From: an uncultured Candidatus Saccharibacteria bacterium
GTDB taxonomy: Bacteria; Patescibacteriota; Minisyncoccia; Phycocordibacterales; PALSA-1337
DNA: 47,589 bases
Reading direction: 5' to 3'
NCBI GenBank assembly: GCA_964587205.1
Contig: CAZPKQ010000001.1
Span: 1-47,589 of the forward strand
Part shown: positions 1 through 47,589 of the stretch, piece by piece
Position numbering within the stretch: position 1 is the stretch's first letter
How the letters are laid out: each line of letters opens with the position of its first letter
The notes under the pieces: generated by a model
What the model saw: the letters and a program-made list of their open reading frames with translations, nothing else
Database searches by the model: none
What the model was told of the DNA's origin: nothing
Translations under genes and position numbers: made by a program

Positions 1-1139
1 CTGTGAATAGCGATAGCATACAAAGCGACCAATCTACCCCTCTCTGCAAATCGATCAAAACTAACCCTAGACAATAAATCATCAACCGACAATACATAGA
101 CAGAAATCTGTGGATACGAATCTCTAATAACTTTTACGAAACAATCATCATGCAATGAAGCCGTTACAATCACTGACATTGGAGGCTTAATCTCAAACTT
201 TTGGACAGCCAAGGTCTTTTTTAAATCAGCTAACCATTCATTTGCAATATCTTTTATTATATTTACTGTATTGTCATTTAGAGATTGATCCAACTTCTGA
301 CCAACATAAAGTGACAATAATGAATCTGCCGCCTGATAGGCATTTGAAGTCTTATCAGCCAATTTTTGGACGAAGTTTTTGACTCCGAAAGAGAATGAGC
401 CAAAGAAAATACATGATTTTTTGAGGATAATAGAAGCATCTGTTTCATTTCCATGAACATGAATAAGGCAATAATTTTGTCCTGGCTCCAAAACCTTCTC
501 AATGCCAATATACTGGAGCAATAATGAAGAATGGAAAAATATCTTATTGTGGTGAACGATATGTTTGAATTCTTCAATGAAAAACGAAACCATCTTGGAG
601 CTAGCAACCGAGACCGTAAACGATACATCGAGCGTCCTTGTAGGTTTATTTTTCCAATCAGTAACTGTGTAGCTATTTAGTTTTACATCGAAGATTTTTT
701 GTTCGATCACCTCTAGTCCTTGTCCTGATTTGAGGATTTTCTCCCGATCTTCATCGATGAGATCGTAGACGTATTTTTGACTAATAGCTGTATCCTTTTC
801 GAATTGTTTGGATATCATCTTTGCTTCAGAGACAATCCAAGGTGATGAAAGAATGTAGTGTACAGAATCAATCTTCTTTTTTATATGGCCATATTGGGAG
901 AAATTTTCACCATGATGGACAAAACGCATACAAGCTTGGACTGATTCGTGTATAGCCTTTAGGGTAGAATGAATCAGTAAATTGTCGTCTTTTTCTTCTG
1001 AATTTTTTGTCTCAACACTATGAGTAAAGATTACCTTTGGGATAGCGTCACCGACGACCAATAAGGAAGTTCGAATTATCGAGCTCTGTACGTCTAGTAT
1101 CAATACCAATTTATGATCAACTTTTTGTGACGAGAACAT
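1..1139 (-). CDS. Hypothetical protein with a weak actin-like ATPase (FtsA/PilM-like) resemblance. Its C-terminal part lies beyond the window edge.
   Basis: Absent from the supplied ORF track. I read the minus-strand frame with codons at plus positions 3-5 through 1137-1139 triplet by triplet and found no stop in 379 codons. ATG at 1139-1137. Protein reads MFSSQKVDHKLVLILDVQSS...CLIHVHGNETDASIILK... The family call rests on weak pattern memory only. Confidence 0.6.
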   Translation of the reverse strand, partial: MFSSQKVDHKLVLILDVQSSIIRTSLLVVGDAIPKVIFTHSVETKNSEEKDDNLLIHSTLKAIHESVQACMRFVHHGENFSQYGHIKKKIDSVHYILSSPWIVSEAKMISKQFEKDTAISQKYVYDLIDEDREKILKSGQGLEVIEQKIFDVKLNSYTVTDWKNKPTRTLDVSFTVSVASSKMVSFFIEEFKHIVHHNKIFFHSSLLLQYIGIEKVLEPGQNYCLIHVHGNETDASIILKKSCIFFGSFSFGVKNFVQKLADKTSNAYQAADSLLSLYVGQKLDQSLNDNTVNIIKDIANEWLADLKKTLAVQKFEIKPPMSVIVTASLHDDCFVKVIRDSYPQISVYVLSVDDLLSRVSFDRFAERGRLVALYAIAIH

Positions 1140-1241
1140 TGGGTATATTATAACAACAGACAGCCCAAAACAGAATACCCATTCTTACTAAATTTATTCG
1201 CTGAGTTTTATTGTTACATAGGTTTGACACACGATTACCGC

Positions 1242-1317
1242 GTCATTCCCGCGAAGGCGGGAATCCAGAATTACGAAAACCGAAACCGATAAGGATTCCC
1301 GCCTTCGCGGGAATGAC
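1242..1317. repeat. Perfect 25-bp inverted repeat (arms 1242-1266 and 1293-1317). Each arm is itself an ATTCCCGC-N4-GCGGGAAT hairpin.
   Basis: GTCATTCCCGCGAAGGCGGGAATCC and GGATTCCCGCCTTCGCGGGAATGAC are exact reverse complements, separated by 26 nt. Confidence 0.9.
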
Positions 1318-1435
1318 CACAAGGAACGAAGGAATGACCACAAGGAACGAAGGAATGACCACAAGGAACATGGGAATGACCACAAGAAACGAAAGAATGA
1401 TCGCAAAGAATAAGGGAATGACGACGAAAGAGCGA
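1310..1435. repeat. 21-bp tandem repeat, six units, degenerating toward the alaS side
   Basis: Units start at 1310, 1331, 1352, 1373, 1394 and 1415. The first two are the identical GGAATGACCACAAGGAACGAA. Unit 1 begins inside the right arm of the inverted repeat. Confidence 0.9.
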
Positions 1436-1448
1436 GCGAGCCGCTCTT

Positions 1449-3263
1449 TTAAACCAACACCGCCTTGATGCGCCTTACACCAGCAGAAACTGCCTCTTCT
1501 TTTTGAATTTTGAAATGCCACTTACCTTCTGGACCAGCGAGATCAAAAGTATTTGTTACATGAGGACCACCACAAAATTCTTTTGAATAAGCAGAAGAAA
1601 TATCATTACCGGTAAAGTAAATTGAAACCTCATCGCCATATTTCTCACCGAAGAAATGCTTGGCACCAGTCTTCTCCGCTTCTGCAAATGGCAAAACAAC
1701 CTTATTCATAGGCAATTTTTGATAGATTTTCTCATTTACAATATCTTCAACCCGCTTTTTCTCTTCATCAGTCATCTTTGCATCATGAGCGAAGTCGAAG
1801 CGTAAACGCTCGGCCGTAATATTTGAGCCTTTTTGCATTACATTTGGACCAAGAACATCAAATAATGCTTGGTGAAGCAAGTGTGTAGCAGTATGATATC
1901 TGACTACCATCGCATCATTTGCATCAGCAAGACCACCTTTGAATTTTTGTTCTGCACCAGCACGAGAGAGAGCTTGGTGTTGTTCAAATTTCTTTTTGAA
2001 ATCTTCTACATCAATGGTTTTTCCCTGTTCTTTTGCAAGTTCAAGAGTTAATTCTAGAGGAAAACCATAACTTGAAAATAGAGTAAAAGCATCAGTGCCT
2101 TTTTCAAACTCTTTCATACCTTGACTGAGTGTTTCTTTGAACTTCTTTTCTTCCTTCAAAATCTCTTCTTTGATCTTTTTAGAATTTGCTGATAGTTCTG
2201 GGTAAATGTCTTTGTAAATCTGCAACAAGACATCAACAATCTCACCTATTTTGCCATTTTCATTTATACCAAGTATTTGAGCATGTCTAACAGCTCTTCG
2301 TATAAGCTTACGCAAAACATAACCACGATCAGTGTTGGACGGAACAATGCCATCTGCAATCAAAAATGATGAAGCTCGAGTATGATCGGCCAAAATCCTT
2401 GCCGATTTGAGTTGATTTGAATCAAAAACATTGAGACCGGATAGTGTCTTGACCTTTGACATAACTGGACTCAAAAGATCAGTATCATAAATGTTGTCTA
2501 CCCCTTGCAAAGTCATAGTCAACCTCTCCAAACCGGCTCCAGTATCGACTGAAGGTGCGGGTAGATTGCCGATAATCTTGCCGTCTTTCTTTTCGTATTG
2601 CATGAAGACATCGTTCCAGATTTCTACAACATCTCTCTTACTATCAGCATCGATGAACTCTTGCTTTGTTATACCCCTACCACCAAAACGATTTTTGACA
2701 TCGTAGTACATCTCAGTATCTGGTCCACATGGTCCATTATCGCCAGCTTCCCACCAGTTTGAACTCGCAGGCATGAAAAAAATCCTCTCGCCCTCGATAT
2801 TATTTTTATCAAAAACAGCCTTCCAGATAGATTCGGCTTCATTATCCCTTGGAGCATTCTCATCTCCTTCAAAAACAGTTACATATAGCCTCTTTGGATC
2901 CAGTCCCAAACCTTCCTCCTTTGAAGTTAGAAATTCGTAACTCCATTTGATAGCATCTTGTTTGAAATAATCACCCAAGGACCAGTTGCCCAACATTTCA
3001 AAAAAAGTTGCATGAGTCTTGTCTCCAATATCATCTATATCGACTGTGCGAAGACATTTTTGGGAATCAGCCAAGCGCTTACCCAAAGGATGAGCCTTGC
3101 CCAATAAATATGGCACCAATGGTTGCATTCCGGCAGTATTAAAGAGTGTTGGATTTGTAATACCCTTTTCGTCAGGAGTAATGAGCGAAGCCGAAGGAAT
3201 GATGGCATGCCCCCTTTTGCGGAAAAATTCTAGAAATTTTGATCTAATTTCGTAAGATTTCAT
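1449..3263 (-). CDS. alaS: Alanine--tRNA ligase, short form without the C-Ala domain
   Basis: 604 aa. N-terminus MKSYEIRSKFLEFFRKRGH. Editing-domain motifs HTATHLLH and CGGPHV. Ends ...VSAGVRRIKAVLV right after the editing domain. TGCTAAAAT lies 6 nt upstream of the ATG. Confidence 0.95.
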   Translation of the reverse strand: MKSYEIRSKFLEFFRKRGHAIIPSASLITPDEKGITNPTLFNTAGMQPLVPYLLGKAHPLGKRLADSQKCLRTVDIDDIGDKTHATFFEMLGNWSLGDYFKQDAIKWSYEFLTSKEEGLGLDPKRLYVTVFEGDENAPRDNEAESIWKAVFDKNNIEGERIFFMPASSNWWEAGDNGPCGPDTEMYYDVKNRFGGRGITKQEFIDADSKRDVVEIWNDVFMQYEKKDGKIIGNLPAPSVDTGAGLERLTMTLQGVDNIYDTDLLSPVMSKVKTLSGLNVFDSNQLKSARILADHTRASSFLIADGIVPSNTDRGYVLRKLIRRAVRHAQILGINENGKIGEIVDVLLQIYKDIYPELSANSKKIKEEILKEEKKFKETLSQGMKEFEKGTDAFTLFSSYGFPLELTLELAKEQGKTIDVEDFKKKFEQHQALSRAGAEQKFKGGLADANDAMVVRYHTATHLLHQALFDVLGPNVMQKGSNITAERLRFDFAHDAKMTDEEKKRVEDIVNEKIYQKLPMNKVVLPFAEAEKTGAKHFFGEKYGDEVSIYFTGNDISSAYSKEFCGGPHVTNTFDLAGPEGKWHFKIQKEEAVSAGVRRIKAVLV

Positions 3264-3356
3264 ACGGCGATTTTAGCATAAATGTCGCACGAGGGCGAAT
3301 AACTGATGCTGTGTCTTAGTTCATTGAGCTGTACTACAGATGTTTGACATATGCTC

Positions 3357-3526
3357 CCCACTACGTTCGCTTATCATACTACGTTCTCTAACCGTGAACT
3401 CCGCATGACAGGTCGCGAGCTTCGTAGGGCTAGCCTTTTGCCTTTTACCTTTTGCCCTTTAACCTGCCCTACGAAGCTTTAGCGAAGTAGGGACCTTTAC
3501 CCTCTTACCTCTTACCTTATTCACCA
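3357..3526. repeat. GC-rich composite repeat (CTACGYTCGC ... GTCGCGAGCTTCGTAGGGC ... CCTTTTRCC-type run). A second copy lies at 38316-38457.
   Basis: GTCGCGAGCTTCGTAGGGC is shared with 38333-38351. Internal inverted repeat AGCTTCGTAGGGC (3418-3430) / GCCCTACGAAGCT (3466-3478). Overlaps the last ~22 codons of pepF. Confidence 0.8.
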
Positions 3527-5294
3527 ATTCCTCATTAACCAATTTTTCAAAATGATTCACTTCCTCCTCAATCGATTTTAGACCAGATTTCCAGACCTCA
3601 TCACCTCGAATATCAAGACCGATTTCTGCCAATAGATTTTCAGGTGAATCTTTGCAACCACTACTGAATAACTGCTCGATTTTGGACCAATAATTTTTGT
3701 CTTCTTTGTATTTTCTTAGTAAGGTTTTGCTGACCAATAATCCAAAGGCATATGAATAAACATAGAAGAATCTGCGAATATGACTCCAATCGACGAAGCC
3801 ATACCTAGTTTCCTTTGCAAATTTTACACTTGGACCCATATAGGCCGACATATTTGCATTATGTAATTCTCCAATCTCTTCTTTACTCAAATATCCCTTT
3901 TCTCTAATAGTATTGTGCAAATCAAGTTCAAATTTGAAACAAGCCACCTGCCTCATAATTGTCGCTATGTTATTTGATATCCTGTCATGTAAGGCAATCA
4001 GCTTTTCTTTTTGAGAAAATTCTTTCTCTACATATTCTCTTGAATAATTTTCAAAAAATGTACTTGCCGTCTCTGCCAAGGCTGTAGAATAACCTGAATA
4101 AAGAGGTTTCTGTTTTCTTGATAAATAAGTATGGATAGCATGGCCCATTTCATGAGCAAGAGTGCTAAAAGCATAATATTTATCATTGTGATTTAGCAAA
4201 ATGAAAGTTGGTTCAACATGACCAGATCGACAATATGCACCACCTTGTTTGCCTTGTCTGGCATGGACATCGATCTGACCATTTGCCACATAATCATTTA
4301 GCAACTTTGAAAATCTTGGGTCTATTGTGTTGAATATTTCAGTAAGTTTGGTAACAGAATAGTCGAAATCAAATCTCCTATTGATCTTGCCAATATCGAC
4401 ACCTCTATCCCAATAATTTAATTTCTTTTGACCAAGCAATTTGGCTTTTAACTTGTAAAATTTGTGGGAAATCTTATATGCGTCAGTAACCGCTTTTATC
4501 AGACTTTCTATTGTTTTACTTTCATTTTCATACTCTCTTACTGTTGCATCATAAGGCTTATCGTACTTCCTCAGATTGTCGTTAATTTTTTTGTTTGTAA
4601 CGATAGCATTGATTTCTGCTTCGGCGAAATCTCCAGCTTTTTCGAGAGCTCTATAGATTTCTAAGGCTAATTTTTCTCTCCGCTTCAAATCGGTCATCTT
4701 TGAAATGATCTGACTCGCTTCATTTGCGTCATAAACCTTACCTTTCCAATTTAATTTGACTGTAGAATAGGCTTTCTTCGCCATATCTACCCACATACCG
4801 TGAGCAGGCAGTTTCTTGAGAGACATTATATTTTCCTCTGCTGGACTAAGTCGATGTTTATTTTCAAATATTCTTTTTAGGAAATAGTGGTGCGAAGCAA
4901 AGCTTTTATCATTCAATATTTCCTTTTGAACATTGCTTTCAATCTTGGACAAACCATCTCTAAAAAAGATAAGTTTCCTGTCGAAATCATTTAATCTCTC
5001 CAAGATCTTATTTTTCTTGGCTCTAATTTTATTGTCTGTAAGATTTATATCGGCAAGACAATAGTAATATGTTACAACCTTCATTGATTCCAATGTATCG
5101 AGCAAAGTGTCGTAATCCTTTAGAACCTCAAACACACTTTCTTTTGTTTTCGTAAATTCCAAAGGAACCTTGTCGTATTTGCTTACAAATTTTGTAATAG
5201 AATTTTCTATAACCTTTATATCAGATTCTATTCTTGGATCATTTATTGATTTGTAAATAATGGTTAGGTCCCATGTAGTTTTGCTTTTTTTCAT
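3459..5294 (-). CDS. pepF: M3-family oligoendopeptidase F-like metallopeptidase
   Basis: 611 aa with a HEMGH zinc motif and PepF-like length. The C-terminal tail ...KVRGKRVKVPTSLKLRRAG is encoded by the GC-rich repeat. TGCTAGAAT lies 6 nt upstream of the ATG. Confidence 0.8.
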   Translation of the reverse strand: MKKSKTTWDLTIIYKSINDPRIESDIKVIENSITKFVSKYDKVPLEFTKTKESVFEVLKDYDTLLDTLESMKVVTYYYCLADINLTDNKIRAKKNKILERLNDFDRKLIFFRDGLSKIESNVQKEILNDKSFASHHYFLKRIFENKHRLSPAEENIMSLKKLPAHGMWVDMAKKAYSTVKLNWKGKVYDANEASQIISKMTDLKRREKLALEIYRALEKAGDFAEAEINAIVTNKKINDNLRKYDKPYDATVREYENESKTIESLIKAVTDAYKISHKFYKLKAKLLGQKKLNYWDRGVDIGKINRRFDFDYSVTKLTEIFNTIDPRFSKLLNDYVANGQIDVHARQGKQGGAYCRSGHVEPTFILLNHNDKYYAFSTLAHEMGHAIHTYLSRKQKPLYSGYSTALAETASTFFENYSREYVEKEFSQKEKLIALHDRISNNIATIMRQVACFKFELDLHNTIREKGYLSKEEIGELHNANMSAYMGPSVKFAKETRYGFVDWSHIRRFFYVYSYAFGLLVSKTLLRKYKEDKNYWSKIEQLFSSGCKDSPENLLAEIGLDIRGDEVWKSGLKSIEEEVNHFEKLVNEELVNKVRGKRVKVPTSLKLRRAG

Positions 5295-5344
5295 TTTGCG
5301 ATTCTAGCATATTAAATTTATTTGTTGAACCTCACTGACACTTT

Positions 5345-5468
5345 CCCAAAGGAAGTTGTATACTTTCTTCGAGGCCGCAAAAATGTTGCAACATTTTTGC
5401 TTAATCCTCGAAATTTTTTGCTAAAAATTTCTGCGGAGCCTCTCAGAAAATATACAACTTCCTTTGGG
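5345..5468. repeat. Nested palindromic intergenic element
   Basis: Perfect 18-bp outer inverted repeat CCCAAAGGAAGTTGTATA (5345-5362) / TATACAACTTCCTTTGGG (5451-5468). Inner hairpins are TTCGAGG...CCTCGAA and GCAAAAATGTTGCAACATTTTTGC. Shares TTCTTCGAGGCCGCAAAAA with 39865-39883. Confidence 0.85.
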
Positions 5469-5597
5469 TCTATATCAAAACTTATCAAACCAGATAATTG
5501 AATCAATTTTATGCAAATTTTTTAAATATGTACAAAACATAACTTTTGTTGTAGTATGTGCAAGGAACAGCAGTTGACCGATTACCGAGGAGGTAGC

Positions 5598-5885
5598 GTG
5601 ACGCGAAAACTTGTTCAACATCTAACCGAAAATCACAAACACTGGAATGTCACAATTTCAGAAGACGGATTGATTTCTGTTGAGTGTAGTCAATGCAAGA
5701 TTACGCCCAATGCAATCAAAGAAGCAGTTCACGGCTTTATCAGTACATACGGCCTGAGTAGGTTGGAAGATGAGGATTGTCCGATCGCTGGAATCGTACT
5801 CACTTCAGAGGAATATCCACCCACGTTGCTGCAAGCAACAATGTACAATAGGGCATATGCAACCATCAGAGTTGCTGTGACCTGA
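5598..5885 (+). CDS. Hypothetical small protein, GC-shifted orphan
   Basis: GTG at 5598 is preceded by GAGGAGG (5587-5593). An in-frame ATG at 5556 is the alternative start. An intrinsic terminator follows immediately. No family recognised. Confidence 0.5.
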   Translation: MTRKLVQHLTENHKHWNVTISEDGLISVECSQCKITPNAIKEAVHGFISTYGLSRLEDEDCPIAGIVLTSEEYPPTLLQATMYNRAYATIRVAVT

Positions 5886-5890
5886 AACGC

Positions 5891-5923
5891 GCCGAACCGC
5901 ACAATGGTTCGGCATGTTTTTTT
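5891..5923 (+). terminator. Intrinsic terminator
   Basis: GCCGAACC (5891-5898) pairs with GGTTCGGC (5906-5913), followed by seven T (5917-5923). Confidence 0.8.
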
Positions 5924-6025
5924 ATTTTAATCAATATTTGATAGTTGTGATTTATATGCTAGACTGGGTTTTCAGAACGCAGCTCAAAACAAAATAGAAA
6001 CCAAGTGGAGAAATAGGAGATAAAT

Positions 6026-6349
6026 ATGCAAGAATTTGCAGCTTTTCTTCAGGAAATACTGAAAAAAATTGACAGCAGAGTCGAGGTGATGGACCAAGAT
6101 GATCACCACCTACTCATCGAGGTTTGGTCTTCTAAAGACTTATGCCTGCACGGTGGAGTATCCGAAAGGATTATAATTCCTTTCCTAACCCGATTCGCTC
6201 TGTTCACGACACGATGCGAACTCGAGGAAATACTAACAATAATTGTCACCAGTCTTTGTTCAGATCGTAGCTACCTAATCTCCACAAGACAAAGGAAGCG
6301 CAAAAAATCCTTTTGTCTGAGAATTTCAATAACCGCAGTCCAACCGTGA
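6026..6349 (+). CDS. Hypothetical small protein, orphan
   Basis: ATG at 6026 with AGGAG (6015-6019) 6 nt upstream. Followed by a terminator with the same stem sequence as the previous gene. No family recognised. Confidence 0.5.
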   Translation: MQEFAAFLQEILKKIDSRVEVMDQDDHHLLIEVWSSKDLCLHGGVSERIIIPFLTRFALFTTRCELEEILTIIVTSLCSDRSYLISTRQRKRKKSFCLRISITAVQP

Positions 6350-6378
6350 AGAATTCTGGGCGAAAACAGGCCAAACAC

Positions 6379-6408
6379 ATGCCGAACCAAGGTTCGGCAT
6401 TGTCTTTT
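6379..6408 (+). terminator. Intrinsic terminator, stem related to 5891-5913
   Basis: ATGCCGAACC / GGTTCGGCAT palindrome followed by TGTCTTTT. Confidence 0.7.
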
Positions 6409-6446
6409 CATTCAATTACATATGTGTCACATATGTCATGCATAAG

Positions 6447-7040
6447 TCACACATATGCAGATAAAATCTCAAAATCTTTTTTTAGATTTGGTAAATTGTG
6501 GGGATTATAAACTGCGACACAGGGATGATACAAAGCGACAATTTTGATTGGACCATAACTTGCCTTGGCCTCATAGGCTTTGCCATGAGCTTTGCCTATC
6601 GCTTCCAACTCTGTTTGCTTACCAAATTTATTCATAATATAAACCATAGCATAACGACCCAGTGTAACAATAATCTTTGGCTGGATTATCTCAATCTGCT
6701 CATCAAGAAATGGACCATAAACTCTTATCTCCTCGGTACTTGGATCACGATTTTCTGGCGGTCGATCTTTGACTATATTTGTAATATAAATAGATGAGCG
6801 TTCGAGTCCTACATGCTTCAACAATTCATCCAGCACTTTGCCCGCTGCCCCACAAAAAGGTCTGCCGGTCTTGGCTTCATTTCTTCCTGGCGCTTCACCG
6901 ATCATCACGATATCTGCATCATGACTTCCCTCGCCGATCACTGGGAAATAGGCATTACTTGTCCTGTATTCATAAAGCGGAGACTCCTTTAGATTCAAAA
7001 TTTTATCCCTTATAATTTTTAGTTTATCGGTCTTTGTCAT
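6447..7040 (-). CDS. udg: Uracil-DNA glycosylase, family 4
   Basis: 197 aa with GEAPGRNEAKTGRPFCGAAGKVLDELL, typical of family-4 UDG. Confidence 0.9.
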   Translation of the reverse strand: MTKTDKLKIIRDKILNLKESPLYEYRTSNAYFPVIGEGSHDADIVMIGEAPGRNEAKTGRPFCGAAGKVLDELLKHVGLERSSIYITNIVKDRPPENRDPSTEEIRVYGPFLDEQIEIIQPKIIVTLGRYAMVYIMNKFGKQTELEAIGKAHGKAYEAKASYGPIKIVALYHPCVAVYNPHNLPNLKKDFEILSAYV

Positions 7041-7046
7041 ATTGTA

Positions 7047-7892
7047 CTACTTGGCTTGTTCGATTACCACTTGAGCTTCCGTAAGGATCTTTTCATGATC
7101 TTCCATCTTGATACCTATTCTCTGAAGTGCTTCTGGATGACCGACAAGATCAAGACAAACCACAATATCCATATTTGCTAATTCCTTCTTTTGATCGCGA
7201 GTAAGAGTAGTAAGACAAGCGATCGGTTGCAAACTATTTGCAAAAATCAGATCATGCAAATTGCCCTTTTCTGGATAATTCCAACCAAGTAATTTCATTG
7301 TATTACATTCACCGTATTGGATTGCTTTGTCGGTAAATTTTGTATTTGTAACCAACCACCTTTCGGTCAACTTTCTTTTTACACCGCCGTATTCGTATTC
7401 ATTGAATTGGATATCATCGTATCTAGCTTTGACATAAAGACTTACCTTGAGATCTGATTTCAGACCAAATTCATTGTGATATTTGGCTTCTACCATTGCT
7501 AGATCCAGACCTTTCCAAGCAACTACATCTACTTCATGTTCTACACACTTACCTATCACTGTCTGATCAGTCACACTTTCATAGCCCCACATTTTGAACA
7601 ATCTAGCTACAAATTTCTCAAATGGAAAACCATCAGGACCAAGCTCAACCATCGCTCTTCTGATAGAATACTTGGCTGCAATTTTTGTGGAATGTTTGCG
7701 CAACAATTCGAAAGCACGATTGTAAATCTCCGAGGTCGTCATACCATCATGAATCTCTCTTCCGATCTCATCGACAACATCGTCTATGGTCTCATCTGTC
7801 GCACCGACACGCTTCAATGAACTAACCAACTTCTCTTCTTCAAATAATTGTTTCGTTCCGTCAGACTTTGTAATTGTAATAAGGTGATTCAT
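7047..7892 (-). CDS. ATP-cone domain fused to a PD-(D/E)xK (Mrr-like) nuclease domain
   Basis: N-terminal ITITKSDGTKQLFEEEKLVSSLKRVG...SEIYNRAFELLRK is an ATP-cone pattern. C-terminal EVDVVAW...AMVEAKY fits D...ExK. I prefer the ATG at 7892; the track start at 7907 is GTG. Confidence 0.75.
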   Translation of the reverse strand: MNHLITITKSDGTKQLFEEEKLVSSLKRVGATDETIDDVVDEIGREIHDGMTTSEIYNRAFELLRKHSTKIAAKYSIRRAMVELGPDGFPFEKFVARLFKMWGYESVTDQTVIGKCVEHEVDVVAWKGLDLAMVEAKYHNEFGLKSDLKVSLYVKARYDDIQFNEYEYGGVKRKLTERWLVTNTKFTDKAIQYGECNTMKLLGWNYPEKGNLHDLIFANSLQPIACLTTLTRDQKKELANMDIVVCLDLVGHPEALQRIGIKMEDHEKILTEAQVVIEQAK

Positions 7893-7897
7893 TCTAG

Positions 7898-7925
7898 AAT
7901 TAGCCACTAGTAATTAGCCACTAGT
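7898..7925. repeat. Perfect 14-bp tandem duplication directly upstream of the ATP-cone/nuclease gene
   Basis: AATTAGCCACTAGT at 7898-7911 and again at 7912-7925. Each unit contains the ACTAGT palindrome. Confidence 0.9.
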
Positions 7926-8039
7926 GAATAACATTATTTTACAGGAAAAATATGTAAGAGAACAGTAACTTTTCCCGTATGAAGAAGGTTAAATTCTCAC
8001 TATTGACCAAATTCAATTTTTAAGCAATTATTGTACCGG

Positions 8040-8306
8040 ATGAACCAATACGAAACCTACCTGAAAGCCATCGGTCTTTTCTGTCTGTTCTTTGCTGGCC
8101 TTGGCTTCATCGTCAATGGCTATGTGGACAGGCATCGAAAAGGCTTCGGCAAGATCTTTTCAGTCATTCTCGGAGCAGTCTTTCTGCTCATCACTCTGAC
8201 TCTCATCTTCTTTCTTTACAAGGGTCAATTCCACACACAGCTCGCTTTTGCGGGCTTTGTTTTTTATTCAATAATCCCGCCACCAATACACTCATCTCCC
8301 TTGTAA
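8040..8306 (+). CDS. Possible small membrane protein
   Basis: Hydrophobic ORF (MNQYETYLKAIGLFCLFFAGLGFIVNG...). Its 3' end overlaps the convergent mnmA by ~43 nt. No signals checked. Confidence 0.3.
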   Translation: MNQYETYLKAIGLFCLFFAGLGFIVNGYVDRHRKGFGKIFSVILGAVFLLITLTLIFFLYKGQFHTQLAFAGFVFYSIIPPPIHSSPL

Positions 8307-9415
8307 ATAACCAAAGATTGACCAGAAGACAGAATATCTTGAGGTTTTTCAAATTCAAATGTTGTCTCAGAAATATTTGCAGAGACAATTCGAACCTTAG
8401 ACAATTCTTGTCTATATCTAGCTCTAACCTCATAAGGAAAAGAATTGCTATTGTTTGGATCGAAATCTGGAATATTTCCACTTACCCAATTTACATTCGA
8501 AATTGTCACCCTATTTTCCGATAAAGGTAAATGACCATTATCTTTATTTGATACTGTAATAGTATTTTGATCAATATCTTTATCAATCACATAATATGGA
8601 GCATCGCTTGGAGTCTTCTTGAAAATTGTAAAACCATGCCTTTCACCTTTTGTGAAGAATATTGAGCCATTATGCTCACCGACCACTTCTCCATTTTCAT
8701 TCAAAACATTTCCTTTTTTGCTTTTTATATAATGAGAAAGAAATTCTTTTATATCGACTTTGCCTATGAAGCACAAACCCTGGCTATCTTTCTTTGTAGC
8801 ATTTGGTAGACCCATTTTCCTCGACATATGTCTGACTTCTGTCTTTTGCAAATGGCCAACAGGAAATAAAATATGTGGCAAATCATTTTGGTTTAGAGTC
8901 CAGAGAAAATACGATTGATCTTTATTTTGATCCACACCCTTCAACAGTTTGTATTCAATAACATCTTGAGAGTTTTGACCCTCTATTTCTCTAATCCCTA
9001 ACTCTCTAACCCTCTCACCCTTCACTCTTGCATAATGCCCAGTAGCGACATAATCCGCCCCTTGCTCCTTTGCCCATTTCCAAAAACCTCCAAACTTCAC
9101 ATATCGATTACACATTACATCCGGATTTGGAGTGCGACCATTTGAATATTCTCGAATCATGTAGTCGATTACATCCTGCTTATATTCCTTGACTAGATCC
9201 AAAGTGACAAATGGTATACCAAAATGAGCAGCCACTCTCATAGCATCAAGTCTCTCTTCTTTCCAATTGCATTCTATCCAATCTGGTTGCCAAACTTTGA
9301 TGAAAACACCAGTAACATCGTATCCAGCTTTCAATAGTAATCCAGCCGAAACAGCACTATCTACGCCACCAGATAGACCAACGAAAACCCGCTTCTTTTG
9401 ACCATTTTTTGTCAT
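8264..9415 (-). CDS. mnmA: tRNA-specific 2-thiouridylase
   Basis: PP-loop GLSGGVDSAVSA and MnmA-like length. I prefer the ATG at 9415 (track start 9433 is TTG). TACTAT lies 6 nt upstream. Confidence 0.93.
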   Translation of the reverse strand: MTKNGQKKRVFVGLSGGVDSAVSAGLLLKAGYDVTGVFIKVWQPDWIECNWKEERLDAMRVAAHFGIPFVTLDLVKEYKQDVIDYMIREYSNGRTPNPDVMCNRYVKFGGFWKWAKEQGADYVATGHYARVKGERVRELGIREIEGQNSQDVIEYKLLKGVDQNKDQSYFLWTLNQNDLPHILFPVGHLQKTEVRHMSRKMGLPNATKKDSQGLCFIGKVDIKEFLSHYIKSKKGNVLNENGEVVGEHNGSIFFTKGERHGFTIFKKTPSDAPYYVIDKDIDQNTITVSNKDNGHLPLSENRVTISNVNWVSGNIPDFDPNNSNSFPYEVRARYRQELSKVRIVSANISETTFEFEKPQDILSSGQSLVIYKGDECIGGGIIE

Positions 9416-9460
9416 ATTTGCATAGTACAACAAAAATCAAATAAGGTAAATATTGTTATT

Positions 9461-9586
9461 AAAGGTCTCAGCAAACATTGGGTATGAAGACCGCTTGCAG
9501 GAAATTCCTAGCAAGGAATTTCCGAAACAGAGCAAAACCTTGCAAGGTTTTGCGTGTCTTCAGACACAATGTTCGCTGAGACCTTT
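9461..9586. repeat. Nested palindromic element with a closing stem and two internal hairpins (three-way-junction-like)
   Basis: AAAGGTCTCAGCAAACATTG (9461-9480) pairs with CAATGTTCGCTGAGACCTTT (9567-9586), 19 of 20. Inner elements are GAAGAC/GTCTTC, GGAAATTCCT-AGC-AAGGAATTTCC and GCAAAACCTTGCAAGGTTTTGC. Confidence 0.85.
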
Positions 9587-9608
9587 TGTAAATGTGTTTA
9601 AATTTTTA

Positions 9609-9634
9609 ACTTTGCACTTTACACTTTGCACTTA
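9609..9634. repeat. ACTTTRC heptamer run abutting the mltG stop codon
   Basis: ACTTTGC ACTTTAC ACTTTGC ACTTA. A related run, CTTTGCACTTTGCACTTT, lies inside leuS at ~15809-15835. Confidence 0.7.
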
Positions 9635-10594
9635 CTTAAGGTATTTATATTTATTTGCCACATGACCATCATGATCTACAGCATAATGCATAGTGCCACT
9701 TTTATCTGATAGATAGAACAAATACTTAGACTTAGTAGGATTGACTGTCGCTTCTATAGCACTCAATCCAGGATTACCAATCGGTGTCGGTGGCAGACCT
9801 TTGTTTGTATATGTATTGTAAGGAGTATCAGTCCTCAAATCGGTAGTCGTTAGAGAAAGAGAATCTTTGCCGAGAGTATAATAAAAAGGCGGATCGACTT
9901 GGAGTGGCATACCAATCTCCAACCTCTTCCACAAAATACCCGCAATAATCTTCCTATCCTCCATCTTTGTAGCCTCTTTCTCTACAATAGAAGCCATAGT
10001 GATAACATCATCCATAGTCTTTCCCAAAGCTTGTATAGCCAAAAGTTGAGTCTTTATTTTTTCTTTGAATGTATTTCGTAACTGTAATAAAACATTATCG
10101 GGGGTAGCATTTTCGTATATATAATAAGTATCAGGAAATAGGTAGCCTTCATAAGACTTTGCCAAGACAAAGAAAGTATCGGCGTCGAATTCTGGTATGG
10201 ATTTCTTTATAAGATTACCAATCTGTCTTGCTGTCATACCTTCGATAATCGTAATCTTATATTTTGGCAAACCCTGCTCACCATTTATCACCCTACTTGC
10301 AATTTTGAGAGCCGACTGTGGCTTATCAAATAAATAATCACCAGCTTGTACCTGCTTATGACCAGAATAAGCTACGACATAAATTTTGAATAAAAATGCA
10401 GATTTGATTATACCCTTCTTTTCAAAATCATCAGCTACTTGTGACAAATACTGACCAGGTTTGATCGAAACAATCTTTCTTTGAGGAAAATCCAGAGGAG
10501 CTATCGAATAACTAATGACCAAAATAAGGAAAATTAGAAAAATAAAAACTAAGCTGTATATAATTTTTTTTGAAATTAATTTGAAAATTGGCAT
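9632..10594 (-). CDS. mltG: Endolytic murein transglycosylase (YceG/MltG family)
   Basis: 320 aa with an N-terminal TM helix and a YceG-like core (...GMPLQVDPPFYY..., ...YNTYTNKGLPPTPIGNPG...). Its start overlaps the upstream stop (TAATG). Confidence 0.88.
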   Translation of the reverse strand: MPIFKLISKKIIYSLVFIFLIFLILVISYSIAPLDFPQRKIVSIKPGQYLSQVADDFEKKGIIKSAFLFKIYVVAYSGHKQVQAGDYLFDKPQSALKIASRVINGEQGLPKYKITIIEGMTARQIGNLIKKSIPEFDADTFFVLAKSYEGYLFPDTYYIYENATPDNVLLQLRNTFKEKIKTQLLAIQALGKTMDDVITMASIVEKEATKMEDRKIIAGILWKRLEIGMPLQVDPPFYYTLGKDSLSLTTTDLRTDTPYNTYTNKGLPPTPIGNPGLSAIEATVNPTKSKYLFYLSDKSGTMHYAVDHDGHVANKYKYLK

Positions 10595-11874
10595 TATATT
10601 GGGAGATTACCAGGAGCCTGAGATCGCTTCGACGGTACACGGTCGAGATTTGGGGTCTGAGCGACAGAGCCTGGGAAATGATACATCGTAGCCAATTCCT
10701 CAGCATTCATAACTAAAGGCTTGGAAATAAAAGGTGGATAAAAATACGATCGTCTCTTATATGCCAAAAGTGATTGTTTGCTATAACGATTGCGTCTCAT
10801 ATCACGGAAATCTGTCCAAGGCTCACCTATGCTTGAGTGCAATTTATCACTATTGGGTTTGAATCCATTCATATGTTCATGACCGAAATGTTTGAGTCCA
10901 GCCATAATACCTCCTATACCAAATGGTGCATTGAATATGTCTTTTTTTGCAATATAAATACATCGTATACCGACATCGAAGGCTGGCTTACTAATCCTTC
11001 TTTCTATTGCTTCTGCCATTTCTTTTTCTACAGGTGTAATAGTAGGTAATTTGCTAAATCCTGTCTCATCATCAACCTTACCAGACACTTTTGTCTTCGG
11101 ATCACGAAGAAGTATTTCATTTATTTCTTTCTTTGCATCTTCCTTCCAACCATCTTCATATTCGAAGAATTTACCGGCCTTGCGACGGTTTTTGGAAATA
11201 TGACCTTGAAGCAAGATTTGGATCCAGACTTGCTGATTTGGACCGACACTACCCAAAAATTCGATGAGAGGCAACAATGGATCGATCTTGAATTCTTCTT
11301 TTGGATCCTTGTCTAGACCATAATCGATATATGTCTTGATCGGATAAACGACTTTTTTATTTGTAAATGTCATCTCAGCCGCCCAAGTCTTGAGCTCTTT
11401 TGGATCGAAGTGTACTGACTTTGTATAGTCTGGAACCTCTTTTATTTCTATTTCTGGAAATTGAGAATATAAAGCTGATATTACACCCTGCTTTCTTCCA
11501 TCTTCAGTCCAAATCATAAATTTGACTGCACCCTCGATCGAGATGAGCTCGAGTGAATACCATGGCCTTGTCTCACCTTTCCAGTATTTGTTGTAATTTG
11601 TACCATCAGAAGTATTGTGTAAAGCATTTATGAAAATTTCCATGGCTTTTGGTGACTTCCAAGTATCCTTGGGTAATTTTAGTTCCAAAACTGTGAACTT
11701 TTTTGAAAAGATGTTTTTGCTTCTGACATAGTCGATCCACATAACCCAAAAAATCTTGGTAAATAAAACTGCAAAAACAATCGGTGCTACAAAAGCTATG
11801 AGCTCATAAGCATTTGGCAAAATAACAGTCAAAAACCTATTCCAAGTCTCCAAAAATAGACTTTCTACATTCAT
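10594..11874 (-). CDS. Hypothetical membrane-anchored protein
   Basis: ATG at 11874 (MNVESLFLETWNRF...) followed by a TM segment. The longer track ORF (to 12123) overlaps the upstream gene and crosses its terminator. Its stop overlaps the mltG ATG. Confidence 0.75.
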   Translation of the reverse strand: MNVESLFLETWNRFLTVILPNAYELIAFVAPIVFAVLFTKIFWVMWIDYVRSKNIFSKKFTVLELKLPKDTWKSPKAMEIFINALHNTSDGTNYNKYWKGETRPWYSLELISIEGAVKFMIWTEDGRKQGVISALYSQFPEIEIKEVPDYTKSVHFDPKELKTWAAEMTFTNKKVVYPIKTYIDYGLDKDPKEEFKIDPLLPLIEFLGSVGPNQQVWIQILLQGHISKNRRKAGKFFEYEDGWKEDAKKEINEILLRDPKTKVSGKVDDETGFSKLPTITPVEKEMAEAIERRISKPAFDVGIRCIYIAKKDIFNAPFGIGGIMAGLKHFGHEHMNGFKPNSDKLHSSIGEPWTDFRDMRRNRYSKQSLLAYKRRSYFYPPFISKPLVMNAEELATMYHFPGSVAQTPNLDRVPSKRSQAPGNLPI

Positions 11875-11890
11875 GCAAGGATTATACCAC

Positions 11891-11919
11891 AAAAAATCCC
11901 GAACAAGTCGGGATTTTTT
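11891..11919 (-). terminator. Intrinsic (bidirectional-type) terminator after the sigma-r4/HARE-HTH gene
   Basis: AAAAAATCCCGA-ACAAG-TCGGGATTTTTT. Confidence 0.85.
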
Positions 11920-11924
11920 GTTTA

Positions 11925-12962
11925 TTATTTTTCGATTGGAGTATACTTTCCTTCTTTGTCTCTCTTGAAATATTTTGGATTTTGGAGATTGACGACAATA
12001 GTATTTTCCTTGACGTATCTTTCCTTCATAACTTTGTCGATAACCTCTTCCTTTGACATAGGACCATTCTTTGCAAGGACAGATCTGATGACATCTCGGA
12101 CGACACCCGGAGCATAACCCCATTCTGCAAGAGCGTATAGACCGCGTCCGACTAGGACAAATCTTGGATCCTTGATCAATTCATTGTGAGTTGTAGCTAC
12201 GTGAGCCTTCTTATTGAACATAGTACCGATCTGCTTTGCAACTTCGCGGAAATGTATAGGAGAACCGTGCTTGCGAATGACGAGGAAGGCGTAATCTCGC
12301 ATACCCTTTGTCTTGATATTTGGAGAAGATGTAACACCCCAATCACCCAATTGATTTTTGCCGATGATTTTTGAAATTTGGAGCCAGCGCTTGACTACTT
12401 CTTGGTTTTTGTACTTCTCTGATACATCCTGCAAATGACCCAAGAACTTGCTGACCATCTCTGATTCTGGAAGTAAATCTTCATTTTTAAGATTTGTGTA
12501 TAGTTTCTTCAATGCTTCTTCTACCTTTTTTGCTAGAACTTCATTTACATGCCAGCGATGACGGAATTCATCATCTTCTTTGAATTTTCGGAAAGGTTCA
12601 CCGACTACTAGCAAGAAATAGATGTGATTTTGGAGACTAGGATCTTTTGAGACATGGCCTAGGAAATCATCTTCAACGACAATACCACCTAGAGAGTGAA
12701 GTAAAGTCTCAATCTCAGCAAATGCAGATTTCTCTTTTGCATAATCATCTGACTTGCGAATATTGGTCAAAGCGTAGTTTTCGATTTGACGGACTCTTTC
12801 GCGAGTAATGCCGTAGATCTTTCCTATAGCATCAAGTGTCATACGCTTTACATCCTTGCCAAGACCGTATCTGTATGTGATCACTTCGCGAGCACGATCA
12901 GGAAGAGAAGACAAAAGTCTCTTTACAGTCTGTTTTGGTTTGAATGTAAGTGTTGTTGCCAT
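11925..12962 (-). CDS. Sigma-70 region-4-like HTH protein with a C-terminal HARE-HTH-like domain
   Basis: N-terminal LPDRAREVITYRYGLG...TLDAIGKIYGITRERVRQIENYAL is a region-4 pattern. C-terminal ...YAFLVIRKHGSPIHFREVAKQI... resembles HARE-HTH. Confidence 0.75.
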   Translation of the reverse strand: MATTLTFKPKQTVKRLLSSLPDRAREVITYRYGLGKDVKRMTLDAIGKIYGITRERVRQIENYALTNIRKSDDYAKEKSAFAEIETLLHSLGGIVVEDDFLGHVSKDPSLQNHIYFLLVVGEPFRKFKEDDEFRHRWHVNEVLAKKVEEALKKLYTNLKNEDLLPESEMVSKFLGHLQDVSEKYKNQEVVKRWLQISKIIGKNQLGDWGVTSSPNIKTKGMRDYAFLVIRKHGSPIHFREVAKQIGTMFNKKAHVATTHNELIKDPRFVLVGRGLYALAEWGYAPGVVRDVIRSVLAKNGPMSKEEVIDKVMKERYVKENTIVVNLQNPKYFKRDKEGKYTPIEK

Positions 12963-13075
12963 GTTTTTATAATAGTATTAATGAATATGTTTTATCATTT
13001 TATCCAATTAAAGTCAACAAGCTTGCACAACTTGTAGATTTATGGTACAACGTAAATGGAAGGAACCTCAAGACC

Positions 13076-13585
13076 ATGAAAAAAGTGGAATGGGAAATCG
13101 GTTTTGTACTGCCGAAGCAAATCACCGGCACACCAATGTGGCTCGACACGAAACCGTTGCGGGACTTGGACATTTCGAGATCTGTCCGTCTGATCGGAAC
13201 TCCCGAAAAACAATCTGGAGAATTTCTGAACTGGGCAAAGGGGCAAGCAACGGATGGGACGATCTTCGCAGATATCAGGCACTTCCAGCGTCTTGCCGAG
13301 GTGCTCGAAGGCAAGTCTAGCCAGGTCGAAGGTCGATACACTCACTTCGTCTTGGCTGGAATTGTCTTCGATACCACGGAGCAGATTCGGGTCGTGGAAA
13401 AAGTGACCGTCGCTGGCAAAACGACAGATCAGCCGAAGATGATCGACGTCAACATGCGGTCTGTTCCCGTGATGAATCTTTTCGTGATCAATAACAAGCC
13501 GGTCTGGGGCGTTGCCCTTTATCCGGCAAATCAATACTACGGGCGACTTGGTGGTCATGACACCGCGCTCGTACTGATCGGATGA
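13076..13585 (+). CDS. Hypothetical protein, GC-rich orphan
   Basis: ATG at 13076 (MKKVEWEIGFVLPKQ...), 169 aa. Preceded by TTGCAC-N17-TACAAC and GGAAGG, followed by a hairpin terminator. Overlapping ORFs in other frames are likely GC artefacts. Confidence 0.55.
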   Translation: MKKVEWEIGFVLPKQITGTPMWLDTKPLRDLDISRSVRLIGTPEKQSGEFLNWAKGQATDGTIFADIRHFQRLAEVLEGKSSQVEGRYTHFVLAGIVFDTTEQIRVVEKVTVAGKTTDQPKMIDVNMRSVPVMNLFVINNKPVWGVALYPANQYYGRLGGHDTALVLIG

Positions 13586-13610
13586 AGTTTCCACACTTCG
13601 TCCATTTCAC

Positions 13611-13634
13611 AAGCGCCGACAACAATCGGCGCTT
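13611..13634 (+). terminator. Hairpin terminator between the convergent orphan gene and leuS
   Basis: AAGCGCCGA-CAACAA-TCGGCGCTT followed by GGTTTATTTAT. Confidence 0.65.
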
Positions 13635-13641
13635 GGTTTAT

Positions 13642-16641
13642 TTATGAAATAACAATATTGATCAATCTATTGGGTACAACGATAACTTTTGTAACCTTTT
13701 TGCCTTCCAACCACTTCTTGACAACCTCATTTTCCATAGCGATTTTTTCGATAATAGATTTGTCTGCATTTGAAGGTGCTTCGAAACTTCCTCTCAACTT
13801 ACCATTGATCTGAATTGTAATATTTACGATATCTTCTTGGACAAAATCTGGGTTATATTCTGGCCAAGGAGCGATATGAATTGACTTTTTATTTCCCAAA
13901 TTCATCCACAATTCTTCAGTAAAATGAGGGGCAAAAGGAGCCAAAAGTTTGATCAAATTAGAAAAATTTTGTTTATCGATAATTCCGATTTTTTCTACTT
14001 CATTTACTGTAATCATAAGGGTACTGATTGCTGTATTGAATCGTAGTGATTTGATATCATCAGTCACCTTCTTGATTGCTTTGTGAATGTATTTTGATAT
14101 TTCTTTTGTTTGATTTTGATCTAAGGTATTTGAAATTTTGTCATTCAATTTCCAGACTCTTTCTATGAATCTCCTTGTACCACTCAAGCCAGCAGTACTC
14201 CAAGCAATCTGTTGATCAAATGGACCCATAAACATTTCGTATAATCTCATCGAATCAGCACCATAGTTTTTGACTATATCATCAGGATTTACTACGTTGC
14301 CAAATCTCTTGGACATCTTCCTACCATCTTCACCCATAATAAGACCGACGTGCTGAAGTTTGATAAATGGTTCGGTCGTCGAAACTACTCCGATGTCATA
14401 CAAGAATTTGTGCCAGAAGCGGGCGTATATGAGATGGCGCGTTGCATGTTCTGCCCCACCAACATAGACATCGACTGGTGACCAATATTTTTCTTTTTTA
14501 TTATCAACCAATGCTTTGGAATTTTTTGGATCCATGTAGCGCAAATAGTACCAAGATGAACCTGCCCACTGTGGCATAGTATTTGTCTCTCTCTTGGCTT
14601 TGCCTTTGCAAACTGGACACTTAACATTGACCCATTTGTCTATCGAAGCAAGAGGCGACTCACCAGTACCAGTAGGTTCGTAAGATTTGACTCGAGGTAA
14701 TGTCACTGGCAAATCTTTGAAAGGTACGGGTACAATTCCGTTTGATTCTGGTCTTATCAATTTGCAATTTTCGCAATGAATAATTGGCATTGGCTCGCCC
14801 CAATATCGTTGACGCGAAAATACCCAATCACGAAGTTTGTATTTTGTAACCCACTTGCCACCAACAAAATCTGTAATTTCTTTTTTTATTTCTTCAGAAT
14901 TTTTGCCGTTGAATTGACCTGAATCCATAACAATACCATAACCGGTATATGCTATATCACCATTTAATCTCTGACGCCAATAAGGCATCTCCGAATGCGT
15001 CATAAAATCATCTGTAAGTGTTGAGAAAGATTCCCAAAATATTTCATGTTGGGCATTTTCTTCATCACTAACATTATCTTTTTCTTCATTTTCCAAATCA
15101 AAGGTAACCAACGATGTTAAAGCCAATCTATTTTGATCTTTATGAGCTGCAAAATATTCTGCTCTGACTATACCGCCCAAAACTTTGCCATTTGAAAGAT
15201 TTTTGTAGCCAGTCTCCTCTTGTACTTCTCTTTTGGCTGCTGTTATCAGATCTTCACCTTGTTCGACTCCTCCCATTGGGAAAGTTGTCCAAGGATGCTT
15301 TTTCCATTTCAAACAAAGAATCTTTCCATCTTTTGGATTTCTTACAATGACATGAACATTTCTTCTTTCTACTTTTTGCTTACCAGCCACTGGAGGATTT
15401 CTTTTATCGACGATGTGTGGAGCGATGACTTGCTTTATTGAAAGATTGTATTTTGTTGCAAACTCCCAATCTCTATCATCATGAGCGGGTACGGCCATGA
15501 CTGCGCCTGTGCCATAATCTGGCAAGACATAATCAGCAATCCAAAGTGGCACAGCTTCATTGTTTGCTGGATTAATAACCTTGATACCTTTCAATTCAAC
15601 ACCCGTCTTTTCTTTTTTTACATCTGTCCTTTCAATTTCGCTAATATTTTTTACTTTCTTTATATATTCTTCAACTTCGTTTCTATTTTCTACAATACTC
15701 AAAAATTCAGAGACTAGTTTGTGCTCTGGAGCAAGCACAACATATGTAACCCCAAACAATGTATCGGGCCTTGTCGTAAACACCTCAATTTCTTCCTTAA
15801 CTTTGGACTTTGCACTTTGCACTTTAAACTTTATCAACGCACCTTCGCTCTTCCCAATCCAATTTTTCTGCAAAATCTTTATCGATTCTGGCCAATCAAG
15901 CAAATTACCGCCCTTTTCATTTTTCAAATCAAGATCAGATAAAAGTCTCTCGGCATAGTCAGTAATTTTCAAAACCCATTGACGCATAGGTTTCTTTTCG
16001 ACAACAGTACCACAACGCTCACAACGACCATCCTCAACATCTTCATTTGCCAAACCAGTCTTGCATGAAGGACACCAATTTATCGGCTCATATGATTCAT
16101 AAGCCAAACCTTTTTCTAATAATTTCAAAAAGATCCACTGTGTCCATTTGTAATATTTTGGATCGGTGGTGTTGACCTCGCGCGACCAATCATAATCGAA
16201 GCCAAGTATTTCCAATTGCTTCTTGTATCTTGCAACATTCTTCTTGACCGAATCGGCCGGATTGGTCTTGGTCTTTAGCGCATAATTTTCTGCTGGTAGA
16301 CCGAAAGCGTCAAAGCCCATAGGATGTAGAACCGAGTGACCATTCATGCGCTTGAAACGAGAAATGACATCGGTGGCAATATAGCCTTTTGGATGACCAA
16401 CATGCAAACCTTCACCGGATGGATATGGGAACATATCGAGAACATAAAATTTCTCTCTTTTACCAACTTCTTTTGATTGGTACAATTTGGTCTTTTGCCA
16501 TTTCTTCTGCCATTTGGATTCGATGGGGGCGGGGTTATAGGTTTTGAGCGTTATCTTTTTTGTACTTACTGATGCGCTTTTTCTTGGCTTTTGCCCTTTG
16601 CCTTTTACCTTTTTTAATGCCTTAGATTTTACTTTTTTCAT
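13642..16641 (-). CDS. leuS: Leucine--tRNA ligase with an inserted Nudix-box domain and Lys-rich insertions
   Basis: Carries HVGH, CP1 motifs TTRPDTLFG and GTGAVMAVPAHDDRD, RDWVFSRQRYWGEP, and KMSKR. I prefer the ATG at 16641 (MKKVKSKALKK...), with TATGAT 6 nt upstream. Confidence 0.95.
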   Translation of the reverse strand: MKKVKSKALKKVKGKGQKPRKSASVSTKKITLKTYNPAPIESKWQKKWQKTKLYQSKEVGKREKFYVLDMFPYPSGEGLHVGHPKGYIATDVISRFKRMNGHSVLHPMGFDAFGLPAENYALKTKTNPADSVKKNVARYKKQLEILGFDYDWSREVNTTDPKYYKWTQWIFLKLLEKGLAYESYEPINWCPSCKTGLANEDVEDGRCERCGTVVEKKPMRQWVLKITDYAERLLSDLDLKNEKGGNLLDWPESIKILQKNWIGKSEGALIKFKVQSAKSKVKEEIEVFTTRPDTLFGVTYVVLAPEHKLVSEFLSIVENRNEVEEYIKKVKNISEIERTDVKKEKTGVELKGIKVINPANNEAVPLWIADYVLPDYGTGAVMAVPAHDDRDWEFATKYNLSIKQVIAPHIVDKRNPPVAGKQKVERRNVHVIVRNPKDGKILCLKWKKHPWTTFPMGGVEQGEDLITAAKREVQEETGYKNLSNGKVLGGIVRAEYFAAHKDQNRLALTSLVTFDLENEEKDNVSDEENAQHEIFWESFSTLTDDFMTHSEMPYWRQRLNGDIAYTGYGIVMDSGQFNGKNSEEIKKEITDFVGGKWVTKYKLRDWVFSRQRYWGEPMPIIHCENCKLIRPESNGIVPVPFKDLPVTLPRVKSYEPTGTGESPLASIDKWVNVKCPVCKGKAKRETNTMPQWAGSSWYYLRYMDPKNSKALVDNKKEKYWSPVDVYVGGAEHATRHLIYARFWHKFLYDIGVVSTTEPFIKLQHVGLIMGEDGRKMSKRFGNVVNPDDIVKNYGADSMRLYEMFMGPFDQQIAWSTAGLSGTRRFIERVWKLNDKISNTLDQNQTKEISKYIHKAIKKVTDDIKSLRFNTAISTLMITVNEVEKIGIIDKQNFSNLIKLLAPFAPHFTEELWMNLGNKKSIHIAPWPEYNPDFVQEDIVNITIQINGKLRGSFEAPSNADKSIIEKIAMENEVVKKWLEGKKVTKVIVVPNRLINIVIS

Positions 16642-16699
16642 AGAGCAATCATAGCGGAAAGTGGGTTTTGACGCAAAATTGTGCTGATTTAAAAGGGTA

Positions 16700-16728
16700 T
16701 TGACAATCATTATGTGGTATGCTATAAT
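16700..16728 (+). promoter_or_regulatory. Consensus sigma-70-type promoter TTGACA-N17-TATAAT
   Basis: TTGACA at 16700-16705, a 17-nt spacer, and TATAAT at 16723-16728. The ATG follows 8 nt downstream at 16737. Confidence 0.75.
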
Positions 16729-16736
16729 TGAAGTAG

Positions 16737-16916
16737 ATGAATACCACCCAAATAACGACGTTCACGGGAACGCCCGAAGTCGCGGCCAGGAAGGCCGAGG
16801 AGTTGTTTGATGTCCAGAAGCTGGACATCAAACAGACTCTAGTCAATACGTCCACTACGTTGGTGGACGGGAAACTCATTCTGACCATCGTTGTAATCTG
16901 GACCCGTCCGGTCTAG
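16737..16916 (+). CDS. Hypothetical 59-aa protein, GC-rich and probably leaderless
   Basis: MNTTQITTFTGTPEVAARKAEELFDVQKLDIKQTLVNTSTTLVDGKLILTIVVIWTRPV. One residue below the track cut-off. Framed by the consensus promoter and a strong terminator. Confidence 0.5.
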   Translation: MNTTQITTFTGTPEVAARKAEELFDVQKLDIKQTLVNTSTTLVDGKLILTIVVIWTRPV

Positions 16917-16927
16917 TAACAACGAAC

Positions 16928-16964
16928 GCATCGCGTTCCCTCCGGGGGGCGCGATGATTTTTTT
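16928..16964 (+). terminator. Intrinsic terminator
   Basis: CATCGCG (16929-16935) pairs with CGCGATG (16950-16956) around a GC-rich loop, followed by seven T (16958-16964). Confidence 0.8.
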
Positions 16965-16981
16965 ACAAACATTTTATGGAA

Positions 16982-17566
16982 TCAGACAAACCACTTTTTC
17001 CTATGCTTATCTAAATAGGTCATAATATCTTCGAGAAAATATTGAGCAAAACTATTGTATTTGCTTGTCTTACTTCTTTTTCGATTATTAAAATCTTCAA
17101 AACTAACTTTTCTCTTGAGCCAATGATCATCTTCAGATAGTAGTACAGTAAGAATAGGCTCAATTTTTTCTATTATATATACAAATATAGCCTCTTCATC
17201 TTGCCTCTTTTCGTAAATATCAATTTCTTTCCAAATATTAATTAAATCTGGATATCTACTTTTTAACTTTGCCAGAGATTTCAATTCTCTTTTATGTTTA
17301 TCAATCTTCTTATTTGAATATATGGAAACATCACCAGCATAAACTTCTACAAAGTCATGGATGAGTGAATACTTTATAACTTTATTTAAATCAAGTTTTA
17401 AATTATATTTTTCAATAATCATCCAACAAAGCATAGCAACCCTATATGAATGTTCTGCATCATTGTCTCTAATCATAGAACTATGGATCGAATCGAGGTC
17501 TCTATATGTAGAATTAAAGCGCTTCAATAATTTCTGATAGGCGATAATATTTTTGAAATATTCCAT
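16982..17566 (-). CDS. HD-domain phosphohydrolase (YfbR-like 5'-nucleotidase type)
   Basis: 194 aa with AEHSYRVAMLCW ... LIHDFVEVYAGDV. Confidence 0.8.
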   Translation of the reverse strand: MEYFKNIIAYQKLLKRFNSTYRDLDSIHSSMIRDNDAEHSYRVAMLCWMIIEKYNLKLDLNKVIKYSLIHDFVEVYAGDVSIYSNKKIDKHKRELKSLAKLKSRYPDLINIWKEIDIYEKRQDEEAIFVYIIEKIEPILTVLLSEDDHWLKRKVSFEDFNNRKRSKTSKYNSFAQYFLEDIMTYLDKHRKKWFV

Positions 17567-17600
17567 ATGGGCAGTGTACTATATTTCATAAAGAAATAAA

Positions 17601-17634
17601 GTTATACCTTAAACTCTATGACACTACCGTCTTC
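17601..17634. repeat. Copy A of the ychF-3'-end-like repeat
   Basis: TTAAACTCTATGACACTACCG (17609-17629) is identical to 27203-27223. Read in the ychF-like frame on the minus strand it gives KDEDGSVIEFKV-stop, against the YchF C-terminus KDGDVIEFKV-stop. Confidence 0.85.
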
Positions 17635-17984
17635 ATCTTTTCAAGAAATTTATCAAGATTTAACTGATCTTTTACTCTTAGAAAACTTCTATCAAAGATA
17701 ATTTGGTATTCATCTTCATATAGAATTTTTTCTGGCCGATCAATTATTATTACATCAACACCTCCTTTGATGACAGATTTGTGCCAGTTCAACAATCCAG
17801 AATCGAAATACTTTTTTAATCCGAAATCCTTCCAGAAAGATATTGCTCCAGGATATTTTGGTCCCTCCTTCGGTAACCATGATCCATCTGGTTTATTCAA
17901 GCGGCGAGGATCACTCATTTCAATCTCATTTGAGATTGCTTCATAAATTCCTACGCCATTTGTGATAAATCGGTAATATTCCAT
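17616..17984 (-). CDS. Hypothetical 122-aa protein
   Basis: ATG at 17984 (MEYYRFITNGVGIYEAISNE...), 5 nt after the ychF stop. The longer track ORF overlaps ychF. Its stop codon lies inside repeat copy A. Confidence 0.6.
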   Translation of the reverse strand: MEYYRFITNGVGIYEAISNEIEMSDPRRLNKPDGSWLPKEGPKYPGAISFWKDFGLKKYFDSGLLNWHKSVIKGGVDVIIIDRPEKILYEDEYQIIFDRSFLRVKDQLNLDKFLEKMKTVVS

Positions 17985-17988
17985 ATGT

Positions 17989-19185
17989 CTAAACCTTAAA
18001 CTCAATAACATCACCATCTTTGACGACATACTCCTTACCTTCAATGCGAAGTAGACCTTTTTCGCGAGCAGAGGCATACGATCCTGAAGCGAGCAATTTG
18101 TCCCATTCAATAACTTCTGCACGAATAAATTTGTCTTTGAAATCTGTGTGAATAGCTGTACCCGCAAGAGGTGCTGTCCAACCTCGCTTGATGGTCCAGG
18201 CTCTAGTCTCATCTTCCCCAGTAGTAAAATAGACAATTAGATTCAACAAATCATAGCCAGTTCGAATAAGATTATTTATACCATCCCCCTTCGCCAAGGC
18301 TTCGGGGGACAGGTCCTCCTTCGCCAAGGCTTCGGGGGACAGGTCCTCTTTCGCTGAAACGAGTTCAGACGAGGCTGGAGAGATCGTTTCTCCAACCAAG
18401 GCTTTTCTCATTTCTTCTTTTTCCTCATGATCGAAATCTTTCAATTCATTTTCGATACCAGCATCAACGACTACCCATTTGGAATTATTATTTTGAAAAA
18501 AACTAATCAAAGCCTTATAGCGCTCATCATTCAATTCATCCAAATTTTTGCCACCACTTTTTTTATTCAAAACATAAAGAATTGGCTTTGATGTTATCAA
18601 ACATAATTGTTTCAAATATGGTTCTTCAAATTCATCTACTTTGACCGTAGAAGCCAGTTTACCAGATTCGAGTATAGGAATAATTTTGTCCAATAGACCC
18701 ATTTCCAAAATCGCTTCCTTTCTACCTGATTTGAAGTCTTTTGAAAGATTACTCTTTCTCTTTGTCACGGTAGCGAGGTCTGCCATTATCAATTCAAGAT
18801 TGATAACTTCTATATCCTTGAGTGGATTGATCTTGCCGTCGACATGGATGATATTGTCATCCTCGAAAATCCTTACTACTTCTGCAATAGCATCGGTCTC
18901 TCTAATGTTTGATAAAAATTGATTGCCCAGACCCTCTCCTTCTGATGCGCCTTTGACCAAGCCAGCAATATCGACAAATTCGATAGCGGCAGGAATTGTC
19001 TTTGCAGATTTTGAAAAATGAGATAATTTCCAAAGTCGCTCATCAGGAACAGCAACAACTCCGACAGATGGATCGATAGTAGCAAATGGATAATTTGCAA
19101 TAAGAACGCTCTTTTTTGTAAGCGCGCTAAAAAGGGTTGATTTTCCCACATTTGGCAGACCGACTATTCCGATTGATAGAGACAT
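17989..19185 (-). CDS. ychF: Ribosome-binding ATPase YchF with a repeat-derived in-frame insertion
   Basis: GIVGLPNVGKSTLFSALT P-loop and a TGS-like C-terminus ...KDGDVIEFKV. I prefer the ATG at 19185. Confidence 0.95.
   Translation of the reverse strand: MSLSIGIVGLPNVGKSTLFSALTKKSVLIANYPFATIDPSVGVVAVPDERLWKLSHFSKSAKTIPAAIEFVDIAGLVKGASEGEGLGNQFLSNIRETDAIAEVVRIFEDDNIIHVDGKINPLKDIEVINLELIMADLATVTKRKSNLSKDFKSGRKEAILEMGLLDKIIPILESGKLASTVKVDEFEEPYLKQLCLITSKPILYVLNKKSGGKNLDELNDERYKALISFFQNNNSKWVVVDAGIENELKDFDHEEKEEMRKALVGETISPASSELVSAKEDLSPEALAKEDLSPEALAKGDGINNLIRTGYDLLNLIVYFTTGEDETRAWTIKRGWTAPLAGTAIHTDFKDKFIRAEVIEWDKLLASGSYASAREKGLLRIEGKEYVVKDGDVIEFKV
18288..18347. repeat. Perfect 30-bp in-frame tandem duplication inside ychF
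   Basis: CCTTCGCCAAGGCTTCGGGGGACAGGTCCT occurs at 18288-18317 and again at 18318-18347, encoding (EDLSPEALAK) twice. Its core is the reverse complement of 38374-38396. Confidence 0.9.
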
Positions 19186-19244
19186 AATTTTTATCCACAA
19201 TTAACTTGACATATTAATAATATTCGTTACAATTAAATTAATCA

Positions 19245-19823
19245 CTACGAGGAAGACCCTGATGCAGTTCCGTCTGCATTGGGGGCTTTTTCTTTTACAT
19301 TCCTCTCATGTAACTCAAGGTTTGATTTTTGATCATCCAGATATGCAATCGGAGCACCAGTTCTTTTTAATAATATTGAGCATCTCTTTGGATTACTTGG
19401 AGACAAAATTGCCTTCAGCTTCCCACCGGCTAATAATACCTTTATCAGTGGTGCATAATCTCCATCACTTGCGACTATAACGGCTTTTTCTAAGAAACCT
19501 AAATAAAAATCGCTACTGGCTTTCATTAGTAAATCTGAATCACAATTACCCTTTGGTTTACCATCTGCGTAAACAACATCCTTAAAGATCAACTCAAAAC
19601 CACATTCTTGTATATAAGAATATAAATCCTTGTACTTTGGGATCAGGCCAATAAAAATATAAGCTATTTTTACATCATATTTCTCAGATAACCAGATCCT
19701 GAACTTCCGATAATCTAAACGCCAATTTAAATGATTTCTGAGAGCTTTATCAAGATTTGTAGCATCAATATAAGCAATATTGACCGGATGCTCTTTTTGC
19801 AACTTATTTTGAAACAAAGACAT
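19245..19823 (-). CDS. NYN/LabA-like (PIN-like) domain protein
   Basis: ...NIAYIDATNLDKAL...VIVASDGDYAPLIKVL... I prefer the ATG at 19823 (MSLFQNKL...); the track start at 19871 is TTG. Confidence 0.75.
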   Translation of the reverse strand: MSLFQNKLQKEHPVNIAYIDATNLDKALRNHLNWRLDYRKFRIWLSEKYDVKIAYIFIGLIPKYKDLYSYIQECGFELIFKDVVYADGKPKGNCDSDLLMKASSDFYLGFLEKAVIVASDGDYAPLIKVLLAGGKLKAILSPSNPKRCSILLKRTGAPIAYLDDQKSNLELHERNVKEKAPNADGTASGSSS

Positions 19824-20295
19824 GAAATGAGCATAACACAAAGCGGTGCTACTTGTCATAGCACCGCTCAATCCTCACCAAATCCACCCTACCGTCGAAC
19901 GGATCCAGAACGATGAAGAGAACGAGGATCAAAGAGAAATACCTGACCCGGACCGAGACCGGTAGGCACCGTCCTCAAGTTGGGAAGTTCCTCAGGAGTC
20001 ACCGTAGGCACAGGTTGTTGACGGCCTTTTTTGTGGTCGTCAGCTGCCCCGTGTGTTTTCAGCATGACCCAATTGGGAATACTTCCATTATTGTTCTTGT
20101 AACGAGAGCGAAATCGCTAATGAGACACGCTCGGAATTTGCTTAAAGCCCTTTGCCATAATAGCTCCGTTGTTGAGGTTGAAGCAAACTAAGTTATCGAA
20201 CCAAGCCAATCAATCCGTACAAAATATTGCCACAAATAGACATTTTGTACAAATATTTTAATAATATTGATAATCGAGTACCAAACTATAGAAAT

Positions 20296-21735
20296 TTACC
20301 CCACCTCACTCGCCCCTTTTTCATAGATATTGAGGGGTACTTTATTTAGATTTTCCAAAATCGGGGTTATAAATTCCCAAGAAGCCATGATCTCACCCGT
20401 CGATGCAAAAAGAGTCTGATCACCTATGAAGGCATCGTGAATCAATCTCTCATAATCATTCTTCAACAAATTGAAATTTGGTACATCTGAATACTTGAAC
20501 TTCAATGTCTTGGCCTCAGTATCAAAACCGTATCCAGGCGTTTTTACAAAAAACTTGATTTTTATACCTTCATCAGGTTGTACTCGAAAAGTCAAAATGT
20601 TTTGTTCCAAAATATCTTCATTTTTTGTTACTTTCTTTTTGCCTTTTATTTTATTTTTGAAATATATATCGATCTCAGTCTTTGTCTCACTCAAAGCCTT
20701 CCCATTTTCGAGGTAAAATGTCACTCCTTTCCATCTAGAATTTTCAACCTCTGCTTTGAGCAAAAAATATGACTCAGTTTTCGATTCTGGATTGACCTTT
20801 TCATCAAGATAACCTTTGTACTGTCCGCGTACTAGATTTTGGACAACTTGTCTTGAATTTAGCTTCTTGAGACTAGACAATACCTTTTGCCTTTCCCTAC
20901 GGATATCTGTAGCCTGCATTTTCTTGGGTGTATCCATAGCGACAAGAGCGAGCATTTGGAGCATGTGATTTTGTCCTACATCTTTCAATGCACCGATCGG
21001 ATCATAGAATGCACCACGACCTTCAAGACCAATCTTTTCATAAAGTTTGATATGAACTTTGTCTATATGCTCTTTTGACCAGAGCGATTCGAAGATAGGA
21101 TTTGTAAATCTAAATGTCAAAATATTTTGTAGAGCCTCCTTAGCCAAATAATGATCGATACGGAAAATTTGCTCTTCTTTGAACAATTTACCCAAAAGCT
21201 TATCGAGAGATTTTGCGGTTTCTATATCATTTCCAAAAGGTTTTTCTATAAGTACTCTAGTCCAACCACTTTTATCATCACAAGGTATTGTCAGACCAGA
21301 ATTGGCCAATTCCTTGAGGATCCCTTCATAAAGATTTGGCGGAACAGACAAGTGAAATAATTTGTTTGAACATTGACCCCATGCATCATCAGTTTTCTTG
21401 AGTCGATCTGCTAAGCGCGAATACGCAATAGGTGAATCGAAATAGCCTTGCTCATAAGAGATATGATCAAGAAAATGTTTGACATCTTCTTCGTTAAATT
21501 GACCAGGGAGGATATTCAATCGGCTTCGAATCAATTCCCGAAACTCTTCACGAGAAAATTGCCTTCTTGAAAACCCAACAATCGAAAATCTTGGCGGTAA
21601 TAATTTCTTTACATAAAGTGACAAAAGAGCGGGCAGAAGTTTGCGATGAGCCAGATCGCCAGTGATACCAAATATGACAAAAATAGTAGGATGCAAAGCA
21701 AGTGGAGCGATGGGCTGATTGGGCTTAATTTCCAT
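20296..21735 (-). CDS. zwf: Glucose-6-phosphate 1-dehydrogenase
   Basis: FGITGDLAHRKLLPAL and RIDHYLAKE motifs, 479 aa. Confidence 0.93.
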   Translation of the reverse strand: MEIKPNQPIAPLALHPTIFVIFGITGDLAHRKLLPALLSLYVKKLLPPRFSIVGFSRRQFSREEFRELIRSRLNILPGQFNEEDVKHFLDHISYEQGYFDSPIAYSRLADRLKKTDDAWGQCSNKLFHLSVPPNLYEGILKELANSGLTIPCDDKSGWTRVLIEKPFGNDIETAKSLDKLLGKLFKEEQIFRIDHYLAKEALQNILTFRFTNPIFESLWSKEHIDKVHIKLYEKIGLEGRGAFYDPIGALKDVGQNHMLQMLALVAMDTPKKMQATDIRRERQKVLSSLKKLNSRQVVQNLVRGQYKGYLDEKVNPESKTESYFLLKAEVENSRWKGVTFYLENGKALSETKTEIDIYFKNKIKGKKKVTKNEDILEQNILTFRVQPDEGIKIKFFVKTPGYGFDTEAKTLKFKYSDVPNFNLLKNDYERLIHDAFIGDQTLFASTGEIMASWEFITPILENLNKVPLNIYEKGASEVG

Positions 21736-21768
21736 AAAGGATTATAGTATATGAGAAAAGTCTTTTTT

Positions 21769-21972
21769 CTACAATTTTTCTCCCCACTCCGACCACTTCG
21801 GATAAAATGTACCGGCGATAAACACACTAGGCAAAATTATAATTCCACACAAAATCCAAAGACCCAAAACCAATAGTCTTGGTATAAGCTCTGCAAGAAA
21901 GTCGAACATCCCCTTCCAGACCTCCCATAGTTCTTTGAATAATTCTTCTACTGTGGCTGTAAATCCTTCCAT
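21769..21972 (-). CDS. Possible small membrane protein
   Basis: 67 aa with one clear hydrophobic helix (LLVLGLWILCGIIILPSVFIAG). Confidence 0.45.
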   Translation of the reverse strand: MEGFTATVEELFKELWEVWKGMFDFLAELIPRLLVLGLWILCGIIILPSVFIAGTFYPKWSEWGEKL

Positions 21973-22082
21973 ATTGGCATATTAGTACAGACCTTAGAGC
22001 AAATCAATATATTGCTTATCGTGACACAAGAAAAACATTACAATCTACGCAAACTTCATACATTTGTCTTCACTATATTATT

Positions 22083-23087
22083 TCATTTATCTTCTCTATG
22101 TCTTTTCTCAACCTGCTTTTGAATATCAACGATTGATTTCAAATATGCTTCTTCTACTGGTGAAAGTGTTTTAGCTTGATATTTCTTATATTCATTCTCT
22201 GCTTTTTGAATTGCCTGTTCATGGCTAATACTACCCGCATTTTCTAATACTCCTTTTCCGTAGTTGAAAGCAAACTTGTCTAGTTCTGTAACCCAATCTA
22301 TCATACGCATTTTATTATGCTCTTGTGCTTTTATTTCAGCAAGATCAAAAAAGGCTGAAACTATACGATTAAGCCGAAAAAGCTCATCTTCCGCTAGATA
22401 ATTCTTTGCAATACTTATATCAGAACGGACAGGATGCGCACCAGCAAAAGTTGTTAGCCCCATAAAGTCTTTTTCAGCATCAGCTCTAGAATGAATTGTT
22501 TCTGCGGCGGTTTTTTGGTTAGTTGCATAATGCAATTTATTCTGCACTGTTTTAAAAAATTTGACTGATTCTTCACTTTGTGGATCATAATCAATACTAG
22601 TTGAATATAGATCCAGTACTTGACGATACAATGCTTTTTCACTACTGCGAATATCGCGAATGCGCTCCAATAGTTCTTTCCAATAATTTCCTCCTCCGGT
22701 ACCTTTGAGCCGTTCATCGTCCATAGCAAAACCTTTGACAATATATTCACGCAGTCGTGCTGTAGCCCATTGTCTAAATCGAGTACCCTGAACAGAACTT
22801 ACACGATATCCGACCGATATAATTACATCAAGGTTATAATAATTTGTGGGCTTTGTAGAAAAATCGGTATTTCCGATTTTTCTCATAGTATCTTGCTCTA
22901 TAAGCTCATTTTCTGCATATATATTTAAAATATGTTCATTTATCGTAGAACGACTTTTATCAAACAATTCTGCCATCTGATCAATAGTCAGCCAAACCGT
23001 TTCATTTTCTACATGCACTTCAATTTTAGGTTGGCCATTATCACCTCCATATATTAGTACTAAATTGTTTGATTCTTCTTTTTTCAT
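22083..23087 (-). CDS. rhuM: RhuM-family protein
   Basis: 334 aa with ...VWLTIDQMAELFDKSRSTINEHI...YNLDVIISVGYRVSSVQGTRFRQWATARLREYIVKGF..., the typical RhuM family pattern. Confidence 0.8.
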   Translation of the reverse strand: MKKEESNNLVLIYGGDNGQPKIEVHVENETVWLTIDQMAELFDKSRSTINEHILNIYAENELIEQDTMRKIGNTDFSTKPTNYYNLDVIISVGYRVSSVQGTRFRQWATARLREYIVKGFAMDDERLKGTGGGNYWKELLERIRDIRSSEKALYRQVLDLYSTSIDYDPQSEESVKFFKTVQNKLHYATNQKTAAETIHSRADAEKDFMGLTTFAGAHPVRSDISIAKNYLAEDELFRLNRIVSAFFDLAEIKAQEHNKMRMIDWVTELDKFAFNYGKGVLENAGSISHEQAIQKAENEYKKYQAKTLSPVEEAYLKSIVDIQKQVEKRHREDK

Positions 23088-23119
23088 TATGCTATTTTAA
23101 TTTACGGATTTATTATAAA

Positions 23120-23590
23120 CTAATTAAAGTAATTATTTTCAATAATGAAATCGTTTACCTTTTTACTTATTTCTCCGATGATTGCTAATTCTGGTATATT
23201 TTTATACTTGCGCGTCATTTCCAATAGCATTTCATCTGAAAAATAATCAAATCCTTTTTTTACATATAATTTATTAACTTTTTTTATTTCCAGTTTGTCT
23301 TTTTTAGAAAAAATACTATTAAAAGATAATTCGAATTCTTCAGAAACAATTTCCAAATCATGCCCTATAATTTTTGCTAAAAAATCTTTTCTTGCCTTAG
23401 TGCACCCTTTACTCAGAATTGCAGCTTTTAAACCTCTTTCTATTGAAGATAAATACATTGAATATGTTGCTAATGAAAAATTTGTTTTATTATACAAGTT
23501 AGCCGCCTTAAAAAAATCATCTGATATTCTAGCTAAAATATACGGGGTAATAACAATTTTTAAAGTCTCGCATTTCATTATATAGTCCAT
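23120..23590 (-). CDS. Hypothetical protein, possibly HEPN-like
   Basis: 156 aa and very AT-rich. SSIERGLKAAILSKG...KIIGHDLEIV loosely resembles the HEPN helix pattern. Weak. Confidence 0.5.
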   Translation of the reverse strand: MDYIMKCETLKIVITPYILARISDDFFKAANLYNKTNFSLATYSMYLSSIERGLKAAILSKGCTKARKDFLAKIIGHDLEIVSEEFELSFNSIFSKKDKLEIKKVNKLYVKKGFDYFSDEMLLEMTRKYKNIPELAIIGEISKKVNDFIIENNYFN

Positions 23591-23805
23591 ATCATTTCTG
23601 TGGTTTTTTGTTTTTAATTAAAATTCTCATATTAACAACCTGTAATTCACCATTTAATCAACATGTTGAGTGTAAAATTCATCATTTTTGGTTTCGTTGG
23701 CCTTGTGGAGATTTTGATTTGAATTTGTCTTTTACATATTCATAAAATCATTTCAAAAGCTTGCTATTTGAGATCTCTAGGACAATAGTTTTTCTGAATC
23801 AATTT

Positions 23806-23881
23806 TGGTGGACCTGAGCGGGCTCGAACCGCTTGCCTCCGCTTTGCAAAAGCGGCGCTCTACCAGGTGAGCTACAGGCCC
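23806..23881 (-). tRNA. tRNA-Ala: tRNA-Ala (anticodon UGC), CCA encoded
   Basis: Manual cloverleaf: GGGCCTG-TA-GCTC-ACCTGGTA-GAGC-G-CCGCT-TTTGCAA-AGCGG-AGGCA-AGCGG-TTCGAGC-CCGCT-CAGGTCC-A-CCA. G3:U70 is present. Confidence 0.97.
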
Positions 23882-23962
23882 AATGAGTACATATTAACTC
23901 AAAGTATTGCTATTGTAAATGGTATTACTTCAATTAAATAAATACAGGCATTTAGATCATTA

Positions 23963-24253
23963 CTACATACTTCTTACTAACTGTTCTCCAAAAGGCAAGC
24001 AGTATTTTATTAATTGATCCTCATAGAACAAATCTTTTTTTTCTTGCTCTTCTATTATGAGCTCTCTTATTTTGGTAAGTTCATACTTTGCCCCTTCACT
24101 CTTTTCAAGATCTAGGACCTTACTAATTATTCCCAAAGCATTATTTTTTGAAGCTATAGAATAAGATTCTTTCCCACTTTTCATAAACGAAAACATTCTA
24201 GCGATTTCCGGACCCAAATTTGCTAAATATAATAATGACTGTTTATTTTTCAT
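23963..24253 (-). CDS. Hypothetical 96-aa protein
   Basis: Plausibly helical ORF. No family recognised. Confidence 0.5.
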   Translation of the reverse strand: MKNKQSLLYLANLGPEIARMFSFMKSGKESYSIASKNNALGIISKVLDLEKSEGAKYELTKIRELIIEEQEKKDLFYEDQLIKYCLPFGEQLVRSM

Positions 24254-24431
24254 AATTTATCCTGCAGTTCCTTTCTGGTTATTTTTTGATTAACAATAAT
24301 AATTTTATCCATAATCAAAGTATATGATAGTTATTAAATCGATACAATCTGTAAGGTACAATTGCAATTAGACAAAATCTGATATAATTATATCGGCCGT
24401 TTATCAGTTTTATAAACTAATAATAAATACT

Positions 24432-24518
24432 ATGGCCGACGCACCAAAATGCCCAGATTGCAATCATGAACATAAACAAGAAGATGGTACATGTTCATGC
24501 GGTTGCACAACAAAATAA
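24432..24518 (+). CDS. Possible 28-aa Cys-rich micro-protein
   Basis: MADAPKCPDCNHEHKQEDGTCSCGCTTK (CxxC ... CxCxC), followed directly by a strong terminator. Below the track cut-off. Confidence 0.35.
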   Translation: MADAPKCPDCNHEHKQEDGTCSCGCTTK

Positions 24519-24521
24519 AAC

Positions 24522-24548
24522 AAAAAATCCCCTTTCGGGGGATTTTTT
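24522..24548. terminator. Bidirectional intrinsic terminator
   Basis: AAAAAATCCCC-TTTC-GGGGGATTTTTT lies between the convergent micro-ORF and the DUF378 gene. Confidence 0.85.
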
Positions 24549-24562
24549 GTAATAAACTATTG

Positions 24563-24766
24563 TTACATCTGTGGAGCTGGAGCCTTGGACTTGCCTGTAA
24601 ATAAGACAACCAATGTAGCTAGACCAACTACAACATAGACGACCTGTGCACCTGTAGAACCTACGCCGAAAAGATAATCGACAAGATTCAAGCCAAATGC
24701 ATGTAGAAGCCAGTTTAGACCTCCGATTACTAATAGAACAAATGAGACATTATGTAAAGCCTTCAT
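24563..24766 (-). CDS. DUF378-type small membrane protein
   Basis: 67 aa with ...FVLLVIGGLNWLLHAFGLNLVDYLFG..., the characteristic DUF378 pattern. Confidence 0.8.
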   Translation of the reverse strand: MKALHNVSFVLLVIGGLNWLLHAFGLNLVDYLFGVGSTGAQVVYVVVGLATLVVLFTGKSKAPAPQM

Positions 24767-24887
24767 GTTATATTATTAATTATAATAGTTACCAGTATAA
24801 TTATACCATTTTTAGCTTATGCAAGAATGGTTATCCACAATGTCATCATAATTGATTGAAATAGTTTTAGAGTAAGATATAAACCAT

Positions 24888-25865
24888 TTACCTAGCTCTC
24901 TCCAACAAATGCTCTATAAAATGGTGTAAATCACTACCCACAGCCCTCAAAGCCTTAGGAAATAATGATTCTTCGGTAAGTCCTGGAAGTGTATTGACCT
25001 CCAAGGTATAAATTCCACGCCTTGGGTGGATGATAAAATCGGATCGTGAATAATGTCTAAGTCCCATAATCTCATGAATCTTTTTTGATAATTCTTCTAT
25101 TTCCCTTTTTATTTTCGAAGAAAATGTAGCCGGAACTATCTCTCTAGTTTCATTGCCATACTTGGCATTATAATCAAAAAACTCTGAAGCGGGTCGTATC
25201 TCGACAGGAGGCAAAGCATAGAATCTCTCACCACGGAAATGATCGATCACTCCGCAAGTCGCCTCTATACCCTTGATATATTCTTCGACTATGACTTCAT
25301 CACTGTGAGCCGAAGCGTTGTACAAAGCTGGATAGAAATCGCTAAATTTCCTAACGATTGAAACGCCGACAGATGAACCGCTTGCGCTAGGTTTGACGAC
25401 AGCCGGCATGACAAAAGAATTGAACAGATCTCTCAATATTGATTCTGGCTCATTTTGGATCTCTCCACTTGAAATGACTACTGCATAAGGATTTTTGATA
25501 CCATGACTGTTTAGAATTTTCTTGGTCATGACTTTATTCATGCCGATAGCCGAGCTTGCCGATCCACTTCCAGTAAAAGGTATTTTGTGCCATTCAAGTA
25601 GAGACTGGATCTTGCCGTCTTCACCATAAGTACCGTGTAAGGCGTTGAATACTACATCAACAAGAGAATGCAAACCGGTGACGCTAATCGGATTGCCCTC
25701 ATGAGTCCAATTGCCATTTCTGTCGATAATAATATCGAAGGGTCGGTACTTATCCGATAGATGCTCATTTATCGATTTTGCTACAGCCTGACCAGTACGA
25801 AGAGAGACCTCTGCTTCTGCCGAAGGTCCACCACGCAAAATTCCAACTCTTACTATGTGAGACAT
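24888..25865 (-). CDS. ddl: D-alanine--D-alanine ligase
   Basis: 325 aa with ATP-grasp Ddl patterns (...FNALHGTYGEDGKIQSLLE..., ...LEVNTLPGLTE...). TATAAT lies 6 nt upstream of the ATG. Confidence 0.93.
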   Translation of the reverse strand: MSHIVRVGILRGGPSAEAEVSLRTGQAVAKSINEHLSDKYRPFDIIIDRNGNWTHEGNPISVTGLHSLVDVVFNALHGTYGEDGKIQSLLEWHKIPFTGSGSASSAIGMNKVMTKKILNSHGIKNPYAVVISSGEIQNEPESILRDLFNSFVMPAVVKPSASGSSVGVSIVRKFSDFYPALYNASAHSDEVIVEEYIKGIEATCGVIDHFRGERFYALPPVEIRPASEFFDYNAKYGNETREIVPATFSSKIKREIEELSKKIHEIMGLRHYSRSDFIIHPRRGIYTLEVNTLPGLTEESLFPKALRAVGSDLHHFIEHLLERAR

Positions 25866-25884
25866 AAGAGTATTATAACTCTAT

Positions 25885-27114
25885 TTAGCCAAGACCAAAA
25901 CTTTTATCCCTCAATTGGCGATGGTATTTGATAGAAAATCTATGCGCTTCAGCATTTATTGAGACAATATTTGATTTGAATTTTGAAATTAATTCTGGAT
26001 TACCGACAAAACTATTAGCTTTGTGCCTGCTATCCTTGGTTACAGCTACTATAGGTAAATTGAATCTTCTTGCTTGCAATACTGCTTCAGCAACTTTGAC
26101 ATGTCTTTCATCACCATCGACTACCAAAAGATCTGGGAATGCCCATTCACTATGATTGAATCTTCTGGTCAAAATTTCTTTCAAACCAGCCAAATCATCA
26201 TTTTTGTCTAAAGAAATTTTGAATTTGCGATATTCATTTTTATTGAAAATACCATTTTCCATGACAACCATAGTACCGACGACATCTTGCCCTGAAATGT
26301 GCGCTATATCATAAGCTTCAATCCTAAAATTTTTATTGCTATAACTTTCTTTTGATTTTTTGATAAGGGAAATATCATTGATATGATCCAAAGCATACAG
26401 AAGTTTTTTGCAAGAATTGGCCTGCTCAAATTTTTGATTTTGAGCACTCTCTTTCATTTCTTTTTTTAGTTCTGCTTTGAGCGTTGCGACTTTATTATCA
26501 AAAAATAAGATCAGATTATTGATTGTCTTATTGTACTCTGTGAGATTTTGATCTCTAGAAATATCTGGCGCCCGACCAATAGCACTATAAAAAGCTTGGT
26601 GTCTTTCATCGACAGATTTTTGATCTCTATAGGGAAAGATTTTTCTCAAAATTTTCAAAGCTTCTTTGATAAGACCTGCATCAGTAAAAGGACCAAAGAC
26701 TTTTTTTACTTTGTATGGCAGTGTTCCCAAAGAATTCATTTTGTCGTAATCTCTAACCCTAACCAAAAAGACTCGAGGCCATTCTTCTTCGGTAATAATG
26801 ACATACTGATCACTTTTATCATCTCTATCATCGACATTGTAGGTAGGTTGATAGCGCTTGATCAGATTACTTTCAAGAACGATTGCCTCCAAAACACTTT
26901 TTGTTTCTTCCCAGGTAATGAATTTTGCCTTGGTGATCATATCGACAATTCTCGGACCCCTTGTTTCAATCAAATCATTGGCAAAATAGCTCTTAGTGCG
27001 ATCTTTGAGTGACGTTGCTCGGCCAATGTAAATAGGACGCTTCCGATAATCGCGAAAGATGTACACCCCCGGACTATCGGGTATTTTTTTGTTTTTTATA
27101 TATGTAAAATTCAT
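25885..27114 (-). CDS. uvrC: Excinuclease ABC subunit C, short form
   Basis: GIY-YIG N-terminus (PGVYIFRD...IYIGRATSLKDRTKSYF) and a RNase-H-like endonuclease region (IEAYDIAHISGQDVVG). At 409 aa there is no room for the C-terminal (HhH)2 domain. Confidence 0.85.
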   Translation of the reverse strand: MNFTYIKNKKIPDSPGVYIFRDYRKRPIYIGRATSLKDRTKSYFANDLIETRGPRIVDMITKAKFITWEETKSVLEAIVLESNLIKRYQPTYNVDDRDDKSDQYVIITEEEWPRVFLVRVRDYDKMNSLGTLPYKVKKVFGPFTDAGLIKEALKILRKIFPYRDQKSVDERHQAFYSAIGRAPDISRDQNLTEYNKTINNLILFFDNKVATLKAELKKEMKESAQNQKFEQANSCKKLLYALDHINDISLIKKSKESYSNKNFRIEAYDIAHISGQDVVGTMVVMENGIFNKNEYRKFKISLDKNDDLAGLKEILTRRFNHSEWAFPDLLVVDGDERHVKVAEAVLQARRFNLPIVAVTKDSRHKANSFVGNPELISKFKSNIVSINAEAHRFSIKYHRQLRDKSFGLG

Positions 27115-27195
27115 TAATTTTGTCGCACTGCGTCACCGCAAGGGACAAGTATTTTATACCAGATTTTAGACGAATTGGCACTGCAGTTGGTTTTG

Positions 27196-27229
27196 CTTTA
27201 TTTTAAACTCTATGACACTACCGCCTTCA
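27196..27229. repeat. Copy B of the ychF-3'-end-like repeat
   Basis: Contains the 21-mer TTAAACTCTATGACACTACCG, identical to copy A. Covers the SET gene stop codon. Confidence 0.85.
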
Positions 27230-27629
27230 AATACTCATCATTACTTTCCTCATCTACCGCATCAATTGCTTGATAATCAATAGTCATTTCTTCTCCAATT
27301 TCAATATCTCTTGTAGCAACCGTGCAAATTTCAGCGTCACCTTCAGATAATTTTTCATCTTCAGCGATGTTTGGATTTGTAGAATGATTCGTGAATCTGG
27401 TGTTGTCGATAGAATAGACATATTTGCCACTCTTTTTCGAAAGATAAGCAAAATGGACTATCAAATCCTTTTGCAAGTCCGGCATTTTTTGTACCTCACT
27501 AGAATCAAAATATAAATCGAATCGTGGATCAAATTTCCAAGTCACAGTTCCTTTCGGAATAAACTGATCTGCGAATAATCCGATACCTTCAATGTGACTT
27601 TGTCCGATCTTAGTTTTAACAATTAGCAT
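27210..27629 (-). CDS. SET-domain protein (putative lysine methyltransferase)
   Basis: 139 aa with ...IEGIGLFADQFIPKGT..., ...RFTNHSTNPNI... and ...GEEMTIDY. TATAAT lies 6 nt upstream of the ATG. Confidence 0.8.
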   Translation of the reverse strand: MLIVKTKIGQSHIEGIGLFADQFIPKGTVTWKFDPRFDLYFDSSEVQKMPDLQKDLIVHFAYLSKKSGKYVYSIDNTRFTNHSTNPNIAEDEKLSEGDAEICTVATRDIEIGEEMTIDYQAIDAVDEESNDEYLKAVVS

Positions 27630-27651
27630 GAGATTATTATACTGGAAACTC

Positions 27652-27685
27652 GACTAACCTTAAACTCTATGATACCACTATCTTC
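27652..27685. repeat. Copy C of the ychF-3'-end-like repeat
   Basis: TTAAACTCTATGATACCACTATCTTC matches copy A at 22 of 26 positions. Lies between the membrane-protein stop and the SET start. Confidence 0.8.
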
Positions 27686-27691
27686 TCAATA

Positions 27692-28060
27692 CTATTTCTG
27701 AAACATCTCAACCTTCTGTTGTTCCCAGACCTTTGTATTATAGATAGTCAAACTCATAGTAACAATCAGAGGAATAAGACAGAATATCAAAGCAAACAAT
27801 GAAAACATCAAACTACTCGAGCTCGCTTGCTTAATTTTTCTCCAAGAAATAATAGTCAAGATCACACTGATCAAAAAGATTAGTACTACTCCCCAAAACA
27901 TAAATCCTCGAGAATCGATACTACTAAACCCTCCACCTATAATGATTCCAAATATAAGAATTGCATTACATGGAATTGATATAGCCGACAGTATTGATAA
28001 TATTCGTGAAATCGACATTTTGTTCATGGGTTTATTATAACTCATAATTTCCGAAATCAT
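27692..28060 (-). CDS. Hypothetical multi-pass membrane protein
   Basis: 122 aa with three or four hydrophobic segments. Confidence 0.6.
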   Translation of the reverse strand: MISEIMSYNKPMNKMSISRILSILSAISIPCNAILIFGIIIGGGFSSIDSRGFMFWGVVLIFLISVILTIISWRKIKQASSSSLMFSLFALIFCLIPLIVTMSLTIYNTKVWEQQKVEMFQK

Positions 28061-28084
28061 AAAATCTTTAGCAACATTTTGATC

Positions 28085-30787
28085 CTAACCCCTCAAATAC
28101 TTTTTGAGATATTTACCAGTATAACTATTGGCATTTTTCGCCACATCCTCCGGTGTACCTCTTGCGACAATATTACCTCCTCTTTCACCACCTTCTGGAC
28201 CAATATCGACGATATAGTCTGCGTTTTTAATTAAATCCAAATTGTGTTCGATAACTACTACGGTATTACCTTTGTCTACGAGCTTAGTCAAAATTTCTAT
28301 CAACTTCTTCACATCTTCATAATGCAAACCAACGGTCGGCTCATCGAGTAGATAGATAGTCTTTTGCAAATGTGCTCGATATAGCTCAGAAGAAATCTTG
28401 ACTCTTTGCGCTTCACCACCGGAGAGAGTCGTTGCAGATTGACCTAGCTTGATATAACCCAAACCAACATCCATGAGAGTTTGTAGACGATCTTCGACCG
28501 CTGGTATATCCTTGAAAAATTCCAAACCTTCTTCGATCGTCAATTCCAATACTTCATGAATATTCTTTTTGCGATACTTGATATCCAAAGTCTCCTTCAT
28601 GAAGCGTTTTCCATTACAAACATCACAAGTGACATAGACAGTCGGCAAGAAGTGCATCTCAACGGCTATTTCCCCATTACCCTCGCAGGCTTCACAGCGA
28701 CCACCAGGACGATTGAAAGAAAATCTTCCTGCCCCCCAACCACGCGCTCGAGCTTCCGGTTCACTAGCAAAAAGATCACGAATATGAGTCCAAGCGCCAG
28801 TATATGTAGCAGGATTTGATCTTGGAGTGCGTCCGATGGGAGATTGATCTATGAGGATTACTCGACCCAAATATTCTGAACCGGTAAAAGTTTTGCAATT
28901 AACTGTTTCATTACTTCTTACTCTAGCCTCCAGTCTTTTTTGTAAATTTCTATATAAAATTTCATACATAAGAGACGATTTACCGGATCCCGACACACCA
29001 GTGATGACATTTAGACTGCCGAGAGGAATTTCGACATCCATGTTTTTTATATTAAAAACTTTGCCACCTCTAATAGAAATCTTGCCCTTCGGTTCTCTTC
29101 TCTTTTCTGGAACAGGGATTTTCTCTTCACCTCGAAGATATGCCAAGGTCAAAGATCCGGTATGATTTTTCTTTGCTTCCAATAATTCTTGCAAATAACC
29201 AGAAGCAACCACGCGCCCACCATGGACGCCCGCTCCTAGACCGATATCAACAATATAATCAGAAGCATACATAGTATCTTCATCGTGTTCGACGACTACG
29301 ATAGTATTGCCCAAATCACGAAGCCTTATAAGAGTGCTGATAAGACGATCATTGTCTCTTTGATGTAGACCGATAGTCGGTTCATCTAGGACATAGAGAG
29401 CGCCAACTAACCCTGAACCAAGTTGTGAAGCGAGACGGATTCTTTGTGCCTCACCACCAGAAAGAGTATGCGCTCGTCTATCAAGAGTTAGATATTCGAT
29501 ACCGACATTGACCATGAAATGTAATCTTTCGCTAATTTCCTTGAGAACAACTTTGGCAATCTCTTTTTCTACTGGAGTCAAATTGATATTTTGGAAATAT
29601 TCTTCGGCTTTTTCTATTGACAATGAAGTCAACTCTACAATATTTTTACCGTCAATCAAAACACTCAAAGCTTCTTTTCTTAATCTTGCACCATTACAAG
29701 TCTTACATGGATCATCTGAGAAAATAGTCTCGGTACCCAAACCATTACAAGCTTCGCAAGCACCATAGGGTGAATTGAATGAAAAGAGTCTAGGCTCAAC
29801 TTCTGGATATGAAAAACCATCGTAAGGACACATGAACTTGACCGACATCAATTCGCCCATATAGTCTTTATTTTCACTTGGATATTCGATACGGATCAAA
29901 CCATCAGCTTCGTGAATAGCTCTTTCCAAAGATTCAGAAAGTCTTTCTCTAGCATTTTCGGCTATCTTTGCTTCTTCTTCGGTTATCTTACTCTTACCAT
30001 CACCGCTTCTAAATTCACTAATGAAAATCTCATCGACCAAAACTTCTATATCGTGCTTTTTATTTTTGTCCAAAACAATCCGATCTCTAAGTCTAAATTC
30101 TTGACCGTCAATCCTGACTCTTTCATAACCCTTACCCAAAAAGTCATAAAGCATTTGGTAATATTCTCCTTTGCGACCAAGGACGACTGGAGCATAAATC
30201 TTGATTTTGGCATTGCTAATATCGACACCAAAAACTTTTTTTGCCTTGGTCGTCCTTTCATTTATAGTCTGAAGAACAGTCTTCATGATCTCTTCTTTTG
30301 AAATACGGTTTATAGGTCTATTACATATGAGACAATGTGGTTTACCGATGCGAGCATAGAGGACGCGGAGATAATCATATATCTCGGTAATAGTAGCCAC
30401 TGTTGAGCGAGGATTATTTGATCTGGATTTCTGATCGATAGAAATGGCTGGCGACAGACCTGTAATCTCATCGACATCAGGCTTCTGCATTTTGTGGAGG
30501 AACTGACGCGCGTAGGCCGAAAGAGATTCGACATATCGTCGTTGCCCCTCGGCAAAAATAGTATCAAAAGCAAGAGAAGACTTGCCGGAACCAGAAAGGC
30601 CGGTAATAGCAATCATTTTGTTGCGAGGCATTTCAACCGTGATATTTTTGAGATTGTGAGTGCGCGCGCCCTTGACCACAATCTTGTCTTCTCGAGAAAT
30701 ATTGGTAGAGGCAGAACTGCGCACAGTAGAATGTTCGCGTGTATCGGAATTCGAATTTTGATTAACTAATTTTTTGCTTGGTGACAT
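28085..30787 (-). CDS. uvrA: Excinuclease ABC subunit A
   Basis: Two ABC modules (GLSGSGKSSL, GVSGSGKSSL, LSGGEAQR twice) and zinc-finger Cys clusters. I prefer the ATG at 30787 (the track start at 30808 is TTG). TGCTATTAT lies 9 nt upstream. Confidence 0.96.
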   Translation of the reverse strand: MSPSKKLVNQNSNSDTREHSTVRSSASTNISREDKIVVKGARTHNLKNITVEMPRNKMIAITGLSGSGKSSLAFDTIFAEGQRRYVESLSAYARQFLHKMQKPDVDEITGLSPAISIDQKSRSNNPRSTVATITEIYDYLRVLYARIGKPHCLICNRPINRISKEEIMKTVLQTINERTTKAKKVFGVDISNAKIKIYAPVVLGRKGEYYQMLYDFLGKGYERVRIDGQEFRLRDRIVLDKNKKHDIEVLVDEIFISEFRSGDGKSKITEEEAKIAENARERLSESLERAIHEADGLIRIEYPSENKDYMGELMSVKFMCPYDGFSYPEVEPRLFSFNSPYGACEACNGLGTETIFSDDPCKTCNGARLRKEALSVLIDGKNIVELTSLSIEKAEEYFQNINLTPVEKEIAKVVLKEISERLHFMVNVGIEYLTLDRRAHTLSGGEAQRIRLASQLGSGLVGALYVLDEPTIGLHQRDNDRLISTLIRLRDLGNTIVVVEHDEDTMYASDYIVDIGLGAGVHGGRVVASGYLQELLEAKKNHTGSLTLAYLRGEEKIPVPEKRREPKGKISIRGGKVFNIKNMDVEIPLGSLNVITGVSGSGKSSLMYEILYRNLQKRLEARVRSNETVNCKTFTGSEYLGRVILIDQSPIGRTPRSNPATYTGAWTHIRDLFASEPEARARGWGAGRFSFNRPGGRCEACEGNGEIAVEMHFLPTVYVTCDVCNGKRFMKETLDIKYRKKNIHEVLELTIEEGLEFFKDIPAVEDRLQTLMDVGLGYIKLGQSATTLSGGEAQRVKISSELYRAHLQKTIYLLDEPTVGLHYEDVKKLIEILTKLVDKGNTVVVIEHNLDLIKNADYIVDIGPEGGERGGNIVARGTPEDVAKNANSYTGKYLKKYLRG

Positions 30788-30832
30788 AACTGGCGGATAA
30801 TAGCACAAAAAAGCGCACTTGGCGAGTTGCTT

Positions 30833-30885
30833 CCCGAAGCTTCACCTCAGGGTATTTATAAGTTTGTGAGGTTTAACCTCACAAA
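30833..30885 (-). promoter_or_regulatory. Upstream module of uvrA: 23-bp palindrome P1 plus a conserved hairpin
   Basis: P1 is TTTGTGAGGTTTAACCTCACAAA (30863-30885), with 11-bp arms around one central nt. The hairpin is CCCGAAGCTTCACCTCAGGG (30833-30852). The same pair lies upstream of clpB. Confidence 0.7.
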
Positions 30886-30926
30886 AAATAAATAAAAGAA
30901 AACCCCCCAAGCTTTCGCAAGAGGGG
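30886..30926 (-). terminator. Intrinsic terminator ending the GC-rich unit
   Basis: Minus strand reads CCCCTCTTGC-GAAA-GCTTGGGGGG (GNRA loop) followed by TTTTCTTTTATTTATTTTTT. Confidence 0.8.
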
Positions 30927-31470
30927 TAAAGGGAGGAGCCGAGGGACAGAGTCCGTAGCCGTCCTACCCTTTCGGTGCCAGTTCGCGTTGCCGTTAGGCC
31001 GATTGCGAATGTGGTACGTTGCCACCCCAATACTGTACTGTTCGAAGTAAGGGGTGGCAGGTGGCTGGAGTGACAAGCGATGGTAAACGAGGGCGGGCAG
31101 CCCTAGCTCATTTACCAAGTTGTGCGTGTCACTCCCGCCGAGCCGGGCTGGTCAGCCGCTCGCCGGGGTCGTCGAGGCGAGGGTGCCGCCGGAGGTCGGG
31201 GTCGTCGTCGAGAATTTCGCTTTACCAGTGATGATCATCTGGCGATTCATCGGCGGTCCATTCATGTTGGCTCCTTGGGGGTCCTTAAACCCCCTTTGTA
31301 TGAGACGACCCCATTCGGGTGTCGTCTCGGTGTTGTTTGGCCCCACCGTCGTGGCGGGACCGGGTTCGTTGCACATTGGCCACGAGTTATCGCTTTTCCT
31401 TGCCCACTGGGCAGGTCGGCATTCCTCATCGGTCAACGTGTCTGGTAGTACTAGACACCTTTCATATTTT
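30927..31470 (-). other. GC-rich, helix-dense transcription unit of unknown nature (structured RNA and/or micro-protein gene)
   Basis: TTGACA lies upstream at 31472-31477 on the minus strand, and a terminator closes the unit at 30886-30926. Clear helices are listed in the findings. All six frames are open because of GC. Confidence 0.4.
31152..31265 (-). CDS. Possible 37-aa Thr/Ser/Pro/Gly-rich peptide
   Basis: ATG at 31265 with AAGGAG (31271-31276) 5 nt upstream. Peptide is MNGPPMNRQMIITGKAKFSTTTPTSGGTLASTTPASG. The frame is also open upstream, so the length is uncertain. Confidence 0.35.
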   Translation of the reverse strand: MNGPPMNRQMIITGKAKFSTTTPTSGGTLASTTPASG

Positions 31471-31598
31471 TTGTCAAGTGTTTGAATAGACCCAATGTAA
31501 TTGATCAAACTTAATAGAAAATACAAAATGATTATTAAGATAAATTACCTATATTTATAGCCATAAAATAAGTTGGGTATCATAAATCCGCACCTAAC

Positions 31599-31621
31599 TT
31601 TGCGAGGTTAAACCTCGCAAA
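31599..31621. promoter_or_regulatory. Palindrome P2
   Basis: TTTGCGAGGTTAAACCTCGCAAA, perfect 11+1+11. Lies between the clpB stop and the GC-rich unit. Confidence 0.7.
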
Positions 31622-31641
31622 AAATATATAAAATAAAACCC

Positions 31642-34323
31642 TTAGACTAGACCTCGAGAGAAATCTGGTACAACAACAGGACTTTCACCTTTTGAGCGTT
31701 TTTTGATGTCAAATGTAAACTTGTCATTTCGATAATCAACGGTAATCCTACCTCCCTTCGAGACATCTTGGGCGATCAGATGATTTGCCACTGGTGTCAG
31801 GATCTTGGTCTGTATCAATCTACGCAAAGGTCTTGCTCCGTATTGAGGATTGTAACCTTCTTTTGCCAAATATTCGTATACGGAAGGAGTGACTACAAGA
31901 TCGATTTGTTTGTCAGCCAATCTTCGGATGATTTCACCAACCTGTATCTCAACAATTTTCTTGATTGATTCAACATTCAAAATATCAAAGATAATTATGT
32001 CATCTATACGATTTAGAAATTCTGGACGGAAATAATCCTTGAGAGCAGAATTAATCTTGCTCTTTGCTTCATCATAATTGTCTCGATCACGATTGTCAGT
32101 ATTTGCAGCAAAACCCAATTTTTCCATTCTTTGGATATGCTGAGCGCCGATATTGGAAGTCATGATAATAACCGTATTTCGGAAATTGACTGTTCTGCCT
32201 TTGGAATCTGTAAGTTTTCCATTATCAAGAACCTGAAGGAGAATATTGAAAACTTCAGGATGAGCTTTTTCTATTTCATCAAAAAGAATGACAGAATAAG
32301 GTCGATGACGAACCATTTCGGTCAAACCACCTGATTCGTCAAATCCGACATAGCCTGGAGGAGCACCGATCAATTTTGATACGGAATGCTTTTCCATAAA
32401 TTCGGACATATCGACTCTGATCAAAGCTTTTTCATCATTGAATAGAAATTCTGCCAAAGCTTTTGTAAGTTCGGTCTTACCGACTCCTGTAGGACCAAGG
32501 AAAATGAATGAACCAATAGGGCGATTTGGATCTGCGATACCAGCTCTCGAACGTCTGATTGTATCTGCGATCTTCTGGACAGCTTCATTTTGACCGACTA
32601 CCCTCTTTTCCAATTCGGCTTCCATCCTTGTAAGCTTGATCGCTTCTGACTCAAGCATCCTTGTGACAGGTATACCTGTCCAACGCGAGACCACATCCGC
32701 TATGTCTTCTGATGTTATCTCTTCTTTTAGAATTCTCCTCGACGCTTGTAGTTTCCTCAAGCGCTTGTTTTTGGTCTCTAACTCTTTTTCTAAACTAGGT
32801 ATTTTGCCATAGCGAATCTCAGCTGCTTTTGCTAGGTCTGACCTCGCTTCTGCAGCTTCTCCTTCTATCCTTATCGCTTCCAACTCTTTTTTGAGTTTCT
32901 TGATACTTGCTATGGTTTCCTTTTCATTTTTCCATTTCAATTCGAGTTCGCTAGTACCTTCCTTTAGGTCTGCGATCTCTTTTTCGATCGCTTGCATTCT
33001 TGCCTTAGCGACTTTGTCACTTTCTTTCTTCAATGCTTCACGCTCAATCTCCAAACGCATAATCTTGCGTCTGGTCTCTTCAAGCTGTGGTGGCATATTT
33101 TCTAGAGATATACGCAATGAAGAAGAGGCTTCATCGATAAGATCGACTACCTTGTCAGGCAAGAATCTGTCGGCAATATAACGACTTGCAAGATTGACAG
33201 CCGAAACAATCGCATCGTCTGTAATCCTGACACCATGATAAAGCTCGTATTTTTCTTTGAGACCACGCAAGATAGCTATAGCATCCTCGACGCTTGGTTC
33301 ATTGACATGGACTGGTTGGAATCTTCTTGTAAGCGCTGGGTCCTTCTCAATATGCTTTTGATATTCTTTGAGTGTAGTCGCTCCGATTGCTCGCAACTCA
33401 CCTCGAGCCAAAGCTGGTTTTAGCATATTTGAGGCATCCATAGAACCTTCCGATGCACCAGCACCGACAAGAGTATGGATCTCATCTATAAATAAAATAA
33501 TCTTGCCTTCTGATTTTTCTACTTCTTTCAAAATGTTTTTGAGTCTCTCTTCGAACTCTCCGCGATATTTTGTCCCCGCAATAAGTGAACCGAGATCAAG
33601 CGAAACAAGCTCTTTATCCTTCAATGATTCTGGCACATCACCTTGAGCCATACGGATCGCCAAACCTTCGACAATAGCAGTCTTACCAACACCAGCTTCA
33701 CCGATAAGGATCGGATTGTTCTTTGTGCGTCTTGATAGTATCTGAATAATGCGCATGATTTCAGAATCACGACCGATCACTGGATCGAGTTTATTTTCGT
33801 GAGCGAGCTTAGTAAGCGATCGAGCATATTTAAATAATGTTCGGAATTTTTTTGGTTCGGCACCTTTTGCATTTGGATTGGCTTTGATCTCATCGATAAC
33901 CTTCGAAACCGCTTGTCTCTCGATCTTGAAACGGGCAAGAATGTCTTTTGCACTACAAGGAACATCGAATATCGACAAGAAAATGTGTTCGGTAGATATA
34001 AATTCATCTTTGAAACTTGAAGCGATCTTGACCGAATTGTCCAAAATCTGAGCTAGATCTGGAGTGAGATAGATCTGGTATGAAGGTGATAAGACATTGG
34101 AACCTTCGGGTGATTCGATATTTTCCAAGACAACATCGATAAGCATCGGAGTATCTATCTCCAACTTGTCCAAAATAGAAGCAACCATGCTTTCCTCCTG
34201 CAATACCAAAGCACAAAGCAAATGAATAGGATTTACATGGTTTTGTCCCCTTTCTATGGCCAATTCATGGGCTCTCCTAAGCGCTTCTTTGGCTTTTGTA
34301 GTCAATTTATTTAATGGAGGCAT
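31642..34323 (-). CDS. clpB: ATP-dependent chaperone ClpB
   Basis: 893 aa with two AAA+ modules ([30 protein letters not shown]) and a long middle coiled coil. TAGTAT lies 6 nt upstream of the ATG. Confidence 0.96.
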
Positions 34324-34363
34324 AACAACATACTAATACAGAAATATAGCCATAGTCAATCTA

Positions 34364-34411
34364 CCCCGAGGTTTCACCTCAGGTGTTCTATTGCGAGGTT
34401 AAACCTCGCAA
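34364..34411 (-). promoter_or_regulatory. Upstream module of clpB: palindrome P3 plus a conserved hairpin
   Basis: P3 is TTGCGAGGTTAAACCTCGCAA (34391-34411). The hairpin is CCCCGAGGTTTCACCTCAGG (34364-34383). The hairpin ends 4 nt before TTGACT (34354-34359). Confidence 0.7.
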
Positions 34412-34413
34412 AC

Positions 34414-35649
34414 TTAGCTAAAAGAAATTTTCTTCATCTCAACCTTCCCAGTCCTACGATCTTTGACTTCATATGAATCCTCCTTTAGAGTTTTGTCGCT
34501 TATGACATAGCGCACTGGAATACCAATAAGGTCTGAATCGCCAAATTTCTCACCAGCACTGCAATCCCTATCATCATACAAAACCTCGATATTTTGCGAC
34601 GATAATCTGGCATACATTTCATCGGCTGCTTTTTTGACTTCGCCATTTTCATTGAATAAAGCTACAAGATGTACAGCAAATGGAGCGATATTGTCAGGCC
34701 AGACCAAGCCCTTTTCGTCAGACCAAATCTCTGCCACTGTACCCATGAGGCGTGCAGGACCGATACCATAACTTCCCATTATTACCGGTTTATTTTTGCC
34801 GTCTTGATCTTTGAAATTTAGACCGATCGCATCTGAAAATTTTGTCCCGAGACTAAAGATATTTCCTACTTCAACGGCTTTGCGTTCGACAAGATCTTCC
34901 CTCTTTATACCCAAATCTTGCAATACTTCATCTTTCAAAACCTCTTTATTTACGGCAATCTTCTTGCCTTCATGTACATATATAGTATCTTCTCCAGCAT
35001 CAGTCACCGCTTGAAATTCATGAGAATATTTGGAAAATGAACCTCCAGCAGCAAATGTCACATAAGTCTCAGCTCCCAAACCACAACGATCAAAAATCCT
35101 AATGTAGGCCTTCTTAGCCTTTTCATAAAAATCTTGATGAGAGGCTTCGTCAACATTGAAAGAATACAAGTCTTTCATGATGAACTCTCTTGAACGCATA
35201 ATCCCCGACTTGGCTCGTTCTTCATTACGAAACTTTGTTTGAAATTGATAGACAGATCTAGGTAAATCTCTAAATGATCTGATGTGTTCTTGCATCAGTG
35301 CGGTCAATGGCTCTTCGTGAGTGAAGGCGAGACCGAGCTCAGTGCCATTTTTGAGTTTTGTGCGAAACCAATTGTCTACCACCTCTTCACTCCATCTACC
35401 ACTCTTCTCCCAATTTGTCTTTTCTTGTAATGCAGTAAGGAAGACTTCGACACCGCCGATAGCATTCATCTCTTCTCTTATAATGGCAATGATTTTGTTT
35501 AGGGTGCGAAGACCTAGAGGAAGCATAGAATAGACTCCTGCCATTTCTTTGTGAATAAAACCAGCTCGAATAAGTAATTGAGCATTCTTCGCCACCTCGT
35601 CTTTTGGCCCTTCGCGTCTCGTCTTGGTAAATAATTGACTTTGTTTCAT
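34414..35649 (-). CDS. proS: Proline--tRNA ligase, short form without the INS editing domain
   Basis: 411 aa. MKQSQLFTKTRREGPKDEVAKNAQLLIRAGFIHKEMAGVYSMLPLG... matches the bacterial ProRS N-terminus. Confidence 0.9.
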   Translation of the reverse strand: MKQSQLFTKTRREGPKDEVAKNAQLLIRAGFIHKEMAGVYSMLPLGLRTLNKIIAIIREEMNAIGGVEVFLTALQEKTNWEKSGRWSEEVVDNWFRTKLKNGTELGLAFTHEEPLTALMQEHIRSFRDLPRSVYQFQTKFRNEERAKSGIMRSREFIMKDLYSFNVDEASHQDFYEKAKKAYIRIFDRCGLGAETYVTFAAGGSFSKYSHEFQAVTDAGEDTIYVHEGKKIAVNKEVLKDEVLQDLGIKREDLVERKAVEVGNIFSLGTKFSDAIGLNFKDQDGKNKPVIMGSYGIGPARLMGTVAEIWSDEKGLVWPDNIAPFAVHLVALFNENGEVKKAADEMYARLSSQNIEVLYDDRDCSAGEKFGDSDLIGIPVRYVISDKTLKEDSYEVKDRRTGKVEMKKISFS

Positions 35650-35661
35650 TTGAATAATAAC

Positions 35662-36750
35662 TTATTTGAGTATTTTAACAATATCTTTGTAAGTTACAAT
35701 TATCATTAATAACATAAGTAAAACAAAACCGACAGTATTGATAGAATTTGCATAAATTGGCTTGATTTTGCGTCTGATGACGCTCTCTATAATTACAAAC
35801 AAAACTCTACCTCCATCAAGAGCTGGAAATGGTATAAGATTGATAACACCAAGATTGATCGAGATAAGAGCGGTGATCATAAGCAAATATGCAATGCCGA
35901 GACCGGCCGCATCTCCTACAATACCCGCAATACCTACTGGACCCGAGACATCGGAGAAATTTGCTTTGCCTCGAAATATATTGCCAAAAAAATCATACAG
36001 ACCAAATACCGTCTCTTTCATCATAAAATAAGTATAATATCCACCCTCATAAATCGCAGAATATATCGGTAATCGTATATCGACAGTATCGCTCATCGCT
36101 ATACCGATAGCATATTTGTCACCGACAATGCCTTTTTCTGGTATAGCACTAGTCTCAAGATCTTGACCTTGGCGAGTGTAAGCAATCTTCAGAGGTTTGG
36201 CAGTGCCATTATTTATCACTGATTGTATATCTTCTATTTTGGAATTTTTGGGATCTTCTATATATCTTATTGTGTCACCAATCCTAAGTCCGGCTTTTTG
36301 GGCAGGAGAATCTGGCGTGACAATAGTGATCATCACTCGCTCGTTTTTGAAATTTTCTTTGTATTGTTCGAAGCCATCTTTTGTCGCTGTGACTCCGATA
36401 CTAAACACAAGTGCATATAGCAACCAAGCAAAGAGAAAATTGAATAGTACACCAGCGACCAAAACGGAAACTTGTTGCCATGGCTTCTTGTTTACGAAAC
36501 TTCTACCGTGATCTCTACCGCTAATTGATTCATCATCTGGATTTTCTCCATGAATTTTGACATAGCCACCAAATGGTATGAGATTTACACCATACTTTGT
36601 CTCACCTCTCTGCCAAGAAAACAATCGTGGACCGAAGCCAATCTTGAATTCATCTACTCTAATTTTGTTCCACAAGGCAAAAAGAAAGTGTCCCAATTCG
36701 TGAACAAAGATTAATACCGCAAGAACTATAATAAATATTAGAACTGTCAT
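35662..36750 (-). CDS. rseP: Site-2 (M50) membrane metalloprotease RseP
   Basis: HELGH in the first TM segment, a PDZ-like middle region, and a C-terminal NLIPFPALDGG motif. Confidence 0.9.
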   Translation of the reverse strand: MTVLIFIIVLAVLIFVHELGHFLFALWNKIRVDEFKIGFGPRLFSWQRGETKYGVNLIPFGGYVKIHGENPDDESISGRDHGRSFVNKKPWQQVSVLVAGVLFNFLFAWLLYALVFSIGVTATKDGFEQYKENFKNERVMITIVTPDSPAQKAGLRIGDTIRYIEDPKNSKIEDIQSVINNGTAKPLKIAYTRQGQDLETSAIPEKGIVGDKYAIGIAMSDTVDIRLPIYSAIYEGGYYTYFMMKETVFGLYDFFGNIFRGKANFSDVSGPVGIAGIVGDAAGLGIAYLLMITALISINLGVINLIPFPALDGGRVLFVIIESVIRRKIKPIYANSINTVGFVLLMLLMIIVTYKDIVKILK

Positions 36751-36751
36751 T

Positions 36752-37303
36752 TTAACCTAGGATTTCTTTTTCTTTTTTGGAATAATGGTCGTCGAGCTTC
36801 TTATTTGTATCATCGACGAGCTTTTGGGTCTCGTTTTTGAGACGGAAGATCTCATCCTTGCCATAACCACCATCCTTCTCCTTGTTCTGTAGATCTTTGA
36901 TAATCGAATCGCGATGACCCCTGACTTGTTTCTTTGCTTCTTCAAGTCTATCTTTTGCAGTCTTGGCAATGTCTTTGCGTCTATCTGCGGTAAGCTCCGG
37001 GAAATTGATCCTCAATCCCTGATCATCGACGACGACAGATAGACCAAGATTTGCTACTGTAATGGCCTTTTCGATGTCCTTTGATTGACTTTTGTCCCAA
37101 GGAACAATCCTCAATGTCCTGGCACCTTCGATAGTGACGCTTGCGAGCTCTTTGAGTGACATCGGTGCACCATAGACTTCGACTTTGACCCCATCAAGTA
37201 TCTGAGGTGAAGCCTGTCCAGTCCTTATCTGAGAAAACTCCTTTTTGAGCCAATCTTCGGCACCTGCTAGCTGTTTTTTGAATGGGTTGAAATCGTATGC
37301 CAT
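36752..37303 (-). CDS. frr: Ribosome recycling factor
   Basis: 183 aa with ...LKKEFSQIRTGQASPQILDGVKVEVYG... Confidence 0.96.
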   Translation of the reverse strand: MAYDFNPFKKQLAGAEDWLKKEFSQIRTGQASPQILDGVKVEVYGAPMSLKELASVTIEGARTLRIVPWDKSQSKDIEKAITVANLGLSVVVDDQGLRINFPELTADRRKDIAKTAKDRLEEAKKQVRGHRDSIIKDLQNKEKDGGYGKDEIFRLKNETQKLVDDTNKKLDDHYSKKEKEILG

Positions 37304-37407
37304 ATATTTTATTTAATGATAATGTAACTATAGTATATCACAAGAATGAATTATCAAGTTTTTATTTGAAACTAAGATAAATAGGTTATTTTACTGTACC
37401 AAACATG

Positions 37408-37570
37408 GACCCGAGAGGAGGTGTGTTTTTTATTTTTTTGTGACAACGAGTTATGCGATTGGTGCGTCAGTCTACTAAACATTCAGGCAGAAGATTGCTA
37501 GCATACCAACAACTCGGATGAGTAATACGCAGTTGCACAAAAAAATAAAAAACACACCTCCTCTTGGGTC
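37408..37570. repeat. MITE-like or long-hairpin element with ~35-bp terminal inverted repeats
   Basis: GACCCGAGAGGAGGTGTGTTTTTTATTTTTTTGTG (37408-37442) pairs with CACAAAAAAATAAAAAACACACCTCCTCTTGGGTC (37536-37570). One mismatch. The centre is ~93 nt. Confidence 0.8.
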
Positions 37571-37595
37571 AATCAATAGTATTGCAAAATGTAAG

Positions 37596-38285
37596 TTAAA
37601 TGCTCAAAGCTAAATATTCCAAAAGCATTTTTAGTGATGGTGCTCGGTCATTTATATAACGATTGACTATACTAATATTTTCCAACTTCTTAGCATTTGC
37701 CACCAATTTATTTTCATTATGCAAGATCTCTTCCAATCTTTGGACAAATAGAATTGCATAATGCTTGGATATTTTGTCCTTCGAAATATCATCACAAATC
37801 TTTTTTACCATCTCCAATCTTTTTGCCTTATTTTGCTTAATAAATTTTGTAACCAAATCAGTCAATTCGACTTCATTACTTTCCACATCCCGATCATATT
37901 CCAAAAAATATAACCTCGATCGCACTGTAGGCAAAAGCAATCCAGCACTCGGTACAACTATAAAAAAGTGAGCATAGCCCGCAGGTTCTTCCAATAGTTT
38001 GAGTAAAGCATTTTGCGCTTCCACTGTAATATTTTGAAAAAATAAAATAAAAATCTTTTTTGAATTTACTCCGATAGGCTTAGTTTCATGAAGATTTTTG
38101 ATATGTCTAGCGTCATCGATGGTGAAATTTTCGTATAAATTTGAAATAAAATCAGGATTTCCTTCTTTTTTAATTTCAAAATCACTGTCCAAAACCTGGC
38201 AGAGCAAATCTACACTAGACTCATCCCCAATAAGTCCGTATGAATTTAATTCTAAACTATTCAGTTCTAATTTTATCTTTTGCAT
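37596..38285 (-). CDS. holB: DNA polymerase III delta-prime-like clamp-loader subunit, short
   Basis: 229 aa with ...ITVEAQNALLKLLEEPAGYAHFFIVVPSAGLLLPTVRSRL... No N-terminal P-loop region. Confidence 0.7.
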   Translation of the reverse strand: MQKIKLELNSLELNSYGLIGDESSVDLLCQVLDSDFEIKKEGNPDFISNLYENFTIDDARHIKNLHETKPIGVNSKKIFILFFQNITVEAQNALLKLLEEPAGYAHFFIVVPSAGLLLPTVRSRLYFLEYDRDVESNEVELTDLVTKFIKQNKAKRLEMVKKICDDISKDKISKHYAILFVQRLEEILHNENKLVANAKKLENISIVNRYINDRAPSLKMLLEYLALSI

Positions 38286-38315
38286 ATTTGCTTATATGTG
38301 ACATATGCTATTTTA

Positions 38316-38457
38316 CCCTACTACGCTCGCTAGTCGCGAGCTTCGTAGGGCAGGCCCTTTGCCCTTCCTGCCCTCCGTAGCCTTGGCGAAGGAGGGTTAC
38401 CTTTTACCTTTTACCTCTTACCTAAACCTTTACCCTTTAACTTTTGCCTTTTACCTT
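38316..38457. repeat. Second copy of the GC-rich composite repeat
   Basis: CTACGCTCGCTAGTCGCGAGCTTCGTAGGGCAGG ... CCGTAGCCTTGGCGAAGGAGGG ... then a run of TTACCTTTTACC-type units. Related to 3357-3526 and to the ychF insert. Confidence 0.8.
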
Positions 38458-38465
38458 CATATCAA

Positions 38466-39479
38466 TCACCTTTTCGAAATCATCGCCTTCTTATATACAT
38501 CCAAATGCTCAAGTGCTATACCCGTACCCCTTACCACGCAATATAGAGGCTCTTCTGCAAGCTTAGCTTTCACTCCCGTCCTACGGAAAACCAATTCTGG
38601 TAAATTTCTAAGCATAGAAGATCCGCCAGTGAGAGTGATGCCCTGATCTATTATATCAGCCGCCAACTCTGGCGGTGTATCTTGTAAGACATCACGAATA
38701 GCCTTGATCATATCCCGAAGAGGATTTGCCAAAGCTTTGACTATCTCATTTGTCTTGATCTCTACGGATCTTGGCAAACCGGAGATATAATCACGTCCTT
38801 TGACCATCATACCCAACTCTTGGTCGAGCGGTACCGCCGAACCTATCTCAATCTTGATGATTTCGGACATATGATCTCCGATAGCCAAATTGAAATTCTT
38901 TTTGATGTAATCTGCAATAGCTAAGTCCATTTTGTTTCCGGCGCATTTGACCGAGGTCGAAGAGACTATACCTCCAAGAGATATAACCGCCACATCGGTC
39001 GTACCGCCACCGATATCGACGACCATATGACCCCGCGCCTCATTGATCGGTATACCGGCACCGATCGCCGCAAGGACTGGCTCTTTGACTACATAAGCGT
39101 TTTTTGCTCCGGCTTTGATAGTGGCTTCGATGACCGCCCTTCTCTCGGTCGAACTTATGCCGGCTGGTACAGATACGATAATATCAGGACGAAAAAATGA
39201 ATACTTACCCAAAGCCTTATCTATGAAATATCTAAGCATTGCCTCTGTGATGTGATAATCAGCGATCACTCCATCGCGCATTGGACGATAGGCGATGATA
39301 TCATCGGGAGTCCTTCCGATCATTTCCTTGGCCTCATTGCCCACTGCCAAGACTTTTTTTTCGGTCTCGGAGATAGCGACCACAGAAGGTTCATTGAGGA
39401 CTATGCCTTTCTTGGGAACGTAGACAAGGGTATTTGCCGTACCCAAATCGATTCCAAGTTTTGGAGAAAAAAAGCTCAT
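38466..39479 (-). CDS. mreB: Rod-shape-determining protein MreB
   Basis: 337 aa with GIDLGTANTLVY, VVDIGGGTTDVAV and LTGGSSMLRNL. Confidence 0.96.
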   Translation of the reverse strand: MSFFSPKLGIDLGTANTLVYVPKKGIVLNEPSVVAISETEKKVLAVGNEAKEMIGRTPDDIIAYRPMRDGVIADYHITEAMLRYFIDKALGKYSFFRPDIIVSVPAGISSTERRAVIEATIKAGAKNAYVVKEPVLAAIGAGIPINEARGHMVVDIGGGTTDVAVISLGGIVSSTSVKCAGNKMDLAIADYIKKNFNLAIGDHMSEIIKIEIGSAVPLDQELGMMVKGRDYISGLPRSVEIKTNEIVKALANPLRDMIKAIRDVLQDTPPELAADIIDQGITLTGGSSMLRNLPELVFRRTGVKAKLAEEPLYCVVRGTGIALEHLDVYKKAMISKR

Positions 39480-39580
39480 AGGGTGATGTTATCATACATT
39501 TACCTTGGTGCAATATGGACAGGTCCGAGCAATATTAAAAATTGACCAAATTAAAATTTAGGAGTATTTTTGATACAGAT

Positions 39581-39832
39581 ATGAATATTCACTTCGACCC
39601 AGCACTTATCATCTGTGCTTTGATCCTGATCTTGACGGCATTGTACCTCGGAATGAAAATCGTCAGCACAAAGCCATCGAAAGATGACTTCGGTTTGGAA
39701 TTCGAGAAAGCGGTCATGAGTGCGCTTCTCGGAGCGACGTTCTTACTTCTCATTGCCACCATCGTGGCTATGTTCATCAACCAAGACCCCGCCACCCGGC
39801 GGTGGTTTTTTATTAAAATCTTTTTCTCGTGA
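39581..39832 (+). CDS. Possible small two-TM membrane protein, moderately GC-shifted
   Basis: MNIHFDPALIICALILILTALYLGMKIV...LLGATFLLLIATIVAMFI... A terminator-like hairpin lies inside its last 13 codons, so the 3' end is uncertain. Confidence 0.4.
   Translation: MNIHFDPALIICALILILTALYLGMKIVSTKPSKDDFGLEFEKAVMSALLGATFLLLIATIVAMFINQDPATRRWFFIKIFFS
39792..39811 (+). terminator. Intrinsic terminator-like hairpin
   Basis: CCACC-CGGC-GGTGG followed by six T. Confidence 0.6.
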
Positions 39833-39856
39833 ATAGTATCAACAAAAGTCATTTCA

Positions 39857-39920
39857 CACACCCATTCTTCGAGGCCGCAAAAACTCTGCAGAGTTTTTGC
39901 GGCCTCGAGGAATAGGTGTG
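39857..39920. repeat. 64-nt near-perfect palindrome (about a 32-bp stem)
   Basis: Symmetric about 39888/39889. CACACCCATTCTTCGAGGCCGCAAAAACTCTG / CAGAGTTTTTGCGGCCTCGAGGAATAGGTGTG, with one mismatch and one T:G. Shares its core with 5345-5468. Confidence 0.9.
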
Positions 39921-39960
39921 CGGAGAGATTTTTGTCTAAAAAATAACTATTCAGAAGGTT

Positions 39961-41286
39961 CTACGACACCCTTACGACATTAGCCCCAATCGCTCTCAAC
40001 CTAGTCTCTAAACTTTCGTATCCACGATCGATAAGATGGATATTTGAAATTGTAAATTTACCTTTTGCAACAAGACAAGCAAGGACGATAGCAAAACCCG
40101 CGCGAATATCATGAGCAGTTAGCTCCACATGTTCAAAATGAGAAAGTGGTGTAGGTCCATTGATCAAGGCCTTATTGCCATCGATAATATTTATACGCGC
40201 ACCCATTTGCACTAGATCATGAGCGTATTTGAAGCGACCTTCGAATATAGTCTCGACTACCGTACTTTCACCTTCACATTGAGTAAGATAGGTCACAAGC
40301 GGTGACTGAAGGTCTGTTGCAAAACCAGGATATTCTTTTGTGACTACATTGAATGGTCGAAAAGCATTGTTATTTTTATTTGAAATTTTGATCGAACCCT
40401 CCTCACCATCTTTACCGATAATCTCAATATCCACACCTGACTTTTTCAACAAATCAATCACTAGATCTAGATGATCGGGGCGACAATCGTCTATATAAAG
40501 TTCTTCGGCCAGCAACGCTCCCAGAAACAAAAAACTACCCGCCTCAATCCTATCTGGTATTGCACGATAAGCAACGCTTGTATTCAATAACTTTCCACCA
40601 TTGCCATTTATGATGATGGTATCCGTACCCAAGCCTTGAATATCGGCCCCATTTTGATTTAACCAATGACCAACATTCTCTATCTCAGGTTCTTTGGCAC
40701 AATTTTTCAATATCGTCTTACCACTTCCCAAGACCGATGCCATCATAAGAGTCTCGGTACCGCCGACCGTTATCTTGGCAAAAGTTATCTCAGTCCCTGT
40801 TAGTCTATCTGCTTCTATATAATATATTTCATTTTCCAATCGAACTTTTGCCCCCATTTTCTTGTAACCATCGATAAAGAGATCGATCGGTCTTGCACCT
40901 ATCACACAACCACCTGGTGCTGGGAATGAGACTTTGCCAAATCTCGCCAACATCGGGCCAGTCAGTACCACCGACGCTCTCATCGATCTTGCTTTGTCTG
41001 GATTGATATCGGTTTTGCCTATCGTACTTGTATCTATATATAGAGTCTTAGTCAATGGATTATTATCCTTCCATTCAATCTTTGCTCCCAAATCCTGCAA
41101 AATTTCATTTAGTGTATGTACATCTTCGGTATTGGGTATGTTATTTAGCTCGACTTTGCCCTGAAATAAAACCGCACCCGCCATTGCTTTCAAAGCAGCG
41201 TTTTTTGCGCCATTTATAGATACTCTACCCTTCAATGTCCTTTGACCTGCCAAGCCGTTAATTAAAAACTTTTCTTTTTTATTCAT
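39961..41286 (-). CDS. murA: UDP-N-acetylglucosamine 1-carboxyvinyltransferase
   Basis: 441 aa with ...RVSINGAKNAALKAMAGAVL... and ...PGGCVIGARPIDLFIDG... Confidence 0.96.
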   Translation of the reverse strand: MNKKEKFLINGLAGQRTLKGRVSINGAKNAALKAMAGAVLFQGKVELNNIPNTEDVHTLNEILQDLGAKIEWKDNNPLTKTLYIDTSTIGKTDINPDKARSMRASVVLTGPMLARFGKVSFPAPGGCVIGARPIDLFIDGYKKMGAKVRLENEIYYIEADRLTGTEITFAKITVGGTETLMMASVLGSGKTILKNCAKEPEIENVGHWLNQNGADIQGLGTDTIIINGNGGKLLNTSVAYRAIPDRIEAGSFLFLGALLAEELYIDDCRPDHLDLVIDLLKKSGVDIEIIGKDGEEGSIKISNKNNNAFRPFNVVTKEYPGFATDLQSPLVTYLTQCEGESTVVETIFEGRFKYAHDLVQMGARINIIDGNKALINGPTPLSHFEHVELTAHDIRAGFAIVLACLVAKGKFTISNIHLIDRGYESLETRLRAIGANVVRVS

Positions 41287-41831
41287 ATATTGAAATTAGT
41301 TATTTCACCTTTCGATAGCAAATAATTTAATTCGTTTGACAAACAAATTTCATCTGCTATACTATAATTACAAACATTGACTTCGAAATCCGAAGTCCCC
41401 GAGATTACCCCGAAAGGGGTTTTCGTTTTATTTATCATGGCATTCACTTGTTTTTTTAATTCCATAAAATCATAATGATCTATGGTGCAAATATTTCTTA
41501 TTAATCTCCTTCTATCAAAAACTCTCAATTGCATCAATAAAACATCATTTTCTTGACCATTAATCAGCATTCTATGTCTAAATTTTTCTGATTTAATTTT
41601 TGTTGTAAGTGGTACCCCGAGAAATATGTCATTAGTAAGCTTCCTTAGAACAATCACTGGTCGACTAAAATCTTTTGATATTGAATGTTGTTCAGACCCT
41701 ATATTCAAACCAATTGAACACCACCACAATTCTCTTTCAGCAAAATTAGCAAGATCGATACGACTATCTAAATCCTTTTTATGAATATTCCATTGATCAA
41801 AATCCTTTTTCATAAATATTAGTTCCTGCAT
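41283..41831 (-). CDS. PemK/MazF-family toxin-like protein with N- and C-terminal extensions
   Basis: ELWWCSIGLNIGSEQ...RPVIVLRKL...LGVPLTTK...VLLMQLRVFDRRRL matches the MazF/PemK core pattern. Start at ATG 41831 or 41813. Its stop TGA overlaps the murA ATG (ATGA). Confidence 0.72.
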   Translation of the reverse strand: MQELIFMKKDFDQWNIHKKDLDSRIDLANFAERELWWCSIGLNIGSEQHSISKDFSRPVIVLRKLTNDIFLGVPLTTKIKSEKFRHRMLINGQENDVLLMQLRVFDRRRLIRNICTIDHYDFMELKKQVNAMINKTKTPFGVISGTSDFEVNVCNYSIADEICLSNELNYLLSKGEITNFNI

Positions 41832-41855
41832 TCTATCTATTTTCCACCTTTTTAA

Positions 41856-41884
41856 CAATACAAAAGGCCCGCGCAGGCGGGCCC
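41856..41884 (-). terminator. Intrinsic terminator after the GC-rich orphan gene
   Basis: The minus strand forms a 7-bp GC stem, GGCCCGC pairing with GCGGGCC, around the loop CTGC, followed by TTTTGTATT. Confidence 0.8.
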
Positions 41885-41904
41885 GTGAGAGGTGGAAAAC
41901 CAAG

Positions 41905-42597
41905 TTAACTGAGTGCCTCAAAGATCTGATTGGGAGTGGGGCGCAGGAACTTGTGAAAAATCTGCACGTTCATCGCTCCACCAATGCCAGAATTCAAGCA
42001 TTGCTTTTGAGCTTGATTCATCTTCATTCGTTCCTCCACCATACCACCGTGGAAGGATTCGAAAAATTGACGCCTAAGCAACCTCTTCGCCTCAGCAATT
42101 GATTGGCCGACGGCATTATCCTCGTCATGTTTCAGATCCGGATTGACTCGACAAGAACAAGCTTTGGCAAAGATAGCGCCAAGATTTCTGGCCACCAAAA
42201 TTGAATCGTTCGGGCACATAAATTTGCCATACCCGTCACACATACCGACGGCAAGACCCTTAAGGAACTCTCCCTGATCGAGAATACATTCATCAGTCGT
42301 CGAGTCAAAGAGTTCACAAAGGAGTCTAGGAATGGCAACAAACGCAAAGCCAAGACGAAATCCAATCTGGTATTGACAATCTCGACCCTCAATAGCACGA
42401 AGTCTTCCAATCTCCGTAAACATCAGCCCAAGATCGATCTCCGGATCAATCAAGAAATCCTGAACCGAGGCCATTAAGGTCTCGAAAGCTAAACCATGAT
42501 TAGGGTTGGAAGAATGATCGGCCAAACATCCCTGAAAGACCTGACTGATCCAACCAAGGCATAGCGCTTCGTGGCTGTTCAAATGACGTCTTTCCAT
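41905..42597 (-). CDS. Hypothetical 230-aa protein, GC-rich orphan
   Basis: ATG at 42597 preceded by AAAGGTGG. It has its own promoter, a structured leader and a terminator. No family recognised. Confidence 0.6.
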   Translation of the reverse strand: MERRHLNSHEALCLGWISQVFQGCLADHSSNPNHGLAFETLMASVQDFLIDPEIDLGLMFTEIGRLRAIEGRDCQYQIGFRLGFAFVAIPRLLCELFDSTTDECILDQGEFLKGLAVGMCDGYGKFMCPNDSILVARNLGAIFAKACSCRVNPDLKHDEDNAVGQSIAEAKRLLRRQFFESFHGGMVEERMKMNQAQKQCLNSGIGGAMNVQIFHKFLRPTPNQIFEALS

Positions 42598-42608
42598 ACC
42601 ACCTTTCT

Positions 42609-42647
42609 GTCCTCTCGGACAACCCTCTCGGGCATGACCTCTCGGTC
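42609..42647 (-). promoter_or_regulatory. Three tandem mini-hairpins with an identical CC-GAGA-GG core in the orphan gene leader
   Basis: In mRNA sense: GACC-GAGA-GGTC (42647-42636), CCC-GAGA-GGG (42632-42623) and GTCC-GAGA-GGAC (42620-42609). The period is 13-14 nt. The last hairpin ends 11 nt before the ATG. Confidence 0.7.
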
Positions 42648-42689
42648 AAGGTTTTTGGGGCAGTCAATGTGACTGTTTGTCCAAAAACG

Positions 42690-42718
42690 ATAATATAGCC
42701 AAATTGACAGCTAGTCAA
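42690..42718 (-). promoter_or_regulatory. Putative promoter of the orphan gene, back-to-back with a putative priA promoter
   Basis: Minus strand has TTGACT (42718-42713), N17, TATTAT (42695-42690). Plus strand has TTGACA at 42704-42709, N17, ATAAAT. Confidence 0.55.
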
Positions 42719-42776
42719 ATTCATTAATAAATGATTTTTATATTTACATAAGGGCAAATCGAGATAAGATAGTGAT

Positions 42777-44720
42777 ATGTTCATCATCACCGTCTTACCT
42801 ATTTCAAAATCAAAACTTGGCGAGGAACTAGTCTACTTCGCTACAACTGAAGTCAAAGTCGGAGCAATACTATCCGTACCGCTCAGGAAAAAAATGATCC
42901 CAGCATTGGTGACAAAAGTCGATCTTGCCGAAGACAAAAAATCCCAAATCCGCAATGCTCCATTTGAAATTAGGAAAATTGACAAAATCAAAGCCTTGGA
43001 CTTTTTCCCGGAATATTTTATACACGGAGCAAAAACGATTTCTGATCTTTATGCCTGCTCGAGCGGTGCGATCATCGATGCACTCGTACCAAAATCGCTT
43101 ATCGAAAATTCTGCCAAAATTGCAAAACCGCTTGCTTCAGAAAATTCCAATCAAAGCAAAACTAAGACTAGAATCTTGGCAGTGCAAGGTGATGATAGTG
43201 ATAGGATAAGCGCCTGGAGAAGTCTTGTAAGACAAGAATTTGCAAATAAAAGATCGATCGTTTTTTATTTGCCGACCATAGAAGAATCAAATCAGCTTTT
43301 TGAGGCTTTGAAAAAAGGTATCGAAGAATATATTTTCGTACTCAATAGTGATCTCACCCCAAAAAAGCTTATTAGTTGTTGGAATAAGATAGCTGAAACA
43401 GAGCATCCAGTAGTTATTATTGCCACCGGCTCATATGCTACATTGCCAAGAAAAGATATAAAGACTGTGATAATAGAAAGAGAAAATGCTCGAGGCTGGA
43501 TTATGCAAAAGCGTCCATATATCGATCTACGACAGTCGATTATCGAACTTGCTACATTAAATAGTCAGACTATTTATCTTGCTGATACAATCTTGAGAAT
43601 AGAAACATTACACAATCTAGAAAATGAAAAATTCGAATATGGCTCACCATTCAAATGGCGATCGGTCTCATCCGCAAGCGACCTAGTCATTGATATGAAA
43701 ACCGACAAAAAATCTGAAGCATCGGTAGAGGAAAAAGACCAGACTCCGATTATTCAAAGAAAAAGCAAGTTCAAAGTTTTGTCTGATAAACTAGTAGAGC
43801 TAATAAAACAAAATATAGAGGAGAATACTCACATGTTCATATTTGCTTTACGCAAAGGACTTTCGCCTCTGACCGCTTGTGACGATTGTGGGACTATCGT
43901 GATGTGCGACAACTGTCAGAGCCCCGTCGTATTGCATCAAAATCCAGAATCGGGTCGAAACTATTTTATGTGTCATCGTTGTGGCGAAAGAAGCAATGCT
44001 GATACCAATTGCAAAAAATGTGAAAGCTGGAGGCTCACCCCTCTTGGTATCGGTATCGATAGAGTCCAAGAAGAGATCAAAAACTTATTTGATAAGATAG
44101 ATATATTCAAAATCGATTCTGAATCGACAAAAACTAATAAAGAAATAAAAGAAAAAATTCAAGCATTCAAAGACAAACCCGGAAGCATATTGCTTGGCAC
44201 CGAACTCGCCATGCAAAATTTCAATGACAAAGTCGATCATGTCGCTATAGTTTCTCTCGATTCTCTATTTAGCTTGCCTGATTTCCGAATTTTGGAAAAA
44301 ATTAATTACAATCTTGTCCGCTTGCGTTATCAAGCGATAAGGACGATCTTGATCCAGACTAGAAGAGCTGATCAAAAGATTTTTGATCTTGGTCCAAAGG
44401 GCAATATCTCTGATTTCTATCGAATGACGATTGACGAAAGGCGTATACTCGATTATCCGCCATTTTCTATTTTGATCAAAATAACAATCGAGGGCAAAAA
44501 GGAGCAAATTGCAAATACCATGGCTGATATAGCAAAATTCCTCGAACCACACAATGTCGACATTTTCCCCGCTTTCACCTCTACGGTCCGTGGCAAATCA
44601 GTCATCCATGGCCTTATCAAGATCGCAAGTCATGCTTGGCCCGATCATGATCTCATTGCAAAAATTCGTACTTTGCCACCAGAGGTTACGATCAAGATCA
44701 ATCCTGAAAGTTTGCTGTAA
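42777..44720 (+). CDS. priA: Primosomal protein N' (PriA)-like, with degenerate Walker A/B motifs
   Basis: 647 aa. The Cys-rich zinc region CDDCG...CDNCQ...CHRCG...CKKCE is intact. No GxGKT/S occurs anywhere. The DEEH position reads EREN. Confidence 0.8.
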   Translation: MFIITVLPISKSKLGEELVYFATTEVKVGAILSVPLRKKMIPALVTKVDLAEDKKSQIRNAPFEIRKIDKIKALDFFPEYFIHGAKTISDLYACSSGAIIDALVPKSLIENSAKIAKPLASENSNQSKTKTRILAVQGDDSDRISAWRSLVRQEFANKRSIVFYLPTIEESNQLFEALKKGIEEYIFVLNSDLTPKKLISCWNKIAETEHPVVIIATGSYATLPRKDIKTVIIERENARGWIMQKRPYIDLRQSIIELATLNSQTIYLADTILRIETLHNLENEKFEYGSPFKWRSVSSASDLVIDMKTDKKSEASVEEKDQTPIIQRKSKFKVLSDKLVELIKQNIEENTHMFIFALRKGLSPLTACDDCGTIVMCDNCQSPVVLHQNPESGRNYFMCHRCGERSNADTNCKKCESWRLTPLGIGIDRVQEEIKNLFDKIDIFKIDSESTKTNKEIKEKIQAFKDKPGSILLGTELAMQNFNDKVDHVAIVSLDSLFSLPDFRILEKINYNLVRLRYQAIRTILIQTRRADQKIFDLGPKGNISDFYRMTIDERRILDYPPFSILIKITIEGKKEQIANTMADIAKFLEPHNVDIFPAFTSTVRGKSVIHGLIKIASHAWPDHDLIAKIRTLPPEVTIKINPESLL

Positions 44721-44774
44721 TTGTGTTAGGACAGAAAGTCATACGTCTAACATCTGTTGATTACAATTTCTGCA

Positions 44775-45845
44775 TTATTCTAAAACCATTTTTAGATCTT
44801 GTTCGGTTTGATTTCTTCTTTCTACTTCATCAGGCTTTTCCTGTTTTGCCCAATCATAATTCTCAAAATAGCTAGACAGTCTGGTATGAGACCTTATTAT
44901 GGACAATTTAATTATGATTTTTCCCAATTCCTCTTTTCCAATTTTCATGTAATTATTTAGTAGAGCCTTATCCAATTCAAAACGAAAACTTTTATTTTTC
45001 CACGATCGGGCTCGCAAATTACCAAAATCAAAAATCATAGCTATAGCACGATTTGGTACTATGCCCACCCATTCCAAATCCAAGAATTCAACATCACCAG
45101 AATCGAAAATATAAAGATTATTTGGAGCCATATCACCATGTATAAGTGTCACGATATTATTTTCTTCGGTCTCAATATAAGATCTGAAACTATCTATGAT
45201 TTTAATTAACTTTGATTTGATGTTTGTTATACCAAGCCTTTTTTCTAAAACTTTATGAAAATATTCAGATTCAGGATATCCTAGCGGTTTAACTTTTTTA
45301 TTCAAAAATTTAATAATCTCTCTCTTAAAAGATTTAAAATCGCCTTTATTCTTTTTTAATTTACTATTCAAGGGTTCAGGTAAGGACGCGACATTAATTT
45401 GGTGGAAATGAAATAGTTGATCAATTGTTTTTTGGGCTTCAACGGCTGTCAAAAATTCAACACCATTATTATTTTCAATAAAACCAATTTTGTCTTTATT
45501 GAAAGGAAATGTTTCCATAATTGCATATGGGATGCCTTGTCTTGGGATTACATTGAAATTTATAACACCGCGCGTATTGATTATGTTATTTGATTTCAAA
45601 TACAAAGCCATCTCTATCTGTCGCTCAAAAGGAAGTAAAAGCTTTTTTGTATTATTTTCTGGTATTTTGATAAATCTTTCTACAACACGATCTCCTTCTT
45701 TTCTATTTGCTACCATAAAAAAATACCTCCTACCATTATTTATTCTAGAGTTAATAATTTCTCTTTCTTTATCGCCCACAATAAATCCTTGCTCGCTTAG
45801 AACTTTCATCACCTTCTTTTCATACCTCTGAATTTTATTATTCAT
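44775..45845 (-). CDS. Aminoglycoside/choline-kinase-type phosphotransferase (APH family)
   Basis: LIHGDMAPNNLYIF...FLDLEW is the catalytic-loop/DxD pattern of the APH fold. Confidence 0.8.
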   Translation of the reverse strand: MNNKIQRYEKKVMKVLSEQGFIVGDKEREIINSRINNGRRYFFMVANRKEGDRVVERFIKIPENNTKKLLLPFERQIEMALYLKSNNIINTRGVINFNVIPRQGIPYAIMETFPFNKDKIGFIENNNGVEFLTAVEAQKTIDQLFHFHQINVASLPEPLNSKLKKNKGDFKSFKREIIKFLNKKVKPLGYPESEYFHKVLEKRLGITNIKSKLIKIIDSFRSYIETEENNIVTLIHGDMAPNNLYIFDSGDVEFLDLEWVGIVPNRAIAMIFDFGNLRARSWKNKSFRFELDKALLNNYMKIGKEELGKIIIKLSIIRSHTRLSSYFENYDWAKQEKPDEVERRNQTEQDLKMVLE

Positions 45846-45906
45846 ATTAATGATAATTATTATGAATACATTTTAGCACCTCTACTTGCATATGTCTGAC
45901 ATCCTT

Positions 45907-45929
45907 TTTGCGAGGTTAAACCTCACAAA
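45907..45929. promoter_or_regulatory. Palindrome P4 in the kinase/def divergent intergenic region
   Basis: TTTGCGAGGTTAAACCTCACAAA, with one arm mismatch. Confidence 0.65.
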
Positions 45930-45977
45930 GCACACAATAACCTGTTCAAAACAAACCTTCTCTGTTATAGTTTGTAA

Positions 45978-46511
45978 ATGATAGAAATTGTCCAGAGAGA
46001 CACTCCAATATTGCGAGACAAAGCACAGGATGTGCCTATTTCTGATATTGGTAGCGATAAGATAAACAAGATAATAAGCGATATGATAATCGCTATGGAT
46101 AGTCAAAAAGACGGTATTGCCATTGCCGCCCCACAGATCGGCATTCCCTACAGGATCTTCGTGGTCAAAAGCAAACTACTCAAACAAGCAGACAAAAATT
46201 TCAAAGGTGGAGATGAAGACATGGTTTTCATCAATCCCAAAATTCTAAAACTTTCTAAAGAAAAAAAGGAGGTGGAAGAAGGGTGCTTATCAGTCCGCTG
46301 GTTATATGGCAAAGTCCGCCGTTCGGTAAGAGCGACCATCGAAGCCTACAATGAAAAGGGTGAGAAAGTAGAGCGAGGTGCAAGTGGTGTCTTGGCCCAG
46401 ATTTTCCAGCACGAAACTGATCATCTAAATGGAGTACTCTTCATCGACAAAGCAAAAGAAGTCTGGGAAATGACCGAGGATGAGATTAATGAAATAAATT
46501 CCAAATCATAA
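45978..46511 (+). CDS. def: Peptide deformylase
   Basis: Carries the EGCLS and HETDHLNG motifs. TATAGT lies 6 nt upstream of the ATG. Confidence 0.96.
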   Translation: MIEIVQRDTPILRDKAQDVPISDIGSDKINKIISDMIIAMDSQKDGIAIAAPQIGIPYRIFVVKSKLLKQADKNFKGGDEDMVFINPKILKLSKEKKEVEEGCLSVRWLYGKVRRSVRATIEAYNEKGEKVERGASGVLAQIFQHETDHLNGVLFIDKAKEVWEMTEDEINEINSKS

Positions 46512-47384
46512 ATGGATAGTGCAAAGACAAAATTTGCATATTTTGGATCTTCAAGATTGTCTGTGATCGTTCTCGACGAGCTCAATAGCTTGGGTTATGT
46601 ACCAAGCGTGATCGTAACTACAATAGACAAACCGGTTGGTCGAAAGCAAATACTGACCCCAAATGAAGTTAAGGTCTGGGGCAAAAATCACAATATTCTA
46701 GTCCTCGATCCAGCAAAATTGAATGATGAATTTATAAATAATTTCAAAGGATTGTGTCAAAAAGATCAAATCGAAGTCTATCTAGTAGCTTCATATAGCA
46801 AAATTATTCCAAAGGCGCTCGTGAATTTACCACAAAAAGGCATACTCAATATCCACCCTTCTCTATTGCCCAAGTATCGTGGCCCATCACCTCTTGGCTC
46901 TGCAATACTAAATGATGACAAGGAGACCGGAGTCTGTCTTATGAAGATCGATGAGGAAATGGATCATGGCCCAATCGTCTCATACAAAAAAGTCCATATT
47001 GACGAGTGGCCAGTATATGAAGATTATGAAGAAATGATGGCAAAAATCGGCGCTAATTTATTTGCACAAAATATTAAAAAATATATGCGGAGCGAGATAA
47101 ATCTTGTGGAACAAAATCATAGCGAAGCAAGTTATACCAAAAAATTCACAAAAGACGATGGCAAAATAGATCTCAGTGCTACACCAAGACAAAACTGGTT
47201 GAAATATTGCGCTTTTCACCAATGGCCTCAAATTTATTTTATTTGGAAAAATAAAGATCGGGAAATTAGAGTCAAAATTACTGATGCTATTTATTCTGAT
47301 GACAAATTTGTAATCAAAAAAGTCATACCCGAAGGATCAAATGAGATGGATTATGAGGATTTTCTAAGAGGATATAGAGACTAA
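46512..47384 (+). CDS. fmt: Methionyl-tRNA formyltransferase
   Basis: Carries the HPSLLPKYRGPSP motif. Its start abuts the def stop. Confidence 0.94.
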   Translation: MDSAKTKFAYFGSSRLSVIVLDELNSLGYVPSVIVTTIDKPVGRKQILTPNEVKVWGKNHNILVLDPAKLNDEFINNFKGLCQKDQIEVYLVASYSKIIPKALVNLPQKGILNIHPSLLPKYRGPSPLGSAILNDDKETGVCLMKIDEEMDHGPIVSYKKVHIDEWPVYEDYEEMMAKIGANLFAQNIKKYMRSEINLVEQNHSEASYTKKFTKDDGKIDLSATPRQNWLKYCAFHQWPQIYFIWKNKDREIRVKITDAIYSDDKFVIKKVIPEGSNEMDYEDFLRGYRD

Positions 47385-47560
47385 GAAGTGGAATAAGCTG
47401 CAATACTACTGCTATTGTTCCAATCATTGCCGATGTCATAAGCATGTGATCCTAGATAGTACAATACAATCCAAAAGCACCAGACTCCCAAGAACGCTAT
47501 GCAAAGCCACTGGTTTACCGGTTGCTTCATCTCCGCCAAACTAAAAAACTTATTGTGCAT
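47381..47560 (-). CDS. Possible 59-aa single-TM protein
   Basis: MHNKFFSLAEMKQPVNQWLCIAFLGVWCFWIVLYYLGSH... Below the track cut-off. Its stop overlaps the fmt stop. No signals checked. Confidence 0.25.
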   Translation of the reverse strand: MHNKFFSLAEMKQPVNQWLCIAFLGVWCFWIVLYYLGSHAYDIGNDWNNSSSIAAYSTS

Positions 47561-47589
47561 ATTATTTATTCCAAGGCCAAAGACCCTTT

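Follow-up and report, generated by a model that had tools for sequence, protein, structure and literature searches.

The analysed window, 47,589 nt long, comes from the chromosome of a Paceibacterota (Parcubacteria-group CPR) bacterium. Eight short orphan islands, here called A to H, lie in it among housekeeping genes (aaRS genes, uvrABC, murA, ddl, clpB and similar genes); they are probably moron-like accessory islets of the chromosome, recently acquired, and heterogeneous rather than a single new class of element. The backbone around them is conserved, mostly encoded on the minus strand, and leaderless, as originally predicted: no SD site was found upstream of any of its 31 core genes, and TAnnnT occurs at -12/-11 in 15 of the 31, compared to an expectation of ca. 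3% per position. ORF family scans detected no integrase or transposase in the window, again in line with the original prediction; in a covariance-model scan, tRNA-Ala was the sole Rfam match.

Each island separates two genes that are neighbours in related genomes, where the corresponding slots are empty or differently filled (L090-L093, L104-L106, L109 and L113). In four relatives whose sigma-like protein is 87-94% identical (L104, L105, L106 and L109), the order zwf-ychF-leuS-sigma-DUF8128-mltG-mnmA-ATPcone-udg-pepF-alaS is kept, islands A-E are absent, and the empty-slot junctions measure 12-159 nt; in L090-L092 (clpB 84-87% identical), the order fmt-def-priA and murA-mreB-holB-frr-rseP-proS-clpB-uvrA is kept, and F, G and H are absent. 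The sister genome (L110, L112) has seven of the islands (A, B, C, E, F, G and H) in the corresponding places, and the D slot is instead occupied by a 61-aa membrane ORF, unrelated to D and on the opposite strand; a third close lineage has H (L108) and lacks F (L113). Judged from these loci, the islands are lineage-specific, missing from the same slots in family-level relatives and present only in a species-level clade. The view that they were individually inserted agrees with the intergenic slots, which in relatives with the same gene order are either short and empty or filled with unrelated sequence.

Island C (13019..13641, plus strand) appears as an insertion of ca. 630 nt between the promoter of the sigma-like gene and the leuS stop, with a 169-aa orphan ORF (13076-13585) and a terminator (13610-13635); the empty sites in L109, L105, L104 and L106 are spacers of 56-159 nt with the same conserved sigma-gene promoter. 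Among 1.84 billion representatives, the protein has one other cluster only, 76% identical and encoded at the same position in the sister genome (dN 0.16, dN/dS 0.39, GC3 0.60). Island A (5556..5921, plus strand) consists of the SD site GAGGAGG (5587-5593), a 95-aa orphan ORF that begins with GTG at 5598 and runs to 5885, and a terminator hairpin (5891-5913); the start had been placed at ATG 5556, a codon that the sister has lost while keeping the GTG-start ORF intact. The ORF is 63% identical to its sister counterpart at the nucleotide level, compared to 95% for the upstream IGR (dN 0.37, dN/dS 0.28), and in L105, where A is absent, the udg-pepF gap is 12 nt. Island B (5938..6408, plus strand) combines promoter-like hexamers (5938-5965), the SD site AGGAG at 6015, a 107-aa orphan ORF (6026-6349) that is intact in the sister (L110 993-1316; 65% nucleotide identity, dN 0.29, dN/dS 0.13), and a terminator (6379-6400) that is 91% conserved there. 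No homology was found between A and B; the terminator stem GCCGAACC...GGTTCGGCAT is common to both, and B has a similar terminator hairpin on either side.

Island H (41865..42718, minus strand) has a promoter-like site (42718-42690), the SD site AAAGGTGG, a 230-aa all-helical orphan ORF (41905-42597) and a terminator (41884-41865); only four homologs were found among 5.8 billion proteins, every one of them encoded between priA and murA. The H proteins are 66-68% identical and the flanking proteins 95-99%, and the H gene shows dN of ca. 0.2 and dN/dS of 0.34-0.49, compared to 0.06-0.16 for priA, murA and fmt in the same comparison. H is absent from L090. As the antitoxin of the adjacent MazF/PemK in a type II toxin-antitoxin pair, H was considered and rejected: it is preserved in full at loci with a deleted or truncated mazF (L107, L108, L112), L093 carries mazF without H, and the terminator of H lies upstream of mazF, which speaks against a shared operon. 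Structure models of the islands were unusable (pLDDT ca. 40; 41 in the AF2 model of H). Island G (39542..39832, plus strand) follows a promoter-like TTGACC-17-TATTTT (39542-39570) and probably encodes an 83-aa membrane protein with two hydrophobic helices (39581-39832), with a terminator (39789-39806) within the end of the ORF; it is 89% identical to the sister at the nucleotide level, compared to 97-98% in its flanks, and the protein centre is variable while the frame with both helices is kept. G is absent from L090 (murA-mreB gap of 83 nt) and L093 (39 nt). Island E (19841..20250), a minus-strand gene after correction of the strand first assigned to it, comprises a frame of 89 codons for a small basic protein (19889-20158), a terminator (19869-19841), and a conserved promoter and 5' UTR near 20215-20250. 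An in-frame TAG follows codon 13 in the window, and the sister has an intact 86-aa ORF in the same place (76% nucleotide identity, compared to 95% for the adjacent zwf), a pattern that marks E as a decaying gene; in L105, E is absent and the zwf-ychF gap is 36 nt.

By these comparisons, A, B, C and H are real protein genes, under weak purifying selection and changing several times faster than core proteins, and the same probably holds for G. In A, B, C and H, the ORFs are preserved uninterrupted across two or three lineages, indels comprise whole codons, dN/dS is 0.13-0.49 compared to 0.01-0.10 for core genes (window vs. sister), and dN is 0.16-0.37 compared to 0.005-0.076, i.e., 2-75 times the core values. 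The islands are thus neither conserved in all relatives nor constrained in the manner of core genes, and the original prediction of accessory modules withstands this comparison. Their ends are conserved in the sister, with flanking IGRs and terminators 85-97% identical compared to 63-82% for the ORFs. Searches against Pfam, NCBIfam, PHROGs and PADLOC gave no match for any island ORF, as expected from the failure to assign families at first reading, and the islands are orphans among 1.8-5.8 billion proteins; no donor was found in phage (INPHARED), plasmid or IMG/VR collections, and no relatives on viral contigs. Targets of a diversity-generating retroelement were also considered; the scanned ORFs contain no RT domain, no island sequence is repeated internally, divergence is spread over whole ORFs, and dS falls in the backbone range, and this candidate was rejected.

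Two islands are of a different kind. Island D (16700..16964, plus strand) is a predicted GC-rich transcript of ca. 225 nt behind a perfect sigma-70-type promoter (TTGACA-17-TATAAT with TG, 16700-16728), with a 59-aa ORF (16737-16916) and a terminator (16929-16956). Its fold is exceptionally stable (z = -7.97), with a 19-bp perfect stem within the ORF; Rfam gave no match and a lax scan chance-level hits only, and the 90% cluster of the predicted protein has a single member. D, which exists in one species only, is probably a structured small RNA but may encode a peptide. Island F (30859..31641, minus strand) contains a unique insertion of 689 nt (30906-31594) between 47-bp direct repeats (30859-30905 and 31595-31641), each of which holds the palindrome TTG(C/T)GAGGTTWAACCTC(G/A)CAA. 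The likely transcript runs from ca. 31447 to ca. 30895, from a promoter with TTGACA at 31477-31472 to a terminator at 30924-30903 with a T-run, and includes a small ORF (31152-31265) behind the SD site at 31271-31276. The fold z-scores are -4.5 (plus strand) and -6.1 (minus strand); in the sister, many indels are not multiples of three, and one hairpin is replaced in a segment that still forms a hairpin. Structural covariation is weak and based on two sequences, the lax Rfam scan returned chance-level hits only, and no relatives of F were found in Rfam, phage, plasmid or protein collections. D and F would act mainly as structured RNAs, and F perhaps also encodes a peptide of 37-43 aa.

These folds invite the alternative that all islands are GC-rich merely as structured non-coding RNAs in an AT-rich genome, with accidental ORFs in sequence where stop codons are scarce. 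The sense strands of A, B and C are indeed more structured (z = -3.7 to -4.8) than core mRNA segments (-0.16 ± 1.18). Yet the full-length ORFs of A, B, C and H, with their whole-codon indels and constrained substitution patterns, the open frame of E in the sister (the fold z of E is only -1.2 and -1.6), the preserved helices of G, and the lack of an Rfam family matching any island make this account unlikely; given the coding evidence for A, B, C, H, E and G, it fits only D and most of F.

Equally doubtful is the proposal of small mobile elements, autonomous or parasitic, that spread by themselves or in trans and whose end repeats are recombination sites. It draws on F, since the close lineage without F (L113) has a 116-nt spacer with one copy of the 47-mer, and F is the only island with clean presence/absence polymorphism among close lineages; judged from these sites, gain or loss of F involves the whole block between its direct repeats, and its 21-bp perfect palindrome recurs in three other spacers. 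The paired terminator hairpins around B may be another such boundary; no island apart from F and possibly B has direct repeats at its ends. In addition, a 387-nt insert specific to the window and a SET gene are each flanked by a direct repeat of 27-30 nt, and AT-rich long-hairpin elements clearly move between lineages. Against this, deletion between direct repeats would explain the F polymorphism equally well, and the F repeat also recurs as a spacer motif upstream of uvrA and clpB and may therefore be regulatory rather than an att site. Repeat scans found no terminal inverted repeats on any island and no second copy in the window or in any of the relatives' loci compared; neither transposase, integrase nor reverse transcriptase is encoded in the window; no target-site duplication, flanking repeat or recombination scar appeared at the boundaries of C when compared with the empty sites; and A, B, C, E, G and H are placed identically in the window and the sister, two genomes separated by a synonymous divergence (dS) of ca. 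0.4-1.3. The suggestion of autonomous or parasitic elements is accordingly not borne out for most islands, and that of a single undescribed class of cassettes gives way to a mixed set in which six short protein-coding genes stand beside one gene interrupted by a nonsense codon and one or two structured RNAs.

The base composition sets most islands apart, as had been claimed for all eight. Core genes have a mean GC content of 0.385 (sd 0.035, range 0.30-0.46); C (0.52, z 3.8), D (0.52, z 4.0), E (0.49, z 3.0) and F (0.59, z 5.9; 0.63 in 30901-31200) are clear outliers, G (0.46, z 2.3) and H (0.47, z 2.4) are moderate, and A (0.44, z 1.6) and B (0.42, z 1.1) are marginal, within what core genes reach (mreB 0.46, frr 0.44). 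Of 19 GC peaks at the 150-nt scale, about half lie within core genes (udg, ychF, uvrA, frr, mreB, murA, def). The tetranucleotide distance of the pooled islands to the core exceeds that of 300/300 random core sets (z = 10.9), yet their usage correlates no better with a mobile element of the sister (r = 0.43) than with the core (r = 0.48); in this integrated element, which encodes a RepO-like protein and a DNA methylase, most genes have a GC content of 45-53%, compared to ca. 39% for the backbone. Where relatives carry unrelated small ORFs in these slots, the ORFs often exceed their own genome in GC content by 0.08 to 0.17. Third codon positions account for most of the GC excess (GC3 0.60-0.72 in C, D and G, compared to ca. 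0.34 in the core), and the high GC3 is unchanged in both lineages despite substantial divergence; this persistence fits selection, for example for RNA structure, equally as well as foreign origin. The AT-rich genes HD, NYN, rhuM, h156 and mazF of the window are accessory as well and occupy the same slots as islands, and the accessory set is therefore not defined by GC-richness.

Expression signals follow a similar pattern. Terminator hairpins were found for all eight islands, those of A, B, C, D, G and H exactly where they had been predicted. The predicted SD sites of A, B, H and the small ORF in F were confirmed, and E has one as well; C has only a weak AGGAA, and D and G are nearly leaderless, resembling the backbone. 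Taken together, composition and translation signals distinguish most islands from the leaderless backbone. Promoter-like hexamers match the consensus pattern for B, D, F, G and H; however, such matches were overall no commoner than in shuffled sequence (60 vs. 60.3 expected in one half of the window, 67 vs. 49.9 in the other), and most promoter calls are therefore pattern-level only. That the islands are ordinary, vertically inherited genes with GC-rich codons from high expression, or assembly or binning artefacts, is scarcely credible: the GC content of mreB and frr and the consensus promoter of D would suit the former, but every island is absent from the syntenic slots of family-level relatives, the elevated dN and orphan status are unlike vertical core genes, and C and F recur at 99.7-100% identity in independent assemblies from other samples and are thus not assembly artefacts.

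In the preferred reading of moron-like accessory islets, the islands would be lodged in short backbone spacers as separate accessory units. Backbone promoters would lie within ca. 40 nt of the ATG in each core gene, so that the short spacers upstream of them could tolerate insertions without loss of expression. Most islands would be complete monocistronic cassettes, with their own promoter, usually a 5' UTR with an SD site, a short ORF and, behind it, a GC-rich terminator hairpin. The majority run opposite to the backbone, and their terminators consequently point towards the 3' end of the adjacent core gene. They may have been gained horizontally from sources that are richer in GC and use SD sites, with the mobilome of the lineage itself as the most plausible donor, and may have been captured by recombination at short hairpin-containing sequences rather than by an element-encoded integrase; the boundaries of island C show neither duplication nor scar. 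The protein cassettes would serve fast-changing roles in conflict or interaction (phage defence, counter-defence, host contact) rather than housekeeping. A bolder version is rather improbable: F, and perhaps D, would represent an undescribed GC-rich structured-RNA module of CPR that inserts beside the 21-bp palindrome TTGCGAGGTTWAACCTCGCAA and duplicates ca. 47 bp, and the lineage would assemble its accessory genome from promoter-gene-terminator cassettes captured at hairpin targets, with no recombinase encoded by the element, as a chromosomal moron-like cassette system tied to leaderless architecture.

A phage moron is an independent transcription unit added between conserved phage genes (PMC3594210). 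The islands resemble morons as additions between genes that are adjacent in relatives, as single small accessory genes or genes without an assigned role, and in a GC content that differs from their neighbours, and the promoters and terminators predicted from sequence patterns would be a further likeness; they differ in residing in a chromosome of housekeeping genes rather than a phage or prophage, with no phage genes nearby and no PHROGs, INPHARED or IMG/VR matches, in that two are probably RNAs, and in that several are oriented against the surrounding transcription. Like bacterial ORFans, taxonomically restricted genes and genomic islets, the islands are short, restricted to a species-level clade, free of homologs, fast-evolving yet under some purifying selection, and placed at variable spots of a syntenic backbone. 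ORFans, according to what Daubin and Ochman reportedly described in 2004, are short, fast-evolving and A+T-rich; the islands, in contrast, are GC-richer than their genome, SD-led in a leaderless genome, and better conserved in their non-coding ends than in their ORFs. They share with integron gene cassettes the single-gene format and recurring hairpin-forming ends (the A/B terminators, the F palindrome), but lack an integron integrase, attI, attC and an array, and are scattered over several slots with promoter-like signals of their own, unlike promoterless arrays ending in attC; identity with integron cassettes was rejected. F also recalls cis-mobilizable or miniature integrative elements and MITEs, being short, recombinase-free and placed between long direct repeats, with an empty site of one repeat copy; it differs in being single-copy, without terminal inverted repeats or an integrase, and its repeats are direct rather than inverted. 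For the islands as a set, IS or MITE identity was rejected on the same grounds, together with the lack of a duplication at C.

The genomes of CPR bacteria are tiny and highly syntenic, and the ways in which new functions reach them are poorly understood. The locus described here is a well-documented example of orphan islets rather than a new system; it shows at base-pair resolution that a CPR accessory genome can grow by single-gene or single-RNA cassettes in the spacers of a leaderless backbone, and that such cassettes differ from the core in translation-initiation mode and codon composition and evolve several times faster. Both D and F are candidate new structured RNAs, and F, with its flanking repeats, would offer a way into the mechanism of insertion. 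Should the pattern hold generally, base composition together with SD sites would provide a cheap finder of young, conflict-related genes in uncultivated episymbionts.

The GC-rich islands A to H appear to be heterogeneous young accessory units, mostly complete (predicted) promoter-gene-terminator cassettes, within the spacers of a conserved leaderless backbone; they are confined to a species-level clade and evolve fast. The window is an entire NCBI contig (47,589 nt, GC 38.4%) with almost all housekeeping genes on the minus strand (alaS, pepF, udg, mnmA, mltG, leuS, ychF, zwf, ddl, uvrC, uvrA, clpB, proS, rseP, frr, holB, mreB and murA) and priA, def and fmt on the plus strand; the taxon labels on close homologs (Paceibacterota, Parcubacteria or Taylorbacteria) identify it as DNA of a CPR bacterium. 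A tRNA-Ala is the sole RNA gene detected in it by ARAGORN and Rfam, and Rfam searches of the whole window, and of F and D separately, returned this tRNA only, at the gathering score as well as at lax E-values. The leaderless backbone of the original prediction was strongly confirmed: the SD count among core genes is zero, and 15 of the 31 carry a TAnnnT hexamer that begins 12 or 11 nt 5' of the ATG (for example upstream of 3263, 5294, 12962, 16641, 34323 and 39479), a design read as genome-wide.

The original observation is confirmed in part: the islands depart from this backbone to unequal degrees. Core genes have a mean GC of 0.385 ± 0.035 (range 0.30-0.46); C (~13019-13641; 0.52), D (~16700-16964; 0.52), E (~19841-20250; 0.49) and F (~30859-31641; 0.59, and 0.63 in its core) are clear outliers, and G (~39542-39832; 0.46) and H (~41865-42718; 0.47) are moderately raised, but A (~5556-5921; 0.44) and B (~5938-6408; 0.42) lie inside the core range, on a par with mreB and frr. 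In the GC profile at the 150-nt scale, about half of all peaks fall within core genes. Third codon positions account for most of the GC excess of C, D and G. Pooled tetranucleotide usage of the islands is farther from the core than that of 300 of 300 random core sets (z = 10.9). The SD sites, and the terminator-like hairpins at island ends, that had been read from the sequence are present; the island ORFs have zero matches in Pfam, NCBIfam, PHROGs and PADLOC, in agreement with the earlier statement that none belongs to an assignable family, and the window indeed holds no integrase or transposase. Independent assemblies from other samples reproduced C and F at 99.7-100% identity.

The proposal that the islands are individually inserted accessory modules is upheld by alignment with syntenic family-level relatives, where A-E, F, G and H are absent from the corresponding slots (spacers between two core genes), which are short, empty or differently filled. 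A metagenome scan with the divergent holB recovered loci, L090-L093 among them, that keep fmt-def-priA and murA-mreB-holB-frr-rseP-proS-clpB-uvrA, with clpB identities of 84-87%. H and mazF are absent from L090 (priA-murA distance 242 nt), G is absent from L090 and L093 (murA-mreB distances 83 and 39 nt), and the clpB-uvrA spacers of these relatives (504-1,485 nt) are unrelated in sequence to F. The sigma-like protein as second query led, through homologs 87-94% identical, to four loci that share the order zwf-ychF-leuS-sigma-DUF8128-mltG-mnmA-ATPcone-udg-pepF-alaS; all four lack A-E, and their empty slots measure 56-159 nt (leuS-sigma), 12 nt (udg-pepF) and 36 nt (zwf-ychF). The empty site of C is directly readable, the conserved promoter of the sigma-like gene adjoining the leuS stop; the window has ~630 nt inserted here, with no target duplication. 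An nhmmer profile of F found no match in any other fetched locus, and a scan of GTDB genomes with clpB, swamped by universal ClpB motifs, yielded relatives at 59-76% without synteny. Small slot ORFs of relatives are likewise often GC-rich, which hints at a lineage-wide tendency. GC-rich elements in the mreB-holB and holB-frr spacers of relatives are unrelated to F. More distant relatives carry GC-rich spacer elements of their own, 300-1,000 nt long and likewise unrelated to F, around holB (L099 9056-9615, L100 7115-7674, L090 7262-8032, L091 9481-10000 and L093 8999-10000); the L099 and L100 elements are 77% identical across 560 nt, and these elements, with no convincing ORF and no Rfam match, are candidate lineage-specific RNAs.

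A sister genome was reached via the sole other cluster of protein C (76% identity) among 1.84 billion representatives; this cluster led to a 569-kb contig, and a member of the clpB 90% cluster to the other half of the genome. The same positions in the sister hold A, B, C, E, F, G and H; the D slot is occupied by an unrelated 61-aa membrane ORF on the opposite strand, and NYN, mazF, rhuM and h156 are absent. Nucleotide identity between window and sister is 85-98% for core genes and 85-97% for island promoters, UTRs and terminators; it is 63-67% for the A ORF, 65% for the B ORF, 82% for the C ORF, 76% for E, 78% for H (flanks ~95%) and 89% for the G ORF (flanks 97-98%). The dN/dS estimates (Nei-Gojobori) are 0.28 for A, 0.13 for B, 0.39 for C and 0.34-0.49 for H, compared to 0.01-0.10 for core genes, and dN is 0.16-0.37 for islands vs. 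0.005-0.076 for the core. Given these estimates and their intact ORFs, the four islands A, B, C and H are genuine protein genes that change fast under weak constraint; the islands, absent in family-level relatives and with dN/dS of 0.13-0.49 for these four, do not resemble core genes conserved throughout under purifying selection. G keeps its reading frame and two hydrophobic helices in the sister. The true start of A is GTG 5598, preceded by GGAGG; comparison of A and B gives no support for paralogy, and AF2 modelling reached a pLDDT of 41 for H and 39 for C. Divergence of the backbone from the sister is itself mosaic, with leuS, uvrA and udg at 85-86% and zwf, clpB, mreB, frr and murA at 95-98% identity, a pattern that suggests frequent homologous recombination among co-occurring lineages. 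Hypermutation behind the divergence of H was rejected, since its dS (0.44-0.61) falls inside the backbone range (0.08-1.3); the genes flanking H are unusually similar between lineages, and similar neighbours combined with an ordinary dS would fit mosaic recombination.

E, on the minus strand, encodes a small basic protein behind an SD site; the gene is open in the sister (86 aa) and interrupted in the window by an in-frame TAG after codon 13. D, found in one species only (90% protein cluster), has the sequence pattern of a perfect promoter and a strong terminator and folds at z = -8.0 relative to shuffles, with a 19-bp perfect stem lying within its 59-aa ORF; it is read as a putative small RNA, though its product may instead be a peptide.

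Island F is the most unusual piece of the set, bounded by repeats. In a third close lineage, with 92.7% and 95.5% nucleotide identity over two long blocks flanking the F site, F is absent and the clpB-uvrA spacer is 116 nt long with a single copy of a 47-mer; this 47-mer is duplicated at the F ends in the window (30859-30905 and 31595-31641), so that the F block was either inserted with, or deleted through, the repeats. Both strands of F give more stable folds than shuffles do (z = -4.5 and -6.1); the minus strand is favoured by a TTGACA promoter, with a better -10 in the sister, and by the terminator at 30924-30903. When F is compared with its sister copy, the 5' and 3' parts are highly conserved, the lengths of many indels are not divisible by three, and the central segment is swapped for a different sequence that again makes a long hairpin, its outer stem being compensated; covariation is weak and does not separate the strands (n = 2 sequences). 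A 37-aa ORF follows AAGGAG on the minus strand (31152-31265; its sister counterpart has 43 aa and an in-frame indel); its origin by chance in GC-rich sequence is not unlikely. The longest F ORF matched only itself among 5.8 billion proteins, blastn of F found no match among plasmids and phages, and the conserved F and palindrome patterns had none in IMG/VR. The 47-mer includes a 21-bp perfect palindrome, TTGCGAGGTTWAACCTCGCAA, at 30864-30884, 31600-31620, 34391-34411 and 45908-45928, with a degenerate copy at 34368-34380; copies precede uvrA, F and clpB, and one lies between a divergent kinase-like gene and def. The palindrome core has six matches with up to two mismatches, vs. 0.9 expected, and exact copies are confined to the closest lineages. 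A terminator function is ruled out by the absence of a T-run; the palindrome looks like an operator of a stress/repair regulon, or a recombination site. A second motif, CCTGAGGTGAAnCYTCGGG, is common to the uvrA and clpB upstream regions.

Other repeats populate the spacers. The arms of AT-rich long-hairpin elements (5345-5468, 9440-9607, 37388-37590 and 39842-39935) span 31-55 nt, and their fold z ranges from -9 to -15; the pepF-A spacer, which contains one, is 95% identical to the sister, above coding DNA. In the sister, the hairpin types at 5365-5448 and 9488-9559 recur in a different location (L112 3423-3644), so that their behaviour is that of MITEs or mobile structured elements. Another repeat, ACCTTAAACTCTATGACACTACCGYCTTCA (direct, 27-30 nt), is similar to the 3' end of ychF and occurs in pairs (17606-17635 / 17993-18022 and 27200-27229 / 27657-27686), one enclosing a 387-nt insert absent from the sister and another a SET-domain gene, with an additional copy within the sister's integrated element (L112 19234-19269); the pairs suggest repeat-bounded segment gain, as in F. 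Downstream of alaS and outside the islands, a GC-rich patch (1213-1447; GC 0.49; plus-strand fold z = -8.5) contains an inverted repeat with perfect 25-nt arms (1242-1266 / 1293-1317) and, after it, a tandem array of 21-nt period (1288-1425; unit about GGAATGACCACAAGGAACGAA). Short GC-rich repeats are common to spacers and coding DNA (18284-18343, 38367-38395, 3412-3453, 38333-38366 and 16593-16613): ychF, with 72 of 1,198 positions opposite gaps in its alignment with the sister, has a 30-nt unit duplicated in frame (LSPEALAKED twice) and found inverted in the holB-mreB spacer, and a 34-42-nt unit is common to the alaS-pepF and holB-mreB spacers and partly to the leuS 5' end. These are reminiscent of small repeats whose insertion into genes keeps the reading frame.

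The same variable slots hold AT-rich accessory genes for an HD/YfbR-like nucleotidase (16982-17566), a NYN nuclease (19245-19871), RhuM (PADLOC PDC-S05) with a 156-aa partner (22083-23590) and a MazF/PemK toxin (41283-41921); GC-richness therefore does not define what is accessory here. In two lineages mazF is truncated or has an internal deletion. H as MazF antitoxin is ruled out by co-occurrence: H persists where mazF is deleted, and mazF is found without H. In the sister, an integrated element (L112 17000-22682) with a Phage_rep_O-like protein, a DNA methylase and a TrmB-like regulator adjoins uvrA and a 124-aa membrane gene, at the site occupied by SET-uvrC-ddl in the window. Most genes of the element have 45-53% GC in a backbone of ~39%; mobile DNA richer in GC is thus in circulation in this lineage.

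A foreign origin of the islands is inferred from their composition, SD use and absence from relatives. The persistently high GC3 could alternatively reflect selection for RNA structure rather than foreign origin, given that fold z on the sense strand is -3.7 to -4.8 for A, B and C, vs. -0.16 ± 1.18 for core segments. As to a donor under the foreign origin, none was found in plasmid, phage, IMG/VR and viral searches (neither C nor the H alignment had a relative in viral scans), and tetranucleotide correlation gives no support for derivation from the sister's integrated element. The suggestion of an undescribed element class is not established, the set being heterogeneous (protein genes, an interrupted gene, RNA candidates); that of autonomous or parasitic elements is unsupported for the islands generally and possibly applies to the 47-mer-bounded F. 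Phage morons are added between conserved neighbours, with their own signals and deviating GC, and reside in phages (PMC3594210); the islands share the insertion between conserved neighbours and the deviating GC, have predicted promoters and terminators that may be their own signals, and differ in sitting in the chromosome without phage relatives. The islands are a variant of moron-like orphan islets, among which D and F are candidate new RNAs. Their fast evolution and their defence-like neighbours (MazF, RhuM/PDC-S05, NYN, HD nucleotidase) lead to the guess that the islands may serve a conflict or interaction role.

Follow-up and report, generated by a model that had tools for sequence, protein, structure and literature searches.

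Does a palindrome that lies next to a DNA-repair gene and a chaperone gene mark a common stress regulon, or is it a dispersed repeat? The question is raised by a 23-bp inverted repeat found beside uvrA, clpB, def and a GC-rich unit in a 47,589-nt stretch of DNA (the window), which is contig C1 of a 72-contig, 626-kb metagenome-assembled genome (MAG) with a G+C content of 39.7%. The ClpB proteins closest to the product of the window's clpB come from Candidatus Saccharibacteria MAGs, and the public runs that contain the stretch are wastewater, activated-sludge and freshwater metagenomes. A preliminary description of the window had favoured a common stress-regulon operator on uvrA and clpB and had named a REP-like structural element as the alternative. 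Our analysis supports the alternative: the palindrome is the commonest short repeat of the genome and of REP type, not a stress-gene operator, which does away with an attractive but mistaken assignment of uvrA and clpB to a regulon in an organism group that has not been cultivated. Taking the repeat together with the single-copy transposase gene that it flanks, we consider a REP/RAYT-like system newly seen in Patescibacteria to be the correct reading with a probability of roughly 80%.

Four palindromes in the window

Searching the window with the pattern TTTGCGAGGTTNAACCTCGCAAA and up to three mismatches returns exactly four matches, starting at 30863, 31599, 34390 and 45907 (Table 1), where dinucleotide shuffles give an expectation of 0; their 23-bp consensus is TTTG-YK-AGGTT-W-AACCT-MR-CAAA. 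Much of what had been described holds. Four copies are present (the third being placed here at 34390–34412), two with perfect 11-bp arms, one with perfect 10-bp arms and one with a single mismatch, a second hairpin does lie upstream of both uvrA and clpB on the minus strand, and the promoter strings TCGCCA-N17-TGCTATTAT-N9-ATG for uvrA and TTGACT-N18-TAGTAT-N6-ATG for clpB are exact. The consensus that headed the description does not fit copy 1, however, as both of its arms carry TG rather than CG, and of the palindromes said to mark clpB only the one at 34390–34412 is upstream of the gene, the copy at 31599 lying downstream of its stop codon.

Table 1. Positions of the features discussed in the text (window coordinates unless a contig is named)
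Feature	Position	Strand	Sequence or composition	Context
Predicted uvrA promoter/start	30785–30825	−	−35 TCGCCA 30820–30825; extended −10 TGCTATTAT 30797–30805; ATG 30785–30787	consensus match
Second hairpin (uvrA)	30833–30851	−	CCTGAGGTGAAGCTTCGGG	decayed member of a second REP subfamily, GAGGT-N3-ACCTC core
Palindrome copy 1	30863–30885		TTTGTGAGGTT-T-AACCTCACAAA	after T-run terminator of GC-rich unit
GC-rich unit	30886–31598	−	own promoter TTGACA-N17-TAGTAC, Shine-Dalgarno-led 37-codon ORF, terminator	between copies 1 and 2
Palindrome copy 2	31599–31621		perfect consensus	20 nt past clpB stop codon (31642–31644)
Predicted leaderless clpB promoter/start	34321–34359	−	TTGACT 34354–34359; TAGTAT 34330–34335; ATG 34321–34323	
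Second hairpin (clpB)	34365–34383	−	CCTGAGGTGAAACCTCGGG	same REP subfamily; ends 4 nt before clpB −35
Palindrome copy 3	34390–34412			1 nt past stop codon of proS-like gene
proS-like gene	34414–35649			class II aminoacyl-tRNA synthetase gene
Palindrome copy 4	45907–45929			divergent spacer, 356-aa ORF / def-fmt
Y1/HUH transposase ORF	C27 7336–7953	−	205 aa	outside the window

The palindrome is the commonest short repeat of the genome

The window copies belong to a family with at least 32 members (up to two mismatches; 29 by the strict pattern) on 16 contigs, or about one per 20 kb of the 626 kb. This count is a lower bound, because several contigs terminate at or beside a copy and the sister-species sequence has a copy just past the end of contig C9, so that the repeat itself breaks the assembly and accounts for contig breaks of this MAG. 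The 16-mers of the palindrome are the most frequent 16-mers of the assembly, with 16 occurrences each, and the same ones flank the transposase gene described below. In a genome that is about 13% intergenic, 27 of the 32 copies are fully extragenic, four overlap the last codons of an ORF and one lies within rsmE. Many begin 1–4 nt past a stop codon or overlap one (proS, cysS, ileS, lysS, a pilin-like gene and a gene on C58), and at least eight directly follow a separate GC-hairpin and T-run terminator, ahead of the next promoter. In most copies neither strand shows a T-run behind the hairpin, and the palindrome does not itself qualify as an intrinsic terminator. Seven of the 32 copies are associated with GC-rich islands where 2.9 were expected (P = 0.027), which is a modest excess.

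Folded as single-stranded DNA, perfect copies reach −9.3 to −10.6 kcal/mol (z −4 to −7), with 10 bp in the stem and 3 nt in the loop. Within the half-site, TTTG-YK-AGGTT, positions 2–4 and 7–11 are invariant and positions 5–6 vary independently in the two arms (10 matching pairs against 9.6 expected in a covariation test), leaving about one third of the copies with an internal 2 × 2 mismatch and a weak fold (about −3.3 kcal/mol). Uncompensated variation of this kind is also compatible with protein recognition of double-stranded half-sites. The behaviour of the arms was at first taken as support for an operator, a reading that is outweighed by the central-base link given next and by the comparative data. 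In copies with one TG and one CG arm the central base always falls on the same side relative to the TG arm (10 to 0), which argues for descent from master copies. Doublets 27–107 bp apart occur on C27, C38, C6, C58 and C25, those on C27 and C38 having opposite central bases, and composites with the second hairpin are found at five loci; 27 copies are stand-alone 23-bp units without conserved flanks. The family thus has several of the features by which a REP is recognized: a short palindrome (20–40 bp) folding to a stem-loop, an abundant extragenic oligomer, and clusters or doublets. Neither a GTAG nor a CGTC head was found, with no flank position above 0.35 bit among oriented copies, and a search for a conserved insertion target beside the palindrome likewise gave none. 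A relative at the level of the class, L208, does carry such a head (GTAG-TAAGGTTTAACCTTACT).

The palindrome is not conserved at orthologous promoters

If the palindrome is an operator, it should be conserved at orthologous genes and keep a fixed distance from their promoters. For comparison we used G006, the closest relative with the same proS-clpB-uvrA order (80%, 88% and 87% identity for ProS, ClpB and UvrA, respectively), and a sister species represented by the MAG CAZYBH01 (80–96% nucleotide identity to the present genome) and, for the clpB-uvrA region, by contigs of the metagenome runs X7 and X8 (∼96% identical to the window). In G006 the hexamers of the clpB promoter and their spacing are identical to those of the window with neither palindrome nor hairpin upstream, copy 3 being missing from the orthologous spacer, where 29 unrelated bases follow proS instead of palindrome and hairpin. 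The clpB and uvrA genes of G006 are adjacent, with only the hairpin GGGCGAGGTGAAACCTCGCC between them at the place of the second hairpin; copy 1 and the GC-rich unit are missing there and from X7 and X8, and the −10/ATG layout of uvrA is kept (tgTTATCAT-N9-ATG). The def promoter, ctctgtTATAGT, is conserved in G006 as well, again with no palindrome upstream, and none was found upstream of clpB at four other Saccharibacteria loci (59–76% protein identity). Extending the motif search to 40 relatives (24 genomes of the same genus and 16 from other families of the order) gave no match to the strict pattern, which has 29 here, and 0–1 per genome with up to two mismatches against 32 here. The proposed operator is therefore not conserved upstream of the clpB and uvrA orthologues, and the strict motif is shared with none of the 40 relatives.

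The distance to the promoter is not fixed either. Relative to start sites inferred from −10 boxes, palindrome centres lie at about −84 for uvrA (copy 1), −78 for clpB (copy 3), −29 for uvrB, −28 for an SLT transglycosylase gene and about +7 for the C58 gene. A preference for promoter regions had been expected of an operator, but copies also occur at 3′ ends, between convergent genes, in an ORF and around the transposase gene. The genes next to copies include uvrA, uvrB, recO, comEC, dprA, seven aminoacyl-tRNA synthetase genes, a tRNA gene, typA, pilin-like genes and a convergent pair, and an enrichment of repair and competence functions among them is post hoc. The likeness to stress operators consists in a palindrome upstream of clpB and uvrA; unlike these, it is a member of a dispersed repeat family whose position is not conserved, and, as had been noted before, it has no sequence likeness to CIRCE/HrcA, the LexA SOS box or the CtsR box.

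A second hairpin with the same core

The hairpins that accompany copies 1 and 3 share the core of the palindrome but represent another REP subfamily, the older of the two. The one upstream of clpB folds at −6 kcal/mol as single-stranded DNA, is missing in G006 and has about 10 relatives in the genome, of which five lie no more than 25 nt from a 23-bp palindrome; the one upstream of uvrA folds weakly, G006 having its own version at the same clpB-uvrA place and X7 and X8 a variant. Because its core, GAGGTNNNACCTC, is of the AGGT-N3-ACCT type, the second hairpin belongs to the same superfamily as the REPs of the relatives described below, and its composites with the palindrome are a BIME-like arrangement.

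The repeat flanks a single-copy Y1/HUH transposase gene

Contig C27 carries the only Y1/HUH transposase gene of the assembly, in a single copy. Five palindromes flank it, two on the 3′ side (7321 and 7405) and three on the 5′ side (7955, 8054 and 8083), one of these three sitting 1 nt before the ATG. The product matches Pfam Y1_Tnp (E = 2.5e-8), and its only NCBIfam match with E < 0.01 is REP_Tyr_transpos (NF047646, E = 1e-10), at 41.6 bits, which is below the curated cut-off of 80 bits of this equivalog model. H70 and H72 of the HUH motif and Y135 in YIHLNP are invariant among eight aligned homologues. The best Foldseek match of its AlphaFold model (moderate confidence, pLDDT 62) is 4er8 (E = 3e-4), E. 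coli TnpA-REP bound to a REP hairpin, followed by the IS200/IS605 TnpA structures 2xm3, 2vjv and 2a6o. Sequence searches of the PDB were weak, a single sequence finding nothing relevant and a profile finding 2xm3 and 4er8 at E ∼0.15. A Y1/HUH fold with its motifs, encoded by a single-copy gene that is flanked by the abundant palindrome of the genome, is the arrangement by which RAYT loci are defined (Nunvar PMC2817692; Bertels PMC5581495).

Gene and repeat also go together across genomes. Homologues of the C27 protein are present in 26 of 61 related genomes, and genomes with the gene contain a median of 9 copies of the core GAGGTNNNACCTC, compared with 0 where the gene is missing (Mann-Whitney p = 1.5e-6), the medians within the genus being 20 and 0; G006 has 51 dispersed core copies in several sub-families. 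Of 11 loci from the same genus, seven have the homologue between palindromes that differ from the one here and contain AGGT-N3-ACCT (GGT-N3-ACC in one), such as GCCGAGGT-GCA-ACCTCGGC, GGGCGAGGT-NNN-ACCTCGCCC and TGTAGAGGTCTGACCTCTACA. In the palindrome of the present genome the inner stem, GAGGT/ACCTC, does not vary, and the outer stem is particular to the species. Across the phylum, 93 of the 301 Patescibacteria genomes that were sampled encode a member of the protein family, some of them carrying 4–8 homologues, and at least nine of 20 loci sampled across the phylum have the gene flanked on both sides by a palindrome specific to that genome. With the protein family this widespread and often accompanied by palindromes of its own, persistent hairpin repeats with their nuclease seem to be common even in the most streamlined bacterial genomes.

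Turnover of palindromes and strain-variable cassettes

Between the present genome and CAZYBH01, orthologous palindromes differ only at degenerate positions, two of these orthologous copies have a flipped central base, and a doublet here is a singlet there, the two states being separated by a clean 29-bp indel. Larger differences affect the surroundings of uvrA, clpB and uvrB. X7 and X8 join position 30827 to 31595 through 29 bases that are a variant of the second hairpin, so that in these contigs uvrA is followed by the hairpin, a single palindrome and clpB. Both the GC-rich unit and copy 1 are missing, copy 2 being the palindrome that is retained between the two genes. In the window, copy 2 and its A-rich right flank (∼45 nt in total) form a direct repeat of copy 1. 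In a further metagenome strain, X6, a contig leaves the window after 34412, continues for 746 bases and re-enters at 34365, which means that the 48-bp module of hairpin and palindrome upstream of clpB is duplicated around an insert. At the uvrB locus on C13, X6 joins 2989 to 3865 and lacks one palindrome and an 849-bp cassette, in which a 155-aa GC-rich ORF is equipped with a promoter, Shine-Dalgarno sequence and terminator of its own.

Each of these three strain-level indels thus consists of one cassette and one palindrome copy, although two states alone do not tell whether a cassette was inserted or was deleted between direct copies. Comparison of the clpB-uvrA spacers suggests that the ancestral one had the hairpin only. 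The GC-rich unit behaves as a cassette that is present or absent by strain: besides being missing in G006, X7 and X8 it is diverged in X6. It is single-copy in this genome, and the other cassettes were checked and are not multi-copy either. The 746-nt insert of X6 has no similarity to the GC-rich unit or the C13 cassette at 80–85% likeness, and Rfam searches with gathering and E-value thresholds of the window, 12 other contigs, the GC-rich unit and a conserved unit on C24 returned only tRNAs and chance matches. That the scattered palindromes serve as junction sites of a cassette system is a tentative idea that we hold to be doubtful on balance; it is suggested by the three independent strain-level indels and by the lack of the GC-rich unit in G006. 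Under it, the RAYT-like HUH enzyme, or recombination promoted by the hairpins, would insert or remove small units of 0.25–0.85 kb beside a resident palindrome, mostly GC-rich and carrying their own promoter, a Shine-Dalgarno-led ORF or structured RNA, and a terminator, and each event would add or remove one palindrome copy. If true, ultra-small epibiont genomes could in this way sample foreign genes, by a route that resembles integrons or 'peel-and-paste'. The strain-level indels are in any case a testable handle on the gain and loss of small genes, and the repeats are natural strain markers.

Possible mechanism and alternative explanations

Alongside the observed repeat status of the palindrome, its linkage to the transposase gene, the co-occurrence and co-divergence of the two and the presence/absence differences between relatives, we infer a catalytic role of the C27 protein and a single-strand mechanism by analogy to E. 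coli TnpA-REP and IS200/IS605 TnpA. The enzyme would bind the hairpin as it folds in single-stranded DNA, for instance at the replication fork, and would cut and rejoin beside it, so that copies could spread, duplicate, invert or be deleted. They would then persist where they do little harm, in spacers that lie right behind stop codons or terminators and ahead of the next promoter, and it is because copies survive in such spacers that uvrA, clpB, def and the GC-rich unit look 'marked'. Possible effects on transcription, such as insulation, stabilization of 3′ ends or promoter occlusion at uvrB, where the palindrome takes the place of the −35 region as it does at the SLT gene, would be incidental and would not amount to a regulon.

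Were the palindrome instead bound as double-stranded DNA by a dimeric transcription factor that represses or activates leaderless promoters, a regulon of repair, competence and chaperone genes would result, and the genes that face copies by their 5′ end do include uvrA, uvrB, recO, comEC, dprA and clpB. A half-site with eight fixed positions around two that vary without compensation between the arms (2–4 and 7–11, and 5–6, respectively) would suit such a factor, as would the geometry at uvrB and the SLT transglycosylase gene, where the palindrome directly adjoins the extended −10 box and is centred near −28, and at the 443-aa gene on C58, where it lies between −10 box and ATG. Against this stand the conserved G006 promoters of clpB, uvrA and def that lack it, its absence from the 40 relatives at all but 0–1 matches with two mismatches, the span of positions from about −84 to +7, a copy number that differs between sister species, and copies 3′ of clpB, between convergent genes (C54), in rsmE, beside seven aminoacyl-tRNA synthetase genes and around the transposase gene; moreover, the 10-to-0 link of central base and arm points to copying and not to independent evolution of sites. 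We therefore regard an operator as very improbable. Even less credit is due to hairpins that act at the RNA level, as terminators or 3′-end stabilizers selected at gene ends and unrelated to the transposase. The proximity of many copies to stop codons and the stability of perfect copies (−9 to −11 kcal/mol) agree with this, but most copies lack a T-run, at least eight loci have a separate GC-hairpin and T-run terminator in front of the copy, the central base has no uniform orientation with respect to the gene, and stems show no compensatory change, while the link to the Y1 gene across genomes and the species-specific sequence are left unexplained. DNA-uptake sequences, parS, CRISPR repeats and CRP-like TGTGA-N-TCACA sites were also considered and dropped on grounds of copy number, spacing (N9, not N6), irregular spacing and non-conservation.

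A selfish IS200/IS605-type transposase, with the palindromes as its scattered left and right end hairpins (solo ends, or PATE-like miniature elements), comes closer, as the C27 gene has the same Y1 fold and motifs and hairpins at both ends, some Patescibacteria have 4–8 homologues per genome, and the cassette indels are bounded by hairpins. Such elements should be present as several near-identical whole copies with distinct end hairpins, yet the gene is single-copy here and in most members of the genus, the same hairpin occurs on both sides of it, and 27 copies stand alone without conserved flanks. IS608-type excision removes both hairpins, whereas the empty sites found here keep one. As the only NCBIfam match of the protein is moreover the RAYT model, we consider an autonomous element of this type unlikely, if somewhat less so than an operator, and prefer the REP/RAYT-like reading.

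Relation to known systems

The systems with which the present one is best compared are the REP/BIME sequences and RAYT (TnpA-REP, YafM) of E. coli and the REPIN-RAYT of Pseudomonas and Stenotrophomonas (Nunvar 2010 PMC2817692; Ton-Hoang 2012 PMC3333891; Messing 2012 PMC3479197; Bertels 2017 PMC5581495). In the two large REP superfamilies one end of the REP carries a conserved GTAG or CGTC tetranucleotide head (Di Nocera 2013 PMC3733652; Nunvar 2010 PMC2817692). Shared with the systems named are short extragenic palindromes as the most abundant oligomers of the genome, doublets, a single-copy Y1/HUH gene that has them on both sides, often directly at the start and stop codons, a species-specific repeat that changes with the protein, and inheritance that looks vertical in the lineage. 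The host, in contrast, is a member of the Saccharibacteria with a genome of about 0.65 Mb, copies number in the tens and not the hundreds, the 23-bp repeat is an almost perfect palindrome (3-nt loop, GGT-N3-ACC core) that lacks a GTAG/CGTC head, and copies bracket strain-variable cassettes. The protein is longer, has a conserved C-terminal YEYSSFKDYLG and scores below the curated RAYT cut-off. Since the head is missing, the arms vary without compensation and the score is below threshold, we classify the system as REP/RAYT-like and as belonging to a new lineage; it is not a member of the E. coli or Pseudomonas REP groups. In absolute terms the copy number of the palindrome is modest. Nearly all work on REP/RAYT systems concerns Proteobacteria, and full-text searches, which covered the literature incompletely, found no paper linking RAYT or REP to Saccharibacteria, Patescibacteria or the candidate phyla radiation.

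With the IS200/IS605 elements (IS608, ISDra2, PATE), whose Y1 transposase recognizes subterminal hairpins on single strands, the system shares cargo between two hairpins; it differs in the single-copy gene, the identical hairpins on both sides and the empty sites that retain a hairpin, and no tnpB gene was noticed in the immediate vicinity of the transposase gene. Integron attC sites are imperfect palindromes that act as folded single strands and bound small mobile cassettes, and integrons have a tyrosine recombinase, IntI, a fixed attI platform and a common promoter. As in integrons, the indels described above comprise one cassette and one site, but the cassettes are scattered and have their own promoters and terminators, and the candidate enzyme is an HUH nuclease. 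Finally, the palindromic elements of Rickettsia, which are 100–150 bp long and have no known dedicated transposase, can sit in frame in coding genes. The palindrome core in rsmE likewise lies in frame without breaking the gene, reading ARLNL here and ARSDL in G006, although the unit is only 23 bp.

GC-rich units bordered by palindromes

From its layout, the GC-rich segment between clpB and uvrA reads as a self-contained transcription unit, with a predicted promoter (TTGACA-N17-TAGTAC) followed by a structured leader of ~170 nt, an AAGGAG-N5-ATG start, a Thr/Ser/Pro-rich ORF of 37 codons (MNGPPMNRQMIITGKAKFSTTTPTSGGTLASTTPASG) and a terminator hairpin with a T-run near 30900-30930. The native genes near it look leaderless. 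The unit is missing from G006, the closest relative genome with the same proS-clpB-uvrA gene order, and from the related strains in metagenome runs X7 and X8, and the version in run X6 is fast-evolving. The X6 strain also carries a 746-base insertion upstream of clpB, flanked on each side by a copy of the hairpin-plus-palindrome module (window 34365-34412).

Two more GC-rich units lie upstream of uvrB. One of them encodes an ORF of 155 aa that has GGAGG as its Shine-Dalgarno sequence and matches no Pfam family; the 849-bp unit that holds this ORF is absent from the X6 strain. The non-coding stretch on C24 is more conserved relative to the sister species (MAG CAZYBH01) than the genes flanking it, and contains a GC-rich unit of ~330 nt with a strong terminator and a promoter (TTGACA-N17-TATACT) positioned 11 nt after a palindrome. 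RNase P-like strings (GGAGGAAAC and AAATAGGG) occur within the stretch, and a comparison with Rfam returned no match to it, even at an E-value of 1.

Features on the window and on other contigs of the assembly
Feature	Location	Strand	Context
GC-rich unit	window 30886-31598	minus	promoter, leader, Shine-Dalgarno, ORF and terminator as read from sequence
Two GC-rich units delimited by three palindromes	C13 (L087) 2968-4272		upstream of uvrB
Non-coding stretch	C24 (L090) 6380-7160		98-99% identity to sister species
Full REP copy, in frame	C16 (L088) 7330-7352		inside rsmE-like methyltransferase gene
Decayed REP-like core GAGGTCTAGTCTAAG	window 31639-31658		overlaps last clpB codons (…SRGLV*)
Other recurring perfect palindromes with conserved flanks	window 9532-9553 and 5377-5400		intergenic spacers

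REP copies in genes and related palindromes

The in-frame copy of the 23-bp palindrome (REP) in the rsmE-like gene sits directly before the GPEGGW motif. The rsmE of G006 (L225) has its own version at the same spot and two more elsewhere in the gene, and more distant relatives have no REP in rsmE. At the end of clpB, the G006 protein terminates in …EASR* and lacks the decayed core. Two other perfect palindromes recur in the genome, GCAAAACCTTGCAAGGTTTTGC in four copies and GCAAAAATGTTGCAACATTTTTGC in three, the former sharing the word TTGCAAGGTT with the REP half-site.

Other features of the assembly

Residues 546-729 of an isoleucyl-tRNA synthetase-like ORF of 1200 aa on C3 (L081, 4119-7721) form a histidine-phosphatase domain (His_Phos_1), an arrangement resembling the Nudix-in-LeuRS fusion of the window. 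Six contigs (C19, C36, C44, C65, C71 and C72) exceed 47% G+C throughout, unlike the remainder of the bin, and may be mis-binned DNA of another organism.

Follow-up and report, generated by a model that had tools for sequence, protein, structure and literature searches.

A GC-rich cassette between clpB and uvrA in a small clade of Patescibacteria: a candidate gene for a structured RNA carrying a micro-ORF

The window, a 47,589-nt stretch of contig from an uncultured Candidatus Saccharibacteria bacterium, carries in the clpB-uvrA spacer a compact block whose neighbours are proS, clpB, uvrA and uvrC. The unit itself (30895-31443, minus strand) has a GC content of 59.6%, the window as a whole 38.4%; two 300-nt segments, beginning at 31000 and at 31150, reach 60%, while every other 500-nt bin stays at or below 49%. 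It is the strongest compositional anomaly of the window, as the first-pass annotation of this DNA had proposed. This GC content can be called tRNA-like, kept within a 38% GC genome (the tRNA-Ala of the window has 64% GC).

The palindrome TTGYGAGGTTWAACCTCRCAA occurs four times in the window (30864, 31600, 34391 and 45908; 0 expected). Two of these copies, P1 and P2, flank the unit as described earlier, both inside copies of a 47-nt spacer module that form a direct repeat of 87% identity (30859-30905 and 31595-31641). The upstream copy (31595-31641, minus strand, family D1), which includes P2 (31599-31621), begins directly after the clpB stop codon (31642-31644), and its counterpart in locus L093 is a 69-nt repeat flanking the unit. 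Between P2 and the unit promoter lies an AT-rich spacer (31479-31594, minus strand, 26% GC), outside the conserved unit and lineage-specific, being missing or different in L086, L093, L099 and L100. The downstream copy (30859-30905, minus strand), with P1 (30863-30885), coincides in part with the terminator tail and lies ahead of the uvrA promoter, whose -10 box TATTAT ends at 30797, the uvrA ATG being at 30787. The same junction is present in two independent ENA assemblies, with 100% and 99.96% identity, which excludes a chimeric assembly join.

Five homologues were found via ClpB relatives, all in the same clpB-uvrA spacer (L086/L087, L089, L093, L099 and L100). With the window this gives six copies, representing about four lineages; spurious antisense ORFs deposited in public data point to three further variants. 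Each genome fragment carries one copy, always at the same locus, and neither a second copy nor a DGR-like template was found within the window. The site is empty in three close lineages. In particular, L093 (filled) and L083 (empty), of which the ClpB proteins are ~100% identical, differ by 718 nt corresponding to the unit plus one 69-nt repeat. The insertion-like layout pointed out previously thus reflects an indel of the unit and one long direct-repeat copy of the spacer, and filled and empty alleles do occur between near-identical strains. The cassette measures ~0.72-0.74 kb between direct repeats of the clpB-uvrA spacer. The unit is lacking in the closest GTDB representatives, L003 and L004 (72-74% for the ClpB C-terminus), and L003 carries a tRNA at this site. 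Among the genomes compared, its distribution is lineage-restricted, to a few related uncultured Patescibacteria.

Across lineages the units are only ~70% identical, yet GC content, promoter, terminator and helices are kept. Between L086 and L099 the flanks are 95-100% identical and the ORF region 48-75%, and the nearest homologue switches segment by segment along the unit. As judged by these alignments, the unit alleles are shown to be mosaics.

A sigma-70-type promoter is predicted on the minus strand at 31450-31477, with the -35 box TTGACA (31477-31472), a 16-nt spacer and the -10 box TCTAGT (31455-31450), which would place the transcription start near A31443. The -35 box is identical in the five homologues covering the promoter region (5/5), and relatives have TATAGT, TATACT or TAGGAT as their -10 box; the promoter was overlooked by a consensus scanner because the -10 box of the window is weak. 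At the other end, an intrinsic terminator (30895-30925, minus strand; CCCCTCTTGC-GAAA-GCTTGGGGGG, then TTTTCTTTT) is kept in all six copies, and a terminator-like site was called by scan at 30924-30903. In silico, both the pattern TTGACA-16/17-TAnnnT and the hairpin with its U tract are maintained in all homologues covering those regions, giving the unit the promoter and terminator of its own that a dual-function RNA needs. From these motifs we infer that the unit is transcribed.

The features named in the first-pass annotation (TTGACA, the leader hairpins, AAGGAG, the ORF, the 3' stems and the terminator) were all found where it had placed them, although two of its readings were not retained. 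The start-proximal hairpin (31438-31458) shares positions with the -10 box (31455-31450) and therefore lies mostly upstream of the predicted start at ~31443; it is promoter DNA and is not kept in homologues. Control by a regulator common to uvrA and clpB is not demonstrable since the palindrome-promoter distance varies from 7 to ~120 nt and three homologues lack the long palindrome upstream of the unit.

Folding of the minus strand gave a minimum free energy of -243 kcal/mol compared to -196 +/- 7 in dinucleotide shuffles (z = -6.9, 0/100), and z-scores of -4.8 and -5.2 were obtained with homologues. About 11 hairpins are common to all six copies. The RNAalifold consensus comprises 110 pairs, 105 of them retained, with 92% of cells paired compared to 39-46% when partners were slid. 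In 20 pairs both sides had changed, a count based on six sequences (~four lineages) and on a structure derived from the same alignment; shuffles gave 8.5 +/- 2.1 (0/500) and sliding of partners 1-6. GC content was 70-79% in paired columns and 49-52% in unpaired ones. Compensatory changes in the RNA helices, the covariation that the first-pass annotation had set as a check, are thus well above controls, and within this alignment the covariation in conserved non-coding domains shows that the RNA is under selection.

The predicted 5' leader is structured over ~178 nt (31266-31443, minus strand). Its closing stem (31440-31431 / 31381-31372), also seen in single-sequence folds, is followed by predicted hairpins at 31415-31398, 31361-31339 and 31325-31300 (minus strand), and the leader hairpin GAGACGAC/GTCGTCTC is present where first reported. 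A GGGGG/CCCCC hairpin (31294-31279, minus strand) adjoins the Shine-Dalgarno (SD)-like AAGGAG (31276-31271). Helices 1, 3 and 4 of the leader each have two pairs changed on both sides.

Directly 3' of the stop codon of the micro-ORF lies a conserved non-coding block, CCCGGCTCGGCGGGAG (31132-31147, minus strand), a 16-mer common to three copies. Its CGGCGG (31140-31135) is the predicted partner of codons 4-5, CCGCCG (31256-31251), and, when the copy of the window is folded by itself, its GGCUC is paired with the SD region (P = 0.97). Helix 7 is invariant, so its pairing is unproven. A long composite hairpin with inner stems follows (GGAGTGACA...TGTCACTCC, 31067-31135, minus strand), as judged by inverted repeats and by the consensus fold; its helices 11, 12 and 14 include 8 pairs with changes on both sides. 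Helices 15-17 (30990-31059, minus strand) form two hairpins, GCCACCCC...GGGGTGGC (31059-31020) and GCC-UAAC-GGC (30999-30990), of which the former is replaced in L086 and L099 by a different sequence, still hairpin-forming.

The most conserved segment (30928-30979, minus strand; helices 6, 18 and 19) consists of GGCACC (30979-30974) and an irregular hairpin AAAGGGTAGGACGGCTACGGAC-TCT-GTCCCTCGGCTCCTCCCTTT (30972-30928). This 3' hairpin is near-invariant; in L100 one of its A-U pairs is replaced by U-A, a compensatory change. A covariance model of the 3' segment (R1) matches only the six units. GGCACC is predicted to pair with GGAGCC of the SD region (31274-31269), and in L086 this helix carries one compensatory change (UGUGCC/GGCACA). 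In every homologue the predicted folds have the SD paired (P = 0.6-1.0), with a partner that varies among homologues in single-sequence folds.

Between leader and post-stop block, the micro-ORF MNGPPMNRQMIITGKAKFSTTTPTSGGTLASTTPASG (31152-31265, minus strand; 37 codons and TGA) is in frame in 6/6 copies. ATG and TGA occupy homologous positions in all of them, and the ORF counts 37, 37, 40, 48, 42 and 42 codons, respectively. The ATG-to-TGA distances (111, 111, 120, 144, 126 and 126 nt) are all multiples of 3 even though the interiors can barely be aligned, and the +1 frame contains stops in 6/6. The probability of a stop-free interior kept in frame by chance is ~3e-5 as a naive joint estimate, or ~1.5e-3 if four lineages are taken as independent. 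The peptide begins with an invariant MNGPP, continues through a hypervariable middle and ends in a semi-conserved Thr/Ser/Ala/Gly tail. Codons vary synonymously within MNGPP (GGA/GGT, CCG/CCC) and at Arg6 (CGT/CGA/CGC). The CCG to CCC change breaks a predicted helix 7 pair, which suggests that selection there acts on the peptide and not on pairing. An SD-like purine hexamer is located 4-6 nt upstream of the ATG in 5/6 copies and is degenerate in L086 (AATGTG). Conservation of the reading frame suggests that the micro-ORF may be translated. The earlier description of the block as a novel structured RNA or a micro-protein module is therefore supported on both counts, by helix compensation and by an ORF in frame in 6/6 copies.

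We searched for known families covering the unit. Neither in the window nor in the five homologous loci did Rfam 15 give a match on the unit at the gathering threshold, and at E <= 10 only chance-level matches were returned for window and homologues, all well below gathering. The families tested included RNase P, tmRNA, SRP, 6S, OLE, ROOL, GOLLD, HEARO, RNAIII, introns and riboswitches. ARAGORN called no tmRNA, in agreement with the absence of RNase P, tmRNA or SRP signatures noted on first reading; the Rfam scan suggested at that stage thus revealed no known RNA family, and no protein family was detected either. Pfam was negative for the ORFs of 124, 121 and 108 aa, the micro-ORF peptides matched neither Pfam nor NCBIfam, and a search of 5.8 billion proteins with the 124-aa ORF returned only itself. 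Back-translated patterns had no match in viral or JGI metagenome contigs, nor had three DNA motifs in viral contigs; in JGI metagenomes the 3' motif gave only two chance matches, in high-GC coding DNA. No match was obtained by blastn against plasmids and phages, and literature searches returned no description of this RNA.

Several candidate assignments were rejected. Long antisense ORFs, which reach 222 codons in L099 and L100, do not stay in a constant frame from one homologue to the next and were not retained as coding. UGA read-through was discarded since the frame open after the stop is not kept in L086. An integron attC site was rejected because the core-site-like heptamers are not mutually complementary and are absent from the L093 repeat. 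For a transposable element, MITE or integron cassette, there is no recombinase and there are no terminal inverted repeats, the flanks of the unit being 47-69-nt direct repeats of host spacer, 87-88% identical. A RiPP or peptide-pheromone precursor was not supported, given proS, clpB, uvrA and uvrC as neighbours and no Pfam/NCBIfam match; a variable interior between conserved ends was seen.

Is the RNA, or the peptide, the sole product? A purely non-coding structured RNA, in which the ORF is an untranslated by-product of GC-rich sequence, would account for a pN/pS of ~1 across the ORF, as the whole peptide sequence is then not under detectable purifying selection, and for a GC3 of 0.79-0.86 (0.30-0.36 in host genes) with host-rare codons. 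The SD-like hexamer of L086 is weak and co-varies with its distal partner like a structural element, and the C-terminal codons are conserved at the nucleotide level. We nevertheless regard this reading as unlikely, since all six copies preserve start, stop and frame despite length changes in multiples of 3, with stops in the +1 frame of each, and since the changes within the invariant MNGPP are synonymous, one of them at the expense of a predicted helix 7 pair. Conversely, the peptide (an exported signal, bacteriocin-like or a RiPP-type precursor) could be the only product of an ordinary small-protein gene, whose UTRs would stabilise or regulate the mRNA. A hypervariable interior between conserved ends, with mosaic alleles in near-identical strains, is a pattern known from pheromone and bacteriocin loci. 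However, conservation is higher in the UTRs (~430 of 550 nt) than inside the ORF, and it peaks over 50 nt of non-coding sequence; at the N-terminus just 5 residues are conserved, and neither modifying enzyme, transporter or signal peptide nor hydrophobic stretch was found. A peptide-only gene is doubtful to the same degree.

A cis-acting leader-peptide attenuator of read-through into uvrA would fit a unit co-oriented with and directly upstream of uvrA, in which a short Thr-rich ORF precedes hairpins and a terminator. It is very improbable because, in filled and empty alleles alike, uvrA retains an extended -10 promoter of its own located 7-10 nt ahead of the ATG, which also makes the regulatory role on uvrA allowed by the first-pass annotation unlikely. 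Moreover, ~225 nt and five conserved hairpins separate stop codon and terminator, and the unit is dispensable in close relatives; neither this distance nor the independent uvrA promoter corresponds to a leader-peptide attenuator. Even less probable is a type I toxin-antitoxin-like addiction module or mobile-element remnant, to which a present/absent cassette between direct repeats, a composition foreign to the host and a structured mRNA whose SD is predicted to be sequestered, like that of hok-type mRNAs, would lend themselves. The peptide (GRAVY -0.02 to -0.72, net charge +1 to +3) has a maximal 15-residue hydropathy of <=0.78 and is thus polar and basic, without membrane helix, unlike the small hydrophobic membrane-active peptides of type I toxins. 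In a consensus-based scan no antisense promoter was found inside the unit; the sole plus-strand promoter-like site (31554-31583) is in the AT-rich spacer outside it, and the plus strand offers only weak terminator-like hairpins. There is no transposase or integrase, the single copy sits at the same locus in every genome fragment, and plasmid, phage and viral collections gave no match. Finally, 60% GC in a 38% GC genome and a frame nearly open across the block in the window could be taken for a functionless relic from a high-GC donor, or for an assembly artefact. This is scarcely credible: independent assemblies agree, protein searches returned no homologue, neither the long open frame nor the antisense ORFs keep their frame between homologues, and GC, promoter, terminator and helices are kept across units of ~70% identity, with compensatory changes.

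Taken together, the sequence comparisons indicate that a genuine gene, not described before, occupies the block between clpB and uvrA. We favour, with a probability of about 0.6, a self-contained accessory gene of a small Patescibacteria clade that is both coding and a structured RNA. The promoter at 31477-31450 would drive a ~550-nt minus-strand transcript ending at the terminator (30925-30895) and folding into about eleven conserved hairpins, and the mid-RNA micro-ORF of 37 codons (37-48 in relatives) would be translated. Such a combination would make it a dual coding/structured RNA with an architecture close to the RNAIII type. The ribosome-binding site is probably shut by long-range pairing of the SD-like GGAGCC with GGCACC beside the 3' hairpin or, alternatively, with GGCUC after the stop codon, while codons 4-5 would pair with CGGCGG after the stop codon. 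With the site clamped, peptide synthesis would depend on the RNA fold. On these predicted pairings translation is probably gated, the peptide being made during transcription or after melting or processing of the RNA. The cassette is gained or lost between near-identical strains, and RNA or peptide may act in trans.

The 26-aa delta-haemolysin of Staphylococcus aureus is encoded within RNAIII, an RNA of 514 nt and 14 stem-loops; other dual-function RNAs are Pel, Psm-mec, SR1, SgrS and AzuCR. In RNAIII, hld translation is delayed, possibly via an intramolecular interaction with the 3' end (PMC12612679). Like RNAIII, the unit would be a stand-alone, many-hairpin transcript of ~0.5 kb with a small ORF inside, and its SD is predicted to be paired with a 3' segment. 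Unlike RNAIII, it resides in a Patescibacterium with no agr-like system nearby, shows no sequence or covariance-model similarity, has a hypervariable ORF interior and occupies a present/absent cassette between direct repeats. Ribosome-binding sites shut by long-distance pairing are known from the fold-back inhibition of hok mRNA and from the MS2 maturation-protein gene. The SD and start region of the unit are similarly predicted to be sequestered by sequences >100 nt away, which would confine translation to nascent or remodelled RNA; in contrast to hok, the peptide is no membrane toxin, no antisense RNA was found and the long-range helices have only one compensatory change.

The thrL attenuator leader encodes a Thr/Ile-rich peptide of 21 aa, and the unit resembles it in that a short Thr/Ser-rich ORF precedes hairpins and a terminator, co-oriented with the next gene. 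It differs by a long and structured stop-to-terminator stretch and by a downstream gene with its own promoter, and a matching biosynthetic operon is not expected in its host. Large GC-rich structured RNAs such as OLE, ROOL, GOLLD and raiA came from intergenic screens of AT-rich genomes (PMC11109978, PMC6429828). The unit, a long intergenic region far GC-richer than its genome with many conserved helices, is comparable to them, but has no Rfam 15 match, a conserved translatable ORF and a very narrow distribution.

To our knowledge, almost nothing is known about regulatory RNAs and small proteins of Patescibacteria (CPR), bacteria with tiny genomes and few accessory genes. Compensatory pairs, a frame-conserved micro-ORF and strain-level presence/absence make the unit a testable candidate for what would be the first dual-function RNA in these bacteria. 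As a speculation to which we give little credence, it could represent a new class of exchangeable RNA and hypervariable-peptide cassettes in episymbiotic Patescibacteria. The structured RNA would serve as regulator or scaffold, and the peptide, owing its diversity to the exchange of alleles between strains, would function in strain-specific recognition, signalling or antagonism. Its output would be gated by long-range RNA clamps that close the ribosome-binding site and by an early Pro-Pro pause.

In the window, one frame is nearly open through the whole block and is not frame-conserved in homologues. Public annotations put spurious ORFs of 87-196 aa on the unit, on either strand, which suggests a systematic mis-annotation of such genes.

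The GC-rich unit in the clpB-uvrA spacer (30895-31443, minus strand) is a genuine, conserved locus that had not been described before and is restricted to a narrow Patescibacteria clade. Its GC content is 59.6% (up to 60% in 300-nt windows) against 38.4% for the whole window; outside the block every 500-nt bin stays at or below 49%, and the tRNA-Ala of the window reaches 64%. Folding energy of the minus strand was -243 kcal/mol, compared to -196 ± 7 for shuffles (z = -6.9), with z = -4.4 for the plus strand and likewise low values for homologue folds (z = -4.8 and -5.2). The block junctions recur in two independent ENA assemblies (100% and 99.96% identity), so a chimeric join can be dismissed. 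The extreme anomaly described in the first-pass annotation is genuine. The hairpins, AAGGAG, 37-codon ORF and terminator it listed are all where it placed them, except that its 'start-proximal hairpin' coincides in part with the -10 box and is not kept in homologues.

The unit is flanked by clpB (31642-34323) and uvrA (ATG at 30787), both on the minus strand, with proS upstream and uvrC downstream of the pair. A gene for a 139-aa SET-domain protein (27210-27629, minus strand; Pfam SET E = 1.9e-14) lies between uvrA and uvrC. The closest ClpB sequences belong to Patescibacteria MAGs labelled Saccharibacteria, Paceibacterota or Parcubacteria. Among contigs fetched for ClpB relatives at 88-92% identity, the proS-clpB-uvrA-uvrC order is kept and the clpB-uvrA spacer is either short and empty (60-150 nt; L083-85, L088, L094-97) or long, GC-rich and filled by the unit (680-850 nt; L086/L087, L093, L099, L100). 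The sixth copy, L089, was found via a spurious antisense ORF, and an exhaustive profile-free search with this type of ORF added three further variants, from NCBI, ENA and Logan data. Across 219 kb, each filled locus gave exactly one hit with a covariance model of the 3' 90 nt, and no other place gave any. The unit is missing from the two nearest GTDB representatives. Viral, JGI metagenome, plasmid and phage collections yielded no homologue when scanned with DNA and back-translated patterns. In L003, the closest GTDB Saccharibacteria representative, uvrA is not next to clpB; a tRNA-like sequence, seen by eye, and no unit, lies downstream of clpB (7150-7245).

No known family was recognized. In Rfam 15, no model reached its gathering threshold on the unit, and the matches at E <= 10 were all at chance level; ARAGORN found only the tRNA-Ala elsewhere in the window. 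ORFs crossing the block had no Pfam match, nor had the six micro-ORF peptides in Pfam or NCBIfam; the only match of a 124-aa sense ORF among 5.8 billion proteins was the contig's own NCBI annotation. In public annotations the unit carries spurious ORFs of 87-196 aa (window 31152-31526, minus strand; L093 4677-5078; L099 5431-6015; L100 5645-6235; L086 7972-8418), on the sense strand in the contig's NCBI record and antisense in relatives. Their frames are not conserved, and the long antisense ORFs, which shift frame between homologues, were rejected as spurious. They are useful handles for finding unit homologues in protein databases.

All five copies covering the 5' end share CTTGACAA, followed by a 16-17-nt spacer, a TCTAGT/TATAGT/TATACT/TAGGAT box and a conserved CAGAC start region, and all six end in a GC hairpin and a U tract. 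The predicted RNA of the window would run from ~31443 to ~30895 (~549 nt). RNAalifold on the six aligned units (mean column identity 70%) gave a consensus of 110 pairs, 21 with compensatory changes. After removal of five spurious promoter/U-tail pairs, 92% of the cells in the remaining 105 formed standard pairs, against 39-46% when partners were slid by 1-3 columns and 87.3 ± 0.6% in shuffles. Twenty pairs were changed on both sides, compared to 1-6 after sliding and 8.5 ± 2.1 in shuffles, as counted for six sequences of about four lineages on the same alignment that gave the structure; none of 500 shuffles reached either value. The best-supported elements are helices 31361-31353/31347-31339, 31325-31316/31310-31300 and 31415-31409/31405-31398, the long hairpin 31135-31067 and a 3' hairpin (30972-30928) that is almost invariant, L100 having one A-U to U-A swap. 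GC content is 70-79% in paired columns and about 50% in unpaired ones.

The micro-ORF (31152-31265, minus strand) starts with ATGAATGG(A/T)CCGCC in all six copies, and its TGA lies 111-144 nt after the ATG, 4-7 nt before the conserved block CCCGGCNCGGC. ATG-to-TGA distances (111, 111, 120, 144, 126 and 126 nt) are all multiples of three, while the interiors are only 24-65% identical. The peptides are MNGPPMNRQMIITGKAKFSTTTPTSGGTLASTTPASG (window, 37 aa), MNGPPRFNLNQSIHSAKSTFTPASGATALASMTTATA (L086, 37 aa), MNGPPRTVSVSTKIYYLKFPTTLTPTSGGTTLASMTTATA (L089, 40 aa), MNGPPRIVSVNTKNGSRYGIFYHSTSTTSGASPALALYSSATPATASG (L093, 48 aa), MNGPPQFTQIFNTNGSQNGIYFQSTTPASGANARIASTFASG (L099, 42 aa) and MNGPPNRNSTINHSSKKFPNSTTTPTPASGAIDRLVSTFASG (L100, 42 aa). 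They are polar and basic (+1 to +3), with 55-65% Ser/Thr/Pro/Gly/Ala and neither hydrophobic segment nor Cys. Synonymous changes occur within invariant residues (GGA/GGT, CCG/CCC) and at Arg6 (CGT/CGA/CGC), and the +1 frame carries stops in every copy. Six ORFs that are all stop-free and in frame have a naive joint probability of ~3e-5, or ~1.5e-3 by a conservative estimate that counts four independent lineages only. Five copies carry an SD-like hexamer (AAGGAG/AAGGTG/AAAGAG/CTGGAG) 4-6 nt upstream of the ATG; L086 has AATGTG. Frame, start and stop are kept throughout. Two findings weigh against the peptide being strongly selected: pN/pS is ~1, and GC3 is 0.79-0.86 (host genes, 0.30-0.36), which makes the codons rare for the host. 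Beyond the TGA, the frame of the window copy (30895-31151, minus strand) is open for 90 further codons; read-through was rejected, as the extension is not conserved in L086 and is a coincidence of GC-rich sequence.

In the consensus fold, GGAGCC (31274-31269) pairs with GGCACC (30979-30974), directly before the conserved 3' hairpin, and L086 shows a compensatory change (UGUGCC with GGCACA). Codons 4-5, CCGCCG (31256-31251), pair with CGGCGG (31140-31135) past the stop codon, a helix that is unproven because it is invariant. SD-like bases were paired (P = 0.6-1.0) in all six single-sequence ensembles, with varying partners. From this predicted pairing we infer that RNA folding may gate translation of the micro-ORF. 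Gly-Pro-Pro, a known kind of ribosome-pausing motif, is conserved at codons 3-5, and pausing there is speculative.

Taken together, the unit is predicted to encode a highly structured ~550-nt RNA whose embedded micro-ORF is probably translated. Most probably it works as a single RNA, coding as well as structured, whose own fold would gate translation; we hold the description as a whole with a confidence of about 0.6 and the gating itself less firmly. The first-pass annotation had offered a novel structured RNA or a micro-protein module; features of both are conserved. The architecture of the unit comes nearest to that of RNAIII-type dual-function RNAs (RNAIII: 514 nt, with 14 stem-loops and a 26-aa ORF that is translated with a delay, possibly via 3'-end interaction; PMC12612679), and is also close to that of mRNAs with a ribosome-binding site shut by long-distance pairing. 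The unit is a member of neither group, having no model match and a different host. GC-rich intergenic RNAs of AT-rich genomes (PMC11109978) share its discovery signature, and none matched.

The palindrome TTGYGAGGTTWAACCTCRCAA occurs four times in the window (none expected), and the two copies that flank the block sit in a 47-nt direct repeat (30859-30905 and 31595-31641, 87% identity). Filled and empty alleles are interleaved in the ClpB tree, and one sample holds both filled L089 and empty L096. Filled L093 and empty L083, with ClpB ~100% identical, differ by a clean 718 nt, the unit plus one 69-nt direct repeat (88% identity) of local spacer, in agreement with the 47-nt repeat of the window and its 736-nt spacing. 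No recombinase, terminal inverted repeats or extra unit copies were found in the window and homologous loci. Most likely, the clade ancestor acquired the unit once, and repeat-mediated loss and homologous allele exchange came later; independent insertions, each making long duplications, are also possible. Alleles recombine, since the nearest neighbour of a copy differs segment by segment along the unit. L086 and L099, with identical leaders and 100% identical ClpB and uvrA starts, drop to 48-75% identity in the ORF and, in the 3' region, to 70-90% in parts. Inside clpB (L086 6680-9416) these two strains also show patches of 82-93% identity, a sign that homologous recombination is frequent in this population irrespective of the unit.

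A regulatory role on uvrA, allowed by the first-pass annotation, is unlikely. In filled and empty alleles alike, uvrA retains an extended -10 promoter of its own, 7-10 nt ahead of the ATG. Between the micro-ORF and this promoter lie ~225 nt of conserved hairpins and a strong terminator, which makes an attenuator unlikely. Nor can a regulator shared with uvrA and clpB be claimed, since the long palindrome lies ~120 nt upstream of the unit -35 box in the window and 7 nt in L093, and in L086, L099 and L100 it is absent upstream of the unit, which is preceded there by a GAGG-N5-CCTC hairpin only.

GAGG-N5-CCTC palindromes number five against 0.24 expected (window 30833-30885, 34364-34411, 45908-45928). 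At the uvrA and clpB promoters the long palindrome is followed, 12-20 nt on and just upstream of the -35, by the hairpin motif CC(C)TGAGGTGAA[GA]C[TC]TCGGG, and hairpins of the GAGGTGCAGCCTC type are kept in the same spacer in relatives. The two motifs may serve a stress regulon as an operator pair, or represent a REP-like element. The fourth palindrome is flanked by an uncharacterised 356-aa ORF and def/fmt. For both uvrA (30787-30830) and clpB (34323-34360), on the minus strand, the ATG stands 7-10 nt past the -10 box (TGTGCTATTAT and TAGTAT, respectively) with no SD, as in uvrA of relatives (TGTGTTACAAT-CCGCCAGTT-ATG); these mRNAs are probably leaderless.

Follow-up and report, generated by a model that had tools for sequence, protein, structure and literature searches.

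We found that an orphan gene of an uncultured Candidatus Saccharibacteria bacterium is preceded by a conserved, undescribed mRNA motif that occurs in several families among the ultra-small bacteria of Patescibacteria type, in which a tandem array of mini-hairpins stands directly before the start codon. The motif was detected in the window, the 47,589-nucleotide stretch of DNA analysed here, and the same architecture recurs in at least 12 other leader types. Judging from sequence comparison, we propose, with a probability of about 0.45, that the leader serves as an operator of translation and is bound by an oligomeric protein, which is probably encoded by the gene itself.

All features of the leader and the orphan gene read on the minus strand (Table 1). 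The first-pass annotation of this locus had described a GC-rich, Cys-rich orphan gene divergent from priA, preceded by a TTGACT-N17-TATTAT promoter and by three tandem GAGA hairpins with an invariant octamer and varying yet complementary outer stems, and our analysis bore these points out: the ORF has a GC content of 46-48% against 29-42% in its flanks, its product contains 10 Cys and matches no Pfam family, the promoter was recovered by a promoter scan, and the three mini-hairpins span 42648-42608. A TTGAC(A/T)-N16/17-TA(G/T)nnT promoter lies upstream of every related leader, and a comparable terminator closes every related cassette. The next gene in the locus is PemK/MazF-like (Pfam PF02452, E 3.6e-10), as had also been annotated, but the adjacency is incidental because close relatives lost this gene and kept the leader and ORF. 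With the MazF-like gene missing from L004, L006, L173 and all murB|secA cassettes, a functional link between it and the orphan cassette, as in a type II or III toxin-antitoxin system, was rejected.

Table 1. Positions of the leader, the orphan gene and the neighbouring priA, counted from the first letter of the window.
Feature	Position	Strand	Basis
Promoter: TTGACT (42718-42713), N17, TATTAT (42695-42690)	42690..42718	-	promoter scan, 10/12
-35 box within inverted repeat TTGACnnnnTGTCAA, back-to-back with the priA side	42690..42718 region	-	
5′-proximal hairpin hp0, CAGUCA-CAU-UGACUG	42661..42675	-	in MFE fold
ACCUU tract, able to pair with AAGGU in the purine tract	42648..42652	-	MFE and centroid folds, types A and B
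Hairpin 1, (U)GACC-GAGA-GGUC(A)	42635..42648	-	sequence
Hairpin 2, (G)CCC-GAGA-GGG(U)	42622..42633	-	sequence
Hairpin 3, (U)GUCC-GAGA-GGAC(A), abutting the purine tract and ending 10 nt 5′ of the ATG	42608..42621	-	sequence
Purine tract GAAAGGUGG (SD-like), in the order A-GAAAGGUGG-U-ATG	42599..42607	-	
Orphan ORF, 230 aa, ATG at 42597-42595	41905..42597	-	
Strong intrinsic terminator GGGCCCGCCUGCGCGGGCCU then UUUUG, end of the cassette	41865..41884	-	terminator scan: 8 pairs, 7 G-C
priA, divergent from the orphan gene	42777..44720	+	

The octamer CCGAGAGG is repeated three times in the leader (42645-42638, 42631-42624 and 42618-42611, minus strand), with spacings of 14 and 13 nt. Five copies were observed in the window against 0.47 expected, a count reached in 0/100 shuffles. 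The recurrence of the architecture in other leader types shows that the array is not a chance repeat. Across 23 distinct stems, 92% of the cells were paired, compared with 64% in shuffles and 38-57% when the partner was slid, and 42 cells had changed on both sides, compared with 14 in shuffles (0/500). The fourth and fifth pairs from the loop, which played no part in choosing the hairpins, were formed in 23/23 and 22/23 hairpins. The closing pair was C-G in 20 and U·G in 3 of the 23 distinct hairpins, while the remaining stem pairs showed 3-6 pair types. Internal non-Watson-Crick stem pairs comprised 11 G·U and 0 A·C, indicating that selection acts on one strand. An alignment of the window's leader, type A, with type B was 99% paired with 8 compensatory pairs: in type B, hairpin 1 has the stem CCUUC/GAAGG, with four fully compensatory pair changes around an unchanged loop, hairpin 2 has the stem GAUUC/GAAUC, with two compensatory changes and one one-sided change, and hairpin 3 is identical in the two types, though the PriA N-termini are only 47% identical. 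Taking these observations together, covariation identifies the hairpins as a real, selected RNA structure of the 5′ leader, formed on the sense strand.

Substitution rates point the same way for the module as a whole. Between the window and L006, whose flanks differ with a dS of 0.13-0.19, the 57-nt module carries one change; within lineage B, the 65-nt module shows 0-1 differences, whereas the adjacent upstream 63 nt show 4-12 and the ORF has a dS of 0.31-0.55, and here the linkers, too, are invariant. The module is thus unchanged where neighbouring synonymous sites diverge by 30-55%, and by this comparison purifying selection on it is strong. The loops are exactly GAGA in 33/33 hairpins of 11 leader types. 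All three loops of G026 are U·G-closed CGCAA, and G455 has the mixed loops AUGA, GAGA, GAGU and GAGA; U·G pairs also close the loops of type E and occur as closures in the G019 leader.

The first-pass annotation had allowed that the motif might be confined to this window or lack conservation upstream of homologues of the gene; instead, the leader stands upstream of every homologue, and the search of related genomes returned the further leader types, each with an orphan gene downstream. Carriers comprise 7/92 genomes of the same genus, where the leader accompanies the protein family in 7/7 cases, and members of two other families of the class, and in other species, genera and families the leader still precedes counterparts of the gene that are very distant or no longer recognisable. 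The array occurs once per genome, always upstream of a gene for a 230-303-aa orphan protein, and each leader has three hairpins, four once, separated by linkers of 0-14 nt (repeat units of 13-25 nt), the last hairpin ending 9-14 nt before the start codon in all types. The pair of leader and gene occupies three chromosomal sites, priA|murA, murB|secA and after an rluD-like gene, and these three sites together with the one-to-one occurrence indicate that the RNA and the gene travel together, like autogenously regulated genes.

Wider pattern searches added little. A scan for two copies of CCGAGAGG in 400 genomes of the order gave one match, equal to the control, a scan for three copies in 185,579 species genomes gave only GC-rich coding tandem repeats and was uninformative, and a GAGAG..GAGAG..GAAAGG scan across the order stayed at chance level. 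A 22-base pattern matched viral contigs twice, both irrelevant, and a 20-mer scan of metagenome contigs recovered two real type B loci and one chance match. Against Rfam 15, cmscan of positions 41700-42900 at E<=10 returned sub-threshold chance matches only (CRISPR-DR28 on the terminator stem, snoRNAs and an lncRNA), and 8 related loci gave only tRNAs at gathering scores. A CRISPR or repeat element was rejected, as the sole CRISPR-like match is the terminator stem and there is one array per genome.

The fold of the window's leader contained an additional fourth hairpin, hp0, absent from the first-pass annotation. In relatives, hp0 is replaced by other complementary stems, GCGGUC-ACUCU-GAUCGC in L006 and ACAACC-UCGU-GGUUGU in type B, with the counterpart GGUUUGY-NCGUU-GYAAACC in types C-G. 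In types A and B, folding also paired the ACCUU tract with the purine tract; the resulting helix might close a junction of three hairpins and would then mask the ribosome-binding site. Because this helix is predicted in types A and B and absent from the predictions for types C-G, it was rejected as a family-wide device. For the purine tract, the predictions give pairing in types A and B (P unpaired 0.04-0.35) and a largely unpaired state in types C-G.

A Shine-Dalgarno sequence and an ATG had been annotated immediately after the hairpins. Both the tract and the ATG are present, but a classical Shine-Dalgarno role is uncertain because most genes of the window do without such a sequence (~29/31 other genes lack an SD-like tract and have a -10 box 5-8 nt before the ATG) and because in one genome of the same genus the 16S rRNA terminates in ...GUGGAAUAUUUCAAG, with no CCUCC. 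The tract of the orphan gene is an outlier among the SD-less, apparently leaderless genes of the window. Among the g1 leaders, types A-E and G keep GAAAGG and type F carries GGAAAGAAU; in genus g265 the tract reads GGAG(G/A) and itself forms the 3′ arm of the last hairpin.

The downstream protein is far less conserved than its leader. Homologues of the type A protein number only 4 among 5.8e9 proteins, an exhaustive profile search of 1.84e9 representatives found no relatives beyond its own cluster, a cluster look-up gave no names, and searches of Pfam, PADLOC and PHROGs gave no match. The dN/dS of the ORF, 0.27-0.45, shows that it is a real coding gene, with a dN 13-16 times that of priA and murA. 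Identity is 26-68% within protein types, with little or no detectable similarity between types, and weak shared motifs make type A colinear with types B-E. The protein is predicted to be all-helical, and no recognisable RNA-binding domain or fold was found in the orphan proteins. Structure prediction, proposed in the first-pass annotation, was informative in part: AlphaFold gave no usable model for type A (pLDDT 41), while its model of type B reached a pLDDT of 76 and a pTM of 0.81 and had no structural neighbour in Foldseek searches against the PDB and BFVD. A diversity-generating retroelement was rejected, as divergence covers the whole ORF, synonymous sites included. The ORF seems to have been exchanged between lineages, with a dS of 0.15 against 1.47 for priA.

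These observations suggest how the leader could work as an operator. The mRNA would start ~85 nt 5′ of the ATG, and its leader would fold into a 5′ protective hairpin followed by three stem-loops, each displaying an identical GAGA tetraloop and the last abutting the purine-rich tract for ribosome binding. An RNA-binding protein that is oligomeric or has several sites, most likely the helical product of the gene that follows, would recognise the identical loops and hold the array over the ribosome-binding site, in the window's lineage together with the ACCUU:AAGGU closing helix, so that enough accumulated product would shut off its own translation. The position is operator-like, in that the last hairpin abuts the ribosome-binding site, and the association with the gene is one-to-one. 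One motif per genome, always with one gene family, speaks for a protein as the partner, probably the one that the gene encodes, over a metabolite, and loops that are identical within a leader and switch together in G026 suggest a multivalent partner whose specificity differs by lineage and can co-evolve. We infer protein binding, the identity of the binder and repression on binding from this architecture. Several observations sit awkwardly with the proposed operator: GAGA is constant over three families despite hypervariable proteins, which is awkward for a specific protein-loop contact; the orphan proteins show no recognisable RNA-binding fold; only types A and B are predicted to pair an upstream tract with the ribosome-binding site; and the loops of G455 are mixed.

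The leader might instead be passive and act with no trans-acting partner, its 5′ hairpin and its very stable GNRA-capped hairpins guarding the mRNA from 5′-end-dependent decay and tying up the sequence further upstream, which would keep access to the ribosome-binding tract even though the GC-rich ORF changes constantly. We consider this unlikely, although it accounts for several features: every leader opens with a 5′ hairpin and is built of short, stable stem-loops, folding leaves most of the purine tract unpaired in types C-G, the GNRA class includes both GAGA and GCAA, as which the G026 loop can possibly be read, and a gene that is an outlier among apparently leaderless, SD-less genes may need a special leader for its translation. 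However, stability alone would tolerate GAAA, GCAA or GUGA, yet 33/33 loops are GAGA; the loop change in G026 hits all three loops together; the linkers are invariant within lineage B; and a stabiliser of general use should precede more than a single gene in each genome.

Two further readings, both improbable in our estimate, keep a trans-acting partner and differ in its nature. In one, a conserved host factor, such as a global RNA-binding regulator, an RNase or a ribosomal component, would recognise GAGA. A conserved partner fits better than the cassette protein with a loop that stays constant across three families while the downstream protein has changed beyond recognition, but a global factor would be expected to have several targets rather than one array per genome, and the concerted switch to CGCAA would need the host factor to change too. 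In the other, a small molecule or ion bound in or between the tetraloops would alter access to the ribosome-binding site, as in a guanidine-II-like riboswitch; a ligand-responsive switch had been raised in the first-pass annotation. Guanidine-II relies on loop-loop Watson-Crick pairs, and GAGA is unable to form them, having no self-complementary dinucleotide. A linker length varying over 0-14 nt is as in mini-ykkC, and the layout resembles it as well (PMC1950547), but the leader has three or four hairpins, not two, Rfam gave no match, mini-ykkC included, a single hypervariable soluble protein lies downstream with no transporter, enzyme or regulon, and the CGCAA variant would demand a parallel change of ligand chemistry.

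We give very little credence to a mimicry of the sarcin-ricin loop (SRL), whereby the cassette protein would be an SRL-directed toxin, an immunity protein or a ribosome modulator aimed at the GTPase-associated centre, and the leader, as a triple SRL mimic, would supply decoys for feedback or attack sensing. C-GAGA-G is the tetraloop of the universally conserved 23S SRL, and hairpin 3, GUCCGAGAGGAC, differs at 1/12 positions from the SRL core of E. coli, GUACGAGAGGAC. Conflict genes typically evolve fast, occur sporadically and sit in autonomous cassettes, as this gene does, and one paper (PMC9486812) has short C-G-closed GAGA hairpins as the assumed minimal target of ribosome-inactivating proteins. 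However, the bulged-G (E-loop) module is absent and the stems are plain Watson-Crick, a likeness to the SRL outside the loop is confined to hairpin 3 of types A and B, the loops of type E are U·G-closed, G026 uses CGCAA throughout whereas the SRL is invariant, and no toxin-like or nuclease domain was found with Pfam, PADLOC or PHROGs. A search for the SRL of the lineage itself gave no match in the window's assembly or in the 10 kb that follow the 16S gene in a complete relative.

A DNA-level element, with three small palindromes as operators of a dimeric transcription factor or as recombination sites for exchange of the cassette, is the least credible reading, and the strand asymmetry speaks against it. 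Tandem hairpin motifs can be DNA sites (PMC1950547), a repressor acting as a roadblock could bind here, between the -10 box and the ATG, and the ORF was apparently exchanged between lineages, but the half-sites differ among the three sites of one leader and yet remain complementary, the GAGA centre is non-palindromic with a constant orientation to the gene, and the 11 G·U against 0 A·C pairs indicate single-strand selection.

An RNA far better conserved than its protein provides a search handle for a diversifying orphan family that sequence searches cannot unite. To our knowledge, almost no gene regulation is known in Patescibacteria or CPR-type bacteria, with their genomes of ~0.6-0.9 Mb. Rapidly diversifying orphan proteins often act in conflict or host interaction. 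The concerted change from GAGA to CGCAA in one genome is a natural specificity-swap experiment, and if the partner is the encoded protein, the cassette would constitute a compact, portable and orthogonal RNA-protein control pair.

Among known systems, mini-ykkC has a similar layout, with tandem mini-hairpins next to the ribosome-binding site, conserved tetraloops with a C-G closing pair and covarying stems (PMC1950547). The resemblance noted in the first-pass annotation therefore stands for the layout, including conservation confined to the tetraloops and variable linkers, and fails for membership of guanidine-II/mini-ykkC (RF01068), which was rejected: the loops are GAGA or CGCAA rather than ACGR, Rfam gave no match at E<=10, the hairpin number differs, and the gene encodes a hypervariable orphan protein rather than a SugE/EmrE-type exporter or a guanidine-metabolism enzyme.

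The proposed operator recalls autogenous operators, in which the product represses its own translation. Like ribosomal-protein leaders, the RNA-phage coat-protein hairpin and T4 RegA/gp32, the leader is a structured element at the ribosome-binding site of one gene, co-inherited with it. Those operators are single sites, often rRNA mimics, for a conserved protein, whereas three or four equivalent loops here accompany a fast-evolving protein without a known RNA-binding fold, whose binding is putative. With CsrA/RsmA, ANTAR and lambda boxB the leader shares recognition in loops, stems free to vary and multivalent binding near or over the ribosome-binding site, again putative here, and the binding of boxB by N illustrates that a GNRA-type fold can serve as a specific protein site. 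In contrast to these multi-hairpin RNAs, no regulon accompanies the leader, nor does an antitermination context, because it contains no terminator. CsrA/RsmA sites were rejected, with no GGA in the loops and one array per genome rather than several targets, as was an ANTAR dual hairpin, given tetra- and pentaloops in place of hexaloops with A1/G4 and no leader terminator.

Type III toxin-antitoxin systems (ToxI/ToxN) share tandem RNA units upstream of a fast-evolving gene, an autonomous cassette and a sporadic distribution, and also the idea of an RNA paired with its own protein, possibly 3:3. They have near-identical 34-45-nt repeats, a terminator before the toxin gene and a ToxN/Kid-like beta fold; the units here are 13-25 nt long with unrelated stems, no internal terminator, an all-helical predicted product and no PADLOC match, and type III membership was rejected. 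The SRL of 23S rRNA offers a likeness in the C-GAGA-G tetraloop, C-G-closed in 20/23 hairpins, and in hairpin 3, and differs in its bulged-G module; the other hairpins share the loop alone, and one lineage has CGCAA. Set beside these systems, the leader is an undescribed RNA motif acting in cis, and it enlarges the small group of known tandem mini-hairpin leaders.

On the minus strand of the window, a promoter, a leader, a 230-aa ORF and a terminator form one self-contained expression unit within an ultra-small host genome (626 kb, 72 contigs, 93% complete). The first-pass annotation had described three tandem mini-hairpins with GAGA loops in this leader, which we confirmed as written because the three hairpins are present in the leader sequence, the octamer CCGAGAGG is in excess (5 copies in the window versus 0.47 expected, three of them the leader copies, at a spacing of 13 and 14 nt), and all four leader hairpins, including a 5′ hairpin absent from that annotation, are present in the minimum-free-energy (MFE) fold (−33.3 kcal/mol, z = −2.8). 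In this fold, an ACCUU:AAGGU helix is predicted to close the three-hairpin junction, pairing part of the purine tract.

Features of the expression unit and its surroundings in the window
Feature	Position	Strand
Expression unit	42718-41865	-
Promoter TTGACT-N17-TATTAT	42718-42690	-
Inverted repeat holding the -35 box	42700-42718	
Leader, ~85 nt, four hairpins	between promoter and ORF	-
5′ hairpin CAGUCA-CAU-UGACUG	42675-42661	-
Hairpin 1 UGACC-GAGA-GGUCA	42648-42635	-
Hairpin 2 GCCC-GAGA-GGGU	42633-42622	-
Hairpin 3 UGUCC-GAGA-GGACA	42621-42608	-
A-GAAAGGUGG-U-AUG (purine tract and start codon)	directly 3′ of hairpin 3	-
230-aa ORF	42597-41905	-
UUUUCCACCU	41899-41890	-
Intrinsic terminator, strong	41884-41865	-
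AGGUGGAAAA	41849-41840	-
PemK/MazF-like gene, full length	41283-41831	-
Long inverted repeat GACCCGAGAGGAGGUGUGUUUUUU ... AAAAACACACCUCCUCUUGGGUC	37405-37575	+

The inverted repeat that holds the −35 box, TTGAC(A/T)nnnTGTCAA, is conserved in related loci, and its second arm reads TTGACA on the priA-facing strand; it could represent two divergent promoters placed back to back, or one operator serving both sides. Elsewhere in the window, the long inverted repeat encloses ~115 nt, has an arm starting with the CCCGAGAGG core that is also found in hairpin 2, and is a candidate small RNA or MITE-like element.

The 230-aa protein had only four homologues among 5.8 billion proteins, all at the identical site (priA <-> gene -> murA), and searching 1.84 billion representatives with a profile gave no match outside its own cluster. 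Among these close relatives, the flanking genes were 97–98% identical at the protein level (dS 0.09–0.21, dN ~0.013) and the orphan ORF was 66–68% identical (dS 0.53–0.78, dN ~0.21). A dN/dS of 0.27–0.45, together with a dN far above that of the flanks, marks it as a genuine coding gene whose rate of evolution is 13–16 times that of the adjacent genes. Over the 57 nt spanning hairpin 1 to the ATG, the window and the related locus L006 differed by one substitution, located in a spacer, where the flanks' synonymous divergence predicts approximately eight. By these comparisons, the gene is a divergence hot spot and the leader is not.

A second leader type, exemplified by G034, a genome of the same genus whose PriA N-terminus was only 47% identical to that of the window, carried CCUUC-GAGA-GAAGG, GAUUC-GAGA-GAAUC and GUCC-GAGA-GGAC followed by AGAAAGGUUGGUAUG at the same site. 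Loops, closing pairs, the purine tract and all of hairpin 3 are shared by the two leaders; hairpins 1 and 2 have different stem sequences, with fully compensatory substitutions. Aligning both lineages gave 99.2% paired cells, a figure that covers two lineages only in an alignment fitted to the model, with 8 pairs changed on both sides, versus 34–47% pairing and 0–1 such pairs in slid controls. The protein of this second type (263–269 aa) showed no similarity to that of the window by BLASTP and weak similarity by profile–profile comparison (E 0.014 over 117 columns).

Seven further members of the second type were 65–100% identical. Across their loci, a 65-nt module was identical or differed by one base, and the 63 nt just upstream differed at 4–12 positions; ORF dS was 0.31–0.55 and priA dS reached 1.7. 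In some pairs, the ORF was far less diverged than priA (dS 0.15 versus 1.47), which indicates that the leader–ORF cassette has been swapped between lineages by recombination. In the reverse case (G034 versus L170), the ORF was 44% identical and priA 98%, and the gene trees of these loci (L165–L176, L130) disagree.

A covariance model built from both types and run on the genus genomes found three more leaders (G445, G011, G019), and a protein profile from five protein types added two genomes (G026, G455); of these five cassettes, four lie between murB and secA (order murB -> cassette -> secA) and the fifth follows an rluD-like gene. The protein family occurs in 7 of 92 genus genomes and the hairpin-array leader in all seven, once per genome. 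Applied to 400 genomes of the class, the same model added six leaders from two other families (genus g265, five; g276, one), each preceding a 236–303-aa orphan protein; given the strict filters and this sample, the true distribution is probably wider. One of them reads GUCUCC-GAGA-GGAGAC / AUUCCC-GAGA-GGGAAU / CCUUC-GAGA-GGAG(G/A), where the 3′ arm of the last hairpin doubles as the purine tract and the start codon follows 7–9 nt later. The g265 proteins are mutually only 26–62% identical, without significant similarity to the profile of the window's genus (hhalign E 0.09). All leader types have the promoter TTGAC(A/T)-N16/17-TAnnnT, a strong terminator after the ORF and three hairpins, except G455 with four; in every type, the last hairpin stops 9–14 nt short of the start codon. 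The array is linked exclusively to one gene family. All types of the window's genus also have a 5′ hairpin; in five of them (L179, L180, L181, L212, L213) it is strongly conserved (GGUUUGY-NCGUU-GYAAACC) while the downstream proteins differ, and it may have a role beyond 5′-end protection.

Covariation was assessed over about 13 leader types. When 23 distinct GAGA hairpins were treated as one alignment, 92% of cells were paired versus 64% in shuffles and 38–57% in slid controls, bearing in mind that model-fitted alignments are biased towards their own model, and both-side changes occurred in 42 cells versus 14 in shuffles (0 of 500 reached 42). Hairpins were picked by their first three pairs; outside this selection, the 4th pair was intact in 23 of 23 and the 5th in 22 of 23, with 6 and 4 pair types, respectively. 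Stem-internal pairs included 11 G·U and 0 A·C, an asymmetry that would be expected only from RNA folding of the sense strand and that argues against both double-stranded DNA palindromes and an antisense transcript. The GAGA orientation relative to the gene was always the same.

A selected multi-hairpin RNA abuts the ribosome-binding tract, and the loops within a leader are identical. In G026, CGCAA with U·G closure replaces GAGA in all three loops, a concerted change as would be expected from one multivalent partner that reads the loops and can co-evolve with them. Because the loops change together and a single array per genome travels with the gene, we favour, at a probability of roughly 0.45, a translational operator at which an oligomer of the encoded protein would bind the identical loops and control translation. 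The main difficulty is that GAGA is fixed across proteins diverged beyond recognition, in which no known RNA-binding fold was found. A partner-free leader that stabilises or insulates the mRNA is the less probable next candidate, and the strict identity of the loops speaks against it. Both a small-molecule switch and a conserved host factor seem unlikely, to an equal degree; the association of array and gene is typical of autogenous control rather than of a metabolite regulon or a global regulator. Mimicry of the sarcin–ricin loop is more improbable still: hairpin 3 and the loop core agree in 11 of 12 positions, but the array lacks the bulged-G module, and the variants with CGCAA loops or U·G closure are at odds with such mimicry. 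The least credible proposal, a DNA-level site, conflicts with the G·U asymmetry.

The tract before the AUG had been annotated as a Shine–Dalgarno (SD) sequence, of which the purine-rich character stands and the classical function is uncertain. SD-like tracts precede only two of about 31 window genes (the orphan and MazF-like genes), the remainder having a −10-like hexamer 5–8 nt before the ATG and a leaderless look, and in a complete same-genus genome (G017; L214/L225) the 16S sequence after helix 45 reads GGAAUAUUUCAAG, without the CCUCC anti-SD, so the tract may not be a classical SD sequence in this genus. The G017 16S gene also carries large insertions.

The adjacent MazF-like gene, noted earlier as a neighbour, does not belong to the leader–ORF unit, since near-identical strains differ in whether they have it: it is deleted in L004 and L006 and reduced to remnants in L007 (65 aa) and G034 (a 94-aa N+C fusion). 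No antitoxin gene was evident for it, and its stop overlaps the murA start. Just past the orphan gene's stop, UUUUCCACCU could pair without a mismatch with AGGUGGAAAA, which is the MazF-like gene's SD-like tract and lies on the other side of the terminator; the MazF-like ribosome-binding site is thus predicted to be sequestered in read-through transcripts.

Among known classes, Rfam gave no family match for the window's leader at E ≤ 10 or for eight related loci at gathering scores. ANTAR and CsrA sites were rejected for wrong loops and lack of a regulon, and a type III toxin–antitoxin array because the leader units lack the length and mutual similarity of such arrays and there is no internal terminator; the protein is moreover predicted to be helical, and PADLOC returned no match. 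The leader had also been likened to the mini-ykkC (guanidine-II) riboswitch; membership was rejected, as the defining ACGR loops, the gene association and an Rfam match are absent, and the likeness that holds is one of layout, which the leader and guanidine-II have in common.
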